This document shows positions 1 through 45,484 of a stretch of 45,484 bases of DNA, piece after piece. This stretch comes from Chiloscyllium plagiosum (taxonomy: Eukaryota). The notes beneath the pieces are model-generated. The model was given only the letters and a program-made list of their open reading frames with translations. It was not told the origin of the DNA and searched no databases. Position numbers and translations under genes: made by a program. The stretch's first letter is position 1, and every line of letters begins with the position of its first letter. The DNA lies in NCBI RefSeq assembly GCF_004010195.1, contig NC_057718.1, forward strand, positions 46,325,142 through 46,370,625, given 5' to 3'.

Positions 1-98
1 CGATTCTCCTGTTCCCTGGATGCTGCCTGACCTGCTGCGCTTTTCCAGCAACACATTTCCAGCTCTAATCTCCAGCATCTGCAGCCCTCACTTTCTCC
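1..98 (+). mobile_element. Penelope-like element 3' terminal (pLTR) fragment, cut by the window start just after the hammerhead core
   Basis: Near-identical to 25651-25748 (CGATTCTCCTGTTCCCTGGATGCTGCCTGACCTGCTG...CCAGCATCTGCAGCCCTCACTTTCTCC), which directly follows an intact hammerhead. Confidence 0.75.
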
Positions 99-447
99 CC
101 ACCATTATCTCTCCACTTTCTCCCCACCATTACTGGCAACCATCTTAGCGAATGACAGAGTGGGATTGATGGGCTCAATAGTCAAATCTTGCTCATATTT
201 TTTATAACTTGATGATATTATGATTTTAAATGTTTGCTTTCATAGACTGATGTATAACTTCAACAGCTCTGATCTCCAGCATCTGCAGCCCTCACTTTCT
301 CCCCACCATTATCATACTGGCAACCATCTTAGCGAATGACAGAGTGGGATTGATGAGCTCAATAGTCAAATCTTGCTCATATTTTTTATAACTTGATGAT
401 ATTATGATTTTAAATGTTTGCTTTCATAGACTGATGTATAACTTCAA
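60..447. repeat. Direct tandem duplication (60-263 / 264-447) spanning a PLE tail, a CR1 3' tail remnant and flank
   Basis: CAGCTCT..CTCCAGCATCTGCAGCC...TGTATAACTTCAA occurs twice back to back and is nearly identical apart from an indel near 108-131. Confidence 0.9.
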
Positions 448-2002
448 TCCTGGTGTTGGTCTGGCATCATGCCACCCATTGGCTGTTGTTCAAGACTATG
501 TCAAAGGGATCATGGGCCAGAACTTGAAAATAATTTTCACTCTTCGATAACATAGAATGAAAGTCATGGAAACTTCATTCTTCCCTGAACTTCAATAATG
601 ACAACAAAAAAAAGGCTGCTTCCAAAGTGGCTGGATGGTGTCACGAAATAATTTTATAACAGCGGTCATAATCGTTGTTTAATTGGATTGTAGTGTTCAG
701 TTCCATTGAGACTTGGCAAATGTTTTCATCTGTTAAATAAATCTAAAGTATTGGTCACCTTTGCAAGCCACTGATAGCATTGCAGGTCTAGATGTGCCCT
801 TCAAACTCCAGGAAATTACATATTTCTGTTTCTTCTTTCCTGATGAATCTGATCTTCCAATAACAGATCTCCTCTAACAGCACAAATACAGCATTAACCT
901 TTCAGATGCCTCTCTCGTGCAATGTGGACTAATGTGTGTCGAAGATAATTCTACCTGCCCCAAAAAGTGCAAAATGCTTTGCTATGTAGTTCCAGAAGTT
1001 GTGCTTGTTTTTTCCAGTAGTATCTTGAAAAGGGAGCAGTTCTGCCCCAAAAGCACCTACATAATGTTAACAGTGCTTTAAACTACAGCTCATTTCATCA
1101 AAACTGTGTAGTTTTAATTAACAGTAGCCACACAGCATCAGCTATCTCATCGCCACAGAGAAAGAAGCAAGAAATCATGTATAAATCAGCTTTGGAGTAA
1201 GGGGGAAATTTCATGAATGCATACGAGGATAAAAATGCTGGTAGCCATTGCAAAGGTTGTTAATAATTTTAATATATTTTACATCCTTGCAAAGTGTGCT
1301 TGGGAAGCAAAATGCCTGGTAAATAATGTTTAATGGAATACTTGTTGAAGCAGTAGAAAAAAATGCGAATGTGCAGCACTCATATTAAATATCTAATGGT
1401 GGGAAAACAGCTACCTGAGTTGGGTGGTGAGGTAAGCTGCATTGCTGTCCGTGCCTCCAAGTGCAGCAAAAGGACTCCATGGTTTAATAGACCTTATTAT
1501 GAACATGGGCATTGTCAGTCAGAACTGAACTCACAAGCTCTCCTCACTTTCCTAATCTCATGTAGGAAAAACTTAATTTACATAAAGGTTAAGAAAAAAG
1601 AAATTACTTTCAAATATGGGAAGTGCTAAAAGAGAATAGCGACAGAAAAAGGAACTGCATTCACAGCTCATCATTATGAACCAGTGTGTGAATGCAAGTT
1701 CCGTAAAGACTCCAGAAAGATGTGTTTTTAAACATGAGATAAGACGAGGATCTCAGCAAGCTGGTTTCATAATAAATGTATGTAATCATAATCGGGTCAA
1801 AACTGGCTCAGATCCCCCATTCTTAACCGAAGAAACTGGTGTTCTATGACCACAATATAAAACACAGAACAGACACAGTTTAGGGAATGCAACAGAAAAG
1901 TTCCGATTGTGCTGGATTAAGGAGGTGACTGACCAAAGGGCCAGATGGAGCCTGGATGATTATCTGGAAAATGCAAAGCATTCCAGGTTAATTTTTTAAA
2001 AA

Positions 2003-2341
2003 TCCTCTCACAGGATGTGGTGAGGCCAGCATTTATTGCCCATCCCTAATTACCCAAAGAGCAGTTAAGAGTCAATCACATTGCTGTTGGTCTGAAGTGA
2101 TATGTAGGCCAGACCAGGTAAGGATGGCAGTTTCCTTCCCTAAAGAACATTAGTGAATTAGGTGAGTTTGTCCCGACAATCGGCAATGGATACATTGTCA
2201 TCATTAAACTCTTAATTCCAGATTTGTTTTAATATTAAATTCCACCATCTGCCATGGAGGGATTCAAGCCTGGGGCCCCAGAATTTTACCTGGGTCTCTG
2301 GATTAATAATCCAGCAATAATAGCACTAGGCCATCACCTCC
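2003..2341 (-). mobile_element. SacSINE1-like (DeuSINE) tRNA-derived SINE, near full length
   Basis: The minus strand reads GGAGGTGATGGCCTAGTGCTATTATTGCTGG (A box), then a B-box-like GGCTTGAATCCC, a Deu-domain-like GGTCTGGCCTACATATCACTTCAGACCAACAGCAATGTG, and a LINE-derived tail GGGATGGGCAATAAATGCTGGCC. Confidence 0.75.
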
Positions 2342-2904
2342 ATTATGTCATTGTTATTAAATGTTTCTGGGCCCACTAGTCTTTTCTCAGCGAACAGGAT
2401 CTGTAACTGTTTGGAGTTGTAAAGGGAATTGACTGAGTTGTCCAGCCCACTGTTGCAAAGCAGTTTACAATTTAAGGACAATAATTAACTGCAGCAGAGA
2501 GCGCAGTTATTGTGCTTGAAGTTGAACTCTCCTCACGACTTGGGAAGCTTCCAACACATGAACCGTATCCATGGGACTGAACTTTATGGAAGGGGATGGT
2601 CTCAAATGTGCTCTTGACTATTAAAGTCAGGGGGAAGCCCACCTTTGCTTGGTCATTTCACCCCTCAAACCACAACTCTTTAGTGACTGTAAGGCCATTT
2701 ATCTGTTCAGGATGGGCCTTCCACCCCTATCTGAGGAGAATGTTCCACCTCTGAGAGCTGACAGTTAGTCTCTGATCATAGTAGCATCACCAAGAGCAAG
2801 AGCCACATCTCAGGCAGTAATTGGACCCTAAGAAGGTGTGTTACGATGGAGTTGAGCTTTAAGGTAAGTCTGGGATTTCAACAGGCCTAGCTGGCCAGGA
2901 ACTA

Positions 2905-3022
2905 GGGGGAAAACACAGGAACATGGATGTGACCAGTGTGGATCAGCCATGATCCTATCGAATGGTGAAGCTGACTCAAGAGATAGAATGGTCTACTCAT
3001 GTTACTATTTCTCATGATCTTA
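2905..3022 (+). mobile_element. Short CR1 3'-end remnant
   Basis: GGATCAGCCATGATCCTATCGAATGGTGAAGC...TCTCATGATCTTAT resembles the CR1 tail at 37380-37460. Confidence 0.55.
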
Positions 3023-3266
3023 TAAACCAACAGGGGGAGCAAGGGGCAAGGGTGGATAGGAGAGGGGGAAGGAGAAATACAAGAGTGCAAAGATTTCAGG
3101 AAAATTTTCAATAGGTACAATTGGCATGTAAAGATGGGACAATACCACCAATCGTGTCCCCTCAACCAACCCCTGTAAAAGTCTCTAACTGTGAGTAAAA
3201 TGCCAGGGTCTGGGGGAGGATACCCGTACATGGCCATTAATTGGCCAATTATTGCTTAATTGATAT

Positions 3267-4475
3267 ATAGAGTCATAGAGTCCTACAGCAGGGAGACAGG
3301 CCCTTTGGCCAAAACTGGTCCATGTTGGCCAAAATGTCTGTCCACGCTAATCCCATTTCTCTTCACTTGGCCCATATCCTTCTAAATTCTTTCCTATCCA
3401 TGTATTTGTTCAAATGCCTTTAAATGTTGTTAATGTATCAGACTCAGCCACTTCAGCTGGCAGTTCATTCTATATGCGTACCACCTTCTATGTAAAAATG
3501 TTGCCCCTCAGGTTCCCTTTTATTCTTTCCCCTTTTACCTTAAACTGATGCCTTCTAATTCCCCAACCCTGGGAAAAAGGCTGAGTACATTCACCCTACC
3601 CATGCCTCACATGAACTTATACACCCCTTTAGTCTCTTACACTCTGAAGAAAAAGGTCCTGGCATCCAACCTCTCCCTATAACTCAGACCATTGAGCCCA
3701 GACAACATCCTTAAATTTCTTATGCACTCTTTCCAATTTAATAACATCCTTCCTATAACAAGGTGACCAAAACTGAACACAATACTCCACGTGTGGCTCA
3801 CCAAAATCCCGTATAACTGTAACGTAACTTCCCAACTTCTATACTCAGTGCCCTGACTGATCAAGGCCAATGCGCCAAAAGCCTTCTTCATTGCCCTGTC
3901 TACCTGTGACTCCACTTTCAGAGAACTGTGAACCTGAAATCCAAGATCCCTCTGTTCAACAAAACTCCTTAAAGTCTTACCATTCACCATGAAATTCCTG
4001 CCCTGATTTCACTTTCCAAAATGCAAGACCTCACAGTTATCTATATTAAACTCCATTTGTCATTTCTCCACCCACTTCCCCAGTTGATCAAGGTCCTGCT
4101 GCAATTTCTTATAACCTTCCTCACTAACCATGATACTGCCTATTTTAGTTGCATCAGCAAACGTACTAATCATGCCTTGTACATTCTTATCATTGATATA
4201 TAGATAACAAACAGTAATGAGCTCAGCACCAATCCCTGAGGCACTCCACTAGTCACAGGCTTCCAGTCCGACAAGCATTCTTCTACTATTACCCACTGCT
4301 TCCTTACCATCAAGCTAATTTTGCATAAAATTTGCCAGCTCGCCCTGAATGCCTTACAATCTAATCTTCCAAAACAGCCTACCATGTGGAAACTTATCAA
4401 AGGCCTTACTGAAATCCAAATAGACTATATTTACCACCCAGCCCTCATCAATCTTCCTGGTCACTTCATCAAAAA
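3267..4475 (-). mobile_element. CR1/HER1 LINE, 5'-truncated (RT domain to 3' tail), degenerate
   Basis: Minus-strand peptides 'SDWKPVTSGVPQGLVLSSLLFVIYI' and 'VEQRDLGFQVHSSLKVESQVDRAMKKAFGALALISQGTEYRSWEV' are CR1 RT and C-terminal motifs; the tail repeat ATAGAGTCATAGAGTC is at 3267. Confidence 0.9.
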
Positions 4476-4637
4476 TGGTCAGACAGAGACTGACTTGTTA
4501 TGGTGCTCAATTTATAGTATTCCTCAATGCTTGCCAGGCAGTGAGCATTAAAATGTTTCTTCTCTCCAGTAGGAACTTGGAGTTCCAGATGATGCTACCT
4601 CAAATTAACATTCTCAGCTATGTTCCATGATAAGGAT

Positions 4638-4652
4638 CTCTTTCTTTCTCTG

Positions 4653-4689
<37 letters not shown>

Positions 4690-4693
4690 CTCT

Positions 4694-4738
<45 letters not shown>

Positions 4739-4743
4739 TCTCT
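4638..4743. repeat. (CT)n microsatellite, imperfect
   Basis: About 100 bp of interrupted TC dinucleotide repeats. Confidence 0.95.
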
Positions 4744-4749
4744 ATTCAG

Positions 4750-5028
4750 GTGCCTTGCCCTAAAAGGGAGTTGATGGTTTTGGACCTCTTTGTTCATCCC
4801 TAGTTATATTTGATAAGATACCTCAGTGGTTCATTGTTGTCCTTTACAAATGGTGGACCAAAGGTCTCTGCTGTCCTTACTGCCACCATTGGCAGATGTT
4901 GGAGGGATTTTGAAGTTGATGCTTAACTGCCACATGATCAATACACCTTCTTTGGCCATTATATCATGGAGGGAGATTTAGATCCAGATCAGAGGCATGG
5001 ACACTATCAAAGCACCAGAAGGCCTCCC
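4750..5028 (-). mobile_element. Old tRNA-derived SINE remnant
   Basis: The minus-strand 5' end GGGAGGCCTTCTGGTGCTTTGATAGTGTCCATGCCTCTG resembles a decayed tRNA head; it is highly diverged. Confidence 0.35.
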
Positions 5029-5574
5029 TCTTCACCAGAAGCTATCCTGAAAAAAAGCCTTGATTAAATTCATCCACTTATCATTTTATAATGGCATAAG
5101 TATTTTGTAAACTATCTATCTCATAATTTTTGTTCTTTTACCCAGTTTGCTAACTTTACCAGTCAATTAACTTAGGCCAGCCACTTGTCTTTTGGGAAAT
5201 CAACTTTGACCCTTTGTTGTTCTTAATACTAGAACAATCTTTAATCACTTTACCTTTCTGTGATCAACTGCTCTCAAACTCTCATACCAGTTTCTCTTCC
5301 ACTACATGTCTGAGAAATTTCTCATTCTCTATTAAACTGGAAGCACTTTGATCAAGGAAATAATAGTGAATGCATTTGTAATGCTGCTTTGATTATGTAA
5401 ATGTCAGTCAATCCTGGGATTGCTGCAATCTTACAATGTTATTACTCTGCAGTTTTTTTCTATATTTCCCTGAGAAGTCTTCAGATCTCCATCATCACTT
5501 CCTGTCATGTTTCCATCCAAATCTAAGTCATACCATTATTAGAGCTTCTGGGTTGAATTTGTACAAGTCATTGC

Positions 5575-6279
5575 TGTTATGAAGATGTGGGTATACCTTT
5601 AAGAGAGTTAAATGCAGCAGAACTACCGGACACAGCTCTCAGTAAGGCAACAATGTAACACTGGGTCAAACCACTCAATTAGTTCTTTGCCTGGAGACTA
5701 AAACAAATTCAAATTCAGCCAATAAGTTTAAATTATACACCAAAAATTACTAATTTCCAATCAAGTATGAATTGAGTATATTGACAATCTTCAAAACCAA
5801 TGGCACAATCCGATGCTCTGGAGTATAAGACCGGTGGAAAATTGAACAGTTGAGAGGAGAACTGCCAAGTCCTAACATGTAATAGACTGCTTGAAAAAAT
5901 ATCTCTCTAAGAAGTACCTTTTTGATCAGTAACCTGCAACGCAGAAATTCCCAACAAGGAGAAAAGAAGATACAGGAAGCTCTGAAGGCAAGAACGTAAA
6001 GCTGCTTGGTTTTGAGATAAGAAGTGTTGTTTTGGTAAATCTTAATTGAGAGTTTTGTCAGATTAGTATTATAAAAAGAAATGTAAAAGATAGGTTAGAG
6101 AAACAAATTGTAAGTTGTGGTTAGTTAATTATTCTCTGTTATACTTTAAGAAATATAGTTGTTAATTTTACTTTACATAGTTCTTGGCCACTCAAATTTT
6201 ACAGATTACTGCACAGGATAAATCTTTTCTGTGTTGCTGGTTTTAAATTGAGCAGGAGAGTTTACCCCGTGTTGTAACA
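5575..6279 (+). mobile_element. Solo LTR (Gypsy/Ty3-like), 705 bp
   Basis: Termini TGTTA...TAACA; 4-bp flanks TTGC/TTGT (TSD with 1 mismatch); three CCAAT boxes (about 5719, 5757, 5797) ahead of TATAAGA (5824); decayed polyA signal AATATA near 6152. Confidence 0.75.
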
Positions 6280-6949
6280 TTGTGCAGAACGTGTTCCTCA
6301 GTGGAGCAGTATGAGCAATGGTAAGAGAGTTGGGAAAATACATTAGTCAGGAATATGCACAGAACTGATTCTACGATATGGCCAGTCATCTGTCGGGGCT
6401 GTCTGACCAAGTTGGTTAGCAGGAGTGTCTGTAGTCAGTTCTCAGGATCTGTGCAATGAACGTCAACAGAAAAGGTGGAAATCAGGGAAATCAGGGAGGC
6501 TGGTAGAGAAAAGTGGGGGGGTGAAACGGTTGGGAGGAAATCAAAGCTGCAAACTGTTGGCAGCAACCCGGAATATTGACAGAACCAAGTCAGTGAAGGA
6601 GGGAATTTCAACACCTGAGAAGGGGAGCTGATTGTGCATGGAAGGATATGGCATGATGTGGGAGCAGGGGATTATCGGCAGTGACCAAAACGTTGCCCTT
6701 GGCTGGAAGAATGTGCATCATGATAGCAGGTAGAACTAAACTGCAGGAAGGGGGCTCAGTGGGGAAAGGATGAGAATTGCAGTCATAATTCCAAGTGATT
6801 GGGGTCCATTTGGAAAATATGGGGTGTTCAGTTGTGGTGGGCTGTCCAGGGTGTGCTAGGGTGTGAAACATGACTGTTAGTGGTCACGGAGAGTGTCAGA
6901 AGGCTAATGATCAGTCTCAGCTTGAGACTTATGGTACTTAGTGTGCTCT

Positions 6950-7210
6950 GCATGGCTTTCCCTAAGCCGTCGATTCCTAATTGCACCCTACAAGTTTAAC
7001 ATGACCGCATTCATACCTGGAGTGGACAGAGTCCATGCTGTCTTTACTGTACACTCCAGACAGAGAGTGCAGCGTAATCTTCTTATGCTGTGCTCTGCAC
7101 GACTGAGCAGGCAAGACGGGGAAATGGTGAAGGCCAACAAACTGGGAGAGAGAGCTCAGTCTTCTGAGGAGGATGAGGATAATCTTGTTGAGCAGGAAGA
7201 ACAACATCTT
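6950..7210 (+). pseudogene. PIF/Harbinger transposase (HARBI1-like DDE nuclease) C-terminal relic, inside a decayed Harbinger element (about 5550-7930)
   Basis: Across frames: 'SLSRRFLIAP' (compare PLRxWLMTP), then 'LYTPDRECSVIFLCCALHD*' (compare LQYSPERVxxIxxxCCALHN), then the acidic tail 'ERAQSSEEDEDNL'. The subterminal sequence at 7680-7735 resembles the reverse complement of 32286-32340. Confidence 0.6.
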
Positions 7211-8212
7211 CTGCAAGATGGAGTACAGTTGTGTCAGGCACTCCAAGTCAAACACCTAGCTCCTGTAGTCGAGAGCTGGGTACAGTCTTCAACATGCAAG
7301 CAAATTGCTTCAGTTCTAAGAGGCAAATGCAGCTTCTGGCTTTTTGCTTTGGGTGTTGGTGAATAAAGATGAATGTTTTGTAGTGATTAAAGTCTTTCCT
7401 GAATGTGATGCTCCCACATTGAAGAATGATGCAACATTAGGCTAAAGTGCACACTGACGAAAGGGCAGCAGTGTCTTTGAGGGTTGTGAGAGGGAATGTA
7501 GCTAAGGAGAGGTAGGCTGCACAGCCTGGTGTGGTAGGTGTGAGAATGGGCAGCTGAACGTGCAAGGAAGTGTCATCAATGTCCTCAATATGTCATGAGA
7601 GATATTGTTTTGAGGCTGCTGTGCACTATGTTCATAGTAAAGGGCAACTCTAAGCTGCCAACACTTGACCAGGTGCACAGCCAGGGTTCAAAGATGGTGG
7701 TGGTGTCAAGGATGCTGGCATATCCTGGATATTCTGCCAATGGCAAATAAGTCTGGCTATGGTAGGTGGAAGAATCAGGCTAGCATCAGATGGGGAGAAT
7801 GCCAGAGGGATGTGGCAGGTAGCTGATGAGGGGAGAATATTTGTTAGGCCTCATGGACAGCCAGTCTACAGTGATCTTTATAATATATGCAAGAACAAAG
7901 GCAATACAGCAAAATGTTTAGCTCTAAATTGTTTTAAAAGCATTCAATAGATCCCAAAAAGTTTTGAAACCAATGTGCTGCTGTGAGAAATTGGAAATGT
8001 ATTAAATTATATATTTTAGAATAAATACAGAAATACTCAGTCAGAATTAATTTGTATTCCATAAGGCCGCATCAGCAAGGAAAATGTTTTCTTTCTCTCC
8101 AGAAATACACACAATCAGTCCCTGGAAATATCAAGCTCTCTTGGTTTAGGTTCCCACATTCTTATTTCTAAGATGGTAGGATGATGCCCTGTGTACCCAC
8201 TTATCTATGCAA

Positions 8213-8516
8213 GTCATAGAGTCATAGAGGTGTACAGCATGGAAACAGACCCTTCGGTCCAACTTGTCCATGCCGACCAGATATCCCAACCCAATCTAGT
8301 CCCACCTGCCAGCACCCAGCCCATATCCCTCCAAACCCTTCCTCTTCGTATACCCATCCAAATGCCTCTTAAATGTTGCAACTGTACCAGCCTCCACCAC
8401 GTCCTCTGGCAGCTCATTCCATACATGTACCACCCTCTGTGTGAAAAAGTTACCCCTTAGGTCTCTTTTATATCTTTCCCCTCTCACCCTAAACCTATGC
8501 CCTCTAGTTCTGGACA
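8213..8516 (-). mobile_element. CR1/HER1 LINE 3' end, young
   Basis: Peptide 'SRTRGHRFRVRGERYKRDLRGNFFTQRVVHVWNELPEDVVEAGTVATFKRHLDGY'; (GTCATAGA)2 tail. Confidence 0.92.
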
Positions 8517-11304
8517 AAGGGCCAAGAAATGACCTTCATCACGACGTCATAGCATAACCTAAATACTGACTTTGAGCTGGAGGAGGGAGCTGACCATCCT
8601 GATATTTTGCAGCCTGATTTGTATTCATTGGTTAGAAAAGTTCAAACAACTGTTTGACATAGAATAAATATTGCCGATCAGAATTAAACAGGGGTGCTCT
8701 TTTCAAATGTCAGTACTCATCAGGAAGCTGCCTTCTTTGCCTGAAAGATGGACAGAAAAGGAAAGAGGACTATGGGCAGAAACCTTCACAAGCTATTGAG
8801 TTCAGGATACTATGTGCCAATCATCCATTCATCCTCAGGTATCAATGATCCACCTTTAACTGTCACGGGCTGTGCACATTTCATTCTATATAGCTAATAT
8901 CATATATAATATGATGTCATATCTAAACCGCTACTTCTTAATAAACTTAACAAAATATTATAAAACTACTTATGAATAGTTGATTACCTATTTTTTTAGG
9001 AATAATGGGCCCCAAATTCCAAACCATACATTTTATCAGATCAAAGAAGAAAGTGTAAATGAGATAATTATTTAAAGGTCAGTTTGAGGTCAGCCCAGAA
9101 GGCTATGTTATCATGGAGATGGGCAGAGGAAGTTTTGTGGTTTCACTTTAGCTGAGTGTTTGGAGGGAGAGGTTTCCAGTTGCAGTTTGTACCTCCTATA
9201 ATCTCAGTTCACGGCTGAGACAAATGATTAATCAGGTGAAAATGAGGGAGAGTAAAGAAGGCTGAACATTAATCATGTGTGACTTTAATCTTAATGTAGA
9301 TTAGGAAAGTCAGTCTGGCAAAGGAAGCCCTGACGAAGAATTTGTTGCTGGAATAATATATGCTGGAATAATATATGCTGGATTCAATCAGGGATTGGGC
9401 TATTTTGGATCTGGTGAAGTGTAGCCAGACATGTTTAATAAATTATGTCAATGTGAAGCATATACTAGGAAATAGTAACCATAACATCATAGAATTCGGC
9501 AGTCAGTTTGAAAGGAAGGAATTTCAGTCAGAAACAACTATGCTAAGCTGAAATAAGGGTAATTACAAAGGAATGAGGGCAGAGCTGGTTAAAGGGGCAT
9601 GGGAAATCAGTTCAGCAACAAAGACTGTTGAGGAACAATGGTTGATGTTTAAGAAAATAGTTCATTTTTTATGACATATTTCAATGAGTAAGAAGGATTC
9701 TAGGGGATAAACTAACTATGGTTAACCATGGAGATTAAGGATACCTTCAGATTCCAAGGCAAAACATATAATGTAGCAAATATTAGTCGTAAGCTAGAGA
9801 ATTGGAACATTTTAAAAACCAACAAAAGACAGCCAAATGATAATAAAGAAGGAGAAAATAAACAAATATTTGACATAGAATGTTATCATGGAGGTGGGCA
9901 GAGGAAGTTTTGTGGTTTCACTTTAGCTGAGTGTTTGGAGGGAGAGGTTAACATACAAGTTTAACATTTCATAATGGACAACAAGACCTTCTTTAAATAT
10001 ATGAAAAGGGAGAGACCTAAATGAATATAGATTGATTAGAGTCAGGCTGGGGAATTAATAATGGAGAACAGGAAATAGCAGAAGAATTGAATAAATACTT
10101 TATATTAGTCTTCACAGTATAGAACAATAATAGCATGCCAAAATAGGAGGAGAGGAAATAAATACAATAACTATCACTAGAGAAAAGGTGTTAGGGAAAC
10201 TGACCATTTTAAAGACAAATATGTTCTTTGAACCTGATGGGATGGGCATACTAGGTCATTAAAGGAAATAATCACGGAGATCGTGGATGCACTGGTGATA
10301 ATCTTCCAAGAATCCTTAGATTTGGAAAAGGTCCCAGAGGATTGGAAAACCGTGAATGTATTCCCTGTAATTAAAATGTGAAGGGGACAAAAACAGGTAA
10401 CTATAGGCCAGTTAGCTAAATGTCTGTTAGTGAGGAAATGTTAAAGTCTATTATAAAGGAAATTATAGCAGAGTATTTAGAAATGCTTATATGATCAGGC
10501 AGAGTCAGCATGGCTCAAGAAGGGGAAATTATGCCTGACAAATTTGCTAGAATTTTTATAGGAGGATAGATAATGTTTAAGCAATGGATGCAATATTTGG
10601 ATTTTGAGAAGTCGTTTGATAAGGTACCACACATTAGACCACTTAAGAAAATCAGTGCCCATAGTGTTGAAGGTAGCATATTAACATGAACAGAGAACTG
10701 GCTAACTAAGAGAAGACAATGAGTTGGGATAAGGAAGACATATTCAGGATAGCAACCTGTAACTAATGATGTGCCACAGGGATCACTGCTGGGTTCACTA
10801 TTATTTACAATATATATTAACAACTTGGATGAGGAAAGTGACTGTTATAAAGCCAAGTTTATGGATGACAGAGATGGGGAGGCGGTGGTGAGGATGACAC
10901 AAAGAGCTTGCAGAGGGATATAGTTAGGTTAAACAAGTGGACAGAAACTTGATAGATGGAATGGAATGTGGAGGAATGTGAGATTGTACCCTTTGGCAGG
11001 AAGAATAGAAGAGCTGAATATTATTTAAATGGAGAGAAAGAGAGAGCAGAAAGCTACAGACCAGATGGAGTTGATAGTTGTCATCCAAAAATCACAAAGA
11101 GCTAGTATCCAAGTTCAGTGAGTAATAAACGCAAGTGGAACATTTATCGTTATTTCAAAGAAAATGGAGTATAAAAGTCAGGAGATTTTGCTAAAATTAA
11201 CTAAGGCTCTACTCAGACCTCAACTGGAATAGAGTAAGCAGTTTGGTCCTCATTTCTAAGTAAAGATATTTACTGCATTGGAGGCTGGTACCAGATATGG
11301 AGGG

Positions 11305-12718
11305 GTAAATTACTGCAGATGCTGGAATCTCTACTGAAAGCAACAAATGCTGGAGATCACAGCAAGTCAGACAACATCCATGAAGAGAAAACAAGCTAAT
11401 GTTTTGAACCGAGATGACTCTTCATCAGAGCTGAAATGACATGTGGAGGGGTAGCATTAATGCTATTGTTGAGGGGGAGTGTGGGAGTGGTGAGATGTAG
11501 AATTCTGGGGAGAAAAGAAGTTGATAGTTCGGATTAAACAATGGGAATGTCAAAATGGCAGAACAATGGTGTGTCTAACTGCCAGACTTGAAAGAACAGG
11601 CAGTCCTATGGGGGTGTGCGGAAGGGAAGAGAGGACATGGTGATAGGGAATCTAACAACTAAAGCTAAAAGAAAGGGAGGAAACTGGGGAAGGTTTACAA
11701 CTTGAAGGTGTGGAACTCAATATTAGGTTACGAAAGCTGTAATGTGCCTAGTCTGAAGATCAAATGTTGTTCCTCCAGTTTGCACTGTGATTCACTGGAA
11801 CACTGCAGCATACCGAGGACAAACAGGTGGGCATGCGAGCAGGACGCTGTGTTAAAATGACTGGGTACGGGAAGGTCAGGCTTGTGCGCAGACCAGAGGT
11901 ATTCTGTGAAGTGGTCACCCAGTCTGCGTTTGGCTTCTCCAATGTAAAGTAGGCCACTGTTTATGCCTTTGGATGGTGAGTGGGGAGGAGGTGAAGGGAA
12001 AAGTGTTGCACCTTCTGGGATTATGTGGGAGGTATGGTGGGAAAGGGGCTTTGGTGTTTTGGGCCATGGAATAGACTTGGGTGTTCAGAGGAAATGATCC
12101 CTGTAAAATGTAGACAAAGTAAGTGAGGGGAAGATGTATTTGGTGGTGTTGTTCTGCTGGAGTTGTCTGAAATGGCAGAGAATGATCCTTTGAATGCAGA
12201 GGCTGGTGGGATTCAAAGTGAGGACAAGGGGAACTTGGTCACACTGTTGTGAGTGATGGGAAGGTGCAAGGGCAGATGCATGGATGATAGGCCGGATGCA
12301 GTTGAGGGCTCTGTCAACCACAGTGGGCAGGAAACTACGGTCATGGAAGAAGCAAGCCATGTTGGAAGTGTTATGGAAGGTGACATCATCCAAACAGATG
12401 CAATGGAGGAATGAAGGATCTGAGAGAATGGGATGGAATCCATGCAGGACATGGGGCGTGACAAGTTGTAGTGGAGGTAGCTATGGGAGTCAGTGGCTTT
12501 TTAGTGGATGGAAGTGGACAGTTTATTCCTCAAAATGGAGACAGAGACATCAAAGAAAGGAACAGAAGTATTGGAAATGGACAATGTGACAGTTATAGAG
12601 GGGTAGAAATTGGAGGCAAAATGAACAAAGTTTTCAAGGTCCTGGTGGGAGCATGAAGCGGCACCAAAGTAGCCATCGATGTAACATAAATGCTGCCCCG
12701 TCTACACTTCACTTCAGC
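11305..12718 (-). mobile_element. Penelope-like element, 5'-truncated: RT C-terminus/linker, GIY-YIG endonuclease and pLTR, with an inverted pLTR piece at the 5' end
   Basis: 14-bp TSD CCAGATATGGAGGG (11291-11304 / 12719-12732). The minus strand gives 'GLLYIGE.KRRLGDHFTEYL' (YIG motif) near 11900-11955 and 'VPLVLTLNPTSLCIQRIILCHFRQLQ'. A decayed hammerhead lies at 11395-11430, and 12686-12718 is an inverted copy of 11430-11462. Confidence 0.85.
11395..11430 (-). ncRNA. Decayed minimal hammerhead ribozyme motif
   Basis: Minus strand CT-CTGATGA-A-GAGTC-ATCTC-GGTTC-AAAACATTA-GC. The conserved GAAA reads AAAA (consistent with CpG decay), so it is probably inactive. Confidence 0.6.
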
Positions 12719-12801
12719 CCAGATATGGAGGGACTGTCTTATATGGGTCAGTTGAGTAGATTGGGCCTATAATCATTAGTGCATTGGAGAATGAAAGCTG
12801 G

Positions 12802-12948
12802 GCTTATTGGAACATTCAAATTCCTGGAGGACCTAACAGGGTAGATGTGGAAAGGTTGTTTCCCATTTAGCCCTAGACTGTGTTACAAGGGGAACCTGTC
12901 CGCATCTACCCTGCTAAGTCCCCCAGGAATTTGTATGTTCCAATAAGC
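12802..12948. repeat. Inverted duplication (56-bp arms 12802-12857 / 12893-12948) inside the CR1 3' coding region
   Basis: GCTTATTGGAACATTCAAATTCCTGGAGGACCTAACAGGGTAGATGTGGAAAGGTT matches the reverse complement of the right arm with about 6 mismatches. Confidence 0.9.
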
Positions 12949-13317
12949 AGAGTCCAGGATTAAAGGGCATAATCTCATAGTAAAGGGTCACACCTTCAAT
13001 ATAGAGATGAGGAGGAATTTGTTCTGTCAGAGGGTGGTGAATCTTTGGATTTTGTTACTGCAGAGGACTGTAGGGGTTGGGTCATTAAGTACATTCAAAG
13101 TTGAGATATCCAGATTTTTAATCAGTATGGGAGTCAAGCACTATGGGGTGAAGACAGGAAAGTGGGGTTGAGGATTATCAGATTAATCGTGAACTCAGTG
13201 AATAGCACAGCAGTCTCAATGGGCTGAATGGACTACTTCTGCTCCTATGCCTTATGGCCTTATGGATGAAGTCAGCCACATAAATGACTCTGAGATTGAG
13301 GTATGCTGTAAACAAAG

Positions 13318-14024
13318 TTAACCTCAAACTAGCCAGCCTTCCAGTTTCTGTTCCTCATAAGATCAAAACTAAGTTTAAGCCTCACCCACCTTCCACACAC
13401 AGTCAAAGCTGCAGTTAGAATTTTCTTTTAGATGAAATTCCCTACAGTGTGGAAGCAGGCCCTTCAGCCCAACCAGTCCGCACCAACCCTCTGGAGAGAA
13501 CCCACCCAGACTCATTTCCCGCTGACTAATGCACCTAACACCATGGGCAATTTAGCATGGCCAGTTCACCTGACCTGCAGATCTTTGGACTGTGGGAGGA
13601 AACCAGAGAACTGGGCACAGTGGCTCAGTGGTTAGTACTGCTGTCTCACGGCATCAGGATCCCAGGTTCGATTCCAGCCTTGGGTGACTGTCTGTGTGGA
13701 GTTTGCACATTCTCCGTGGGTTTCCTCCGGGTGCTCCGGTTTCCTCCCACAGTCCAAAGATATGCAGGTCAGGTGAATTGGCCATGCTAAATTGCCCATG
13801 GTGTTAGGTGCATGACTCAGTGGGAAATGTGTCTGGGTGGGTTACTCTTCAGAGGGTTGGTGTGGACTGGTTGAGCCAAAGGGCCTGTTTCCACACTGTA
13901 GGGAGTCTAATCTAAAAAAAATTCTAACTGCACCTTTGACTGTGTGCAGAAGGTGGGTGAGGCTTAAACTTAGTTTTGATCTTATGAGGAACAGAAACTG
14001 GAAGGCTGGCTAGTTTGAGGCTAA
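13318..14024. repeat. About 290-bp-arm fold-back inverted duplication of an HE1 SINE 3' part plus about 105 bp of its flank
   Basis: 13322-13393 is the exact reverse complement of 13949-14020 (72/72). The arms continue inward through the SINE tail, and the loop (about 13612-13732) is the SINE tRNA head. Confidence 0.92.
13612..13914 (+). mobile_element. HE1-type tRNA-derived SINE
   Basis: A box TGGCTCAGTGG, B box GGTTCGATTCC, central TGTGTGGAGTTTGCACATTCTCC...GGTTTCCTCCCACAGTCCAAAGAT, and a CR1-like tail GGGCCTGTTTCCACACTGTAG. Confidence 0.92.
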
Positions 14025-15006
14025 TGGTAGAATCTACAGAATGCTGCACAGTGACCAGTTGAGATACTTGTAAGTACAGGAAAAGTAACCAAAACAAGTT
14101 AAGAGAGCGTAAACAACTGCTTTATCTCTAAGAAGAGCTGGAGCTGAGGAGAATTCTCCACAACATTGTAGCACACATTTGGGGGTGGCTCTCGACACAA
14201 GGAAATCACTTCTAGCTGACTTGTGTTTTCTGAGAGAATTATTGGGAGAAGTAGGAAGCAAACCTGAGTACAGAGCAAACATAGCTATAAACTATATTGT
14301 TCAATTAATAGTACTTGTTCAGTTATTCTTTCTACATACAATAACGTTTGCTTTGTTAAAGATATTCAAAACTTGTGACATCATTCTACTGGTTAAAATG
14401 AAGTTTTCAGATTTCAGTTCAAATGTTAACAGACCTTGACTAGATGGTAATACTTCAAACAGCTTGACAAGAGCAAAGGCAAGTCAAAAACACCTTTTCT
14501 ACAAATTGGATTATATGGCCCCTAGTTTGGGGAGGGGAGGGGTGAGGATTTCCCTCGTGCGACTAAGCTGATACTCAACTGGGAGCAAGTTACAAGCAGG
14601 AGGAGGTAATTTGGTCCCTAAAGCCTACTCCATCATTCAATAAGATTATTGCTGATTTGATTGTGGCATCAGCTCCATCTTCCTGCCTACTTTTGTTAGC
14701 AAAACATTTGTCTACCCCTACCTTAAAGATACTCAATGACCCTGCCTCCACCACTCACTGGGGAAGAGAGTCACACAGACTTATAATACTCTGAGAGAAA
14801 AAGTATCTCCACATCTCCAATTTAAATGGAAGACTCTTCATGGTTAAAATGGTTCTATTGTCTCCCACAAAAGGAAATATTTTCTTTGCAACAAACCAAC
14901 TCAGCACTGTCCCCATCACTTGTCCTACCTGCCTATCTTCCTTTCCACCTATCCACTCCACCCTCCTCTCTGACCTATCACCTTCATCCCCACCCCCAAT
15001 CACCTA

Positions 15007-15623
15007 NNNNNNNNNNNNNNNNNNNNNNNNNNNNNNNNNNNNNNNNNNNNNNNNNNNNNNNNNNNNNNNNNNNNNNNNNNNNNNNNNNNNNNNNNNNNNN
15101 NNNNNNNNNNNNNNNNNNNNNNNNNNNNNNNNNNNNNNNNNNNNNNNNNNNNNNNNNNNNNNNNNNNNNNNNNNNNNNNNNNNNNNNNNNNNNNNNNNNN
15201 NNNNNNNNNNNNNNNNNNNNNNNNNNNNNNNNNNNNNNNNNNNNNNNNNNNNNNNNNNNNNNNNNNNNNNNNNNNNNNNNNNNNNNNNNNNNNNNNNNNN
15301 NNNNNNNNNNNNNNNNNNNNNNNNNNNNNNNNNNNNNNNNNNNNNNNNNNNNNNNNNNNNNNNNNNNNNNNNNNNNNNNNNNNNNNNNNNNNNNNNNNNN
15401 NNNNNNNNNNNNNNNNNNNNNNNNNNNNNNNNNNNNNNNNNNNNNNNNNNNNNNNNNNNNNNNNNNNNNNNNNNNNNNNNNNNNNNNNNNNNNNNNNNNN
15501 NNNNNNNNNNNNNNNNNNNNNNNNNNNNNNNNNNNNNNNNNNNNNNNNNNNNNNNNNNNNNNNNNNNNNNNNNNNNNNNNNNNNNNNNNNNNNNNNNNNN
15601 NNNNNNNNNNNNNNNNNNNNNNN
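15007..15623. other. Assembly gap (617 N)
   Basis: Run of N. Confidence 1.
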
Positions 15624-15708
15624 NCACCTATTGCACTCTACGCTATTTTCTCCCCACCCCCACCCTCCTCTCATTTATCTCTCCACTCTGCAGGCTCTCT
15701 GCCTCTAT

Positions 15709-15740
15709 TCCTGATGAAGGGTTTTTGCCCGAAACATCGA
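15709..15740 (+). ncRNA. Minimal type I hammerhead motif with mutated stem III
   Basis: TC-CTGATGA-A-GGGT-TTTT-GCCC-GAAA-CATC-GA. Both core boxes are intact, but the stem III palindrome ACGT has become ACAT. Confidence 0.65.
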
Positions 15741-15937
15741 TTTTCCTGCTCCTCAGATGCTGCCTGAACTGCTGTGCTTTTCCAGCACCACTCTAACCAC
15801 AAAAGGAAATATCCTTGCAACATTATTCTGTCAAGTGCCTTCAAGAGCTCATTGTTTTAAACTGTAAGGTGTCGAACCAGAAGTAGGCCATCAACCAATC
15901 AAGTGTTCCATCATTCAAAGAGATCGTGTATCAAATA

Positions 15938-16097
15938 ATCCTCACCTCTCATTCTTCTAAATCCTCACCTCCCATTCTTCTAAATCCTCACCTCCCATTC
16001 TTCTAAATCCTCAACTCCATTCTTCTAAATCCTCACCTCCCATTCTTCTAAATCCTCACCTCCCATTCTTCTAAATCCTCACCTCCCATTTTTCTAA
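15938..16097. repeat. Minisatellite, 7 x 23 bp (ATCCTCACCTCCCATTCTTCTAA)
   Basis: Seven near-perfect tandem units, one of them 22 bp, amplified at a junction inside CR1 sequence. Confidence 0.95.
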
Positions 16098-16692
16098 CCT
16101 CAAATGGATACAGGTCCAACCTGCTAAAGCTTTTCCTCATGAGGTATCCTTCAAGCCAGGCATCAGTCAAGTGAATCTCCTAATGCAATTACATCTTTCT
16201 TAAATAAGGAGATCAAATCATACCCAGGATTCTAGATGTGGTCTCACAAATGCCCTGTATAGCTATTGCAAAATATCCTGCTTTTCATATTCCATTTCCT
16301 TTGCAACAAACAATATTCTACATGCTTTCCTAATACCTTGCTGTATCTGCACACTAGTATTTTATGATTCAGGTGCCAGGACACCCAGAACTCACTGTCC
16401 TACTGAGGTCTACTATCTTCCCTCAAATAGGTAATGTGCTGCTTTTCTATTCTTCCAGTCAAAGTGGACAAGTTCACATTTTTCCACATTATACACCAAC
16501 TGCCAAATTTTTGCCACTCAGCTAACATATCCAAATCTCTTTGCAGGGTCCTTTTATTCACATCATAACATAATTCCCTATCGTTGTGTCATCAGCAAAT
16601 TTAGTGAACATACATTCAGTCCCTTTGTACAAGTCATTGATATACACTGTGAATAATTGAAGCACTGATCCCTGAGCACTTCACTCTTTGAA

Positions 16693-17010
16693 GCGGCACA
16701 GTGGCACAGTGGTTAGCACTGCTGCCTCACAGCGCAAGAGACCCGGGTTCCAATCCCGCCTCAGGCGACTGACTGTGTGGAGTTTGCACGTTCTCCCCGT
16801 GTCTGCGTGGGTTTCCTCCGGGTGCTCCGGTTTCCTCCCACAGTCCAAAGATGTGCAGGGTCAGGTGAATTGACCATGCTAAATTGCCCGTAGTGTTAGG
16901 TAAGGTGTAAATGTAGGGGTATGGATGGGTTGCGCTTCGGCAGGGCGGTGTGGACTTGTTGGGCCGAAGGGCCTGTTTCCACACTGTAAGTAATCTAATC
17001 TAATCTAATT
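16693..17010 (+). mobile_element. HE1-type SINE, full length and young
   Basis: GCGGCACAGTGGCACAGTGGTTAGCACTGCTGCCTCACAGCG head; CpGs retained; (TAATC)n tail. Confidence 0.95.
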
Positions 17011-18224
17011 TAATCTTGCCAACCTAAAAATGATCCATTGATGCCTACTCTCTGCTTCGTGTTACCTAATAAATTCTTTACCTATTACTACCATCCATAA
17101 GGTTTTATTTTGTATTGTAACCTTTAATGTGGCACCTCAGTTCACTTGAGCCCATACCTTTCGTAAATCCAAGAACACTCTCCCCACAGATTCCCCTTTA
17201 TCCACGTTGCTCGTTACTTCCTCAAAGAATATTAACAAATTAGCCAAACATAATTTCCCTTTCACAAAACCATGTTGACTCTGGCTGATTATTTTGAGAT
17301 TTTCCAAGTGCCCCACTATAACTCTTTAATAATTTTCAGCAGCAATTATGAGAGGATGGTAACTGGGCCTGTTGGGTCCAAGCTGGCAGAAAGTACTCTA
17401 AGTCAATGTTAAAGTCTGATGACCCTATACATCCATTCTGCATGTTTTCAGCATATGGGCAGCATACTATTAGTCAGGGCACTCGTCCAGGCTGCTCTCA
17501 AAGTAAGCTCTCACAACTAATAAACCTCAGAACCTCATAGCATTGTCAGCAATGGTGTCTCTATTGCCTTTATTGCAGTTGACCTGCTCTGTTCATTGCA
17601 ATGGTTTGACGAAGAGTTTTTACTGCTTCATAGCCATTACTTTGTGCTAAGAAGAGTTAAGTGATTATGTTTTACTAAATGTAATAATATCTAACAAATA
17701 CCTTCTGGAACAAATCCAACATTAACAAAGAGAGAGCAAAAAATATCGTAAAAAACGTCCTGATTTCTTTCAGTGAATTCTAATGAATGCAAGACAAATA
17801 TGTAGGTATCAGCTGCCAGATAACTGCTTTCAAATTAAGCACTAATTATTGTCAGGATTCACAAGAAAGTTATACCTTGTCATAAAAAGGCCAGTCTAGG
17901 TTGTGCCCAGTTCTGTATCAATTAATATTTAAGCAGTAATTACCGCAAACCCTATATTTTCTATGGTAATTAAGATATGATGTTACCTCTATTATGCAAA
18001 ATAATGGCAGAAATGAGCTAAAAAAAACATATTAAGTTATAGAAACTAGTTAACTATTCCATTCTTATTGTTACCTCCCACAGTTGGCTATTCTGACTAG
18101 CTTTGCGATCAGGCTGGAGACTTTGCGCAGAGGCCTGAACAATATGTAATATATAGAGAAACAGGGCACAATCAGATGAGAAGTCAAGTGAGGTCTATCT
18201 CAATGTCAGGAACAACTTGTTTGC

Positions 18225-18423
18225 TTTTTCATTCATTCACAGAGTGAGGGCATTGCTGGCTGGGTGAGCATCTATTGCTCATTCTAATTGGCCAGAGTGC
18301 AGTGAAGGGTCAACAACATTGTCTGGAGACACATGTAAGCGAGATTAGGTGAAGATGGCAGATTCCCTCCCTAAAATGAACCAGGTGGGTTTTTCTGACA
18401 ATTGGCAATGGATTCATGGTCAT
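18225..18423 (-). mobile_element. SacSINE1-like SINE, 3' half
   Basis: Diverged match to 2005-2200 (GCATCTATTGCTCATTCTAATTG...GGATTCATGGTCAT). Confidence 0.7.
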
Positions 18424-18480
18424 AAATAAATATTCATTCCATCATATAGAACTTGAGTATTGCTTAGAAAAATCACTCTT

Positions 18481-18740
18481 TTTGAAGATTTTCATCTTGC
18501 ACTCGGGACAGTGAGCAGGAATACCAATCTCAGGTGAAGACCAACATTTAAGCTGTATGAGAGGAGAATGCTGATTGGTTGCATACAGCTGGTAAATTCT
18601 CCATGGCAACATCTGTACCAGTAAGAGTCCATTTGCCAGCTCAACAGCAATCTCCTCTCATACGGTAGTGGTGTTGGTTTTCCTTAAGGTTGAGGTTCTT
18701 GTGAATGGTCCTGATAAGTGCAAGATGGGAAGCTTTGACA
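18481..18740. mobile_element. Old palindromic (MITE-like) element with decayed hammerhead motifs at both ends
   Basis: Inverted blocks CATCTTGCACT (18493-18503) / AGTGCAAGATG (18717-18727) and GTATGAGAGGAGA (18555-18567) / TCTCCTCTCATAC (18651-18663). The right end reads GTC-CTGATAA-GT-GCAAG-AT-GGGA-AGCTTT-GAC. Confidence 0.6.
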
Positions 18741-18859
18741 ACATGTGTCTTTTTGCAACAATACTCAAAAAAAAATTACAGACACAGAGGTGGTTCATTT
18801 CTGGGGGAAACCACTTCATAAGGTTACCATAACCAATGGAATTTATAGATATTTGATAA

Positions 18860-19205
18860 AAATCAGAAGAACTGTGGATGCTGTAAATCAGAAATAAAAA
18901 CAGTTTCCACACTGTAAGTAATCTAATCTAATCTAATCTAAAAAATAGAAATTGCTGGAAAAGCTCAGCAGGTCTGGCAGTACCTGTGGAGAAAAATCAG
19001 AGTTAGCATTTCCGACCCAGTGACCTTCCTCAGAACTGATGGTAGCTAGGAAAATGTCAGTTTATATGCAGAAAGTAGGGTTGGGGTTGGGGATAAGGAG
19101 TAAATGATAGATTAGGATAGAACCCAAAGAGAGGGAAGAACAGTTGTACAGACAAAGGAGTCAATAACGATTTGGCTATGAGGATAAATAGCTTTAATGG
19201 AGACT
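18860..19205 (-). mobile_element. Penelope-like element pLTR (another family) with a decayed hammerhead at 19001-19036; a short HE1 tail is inserted at 18903-18940
   Basis: Minus strand GTT-CTGAGGA-AGGTCACTGGGTCG-GAAA-TGCTA-AC, followed by ...CTGCCAGACCTGCTGAGCTTTTCCAGCAATTTCT; the insert is GTTTCCACACTGTAAG(TAATC)n. Confidence 0.7.
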
Positions 19206-19670
19206 TGGATGTTGCCAGGGTTGGAGGATCTGAGCTATAGGGGGAGGCTGAACAGGCTGGGGCTATTTTCTCTGGAGCGTCAGAGGCTGAGGGGTGACCT
19301 TATAGAGGTTTATAAAATTATGAGGGGCATGGATAGGATAAATAGGCAAAGTCTTTTCCCTGAGGTCAGGGAGTCCAGAACTAGAGGACATAGGTTTAGG
19401 GTGAGAGGGGAAAGATATAAAAGAGACCTAAGGGGCAACTTTTTCACGCAGAAGGTGATGTGTGTATGGAATGTGCTGCCAGAGGAAGTGGTGGAGGCGG
19501 TATAATTGCAATATTTAAGAGGCATTTGGATGGGTATATGAATAGGAAGGGTTTGGAGGGATATGGGCCAGGTGCTGGCAGATGGGACTAGATTGGGTTG
19601 GGATATCTGGTCGATATGGAAGGGTTGGACCGAAGGGTCTGTTTCCATGCTGTACATCTCTATGACTCTA
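19206..19670 (+). mobile_element. CR1/HER1 LINE 3' end, young
   Basis: Peptide 'MLPGLEDLSYRGRLNRLGLFSLERQRLRGDLIEVYKIMRGMDRINRQSLFPEVRESRTRGHRFRVRG'; tail CTCTATGACTCTA. Confidence 0.93.
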
Positions 19671-19710
19671 TCTAGATTTTTATTGAATTAAAATTCTGTC
19701 ATTGGGGGAT

Positions 19711-19721
19711 CCAAGATGGCG
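19711..19721 (+). promoter_or_regulatory. YY1-binding motif in the L1 internal promoter
   Basis: CCAAGATGGCG at about +8 to +18 of the element matches the YY1 consensus AAGATGGCG. Confidence 0.6.
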
Positions 19722-19886
19722 ACGGTCTAGCAAGATCACATTGCAGAGCTCCGCAACGCAGTGCAAGTGGGAAGAACCTTTAACCCACCCTATCCGGACC
19801 ACCGTGATATCCTGGGAATCTGGAAAGGTTGTGGAGCCCCAGGAAACTGTTAAAAATCAACTTACCTTAGTTTTTGCCATCCAAGG

Positions 19887-20706
19887 ATGCGAAAGAAGGG
19901 AGGAGGAGCATCTGAGGCCGGGCCCATGGCTCAGCCTGCAGGATCCTCAGACTCAATTTCTTACCAGGCTCTGATGAAGGAGCTCATGAAATCTCGCGAG
20001 ATGTTGGGGAAGCAGATAGAGGAGAATCTGGCCCCGATCTCTATCATGCTGCAGAAGCATGAACAGCACCTGGGAGACCTGGAAAAAAAGATGGATGAGG
20101 TTGAACACAGAGACACAGTGGTGGAAGCTGGATCCAAGCACTGGAGACACAGGTCCATAGTTTGCGTGACCAAGTGGATGACCTCGAGAACAGGGGCAGG
20201 AGAAAAAATATTCGGATCATCAGTCTGCCCGAGGGTAAGGAAGGTGAGCGGCAGGCGGGATTTATTGAGGACTGGTTGCAGAAATTCCTTAATTTGGAGG
20301 CTGGAATGAGAGGCTTGAATATCGAGAAGGCTCACCGGGTCACGGCGTGGAGATCAGGTCTGGATCAATGTCCTCATCCTGTCTTGGTGCGGTTTCATCA
20401 TTACAGAGGTAAGGACAGAATTATGGAAGCTTCCAGATTCCAGGGGAAGGATCTGAAGGCCCTAGTTTACGAGGGCTCTAAGATCTTGTTCTTCAGGACT
20501 TCTCAGTGGCAGTGATCTGGAAAAGAAAATTCTATGACGGCGTCAAGAGAAGACTGAGGGAGCTTGGGATCCAGTACTCTCTGAGGTATCCAGCTGTGCT
20601 TCGGATGATCTTAGATGGATCTGTACATTTCTTTGACACATTGGAGAAGGCAAGAGACTTTGTGGACAAATTAACTAAATCTGAACAATTTATTATGTAC
20701 AAATAG
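19887..20706 (+). pseudogene. L1 ORF1 (coiled coil + RRM + CTD, Transposase_22-like), frameshifted
   Basis: Coiled coil 'LGDLEKKMDEVEHR', then 'DDLENRGRRKNIRIISLPEGKEG', 'IEKAHRV', 'PVLVRFHHY' and 'LRELGIQYSLRYPAVL', split over three ORF pieces. Confidence 0.88.
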
Positions 20707-21321
20707 TCGTGTTGTTTGGTTATGTCTTTGGTTTTTTTTAAATAAAAGGAAGTCCGCTTGGGGCTTTCTTTTTCTATCTTTTTTATTGGTAATAATCTGG
20801 TCTAAACTATGTTTGGCAGTGGTTGAGATGTGTACTTTCAATTTCTAAGTTAAATTATACAAAAGGATTGGTGGGGTACTTACCCTTTATTTTCAAAATG
20901 TCTTTATTCATATTGCTCTTCCATGGTGTATTATCTTTCTTTTCTGCTTGTGTTTGCAGTGTTGCTCTAGCTAGGAGGAGGGAAAATGGTTGGGATGGCT
21001 AGATGCTTACTTACAGGCAGTTTATACCCGGTTCAGGTATTTAAATGCCCAGGCTGCAGTATTGGCAGCGGGATGGGAAATTGGGTTTTGGGATGTGTAG
21101 TTGCCAGCTTTGGGCAGGGTGTCAGTTCCCCTATTCAGGTTTATATGTTGGTTAGTTTTTTGGTTTTGGTTGATTTCATCTTTGATAGCTTTGCAGGTTT
21201 GTTAACTGGAGTGGTTTTAGTTTATGTAGTTTTTATGTTCGATGGACCTTGCGACACTAAGGCTTGGCGATTTGTGGTTCGAGTTTGTCCTCTGTAGAAT
21301 CTAAATGTTACCGCAGAAGTT

Positions 21322-24300
21322 ATGGCTAATGACTTGATTAGAAGGTGCACCTGGAACAGCAAGGGGAGTCAGTCACCAATTAAGAGGAAGAAGGTACTTT
21401 CGAGCCTTAGAAAGGAAAAGATGGATATTGCTTTGTTACAGGAGACATACTTGGATGATGGGGAGCATTTGAAACTACAGCAGAATGACTTTGATCAGGT
21501 TTACTTTTCATCTTTTAACACCAGAAGTGGGTGAGTGGCTGTATTGATTAGAAGGAATCTCCCATTTAAGTTACTAGAGTGTGTTAAAGACACACCCAGG
21601 AGGTTTGTAATCCTCAAAGCCCTGATAAATGGGGAAGAATGTGATGTTTTAAATGCTTATTGCCCTCTAAATTGTGTTCTCTAAATTGATCAGTCTCGGG
21701 TCCCAGCATATTGTTAGAGGGGGAGATTTTAACTGTCTCATGGATCCCACAGTAGACAGGTTGCCCAAAGGCCCCTCGATACCCTCTGTACAAACTAAAC
21801 AATTAGTGGATCTGTGTGTGGAGTAAGGGTTGGTGGATGTCTGGAGGCGTCTCCACCCTACAGGTAGGGATTTTATGATTTTTTCCAATCTGCACAGATG
21901 TTACACCAGGATTGATTTTCTTTCTGACCCCCGTGGCAACCCAGGACAGGGTGGCATCTTGTACGATTGGTAATATTACCATCTCTGATCATGGCCCAGT
22001 GTCCCTGTTGGTTAAGATTAAGGATGTTACAGTGGGCCCAAGGCACTGGCCAATGGATCCCTTTATCCTTAAGGAAAATAAGTTTGTGGAGTACTTTTCC
22101 AGGGAATTTTGGGCGTTCTTACACATTAACTCAGGCTCAGTTAGTAGCCCATCTATCCTTTGGGAAACTGTAAACGCCTATGCCAGGGGGTTAGTTATTT
22201 CCTACTCTGCCTGTAGGAAGCGGCAGAAGGGCGAGCAGCAACGTCTCCTCAAAGCACGATTGAAGGCAGCTGAGAAAGGCTTACTTTGACAGGCCCTCTT
22301 GATGAGGCTGCAGAGGATTACAGCGCCGTGGTCTGCATTGAATTTCGTGCTCACAAAGACATCAAAGAAGGAACTTACTTTTGCAAAGCTAAGGTTATAT
22401 GAACGTGGTGACAAGCCAGGCAAGTACTAGCATATCTCGCCAGAAAAAGGAGCGCCCTCAAACTGGGAAGGGTCTGGAAACCTAACATGTGATCCCAAAA
22501 AGATTAATGTGGAAATCCAGAGATTTTACTCTAAGTTATACCAATCTGAGAGTTGTGAGGAGGGGTGGACCAAGATGGAATCCTTTTTTAAGGATCTGGA
22601 GCTCCCAGGCGTGACTCCCTAACAAGAGTCCTTTCTCAATTCTCCCTTGTCAGAGCAAGAGGTGCAGGAGGCTGTGAAACAGCTTCAGAATGGGAAGGCA
22701 GCTGGTCCTGATGGACGTCCCAGTGAATTCTATAAGGAATTTATAAACATATTGTCAGGCCCGATGTTCAACATGTTCAATGACGCATACAGTCATGATC
22801 ATCTCCCGCCATCTCTAAGAGAGGTCAATATTTCGCTTATTCTTAAACAAGGGAAGGTCCCAGAGGACTGTGCTTCATACAGGCCCATTTCACTTTTGCA
22901 TTAAGGCTGGAAACTGTGTTAGCTTCTATTGTTAAAGAGGATCAAACGGGCTTCATAAAGGTTTGCAGATCCTTCAATAATGTTAGGAGGCTGCTTAAAG
23001 TAATTCAAGCATGTCAACAATAGTCAATCCAGGGATTGGTGATTTCTCTAGATGCAGGGAAGGCATTTGACCGAGTTGAGTGGCTGGACCTTTTTTATAC
23101 TCTGGAGCAGTTGGCTTGTGTGAAGCCTTTATAAGGTGGGTAAAGATTCTCTACAGTGACTCCCTCGTGGCAGTAATTACCAATGGGGTACCATCAAGCA
23201 ATTTTAACATTTTTAGGGGTAGCTGGCAGGGATGTCCCCTTTCATCATTGCTTTTTACATTGGTGATTGAATCATTGGCAGAGACCATTCATGGGGATCC
23301 TAATATATCAGCTCTAGGAGTGGGGTCAAAATTACATAAGATTTTGGTGTACACGGATGATGTCCTTTTTTTGTCAAATCCAGCAGTTTCGGTGCCTTGC
23401 CTGACAAAATACATCAGCACGTTTGGTGTCTCTTATAAGATTAATGTTGCAAAATCAGAGGCTATGCTTATGGGTGGTCTTACGAAGGTGCTAGGTCTTG
23501 AGGGTGAATATCAATTCCCATTTAAATGAGTACGGGGGGGGAGTTTGTTATTTGGGCACATTCATTACTCCAGTTCTTGACTGGTTGTTCAAAGCTAATT
23601 TTTTTTAATTATTCGACAAAATCAAACAAGACCTTCAAAGAGGGGAGGCGCTTTCGGTCCCATGGTTATGTCGGATAGTGTTTATTAAGATGAATATTCT
23701 CCCCTGTTTGTTGTACCCTAGACAGATGCTCCCCCTGATTTTGATAAGCCAATATTCAGGAGACTGAATGTCTGGTTCTGCTCTTTTATTTGGCATCGTA
23801 AGCAGCCCCTTATTAAATTAGTTAAACTGTAATTGCCTCACAGATTGGGGGGAGTGGATCTCCTGGACATCAAAAACTATCGCTTTTATTTTACATGAGT
23901 GATTGGGCTTGTGGGGACCCTCTTTCATTATGGCTAGATATCAAAACCTCTCAGGCAAAAGTGAGGACTGCAGATGCTGGAAACCAGAATTTAGATTAGA
24001 GTGGTGCTGGAAAAGCACAGCAGGTCAGGCAGCATCCGAGGAGCAGGAAAATCGGCATTTCAGGCAAAAGCCCTTCAAAGATTGATTTTCCTGCTCCTCG
24101 GATGATGCCTGACCTGCTGTGCTTTTCCAGCACCACTCTAATCTAATCAAAACCTCTCAGGCAGGGTGCCTCCTTACTAGCTTGCTGTTTCTGGACAAAA
24201 TAACCCAATAGTTATCAATACTATTACAGCATGGAGGGCAATTCGGCAGATGGAAGGCAATATTGGCAAAAGATCTTCTCTTACACATATAGTGGGAATG

Positions 24301-25215
24301 CTGGGTTTTCAACCAGGGATGATAGATTCAGAATTCAAACATTGGGCAGCTAGTGGTGTGTCTTGCATGGGCGATTTATTTGAGGGAATCACAATGATGT
24401 CCTTTGATCAGTTAGCACAGAAATACAATCTATCTACAGAGACCTCTAATTTTTTTCAAGTTAGGGATTTTATTCAAAAAAAGACTACACTTTTGACTGA
24501 TCCCTACAAATCCGACATCAAGAAGAGGGTGCTCAGTGCTGGAGTACACTTTCTCTTAGCACTTCATATCATCAATTGGAGGGTGCCCTCTCAGATGAGT
24601 TTGATCGACTCTGCAGGATGTGGGAGAGAGTGCTAGGTATTGAGGTCTCCTCAGAGGCATAGGAAGATTTTTGGGAAAACGCAAAAAAGATATCAATTTG
24701 CAATAGGACCCATGCTTTACAGTTAAAGATTCGCCATAGGGTCCACTTGGCTCCAGATCATTAGTCAAAATTTAAACCAGGGGTATCTTCAACCTGTCCC
24801 AAGTGCAAGGTTGGGACAGGCACACTTACCCATTGTCTCTGGTCCTGTGGTCAGCTTCAAACATACTACAGTGCTGTGGCAAGTGCAACGGAGGGGACTC
24901 TGGGTGTAAGCGTGGAGAAGGACTTGATCTCTCTTCTTTTGGGCCTGCCCAGTATGTTCCTTGTAGATGCACATAAGAAAAAAACCTTTCAACATCCTCA
25001 CTTTCGTCGCAAGAAAGTGTATCTTGTTTGGTTGGGTGCCCGAAAACCCTCCGGGCCCGTCGGATTGGTGGAAGATTGTTATGGAACAGATACCCTTGGA
25101 TTTTCTCGCAAGTATGGTACACCACAAAACTGAGAATTTCTATAAGACATAGTGACCCTTTTTGTAACACCTGGACACAGATTTGTCTGCCACACTAATT
25201 AGGGCTTTTATATAG
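21322..25215 (+). pseudogene. L1 ORF2 (APE endonuclease, reverse transcriptase, C-terminal CCHC), with many stops and frameshifts
   Basis: Endonuclease: 'TWNSKG', 'IALLQETYL', 'GGDFN', 'ISDH'. RT: 'AGPDG', 'YRPISLL', 'DAGKAFD', 'QGCPLS', 'YTDD'. Zinc knuckle 'CPKCKVGTGTLTHCLWSC' near 24795-24850. Confidence 0.92.
23958..24145 (-). mobile_element. Hairpin-shaped PLE-derived mini-insertion inside L1 ORF2
   Basis: 18-bp TSD ATCAAAACCTCTCAGGCA (23940-23957 / 24146-24163); 63-bp arms 23991-24053 / 24084-24146 with 1 mismatch; the loop is a truncated hammerhead on the minus strand (TGAAGGGCTTTTGCCTGAAATGCC). Confidence 0.9.
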
Positions 25216-25618
25216 CCGTAATGATTGTGTTTTACGAGTCCAATATCCAGAGAGGGGGATCTGCTAATGTATGAATATGTGAAAATTAATGCTCTCAATA
25301 TTTGAGAGTGTGTTTTGTTTGGCTGAGCTGAGTTATTATTATTTATTGGTTTGCTGTTGGTTATTATTTATTTAGTTAAGTAGTTAGTTGGATTTTTTAA
25401 TATATTTTTTCTATATATATTTATACACTTGTACATGGGGGTGGTTTGGGTTTTTTTTACTTTTTTTGGTGTTCTTTCTTTGTATTGTTTTGAATTGTAT
25501 TTCTTTGCATTTGTTGTAATATTAAAAAATCTATTTGTCAATAAATATATATTTTTAAAAAATATTCCGTCACTTGCTGAGGCAGGATTTGAACCCAGAT
25601 CACAGAACCTTGGACTCT

Positions 25619-25656
25619 GATTCCTGAAGAAGGGCTTATGCCCGAAACGTCGATTC
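25619..25656 (+). ncRNA. Minimal type I hammerhead ribozyme with an intact catalytic core
   Basis: GATTC-CTGAAGA-A-GGGC-TTAT-GCCC-GAAA-CGTC/GATTC: CUGANGA box, 4-bp stem II, GAAA box, palindromic stem III (ACGU), GUC cleavage triplet ending at 25651, and a short stem I. Confidence 0.8.
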
Positions 25657-25747
25657 TCCTGTTCCCTGGATGCTGCCTGACCTGCTGCACTTTTCCAGCA
25701 ACACATTTTCAGCTCTGATCTCCAGCATCTGCAGCCCTCACTTTCTC
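25623..25747 (+). mobile_element. 125-bp PLE pLTR insertion starting at the hammerhead
   Basis: Flanked by CTCTGATT (25615-25622) / CTCTGAAT (25748-25755); same family as 1-98. Confidence 0.85.
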
Positions 25748-26464
25748 CTCTGAATGAACAGTCCAGCAAAAGTACCACTAGGCCTTTACATCCCTATTGC
25801 TACATTTTTAAAATAAGCTCCTGTATCTTTTTGTTGTTACCAACTCGATTGATGGCAGATCTTATCTCATTAATAAATAGCTTTCTGGCATGGCAGCCAC
25901 CATGAGCAAACTGAACATTGAGAATTATTGACATGGAATTCAGAGTCAGTAATTGACAATTTCAGACCACTGCTGGTTCCAAAGGATCTCCATATTGGAC
26001 ATCAGGCACCAACATCTCAGGCTCACCTCTATGATTACCAGCTATGTACACCCAACATCCACAGATACTGCATCTGACAATTACCAGTCCTTAACAACCA
26101 CCACGGCATATCTCTGAAGTTGGTATACTTAGGTTGGTGCAGTGAAAAGGTCATAGACATTCTTCCTACATTACTGGGCATTCCTCCAGATGGCTAACAG
26201 TGCACTCACCAGACCCGTATGGTCTGATGTCCTTTACTGCCTACTCTGGGAGATGAGGATGTCTTGCCTCTGCACTATGCCATCAACTAGGCCACCAGGT
26301 CACTGCCGGCAAAGGATGTCATTGATTTTCCCCTTATCCGCCATTTCTGGGGCAAATACCAGGAATTGCAAAGAGCAATCCTGGACTGACAATAGTTGCC
26401 TGGGTGTGCAACAGACTTTTAAATATAGCACTGGCATCATTCATGCCAACATATTTTTTTTATA

Positions 26465-26774
26465 TTAGATTACTTACAGCGTGGAAACAGACCCTTCGGC
26501 CCAACAAGTCCACACTGACCCGCTGAGGCACAACCCACCAAGATCCATTCCCTTACATTTACCCCTTCACCTAACACTACGGACAATTTAGTATGGCCAA
26601 TTCACCTAACCACATTTTTGGATTGCGCGAGGAAACCGGAGCACCCGGAGGAAACCCATGCAGACATGGGGAGAATGTGCAAACTCCACACAGACAGTTG
26701 CCTGAGGCAGAAAATGAACCTGGTCTCTGGTGCTGTGAGGCAACAATGCTAACCACTGTGCCACCGTGCTGCCC
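26465..26774 (-). mobile_element. HE1-type SINE, full length
   Basis: Reverse complement of the 16693 family; probable TSD ACATATT (26449-26455 / 26775-26781). Confidence 0.93.
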
Positions 26775-27413
26775 ACATATTGTGACAATGGCAAGTTGTG
26801 TTGGGCATGGTGAGTGATAAATTGAGGCTAGAATAAAACAAAAGGGACACTATAGGGAGAGGTAGGGAGTTAATGGGGATAGTTTGCTAAGGTACAGCAA
26901 GAAAACTTGGTAGGCCCCATGGAGACAAGCCCTCCACGAAACTTGACAAAACTGTAGCAAAGAAAAAGTAAAATTCAGCCCTTCTGTTTATTTTGTTTTC
27001 TACATTATTTCTTTGCAGGAGATTGAGAATCTACACGGACTTCTCCAGCTAAGCTACACATCACTGTTTGGACCTGAGGGAGTACAGTTGCTAGATTGTC
27101 AAACATGCAATTACATATACAAATAGAGAGATATTTACCAATGGGTTGGTTTTTAATTCAGCATCTACTTCTTATTTGTTCTGTCTCTTCCTTTCTGCTC
27201 AATCACTTTCACTTCATTTCTTCCACTTGGCCTGTTCTCTAAATCAATGTTGATCCACGAGGTGAGGCGACAGGCCATTCCATCTGTTTTGCACTATGAT
27301 TGTGCAACTTGGGCCCAAACCAATTTTTTATTGGAGCCAAATGATTGTCTTCCTACAATCTTGCTGCTAATATTGACAACATGTTTCTATGAGATAAAAA
27401 AGATTCCTTAAGT

Positions 27414-28569
27414 TTAACAACATCCTCCCTATAGCAGGAAGACCAGAATTGTACACAGTATTTCAAAAGTAGCTTCACCAACATCCTGTACAGCCGCAAC
27501 ATGACATCTTAATTCATGCTCATTGTTATGACCAATGCAGAAAAGTGTACCAAGTGCCTCCTCAACACCCTGTTTACCCACAACTCCACTTTTAAGAACT
27601 GATGTACCTGCACCTTTCGGTCTCTTTGTTTGGCAACAGTCCCCAGGGGCCTACCATTAACTGTCATACTTTGATTGCCTTACCAAAATACAATACCCTA
27701 CATTTATCTAAATTAAACTCCATCTGCCATTTCTTTGCCCATTGGCCCATCTGTACTCTGAGATAATCTTCTTCACTGTCTATAGACCACCTATTTTGGT
27801 GTCATCTGCAAACTTACTAACTGTACCACCTACATTCACATACAAATCATGTATTTAAATGACGAACAACAGTGGACCCAGCACTGATCTTTGTGGCACA
27901 CCACTGATTACAGGCCTCCAGACTAAAAACAACCCTCCACCACCAACTTCTGTCTCCTACCTTCAAGCCTATAATGTATCCAGTTGGCTAGATTTCCCTG
28001 GATTCCATGAGTATAAACTAGCTAAGTAGTCTAACATTCCCAACCTTGTTGAATGCTTTGCTGAAGTCTGTACAGACGATGTTGACTACTCTGCCTTTAT
28101 CAATCTTCTTTGTCACCTCTTCAAAATCTCAATCATGCACTAAGTCATGTTAATTATCCCTACAGTCCTTGCTTTTCCAAATGCATGTAAATCCTGTTCC
28201 TCAGAATACCCCCAGCACTGATGTCAGGCTCAACAGGCTATAGCTCCCTGGCTTTTCCTTACAGCTTTTCTTCAATAATGGCAGCACATTAGCCAACCTC
28301 CACTCTTCCAGCACCTCACCTGTGGCTATCAATGATACAAGTATCTCAGTAAGGGGCTCAGCAATCATTCCCCTAGCTTCCCAAAAGCTGCCAGAGGAAT
28401 AGTTACAATTCTAACATTTAAAACGCATCTGGATGAGTATATGAATAGAAAGGATTTAGAGGGGTATGGGCCAAATGCTGGCATGTGGGAGTAGGTCAGA
28501 TTGGGATGTCTGCTCAGCGCAGATGAGTTGGTCTGTTTCTATGCTGTATGACTTTATGACTCTGTGACT
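27414..28569. mobile_element. CR1 LINE with a 5' inversion: RT segment on minus (27414-28385) joined to the 3' end on plus (28388-28569)
   Basis: The minus part has VPQRSVLGPLLFVI, KFADDTK and QFWS motifs; the plus part ends in a (TATGACTC)-type tail; CTTAAGT is present at both flanks (27407-27413 / 28570-28576). Confidence 0.75.
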
Positions 28570-28802
28570 CTTAAGTCAGGATGCTTTCCATTTCATTTTC
28601 TGTGTACTATACTGAGTTTTAGATTTTTCTTGTGTTTTATTATTGGGCTCTGTTATTTCACTGCAAGCAACTGCAGGGAATACTTCTGCTTCATAATTTG
28701 ATTTGTTCTGATTTCTGGAAATGTCCTTCTTTTCATTCCCATGCAAGTCACAAATTTTATATAACCTGCTCTGTGCTCCAGTAATTCTAGTTCAACCAAT
28801 GC

Positions 28803-28864
28803 AGGCCCAGTCTACACTTGAATATTTGCATAAAGGCCCAGTATACACTTGAGTATTTGCATAA
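28803..28864. repeat. 31-bp tandem duplication, each unit carrying an octamer motif ATTTGCAT
   Basis: AGGCCCAGTCTACACTTGAATATTTGCATAA / AGGCCCAGTATACACTTGAGTATTTGCATAA. Confidence 0.85.
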
Positions 28865-29924
28865 AGGGATACAGTTTCTGTCAAAAAGTTTTCTATAGGA
28901 AATGGTAATCTCCACGGACAGTGAATATTGAATGAGGACTTGCATTGTTGAAAAGCTGGACTGAAATTCTGGATTGACTGAGTGCTAAAGTTACTATCAC
29001 AGGAGGTCACTTTGACATAAATATGGATGTTTGGCTTAAAGTTTTACTATTTTAATCATATTATTGCATAAGACTGACAGTATAACTATATCCCTTTGAT
29101 AATAAAGAACAGAGTCCCAGTCTGGATTGTAATCATTTGCATTAAGACCATGAGTTTGCATGGCTTTATATTTGACTGAGTCTGGAACTGGAGTTTTTTC
29201 CAGATCTTGTAGAACACTGGTTACTGACTGAGTTAAATGATCCTAGCCTATCTCCAATACTGCCAATATTTACCAGTCTTTAACAAACAGCTTCATCATT
29301 CAATGGCCCCACTACAAACCCTGCCAAGAAATATCAATTCTGTATTAATAAAATCATTGCCTTGGACCTACCAGCACTAAAGGCGCCACTTTATTTTCTG
29401 CTCACTGTCCAATATGTTTGTTGCAGTGATTAGATCACTACTCATCATTCAGATGGAAAACTAACTATGTTGTATGTCAACAAAGGAGAGTAAACTGTTC
29501 TCCTCTCTGGAGAATACCTTGCAATATGTCTCACACCCAACTCATACAGCTGCTTGTGTATTTAACAAGCCTTTAAACAGTTGGCCAGAGATATACCATT
29601 TCTTTATTTCATCACAGATTATGCTTTGTGCCTTCATAATTGGTTCTTTCAATCACTTGTGACTACAACTTTTTTCACTCTTGGCCCTAGCTTTGGTTGT
29701 TAAAGCCTGATAAGTATTAAATTAAAAAAAGTCTCAGATGCAGCAAGTAATGTTTCATAAAGTTAGTGCCTCACTGTGTGAGCAGGAGCCTGCAGTGAAC
29801 CTACCAGCCAAAATATTCTCCTTACCTTACTGGATGTTCTTCTTGTATCAAAATTAAGAAGCAGAACATTCAAGTTACTTGTTGACTGCTCTATTTCCAA
29901 ACTTTGTGTAACAATATGACACTA

Positions 29925-30248
29925 AGATTAGATTCCCTACAGTATGGAAACAGGCCATTTGGCCCAACATTCCACACTGATCCTATGAACAGCAACTCAC
30001 CCAGACCCATTCCCTTACCCTATATTTACTCCTGACTAATGCACCTAACACAATGGGCAACCAAGTGTTGCCAATTCACCTGACCTGAACATCTTTGGAT
30101 TTTGGGAGGAAACCGGAGCACCCGGAAGAATCCCACGCAGACACTGGGAGAATGTGCAAACTCTTCACAGTTGCCCAAGGGTGGAATTGAACCCGGGTCC
30201 CTGGCACTGTGAGGCAGCAGTGTTAGCCACTGAGCCACCATGCCACCC
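29925..30248 (-). mobile_element. HE1-type SINE, full length
   Basis: The minus strand starts GGGTGGCATGGTGGCTCAGTGGCTAACACTGCTGCCTCACAG, has B box GGTTCAATTCC, and ends ...ACTGTAGGGAATCTAATCT. Confidence 0.92.
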
Positions 30249-30501
30249 AAAAACCCTGAATTATGCCGATATTAAAACTTTAATCCTTTTCCATTTTAAT
30301 TTTAGGATTAGTGAAGTCCACATAGCAGATGCATTTGCAATGTGATAAAATTTAAAGTTTGCACTTATGTCCCTCAGAGGTACAGTAGAATTTATGTTAA
30401 TCTAGTACACTCTGAGTTCAATGGTGCTGAGAAATTTAAAATGATCATTTGTGAAAAACATAGTAAGAGAGTGCAATACATGCTGCTTTCTCCAGTTCAG
30501 T

Positions 30502-30850
30502 TATAGAATGATAGAGTAATACAGCATGGCAACAGACCCTTCAGTGCAACCCGTCCGTGCTGACCAGACATGCCAATCTGACCTAGTGCTATTTTCCAGC
30601 ATTTGGCCCATATCCCTCTAAAAGCTTCCTACTCACATACTCATCCAGATGCTTTTTAAATATTGTAATTGTACCAGCCTCCACTGGCAGCTCCTTCCAT
30701 TCACGCACCAGCTTCTGCATGAAACGTTACCCCATAGATCAAATCTTTCAAATCTTTTCCCTCTCACCCTTAAACCTATGCACTCTAGTTTTGGACTCCC
30801 CTACCCTGGGGAAAAGGGTATTGACTATTCACTCTATCCCTGCCCCTCTA
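30502..30850 (-). mobile_element. CR1/HER1 LINE 3' end
   Basis: Diverged match to 8213-8516. Confidence 0.85.
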
Positions 30851-31123
30851 AAACCCCTCTACAAGTGATAAAAGCATCTCTCCATGATGGATATATACAC
30901 TGACCCAAATATACTTTTATGGTGGCAGCATAACAATAACCCCCACTCATTCCCACACCTGGCATCCTTGCTTCATGTGGTAGATGTCACTGGTTCTTCA
31001 TATATACTTGTCATGGTGGGATGGAAGTACAGAATAGTTATTCAAGAGCAATCAAAGTGTTAAGTACTACCATAAGGCTATGTCCTATCAAATAAAGGCA
31101 GACCACAAGGACAACCAACACTT

Positions 31124-32076
31124 TCTGCTCCTGGGCCTGGCCAAACTGGCCATCAACAGATCCAGGCAGCGGGCCGTGGAGGGGGTCGTTAGGGCCGACT
31201 GCCTGCCCCTCTTCCGCGGTTACGTTAGAGCCCGGGTGTCCTTGGAGAAGGAGCACGCGGCGTCGACCAACACCCTGGAGTTGTTCAGGGAGAGGTGGGC
31301 GCCGCAGGGAGTGGAGTGCATCATTTCTCCCTCCAACTCTATTTTGATTTAGTCCCCACCCACCCCTTCACTGTTTTGATCACACAGCACTGCCCTCTGA
31401 TGTGAAGGGCAGTGCTTGTCACTGGCCACCCGGGAAGAAAAATAAAACAAAAAAAAAATAAACAGGAGTGTCTGATCTTTGGGCACCCGGTACGGAGGAA
31501 GGAGGCCAGGTCTGAAGACCTCCTCGTGGGTCTGCTCCTGGGCCTGGCCAAACTGGCCATCAACAGGTCCAGGCAGCGGGCCGTGGAGGGGGTCGTTAGG
31601 GCCGACTGCCTGCCCCTCTTCCGCGGTTACATTAGAGCCCGGGTGTCCTTGGAGAAGGAGCACGCGGCGTCGACCAACACCCTGGAGTTGTTCAGGGAGA
31701 GGTGGGCGCCGCAGGGAGTGGAGTGCATCATTTCTCCCTCCAACTCTATTTTGATTTAGTCCCTACCCTCCCCTTCACTGTTTTGATCACACAGCACTGC
31801 CCTTTGACGCGAAGGGCAGTGCTTGTCACTGGCCACCCGGGTGTTTTCCTATATTCCTGGTGGTGGAAATTGAATAAAGATTGGTGCACTTTGTGTCTTT
31901 CACTGTGTCTCACACCTGCACACACACACCATGGGTGCTGGGGAAAAAAATAAGCACTACCGCACTTAGGTGGTAAGAAAAAAAAGAAGAAAAAAGAAAG
32001 AAAAAAAAAGAAAAAGGGGAGTGAAGGGCAGTGTTTGTCACTGGCCACCCAGGTGTTTTCCTATCTAAAACAAAAA
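31124..32076 (+). mobile_element. Tx1-clade LINE: three tandem 3'-end fragments inside one TSD
   Basis: 14-bp TSD GACAACCAACACTT (31110-31123 / 32077-32090). Pieces 31124-31434, about 31465-31974 and 32021-32064 are each followed by an A-rich tract. The ORF2 C-terminus 'LLLGLAKLAINRSRQRAVEG...LFRERWAPQGVECII' occurs twice; the sequence is GC- and CpG-rich. Confidence 0.85.
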
Positions 32077-32412
32077 GACAACCAACACTTCAAACAACAC
32101 CTCAAAATAACCTGTGTTTCATACATTGTCCCAATTTATGTCGTTTCATGAAGGACTTTACTCAGTGAAGCCTAGCAACTTCTCTTACAGCATCTTATCA
32201 AGTGGACCTTACTAAATACCGAACCCATCACTGTGTCTGAGCCCATGCTATCATTTGACTTATACGGAATAACTCACCGCTGCTGGGATATCTCAGAATG
32301 GAATGACATCTCTGGTACCAGTGCCATTTTTAAGAGACCATTCTGCGCCTTGCCCGCTGCCTTTAAATTGGAGCTGCCCTGCCCTGCACTGTTCCTGACA
32401 TTAGCCCCAAAG

Positions 32413-33005
32413 GTGGCAGACAAGGGAAAATTAGTGCCTCACTTTGCGGACAGGGACCTGAAAGTCCTGTAGGCGGGATGGTGCAGATGTAAGACGCCCT
32501 CAGGAGCAGTAGAGGAGGCCACAGCAACATGTCAGTCTGATCTGGAGTAACATCCAGATCACTGCACTCTCAGTGTCTGGAAGAATGCCCAGCAATGTAA
32601 GAAGAAGGTCAGTGATTTCCTCCACTCTGCCAGCTTAAATACCACCATATTGTCTCTGATGTCCCACTCTATCACTGCTACTGCACCCATGTCCCAAGGC
32701 TCATGTTCTACCACTCTCATTTTTAATGGCAACATCTTCCCTCACTCACTCTGAACCACTCCAACACCCAAAAGCACAAGCCCTACATGCCTTCTGTGCT
32801 GCCCACTCACTCGCTTGGGGCACCTGCCCACCTACACCAACAGCTAACAGTCGTGCCAACCACTTTCATCTCTTGTAATACCTGCCTCGCTCTCATTACA
32901 TGAGGAAAGCAGACTGCAATAGAGCAGAAAGAGTCAGGAGTGGTGGTTGGCTGCCCAACAGTGGGCTCCTCACCCCCTAAGAGGAGAAGGTCCTGCCTCT
33001 GGCCT
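32413..33005 (+). pseudogene. Harbinger Myb/SANT-like DNA-binding protein relic, two exon-like blocks
   Basis: 'KGKLVPHFADRDLKVL' ... 'W' ... 'KNAQQCKKKVSDFLHSA' (32413-32633), then 'RKADCNRAERVRSGGWLPNSGLLTP*EEKVL' (about 32900-33000; compare RRERxxTGGG...LTPxEE). Confidence 0.7.
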
Positions 33006-33587
33006 TCACCTCCTGTGCTGGGCCCCACTCAGACTATTTCCCTTGATCTGACTGAGGCCTGCTGACAACTTTGACAAGCTTCCTGGCTTTGTGTCTGGAC
33101 TAAGCAGCACAGTGATATCAGTCTGTTATCACTGGCTACAGTGGGCAAGGCACAAACAGGCAAGGCAAAGCAATGTACTGCAGGGAAGCAGACAGCATCC
33201 AGGGAGGCTCTGAGTGAATGAGTGCAAAGCGAGTAAGCAAACAGAATGGGGGTGTAGCCTGGTCCAGTCCAGGAGTTGGATTCGTGTCCCTGAGCACAAA
33301 GTGTCCTTGCAACAGCATTATGATGGAAGTCGATGCTGCAGCATTCAAGTACAGAAACATACTGTGAATGGATCGGAGATATACCATGAGGATTCTTTGA
33401 CACTGCTACATGTCAGATAACAATGTCTGTGAACAGGGGGCTGCATGTGCCATGGAAATGCTGTTGCATATCAACCATCAAGGAAGCTTTTCATAACCAG
33501 TGATAAGCTGATGTCTCCAGGCACCTGCTCTGATTTTCATATTGAGAACCTTTGGTATGCTAGTTTGTTCAAGGCAGATGGTAAGAT

Positions 33588-33783
33588 TGTCCAAAGATGT
33601 GGAGGTTAGGTGGATTGGTTGTGCTAAATTACCTTGTAGTGTCCAGGGATGTGTAGACTAGGTGTGTTGGCCATGGGAAATGTGGAATTATGGGGATAAG
33701 TTCTTCGGAGGGTCTGTGCAGACTTGATGGGCTGAATGGCCTCTTTCAACACTTGGGGATTCTATGATTCTGTGATTCTGTGA
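33588..33783 (+). mobile_element. HE1-related SINE 3' part, older subfamily
   Basis: GTCCAAAGATGTGGAGGTTAGGTGGATTGG...GGGCTGAATGGCCTC...(GATTCTGT)n tail. Confidence 0.8.
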
Positions 33784-35029
33784 TATTAATGAAGTGGGAT
33801 CTCCAGGTAATAAGGTCATTAACAAGCAATAATCTCCCTTAATAGACAAATTGCTGATTTCTGGTGAGAATCTCACCTTAAACTTAGTGACAAGATGCAG
33901 TGAGTTGTCCCTGACACTGAGATAGACCTCACTGATTTGCTCACATGACTCTGTCACATTTCTCACCACATTGTTCAGCAGCATATAAAATCCCCCCGAA
34001 AATGTGGATCCACAGGAATAACAGAATTCACTCTTCCATATGACCATCAAAAGAAAGAATACAATGAAGTTGGTAAAATAGAGGTATACAGAGCAAAGAC
34101 ATTAGACAGCACTGAAGTCCTAACTACTTCTTTCTCTGCTGCAATCTTCCAATGTCACAAAATCCGGATTTTCATTTCTGTATGGATAAAAATAAAACAA
34201 AGATGCAGAATAAGCAGGGCTATTGGCATTGAACAGTCAGCATTTCCCATCATGCCCTCTCTGAATCAGACCACAATGTCAGGATTGAGCGCGAGTGCAG
34301 GAATCTGAGGTTGCTGTCTGACATTCACTGCTTCGCCACAGGATACACTGTCTCCATTATGATTAATTACCAGATTTTTTTTAGAAAAGAGTCCCTTATA
34401 GAATTTAAAAATTAAGTTTGTCTTTGATATTGCAGCTTTTGACTTAATTCCATAGGTTGGATTTTACAAGACGCTGAGATGACAGGCAAGGAAACGGGGG
34501 CAAAGTTGTCCATAAGAGAAAGGTATTGCCCCACTGCAATGTAACAGCAGACTGGAAACAGGATTTCTGCCCCTTAATGACTGGAAGCTGCCTCAGAGAG
34601 TTGCCAGAGTTTAGATGGCTGGCAACTCTGGTCCCTGCAGTTACAGGCACCAGGCAGCCATTGCTGGGATCAGACACAGTCCCTATTGGAGGTGGTTACT
34701 GGATAATAAGTGGGCAGAGGGTGTTTTGTTTGCTATGGTCAGGCTGGCAGTCCCTGGAAAGGCCAGTGGAAGTTGAATTTGACAGGTTGGGTTGGTAAAT
34801 GGAGATGTGAGATCTTGGTGGGATTTGCCTCAAGGGGAACAGGCAGTCTCAAAAGGTAGACACCGACCTGTCTATCTAAATGTGCCAACTCCCCTCCTGG
34901 TGTGGGCCTCCAGCTGCTGTATGTAAAATAGTGGCGGAGGTGGCATGATCTCTTTAATTGGTTATGATATGGCCATAGCACGTTGGGATCTGTAATATTC
35001 ATATGTCCCAAACAGTAGTAAAAGCAGAT

Positions 35030-35175
35030 TCAATACTTAAGGATTATTTTAAGGATAATAAGTTTGCAGGAATATTGAAGGGGATCATGGGACTAATTGG
35101 TGACCTATTTCAAACAACCAGCACAGATCCGAAGGGCCAAACAGCCTCCTACACTTTCGTATTCAATGATTTATG
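35030..35175 (+). mobile_element. Short decayed CR1 3' end
   Basis: GGGACTAATTGG...CCAGCACAGATCCGAAGGGCCAAACAGCCTCCT...ATTCAATGATTTATGA. Confidence 0.55.
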
Positions 35176-35282
35176 ATACCAGAGGAAATGTAGCAAACAT
35201 TTAATAATTGGCCATATAAGGGTCTTCATAGACCCATGGCAGTGTGGGCTTTCACTATCCTTTGCAAAATTTCATCCAAGAC

Positions 35283-36280
35283 AGCATTATACCTGGTCAG
35301 TATTATACCTAGTCAATGTTATACCTGGTTAGTATTATATCTGGTCTGTGGTATACCTGGTCAGTATTATACATGGTCAGTATTACAACTGCTCAGTGTT
35401 AAACCTGGGCAGTATTATACCTTGTCAGTATTACACCTGGTCAGTGATACACATTGTAAGTACTATACTTGGTCAATATTATACCTGATCAGTAGTCACA
35501 GAGTCTCAGAGTCATTGAGTCATTCAACATGGAAACAGACCATTCAGTCCAGCTTGTCTACACCAACCAATTTTCCCAAACTAATCTAATCACATTTGCC
35601 TATGTTTGGCCCACATCCCTCTAAACTTTTCCTATCCATGTACCTGTCCAAATGTCTTATGTTGTAGCTGTATCTGCATCGACCACTTCCTGTGGCAGTT
35701 CATTAGACACATGAACCACCGTCTAAGTGAGAAAGTTGCCCCTCGGGTCGCTTCTAAATCTTTCTTCTCTCACCTTAAAATTATGCCATCTGGTCTTGAA
35801 CTCCCCACCTAGGGAAAAGGTCTTTCCTATTCACCTCATCTATATCCTTCATTATTTTATAAACCTCTATAAGGTCACCCCATAGCCTCATACTCCAGGG
35901 AAAAAAGTCTCAGTCTGTCTAGCCTCTCTTTATAACTCCAATCCCAGTAATATCCATGTCATTTTTTTCTGCACCCTCTCCAATTTAACAATATTCTTCC
36001 GATAGCAGGGCAACCCTGTACTCCATTAATATACCTGGTCCATAGTATACCTCTCAGTGCTATGCCTGGACTCCAGTAGTATACCTGGCCAGTAGTTTAC
36101 CTGGGCTCCAGTAGTATACACAGCTAGTCGTATATCTGGACTCTAGTGGTATACCTGGCTAGTAGTATACCTGGACTCCAGTAGAATACATGGCCAGATG
36201 TATACCTGGACTCCAATACTATACCTGGACTCTAATAGTATACATGGCCAGAATTATACCTTCCCAGTAGTATATCTGAA
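35283..36280. repeat. Degenerate minisatellite (16-bp CAGTATTATACCTGGT on the left; 16/19-bp CCAGTAGTATACCTGG(ACT) on the right), split by a CR1
   Basis: About 13 units at 35283-35495 and a similar number at 36017-36280. Confidence 0.85.
35497..36015 (-). mobile_element. CR1/HER1 LINE 3' end inserted in the minisatellite
   Basis: Tail AGAGTCTCAGAGTCATTGAGTC; ATTTTATAAACCTCTATAAGGTCACC (reverse complement of GDLIEVYKI). Confidence 0.88.
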
Positions 36281-36284
36281 CCCT

Positions 36285-37461
36285 CAGAAGGCATTTGATA
36301 AGGTGCTGCACAAAAGGTTAAAACACATAGTAAGATCATAAGGGCTGAGGGGTAATTTATTAGCTTGGACAGAGGATTAGCCAACCAACAGAAATCATAG
36401 ATTCGGGATAAATGGGTCTTTTTCTTGTCCGCTGGCTTTACCTAGTGGGGTGCCACAGGGTTCAGGGGTCGGGCCTCAACTATTTACAACCTGTATTAAT
36501 GGCTCAGATGCAGGGTAATAGGTACTGCAACCACATTTGCAGATGACATTAAAATAAGTAGGAAAGTAAATTACAATTTTAAATTAAGGAATTTGCAAAT
36601 GAGTATGGATAAGTTGGATAATAGGTGAAAATTTGACAGTTAAAGTTTAACAGGGGACAATGGTGAGGTTATCCATTTTGACTGGAGGAATAGAAAGGGA
36701 ATATTGTCTAACTGGAGAGAGACTTCAGAGTGCTCAGTGCAGAGAGATCTGTGTGTCCTCATGCATGAGTCCTGGAAAGCCAGTATGCAGATATAGCAGG
36801 TAATTGGGAAGGCAAATGGAATTTTGGCATTTGTTGCTAAAGGAATAGAGTATGAAAATAAGGAAGTGTTACTGAAACTTTACAAGGCATTACTGAGACT
36901 GCACCTGGAGTATTGTGTACAATTGTGGTCTCCTTACTTGAGGAGGAATGTAGTTGTATAGGGGACAGTTCAGAGGAAGTTCACTAGATTGCATCCAAAG
37001 GTGAGAGGTTTGTCTTATGAAGTGAGATTAAACAGTTTAGACCGTACTCTCTGGAGTTTAGAAGGATAAGCGAAGATTTATTTGAGGTAAACAAGATGCT
37101 GAAAGTGATTGACACAGTACTCATTAAAAGGATGTTTCGTCATGTGAGGCAATCTGGAATGAGAGGTCATAGTTTTAGGATAAGGGGTAGCAGATTTAAA
37201 ACAGAGATGAGGAAAAATTACTTCTCTCAAAGAGTCCTAAATCTGTGGAATTTACTAGCCCAGAGTGTAATGGATGCTGGGAAATTGAGTCAATTTAAGT
37301 AAATTTAAGGAGCAAATTTAATTTGTAATGGATGAAAGGGTAATGGAGAATGGACAGGAAAGTGGAGCTGAGGCCAAGATGAGATCAGCCATGATCACGT
37401 TGAATAGTGGAGCAGGCTGAAGGGGCTGAATTGCCTACTCCTGCTCATAATTCTTATGTTC
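36285..37461 (+). mobile_element. CR1 LINE, 5'-truncated (RT to 3' tail)
   Basis: QKAFDKVLHKRL, SGVPQGSGVGPQLF, FADDIK, 'RGHSFRIRGSRFKTEMRKNYFSQRVLNLWN'; tail TTCTTATGTTC. Confidence 0.9.
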
Positions 37462-38776
37462 CAAATCAGGGCTGCAGGGTTGGCAGTGGGAAGGCCATAT
37501 TCTAGATTTTACAAGTTCTTCACCTCAAGTTCAAATCTGCCAGTGAGAAAGGGTAAAATCTAATTCCATTTGTCAGCCCCAATTTCACTCTCAGCAGAAT
37601 AGTTTAAAGTGGTTTGACTATTAGTGCTTTCCACCCTCTGGTTGGCTATCTGCGGGAATTTTTTAATGTGATTGGCTGTTTCGACGGCTTAACAACATCA
37701 CCACTGGGAATTTCCATGAAACATTGCAACAATCAATTTCTGGAGTGAGTTAAAATTCACAGCACGATGACAGATCTCGCAGCAACACTTCCTTCGAGGT
37801 CAGCAGTGAGGTCACCAACTTCACTCTTGACCAAAACCTCAAGGAAAAATTCCTAGGCCTCGGAGATGATGTGGGAACCACATTGTGAAAGACAGAAGTA
37901 AACAGAGCGGGAAACAGAAAGAAGAAGGCTGCTGCTTTTTTCTTTCAGTAGCGTCAATTCTCGGATTACTACCTACAATTTTGTTTTACAACCGCAGTGC
38001 CTTAATTGCACTGCTTGGCTGCAATTCTGACTGTCAGATCCAGAGTGGAATTCTACCCAAGCATCTTTATACATATGTGCAGAGCTCAACTCCCAACCGT
38101 TTAAAAATTTAAATGTATTGACACTGTTGGCAGGAGTGTCTGCACTGAATACATTTGAGTCAGCTCTATGTAAGATTTTAAAAGGATAAATTTTAGGAAT
38201 CTGCTTCCCTGGCACAGCCTGAATTCTTGATATATACTCCTGTTGGGCAAAGCCCATTGCCAATTCATAAAATTGCTTCTAAAGAATCACATTGGCACTA
38301 TGAATGCTTTATAAACCTGGTGTAATACAGCACTGCAGTTTCAATGCTTTTTAGTTTAGGAGCTACAGATACCTAAAATAAGATGTTTATAACCAATTTT
38401 AATATTGTTCGATAAGTTTATTAAAAGCAACAGTTAGGATATTTAGCAGTGGCTAAATAGAAAGAATAAAAACATTACCATGGCAGCAGAGAGCAGTTCA
38501 CCGATCCCCGAGAACATACAGACCATTGGCACAGAGCATGTTAATCTTAATAACTTGAGGAGGCAGCATTCTGCTCTCTAGCTGAACTCTTCCGCTGTTT
38601 TACTCCAAATTGCCAGGTCCATATTCCATCTTATGAAAGCAGCTGCCTGGCGAGCACAGCCCCCTATCTCTGAGCACTCGTTTCATATTTTATCTCCAGC
38701 AGCTGGTAGTTTACACTATGTCAATCACTTGTTTATATCTCTCTGACTCATGAATACAAGAAGCAGACCCAAGATG

Positions 38777-38956
38777 AGAGTGGTGCTGGAAAAGCACAGC
38801 AGGTCAGGCAGCATCCGAGGAACAGGAAAATCGATGAAGGGCTTTTGCTCCAAACTTCGATTTTCCCGCTCCGCGGATGCTGCCTGACCTGCTGTACTTT
38901 TCCAGCACTACTCTAAGCTTGACTCTAATCAGCATCTGCAGTACCCACTTCTGCCT
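38777..38956 (+). mobile_element. Hairpin-shaped PLE-derived mini-insertion
   Basis: 15-bp TSD AGCAGACCCAAGATG (38762-38776 / 38957-38971); arms 38777-38834 / 38857-38914; the loop is a truncated, decayed hammerhead GATGAAGGGCTTTTGCTCCAAACTTC. Confidence 0.88.
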
Positions 38957-39037
38957 AGCAGACCCAAGATGGCCAGGTCCTCTGTCCACCACTTTATTTA
39001 GAGGTCTCTTTGACTTTAATCATGCTGTGGACCATTT

Positions 39038-39236
39038 GCTAGTTCTTACTGGACACCAGACAAGAGGGTGCAAGACACCACCTGTGGTCCTCATGGTTTT
39101 GTCCATCTTAATCAGCAGCTCTTCAGCTTTCCTTAGAGTAGAGAAATCTGAAGAACTGCTGAGTAAGGTGGACAAAATCATGAGGGCCACGGATGGTGTC
39201 TTATACCCTCTTTTCTGGTGTCCAGTAAGAACTAGC
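39038..39236. repeat. 199-bp hairpin (about 93-bp arms, about 88% identical) at the 3' coding end of a CR1
   Basis: GCTAGTTCTTACTGGACACCAGA...TCTGGTGTCCAGTAAGAACTAGC; the outer 23 bp pair perfectly and about 11 mismatches were counted by hand overall. Confidence 0.92.
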
Positions 39237-40785
39237 TTTCTCTGCTCTAAAGAAAGCAACCCCAACCTATCTCATCTCTGTTCATAGCTATATTGCTCCA
39301 GGTCTGGCAGACATAAATGCCTCAACCAATAATGACAATTATCTCAATACTTCTTACCCACCTTAAGGACCCAATCTGTTGCTTTCAAGGACATGTATGC
39401 CAAGGTCTCTCTGATCCCTGGTATTTATTCGAGTCCTACCATTCTCCATATATTCCCTTGCCTTGTTGGGTCTCCTACGATGTATCACCACACACTTTTC
39501 AGGATTAAGTTCCATTTCCTATTCTTCTGCCCATCTGACCAGCCCACCTATAATCTAAGGCTTTCCTTCTCACTATGTACCACACCACCAATTTTCATGT
39601 CATCTGTGAACTTATCAATCAAATTTCCTGCATTCATATCGAGATCAATAACACTCACTGCAAACAAAAAGGGACCCGGCACTGAACCCTGTGGTATGCC
39701 ACTGATGCAAGCTTCCAGTCACAAAAACAACCTTTGACCTTCAGTCCCTGCCTCCTGCCACTAAGGTAATTTTGAATCTAATTTGCAAAATTTGCCTGGA
39801 TTCATTAGGGCCTTCCCTTCTTGATCAGTCTCCCATGCAAGACTTTGTAGAAGCCTTACTAAAGTCTAGGTAGACTAGATCTACTGTACTACCCTCATTC
39901 ACATTTACTGAAGTTGATGTTGACTAGATGCACTACTCTAACTTCATTTAAACATCTAATCACCTCCTTGAAAAACGCAATCAAATCTGTCAGGCATGAT
40001 CTCACCAGGACAAAGCTACGCTAACTACTTTTAATTAATCCTTGCCTCTCCAAGAGGAGATTAAGTCAGTCCCTCTGAGATTTTTTTCAATAGTTTCCGA
40101 GAGTTCACTGGTCTATCCCTACCATCCTTCTTGAGTAACGGTCCTGTATTAGCTATCCTACAATCCTCTTGCATCTCTACGGTGTCCAGAGAGGAGTGGA
40201 AAATTAACGTCAGGGTCCCTGCAAACTTTTCCCTTGCCTCCCACAGCAGCCTTCTCAACTAGGCCTGAGAACTTTTCCAATTGTAAGTCCTCAAAACCAT
40301 TAATACCTGCTTGCGGACAATGGAATTTGTTCATGTTTTTCACTGTCCTGTATGCTGATTTCCACACCAATGTCATTCTTCCCTGTTGTGAATATGGATA
40401 CAAAGTAATCAATAAATACTTCACCTACATCTTCCAACTTCACATACAGATTCCCACGTTGGACCTTAATGGGCCTTACTTTTTTTCCCTGGTTAACCTC
40501 TTGCCCCTAATATTAAATGCCTTTGGATTTTGTTCCATTTTACCTGCCAGTGTTTTCCTTTGCAACCCCTTCAATTTCTCAATTTATTATTTCTAAACTT
40601 TCTCAACTCCCCTGGGGCTTTTGGTGTTCTGAGACCTGGAAACTATCATAAACTTCCTTTTTTTCTCTGTATCTACGTCTGTACATTGCGCAATAGTCAG
40701 GATGCTTTGGAAGTTTTGATCCCACTCTTCACCTTTACAGGAACACATTGGCCCTGCACTTCCACTTGAAGACTCCCACTGCTTT
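39237..40785 (-). mobile_element. Degenerate CR1 LINE fragment
   Basis: 'GLLSLEQRKL', GIPQGSVPGPFLF near 39665-39700, and 'WEAREKFAGTLTLIFHSSLDTVEMQEDCRIAN'. Confidence 0.82.
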
Positions 40786-40795
40786 GAGTTAGTTA

Positions 40796-40881
40796 GTTAA
40801 AAATCACACAACACCAGGTTATAGTCCAACAGGTTTATTTGGAAGCTCTAGCTTTCAGAGTGCTGCTCCAATCACCTGATG
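40796..40881 (-). mobile_element. PLE terminal fragment (further family) with a hammerhead truncated in its core and a short inverted junction
   Basis: Minus strand GGAGCAGCACTCT-GAAA-GCTA-GAGCTTCCAAATAAACCTGTTGGACTATAACCTGGTGTTGTGTGATTTTTAAC; the missing TCACCTGATG appears inverted on the plus strand at 40872-40881. Confidence 0.65.
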
Positions 40882-40884
40882 CAC

Positions 40885-42660
40885 TTCAGACTTATGAATT
40901 TTCTCCCCATTTAGAAAATAGTCCATGTTTCTACTCTTTCTACCACTTGACCTCACACTTTCCCATGTTGTACTCTATCTGCCACTTCTTTGCTCACACT
41001 CCTAACCTGTCCAAATCCTTCTGCAGCCTCCCCGCTGCCTCAGTGCTACCGATCCCTCTACCTAGCTTTGTAATGTCTGCAAACTTAGCCAGAATACCCT
41101 CAGTTCCTTCATCGAGATTGTTAATGTATAAAGTGAAAAGTTATGGTCCCAACACTGAGCCTTGTGGAACATTACTTCTCTCCGGCTGCCATCCTGAGAA
41201 GGAGCCTTTTATCCCCACTCTCTGCTTTCTACCAGACAGCCAAGCTTCTATCCATGCTAGCACCTTGCCTCTAACACCATGGGCCCTTACCTTACTCAGT
41301 GGCCTCCTGTGTGGCACCTTGTCCAAGGCATTCTTGAAGTCCAGGCAGATAATGTCCATTGGGTCTCCTTGGTCTAACCTGCTCATTACTATCTCAAAGA
41401 ATTCTAATAAATTTGTCAGGCATGGCCCCCGCTTGATGAAACCATGCTGACTTTGCCCTATTTTACCAATATACTACCAAATATTCAGAAATCTCATCCT
41501 TCACACGACTGAGGTTAGCTTAACCTGTCTGTAACTTTCCGTCTTTTGCCTTACTCCCTCATTAAACAGGGGTGTCATGTTAGTGATTTTCCAATCCTCT
41601 AGGACCTTCCCTGATTCTAACGATTTCTGAAAGATCACCACTAATACCTCCACTATCTCTTCGGCTATCTCCCTTAGAACCCTGGGGTGTAGTCCATCTA
41701 GTCCAGGTCATTTATCCACCTTCAGGCCATTCAGTTTTTCTAGCACCTTCTCCTTGGTGATGGCCACCATACACAGCTCTGCCCCCCTCACTCTCTTGAA
41801 TTTTTGGGATATTACTTGTGTCTTCCACTGTGAAGACTGACACAAAGTAATTATTCACTTCCTCAGCCATTTCCTTGTTCCCCAGTGCTATCTCTCCAGC
41901 ATCATTTCCCAGCAGCCCAATGTCCACTTTCACCTCTCTTTTGCCTTTTATATATCTAAAGAAACTCTCACAGTCTTCCTTTATATTACTGGCTAGCTTA
42001 TCCTCATATTTAATCTTCTCCTTTATTTCTTTTTTTGGTGCTCTCTCTTGGTATTTGTAAGCTTCCTAATCCTCTGGTTTCCCACTGCCCTTCACTACAT
42101 TATATGCTTTCTCTTTTGCTTTTATGCTTTCCCTGACTTCCCCAGTTAGCCATGGTTGCCCCATCCTCCCTGTACGATGCTTCCTTTTCCTCAGGATGAA
42201 TTGCTGTTGTGTCTCCTGATTTACTCCCAGAAACTCCTGCCATTGCTGTTCCACTGTTTTTCCTGCTAGGTTTCTCTCCCAGTCAATTCCACCCAGCTCC
42301 CCGCTCATGCCTCTGTAGTTGCCTTCATTAAGCTGTAATACAGTTACCTCTGATTCTATCTTCTAACTCTCAAATTGCAGAGTAAATTTAGTCATATTAT
42401 GTCACTGCCTCCTAAGGGTTCCTTCACCTTAAGCTCCCTTATCAAGTCTGCCTCATTGCACAACACCAGTATTATCTGTTCCCCAATGGGTTCCACCACA
42501 AGCTGCTCCAAAAAGCCATCACATTAACATTCCACAAATTCCTTTTCTTGCAATCCACTACCAACCTGATTTTCCCAGTCTACCTGCATATTGAAATCCT
42601 CCTTTATCACCGTAACTTTGCTTTTCCTACACATCTTTTCTATCTCCTGATGTATCTTGT
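40885..42660 (-). mobile_element. CR1 LINE internal fragment (endonuclease end to RT)
   Basis: 'DIICLDFKNALDKVPHRRPLSKVRAHGVRGKVLAWIEAWLSGRKQRVGIKGSFSGWQ...VPQGSVLGP' and 'EMAEEVNNYFVSVFTVED'. Confidence 0.9.
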
Positions 42661-42720
42661 GCATAAACTGTTGAGCGAGTAGTTAATAAAGTATACAGCA
42701 TCCTAGACTTTAATAAGAGA

Positions 42721-43245
42721 CTAGGAATTCTGTGGTGAGTAACTCACCTCGTGTTTCCTCAAGAGATTTTCACCATCTACATGGCGTGCATCAGGAATGT
42801 GACAGAATACTGCCCACTTGCCTGGTTGTGTGCAGCTTTGACAACACTTGAGAAGCTTGACCCGATCCAGCACAAAGCAGGTCACTTAACTGGCTGCCAA
42901 TCTAGCATCTTCAACAGTTACACCCTTCACTGCCAATGGACAGGGGCAGCCATGTGTGCTATCTACAAGATGCACATGCAGCAAATCATCCAAACTCCTT
43001 AGACAGCATTTTCCAAACTCATGATGCCTAGTATGTAGAAGGAAAAGGGCAGCAGGTATGGGAACCTGCAAGGCTCCTCTCCAAGCCAAACACTATCCTC
43101 ACTTGGAACTGTATTGTCATTCCTTTGTTGTCACTGGGTCAAAAACCCGGAACTGTCTCCATAACAACACTGTGGGCATACCTGCACCTCATGGACTGCA
43201 GTGGTTCAAGATGACAGCTCCTTGGGCAATTAAGGTAGTGCATAA
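42721..43245 (+). mobile_element. 3' end of a different CR1-group LINE whose tail matches the SacSINE1-like SINE tail
   Basis: 'TIYMACIRNVTEYCPLAWLCAALTTLEKLDPIQHKAGHL'; it ends GGGCAATTAAGGTAGTGCATAAA, compared with the SINE tail GGGTAATTAGGGATGGGCAATAAA. Confidence 0.72.
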
Positions 43246-44591
43246 AATTAACTGATGGAAGGAAATTTGTAAAACAGTAATCACTTTGACAGTACTTCTG
43301 TGCTTGGAATCCCAAGGAAGGAAAGAGAGAGTTTAAGTGTTATCTCATTTGCCCAAGTCAGCACATTTAACTTTTCTTCTATCGATCTCAGCACAGCTCT
43401 TCTGCTGTTAACTCGCCAGCTTCTAAGGAAACTAACTCTAAATTAACCTCATTAATCTAATTTACTAATCTCTGCTGTGAATCTAAAATCAGCAAGTGGT
43501 TAATACTGAATTATTGAAAGATACCTGAAGCTACTTCTGTTGTTTATGTCATTAAATCATTTGCATAGTCAATGTTTACATATAAGTGCTACTAACTATG
43601 ATTCGAGAGTTAATATTATATTGCTAATTCATGACTTTATCTGACCTTTGCGATAATTGGCAAAAAAGGTTAATTAATGCAGTCACTGCATGTGCAGATC
43701 CTAAAGGGAGAGCAGTATTGTAAATGCTAATATAATGTGACCCTGTTTCATGTAAGACAGTTCAGCAAGCCAATTTTAGCTATCACCAACTCCTGAGCAT
43801 ACACAAGTAAACCCTGGACAGTTCTTTGACAAGGAGTCAAGGTGAAGGGGCAATGGATTCATATGGTGGCCGAGATCAATATTCATGTCAGGGTATTAAT
43901 CTCAGCATTCTTACATTCACCTCTCTCTGCATGCCATGAGTGACCTTCTTTGGCAAGTTTCCTACCATAGACATACAGTACTTGATTTCTTCTGTGTGGC
44001 GTTTCATCATACAGGTCAGAGTCAATAAAATCATGGCACTTTCTTTTTGCCTCTGTGTCACATCCTGCTGCTTTCATTGCCTGCCTCTGCCAGATTCTGC
44101 TCAGTTAGCCATTCTTGTAGATACACAAAAACAGGGTCATGGGGCACCTCATCCATCTGGCTCACAGGCAGGTGAGTAAGCCAAACTCCATTCCTCACTC
44201 ATCTGCTGCTTCTCCAGCCAGAACTGTTTTTAAAAACGGATTCTCAAAATCTCCAGCAGGTTACTTCCTGTTTACACTACTCTAGTGAATGTGGAAGTTG
44301 AAGGCCATATAAATTCTAGTGCAATATGACCAGGGTGACTCATTTTCTATTTGTGTAAAAACAGTACAACTTACCATTTGGAATTCATAGGCCACCCTCA
44401 TTTTCTGTGTCTGTTCATACATATACTTAAAAAAACAGTAGAAAGTCTTCAATCTCTCTATTTTATTCTCAAGGCAATTAGTCTGTTGGCAAAGAAGAGC
44501 CAAAGAAAAAGTGGGCTCCCTCCTTCACTTGGAAGACTGAAGAAGGAGTGCAAACCAGGAAACAGGGGACAAGAGGATGCCAGCTGCCCAC

Positions 44592-44958
44592 TTAGTCATA
44601 CAGCGTGGAAACAGACCCTTCGGTCCAACCAGTCTATGCTGACCATTTTCTCAAACTAAACTGGTCCCACCTGCCTGCCTTTAGCCCACATCCCTCCAAA
44701 CCTTTCCAATTCATGTACTTATCCAAATGTCTTTTAAACGTAACTGTACCTGCATCCATCACTTCCTCTGGTAGACTGTTCCACAACCGAACCAAAGGTT
44801 GCCCATGTCCTTTATAAATCTTTCTCCTCTCAACTTAAAAATATGCCCACACTTCAGGGAAAAGATCTTTGCTTTTCACCTTATCTATGTCCCTCATGAT
44901 TTTATAAACCTCGAGGAGGTTACCCCTCAACCTCCTATGTACCAGTGGGAAAAGTCCA
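44592..44958 (-). mobile_element. CR1/HER1 LINE 3' end
   Basis: AGTCATACAGCGTGGAAACAGACCCTTCGGTCCAACC...CATGATTTTATAAACCTC. Confidence 0.88.
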
Positions 44959-44962
44959 AGTT

Positions 44963-45484
44963 ATTTGGGTGGAACTGAGAAATAAGAAAGGGATGATTAC
45001 CTTATTGGGATTGTATTATAGACCCCCCAATAGTCAGAGGGAAATTGAGAAACAAACTTGTAAGGAGATCTCAGCTATCTGTAAGAATAGTAGAGTAGTT
45101 ATGGTAGGGGATTTTAATTTTCCAAACATCGACTGGGCCTGCCATAGTGTTAAAGGTTTAGATGGAGAGGAATTTCTTAAGTGTGTACAAGAACATTTTC
45201 TGATTCTGTATGTGGATGTACCTACAAGAGAAGGTGCAAAACTTGACTTACTCTTGGGAAATAAGGCAGGGCAGGTGATTGAGGTGTCAGTGGGGGAGCA
45301 CTTTGGGGCCAGCGACCATAATTCTATTTGTTTTAAAATAGTCATGGAAAAGGATAGACCAGATCTAAAAGTTGAAGTTCTAAATTGGAGAAAGGCCAAT
45401 TTTGACAGTATAAGGCTAAAACTTTCGAAAGCTGATAGGAGGCAGATGTTCACAGGTAAAGGGACGGCTGGAAAATGGGAAACC
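44963..45484 (+). mobile_element. Young CR1 LINE ORF2 endonuclease region, frame open to the window end
   Basis: Hand translation IWVELRNKKGMITLLGLYYRPPNSQ...VVMVGDFNFPNIDW...LDLLLGN...GASDHNSI...NWRKANF has no stop in 174 codons. It is absent from the ORF track because it runs off the edge. Confidence 0.9.

Follow-up and report, generated by a model that had tools for sequence, protein, structure and literature searches.

Penelope-like copies in the window

We analyzed a 45,484-nucleotide stretch of the Chiloscyllium plagiosum genome (the window; NC_057718.1, positions 46,325,142 to 46,370,625 of the forward strand). A sequence-only reading had placed the breakpoints of five independent Penelope-like element (PLE) insertions on the hammerhead ribozyme and held that the ribozyme fold or its cleavage product stalls reverse transcriptase (RT) or primes cDNA fold-back. 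Element positions are numbered from the C of the CUGA box (+1), and in family A the predicted cut follows +28. The features are as follows:

11291..11304 and 12719-12732, plus strand: 14-nt target-site duplication (TSD) of the family D copy
11305..12685, minus strand: broken, 5′-truncated family D PLE (sequence and own-genome protein search), with the RT end, a C-x4-C-x2-C linker region, a GIY-YIG nuclease remnant, the 3′ UTR, a degenerate hammerhead and the tail
11394..11432, minus strand: family D hammerhead, minimal type I and degenerate (sequence and family consensus), with the C of CUGA at 11428 and the inferred start A at 11432
12686..12718, plus strand: inverted family D piece, element -34 to -1 (sequence alignment)
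14896..15796, plus strand: family A2 copy spanning an N gap
23940-23957 and 24146-24163: 18-nt TSD of the next pair
23958..24145, no single strand: two family A2 arms head to head, the minus arm running from +126 to +5 (to 24077) and the plus arm from +22 or +29 to +88
25620..25749, plus strand: solo family A1 stub, -3 to +126, with a G directly before it at 25619
38762-38776 and 38957-38971: 15-nt TSD of the next pair
38777..38956, no single strand: two family A2 arms head to head, the minus arm running from about +82 to +27 and the plus arm from +3 (38833) as far as the tail
40795..40869, minus strand: family B arm, +9 to +83, with an AATAAA polyadenylation signal at 40834-40839 (minus strand)
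40870..40881, plus strand: flipped family B piece, -5 to +6

Two of the proposed junctions were borne out: at 38833 the direct arm starts at +3, inside the box, and shares a 2-nt overlap with the inverted arm, which starts at +27, and at 40869 the arm starts at +9, just after the box, next to the flipped piece (by eye, no TSD was seen at this family B locus, and the second arm lacks a 3′ part). At 24077 the long arm does begin in the box, at +5; for its short arm, the claimed start no more than 2 nt from the cut is insecure, with a start at +29 by strict local alignment and at +22 by BLAST against the copy at 15711. The stub said to start at 25623, 1 nt before CTGAAGA, has its hammerhead core at 25624-25651 and an element match that begins at 25620, the A of ATTC (-3); a 6-nt duplication overlaps this junction and leaves the start ambiguous between 25620 and 25623. 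The inverted piece at 12686..12718 exists, but it abuts the ribozyme with its 3′ (priming) end, which adjoins a TSD partly like the next element bases, and is not a 5′ truncation. Of the 26 fragments whose ends lie between -120 and +54, no other comes within 10 nt of the box; we also looked for 3′ ends piling up at the cut or on the front edge of the ribozyme and found no such cluster. The earlier list had also omitted the 5′ junction of the main family D copy, about 1.26 kb upstream of the ribozyme, and the A2 copy at 15711, which keeps a TATA-like TTTATC (15674-15679), the inferred start A (15707) and a hammerhead (CUGA at 15711), and continues upstream beyond the ribozyme without truncation there.

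Every family consensus has the core boxes and both stems, I and II, of a minimal type I hammerhead. Rfam missed it, returning solely hairpin look-alikes below the gathering score, and single-strand folding of the consensuses recovered stem II in families A and B and did not find the catalytic fold. GIY-YIG-type motifs were present in the A1, A2, A4, D and C2 consensus sequences and in long B copies, and a CX2-5CxxC linker between RT and nuclease in A1, A2, A4, D and two long B copies; it was not seen in the C1/C2 consensus stretch. In long copies of family B, these two motifs lie about 1 kb upstream and identify the family as a PLE. Pfam assigned no family to three protein fragments from the window and gave weak matches, below cut-off, in three of six proteins from related loci (RVT_1, E 0.054; GIY-YIG, E 0.013 and 0.095). 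The own-genome protein search used for the family D element scored the best 150 of 42,701 candidates, and no full-length element was recovered among 50 long loci. With their RT, nuclease and hammerhead features the families are EN+ PLEs; judged by the linker motif, A, B and D would belong to the Neptune/Nematis clade.

5′ ends cluster just before the hammerhead

We mapped junctions in a 1.645-Mb genome sample comprising the window, 200 kb beside it and 28 arbitrarily chosen 50-kb blocks. Fragments below 40 bits, fragments ending before +55, and 18 family-A fragments and one family-B fragment adjoining N gaps were excluded ahead of counting. Junctions were not spread evenly along the pLTR: 94 of 311 family-A 5′ ends lay within the 7 nt that precede the CUGA box. 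The rate there was 10.6% per nt at risk; it was 0.85% at the cut site and only 0.2-0.35% in the stretch farther upstream. The proposed clustering thus exceeds chance, and it does so without the window as well (93 of 304 ends at -6..0, 10.5% per nt; 15 at +26..33, 0.76%; 43 at +34..60, 0.57%; 24 at -200..-16, 0.29%). Across the ribozyme core the rate was 2.3% per nt at +1..7 and about 1% at +8..25. The peak was stronger in young copies (50/166, 13.3% per nt; 1.5% at +26..33) and was also present in solo copies (34/159 at -6..0, 6.1% per nt). The commonest end position is the A in an initiator-like motif, with a TATA-like box 31-33 nt upstream of it.

The predicted cut was not enriched, with 17 ends seen in the sample against 14.1 expected (P=0.25). 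Genome-wide, +29 had 425 matches and a single neighbouring position, +33, had 256, an excess of no more than about 1.5-fold, and corrected ends at +29 numbered about 760 compared with 8,822 non-templated junctions at -3.

An extra G at the junction

Genome-wide junctions were counted as matches to the 23-mer beginning at A(-3), sorted by the preceding base. The templated C preceded 23,664 matches, G 5,322, A 2,478 and T 1,022; G therefore made up 5,322 of the 8,822 non-templated bases (60%), against 26% expected and a background composition of 21% G and 29% T. The A1 stub at 25620 belongs to this modal class, the 5,322 G-junction matches. The first 30 G loci had 29 distinct flanks (L219 and L220 are duplicates). 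In seven of the 30, the G was explicable by the inverted arm's own sequence; among the 15 without an inverted arm, it was the single extra base between TSD and element in four and was common to the target in seven. In hand counts over 100 listed matches each, G preceded 47 in family D, 29 in the cut-site control and 40 in the +1 control, the last being raised too, above 26% but below 60% (P=5e-5). In L1, an untemplated 5′ G has been read as a possible copy of the cap (PMC9341517).

Family B separates the inferred start from the ribozyme edge

TATA-like boxes begin at -34 in A1, A4 and D, -36 in A2 and -39 in B1; these and the initiator labels are matches to consensus motifs. The inferred start of families A and D falls exactly on the 5′ edge of stem I, and so only family B separates the inferred RNA start from that edge. 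TATA spacing in family B gave, ahead of the search, a predicted start at -7, 5 nt outside the ribozyme; stem I begins only at -2, and 69% of the non-templated bases in front of that start, at -8, were G (2,744 vs 1,227 A/T). All eight fetched family-B loci had unrelated upstream sequence. The family-B peak is broad, -13..+1, with seven ends at -1 and five at -7. Ends at -15..+7 made up 142/202 in family A, 43/72 in family B and 0/36 in the Poseidon-like, hammerhead-bearing families C1/C2. C1 and C2 have TATAAA at -52 and -46, with no pile-up at the predicted start (1/36 near -17).

Two 3′ end sites and head-to-head pairs

The 3′ ends fall at two fixed sites about 35 nt apart, which we call short and tail (family A, about +90 and +126; family B, about +84 and +119). 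Solo copies finished at the tail site in 91 of 170 cases and otherwise at the short site. The 518 fragments included 114 inverted pairs with 109 distinct geometries; three geometries recurred, two, two and four times. TSDs of 9-18 nt, all different, flanked 66 of the 114. The head-to-head pairs join one short and one tail end within a TSD of 11-18 nt, and such mixed pairs were well above expectation (63/73 against 36.3 expected, and 18/20 against 9.9). Junctions overlapped by microhomology, often in ribozyme stems, in 30 of 100 A/B pairs, and by eye the arms within one pair were mostly of one subfamily.

RNA reads and a family-B poly(A) site

Of two raw-read runs that share a species label with some of the DNA records, one yielded 0 reads. 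In one run, 658 and 560 of 3,833 aligned family-B reads were polyadenylated at +59 and +56, respectively, downstream of the inferred start within the same repeat. AATAAA or ATTAAA was present in 80 of 93 family-B copies, and a genomic A-run downstream in 0 of 43. A poly(A) site 56-59 nt into the repeat, which is new here, would resemble the R region of an LTR. In the literature searched, which includes few subscription papers, neither the peak nor the G nor the poly(A) site is described. For family A, no poly(A) appeared among the six of 151 loose ends listed. The reads of both families showed no listed place where molecules begin, and 93-95% continued into flanks. Family-A depth fell about 4-fold across -3, where the top 5′ loose end lies (144 reads, mixed flanks); because these are embedded copies, this drop repeats the DNA result and does not show a start.

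A putative mechanism and its alternatives

We consider it likely that the 5′ ends of short copies cluster before the hammerhead because capped RNA starts there and RT runs off its end. The nuclease would nick both target strands, and each nicked 3′ end would prime at one of the two internal sites on uncut RNA. Both cDNAs would be copied to the cap, adding a C; after trimming, their ends would be joined through microhomology, with filler or by short jumps with re-priming. Such trimming and joining would give the shoulder of ends across the ribozyme. The ribozyme would mark the peak only since it is located at the very front of the transcript. The missing pile-up in C1/C2 is not explained by this capped-start model. 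In the PLE PAc, two internal initiation sites and the cleavage and extension of both strands were observed in vitro, and, in the same report, ribozyme mutants leave the insertion product unchanged and no reads begin or end at the cut (PMC11167929).

As an alternative, a folded, probably dimeric, hammerhead or a bound protein might halt or release RT where stem I has its 5′ edge, and the G would be plain terminal addition; in A1, A2, A4 and D, stem I indeed starts with the base at the mode, -3, and both the raised end rate across the core and some G excess at +1 fit such a block. However, a stop would be expected at the 3′ side of the fold, where enrichment is absent, and RT is already past the fold at the peak; with the G-marked family-B ends 5 nt outside stem I and 0/36 ends at the C1/C2 hammerheads, we consider this improbable. 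Self-cleavage, with cDNA running off at the cut, could draw on the 1.5-fold excess at +29, on the one or two window arms that start there and on the rate at +26..33 in young copies. The peak nevertheless lies on the 5′ edge and is separated from the downstream cut by about 31 nt, which argues against the fold or its cleavage product as the cause; the lack of significant enrichment and the small share of ends at +29 point the same way, and cleavage was dispensable in vitro in PMC11167929. We give this explanation of the peak very little chance, and self-cleavage run-off is at most a minor route.

Fold-back, or self-priming, of cDNA has been proposed for rotifer Penelope (PMC3846280) and, by way of the ribozyme palindromes, would account for the microhomology at arm joints and for arms of one subfamily. 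It is very unlikely to have made the inverted arms here: their outer ends lie on the two fixed sites used by solo copies, one of each far above chance, a better fit to two DNA nicks, and solo copies share the 5′ peak. Ribozyme stems could still provide microhomology where arms are joined. A splice acceptor at the junction recalls Drosophila virilis Penelope, whose intron extends to the 5′ end of helix I (PMC4209133), and a nuclease cut at an ATT motif appears in PMC11167929; D and A4 have a pyrimidine tract and CAG just before the box, and the A1/A2 consensus has ATT at -3. However, A1/A2 lack the AG, A4 and D ends begin at the A of AG rather than past it, a common upstream exon is absent in 30 and 8 loci, A4, B and D lack ATT at the junction, and neither idea explains the G, so that we assign them scant probability. 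Finally, we give hardly any credence to an artefact of one amplified, rearranged master or of subfamilies whose upstream sequence is missing from the reference library. Family D and older A copies do include subfamilies without a long reference, and the recurring pair geometries could suggest amplification; however, the peak is stronger in young copies, the pair TSDs all differ, and flanks are unrelated. The independence of insertions claimed by the sequence-only reading was upheld, flanks and junctions differing between copies.

More tentatively, the capped-start model can be extended to a possible though doubtful reading in which Neptune-type elements replicate via a retrovirus-like strong-stop step with transfer to the 3′ terminal repeat. 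Target-primed cDNA would begin about 90-125 nt from the cap at the fixed sites and run off; most products would be integrated as stubs or head-to-head pairs, and long copies would arise when the cDNA jumps to the repeat that terminates the RNA on its 3′ side. For family B, this repeat would be the segment of about 63 nt from start to poly(A), containing the whole hammerhead, with the pseudo-LTR as a true analogue of U3-R-U5; in families that lack a poly(A) signal, cutting by the ribozyme could form the RNA 3′ end. However, read-through RNA accounts for long copies equally well.

Comparison with known systems

Our families are like EN+ PLEs of the Neptune/Nematis type in their C-terminal GIY-YIG, Cys linker motif and pLTR with a hammerhead, and also in their heavy 5′ truncation, adjacent inverted copy and optional tail of 30-40 bp (PMC8557442). 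They differ in the one-base peak with an extra G and in the short/tail pairing, as the available part of that paper describes truncation without a preferred site. Like the Poseidon element PAc of Anolis carolinensis, they have two internal initiation sites that delimit the tail, and they would use both strands and copy uncut RNA; unlike them, the Poseidon-like C1 and C2 in C. plagiosum lack a 5′ peak. The main text on PAc that we consulted maps no start of transcription (PMC11167929). The type I core with an extra base before stem II, the stem I of 3-4 bp and the palindromic minimal stem III agree with metazoan PLE minimal hammerheads (PMC4209133). Cleavage and circularisation are proposed there, whereas the stubs here would come mostly from RNA retaining the whole ribozyme. 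The PLE copying route and the purpose of the hammerhead are still unsettled (PMC8557442, PMC11167929).

Tens of thousands of dead stubs offer a natural map of the putative RNA start, the two priming sites and the family-B poly(A) site; they indicate that uncut RNA usually serves as the template, and they supply precise coordinates for CAGE and in vitro work. The clade contrast within one genome, a Neptune-type peak and none in Poseidon-like families, is a ready comparison. In L1 twin priming, two target nicks are primed, and retroviral strong-stop DNA arises by run-off at the capped end of an RNA whose DNA form carries U3-R-U5. The proposed two-nick priming and capped-end run-off are like these by analogy, as is the start-to-poly(A) segment that family B would carry at both ends. 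Unlike L1 and retroviruses, the C. plagiosum elements would do without poly(A) priming, their arms overlap in sequence, and the primer would be target DNA rather than tRNA.

Sampling and 5′-end calling

From a source assembly of 3.56 Gb with shark-like repeats we took 1.645 Mb, comprising the window (C9:46325142-46370625), 200 kb beside it and 28 arbitrarily chosen 50-kb blocks (handles beginning with L denote pieces of this sample). Family references were built with upstream sequence, each 5′ end was called against its best long relative, and end frequencies were expressed per base at risk. Positions are counted from the C of the hammerhead CUGA box (+1), which puts the predicted family A cut after +28. 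Families A (A1, A2, A4), B and D are Penelope-like elements (PLEs) with a Cys linker, and C1/C2 are Poseidon-like. A pair is a head-to-head copy with two inverted arms, and a solo copy has no inverted arm.

5′ ends cluster at the front edge of the hammerhead

All five breakpoints that the sequence-only reading had placed on the hammerhead are PLE fragments of families A1/A2, B and D.

Junctions in the window
25620: family A1 5′ junction at element position -3, preceded by G
38833: pair junction, arm at +3, partner arm at +27
24077: pair junction, arm at +5, partner at +22 or +29 by the alignment used
40869: family B junction, arm at +9, flipped piece -5 to +6
12686-12718: inverted piece, 3′ end adjoining the ribozyme

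The first four are indeed 5′ junctions inside or adjoining the hammerhead. The fifth is a 3′ end; of the 26 fragments that stop within -120 to +54, no other adjoins the ribozyme. One-off internal priming aided by a partial target-end match is the preferred reading. TSDs (14, 18 and 15 nt) surround three of the five places; the 15711 copy and the main 11305 copy are not cut at the ribozyme.

The window also contains a local duplication of ~200 nt (60-447), part of which is the tail of a PLE stub truncated by the left edge of the window, and a broken element (19854-25200), host of the 23958-24145 pair insertion, which we take to be an L1-like LINE from its ORF1- and RT-like frames. Other repeats are nested inverted repeats (13318-14024; arms of 111, 82 and 113 nt), a 94-nt inverted duplication whose arms lie 11 nt apart (39038-39236), a 300-nt duplication of 98% identity (31124-31830), 16- and 35-nt tandem arrays (35250-36284) and a 23-nt tandem array (15914-16120).

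The proposed clustering extends beyond the window. Family A ends (n=311) fell at -6 to 0 at 10.6% per base at risk (94 ends, mode -3), compared with 2.3% at +1 to +7, 0.97% at +8 to +25, 0.85% at the predicted cut (+26 to +33), and 0.5-0.7% downstream of +33; positions upstream of -16 gave 0.2-0.35%. In family B (n=101) the values were 5.6% at -6 to 0 and 4.5% at -15 to -7, and family D (n=46), some of whose subfamilies lack a long reference, gave 15%; the family profile was unchanged with the window left out. None of 36 C1/C2 ends fell at -15 to +7, compared with 142 of 202 in A and 43 of 72 in B; C1/C2 possess hammerheads, and their consensus stretch has no Cys linker. The clustering is therefore genuine, sits at the ribozyme front edge and is clade-specific. 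Amplification of one rearranged master copy was rejected, since the 114 pairs show 109 distinct geometries and no two of the 66 TSDs found are alike.

C1/C2 copies (e.g. L009, L041 and L075) have TATAAA at -52/-46, yet in the sample their 5′ ends gather neither at the ribozyme nor at a predicted start.

TATA spacing and an extra G mark the peak

The modal base of the peak is an A in what we take to be an initiator-like context, and in each family a TATA-like hexamer lies 31-33 nt above it.

TATA-like hexamer starts
A1: -34
A2: -36
A4: -34
D: -34
B1: -39

Genome-wide, the A1 23-mer whose first base is -3 is preceded by C in 23,664 cases, by G in 5,322, by A in 2,478 and by T in 1,022. C is the templated base, and G makes up 60% of the non-templated bases (26% expected). 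Flanks differed among the first 30 G loci, which were inspected, except in one duplicated pair. Fifteen were solo: in four of them one additional G separates the TSD from the element, and in seven the G is common to the target. In 7 of the 15 paired loci the inverted arm could supply the G. Of 12 T loci, 4 showed a jump back to stem II by re-priming. In family B, TATA spacing predicted an A at -7, 5 nt outside stem I, and the counts then showed more G (2,744) than A/T (1,227) before it; upstream sequence was unrelated in 8/8 loci. Among 100 matches listed in each case, family D had 47 G, and hand counts gave 29 G for the cut-site control and 40 G for the +1 control, which is thus not clean.

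A poly(A) site behind the family B hammerhead

RNA evidence came from one single-cell poly(A) run whose species match is uncertain. Because this run shows no position where molecules begin, we infer the RNA start. Of 3,833 reads aligned to a family B copy, 658 had sense-strand poly(A) at +59 and 560 at +56.

Family B poly(A) site
L072 (sample piece): 2630-2900, sense strand, just behind the hammerhead
Window: 40834-40839, polyadenylation hexamer

Mixed variants in these reads indicate many loci, and host transcripts using embedded copies may be their source. Of 93 copies, 80 have the hexamer at +39 (AATAAA 46, ATTAAA 34), a GU-rich stretch follows it, and no A-run stands at the poly(A) position in 43 genomic copies; the site is functional on the sense strand. 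Family B carries PLE linker and GIY-YIG motifs. The order within its repeat is thus TATA, presumptive start, hammerhead, poly(A) site and priming sites. An RNA that terminates at +56 has no priming sites at its 3′ end, yet 29 of 72 copies reach upstream of -15; such copies need either read-through RNA or a run-off cDNA that transferred to the 3′ repeat. Thousands of family B copies could act as terminators of host transcripts.

No such polyadenylation signal lies downstream in the A1, A2, C and D consensuses. Among 251 family A copies, 16, all of one subfamily, have AATAAA near +77, slightly upstream of the short 3′ end.

Putative mechanism

The element type is known, and the observation of hammerhead breakpoints mostly holds. 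We consider internal twin priming with run-off at a capped start the best mechanism, and a probable one. The fixed ends, the G excess, the pairing of arms and the poly(A) site are shown directly, whereas the cap, the sequence of events and strand transfer are inferred. Reverse transcription would prime internally from both nicks and the cDNA would run off at the capped RNA start; in family B it may then transfer to the 3′ repeat, giving copies that reach upstream. In a passage of PMC9341517 on L1, an untemplated 5′ G is an accepted hint of a copied cap. Two partial tandems, in which sequence beyond the tail runs into a second copy that begins at -4 or -13, are consistent with jumps after run-off. 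Our literature search found no paper stating this mechanism.

Three A-type copies, two of them the partial tandems, continue past the tail into common downstream sequence (L021-L025, L061-L065 and L071-L075).

The earlier explanation, that the ribozyme fold or its cleavage product stalls RT, does not hold: the peak lies at the front edge, the cut site is not enriched in the sample and C1/C2 have no peak. At the cut site, 17 ends in the sample compare with 14.1 expected, and 425 genome-wide matches with 256 at a neighbouring position (~1.5-fold after correction). Cleavage is a minor route at most, in agreement with the anole element, for which a section of PMC11167929 describes unchanged insertion products with ribozyme mutants.

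The inverted arms had been attributed to cDNA fold-back, and such self-priming is proposed in part of PMC3846280. However, 3′ ends fall at two sites ~35 nt apart, and pairs combine one of each in 63 of 73 cases in A (36.3 expected) and 18 of 20 in B (9.9 expected); solo copies use both sites. The longer arm ends at -9 to 0 in 49 of 76 A pairs and beyond in only 6, and 100 pair junctions comprised 30 overlaps, 11 blunt joins and 59 filled. The mixed 3′ sites and their solo use favour priming from both nicks over self-priming, and they match the two initiation sites and the activity on two strands that PMC11167929 demonstrates for the anole element.
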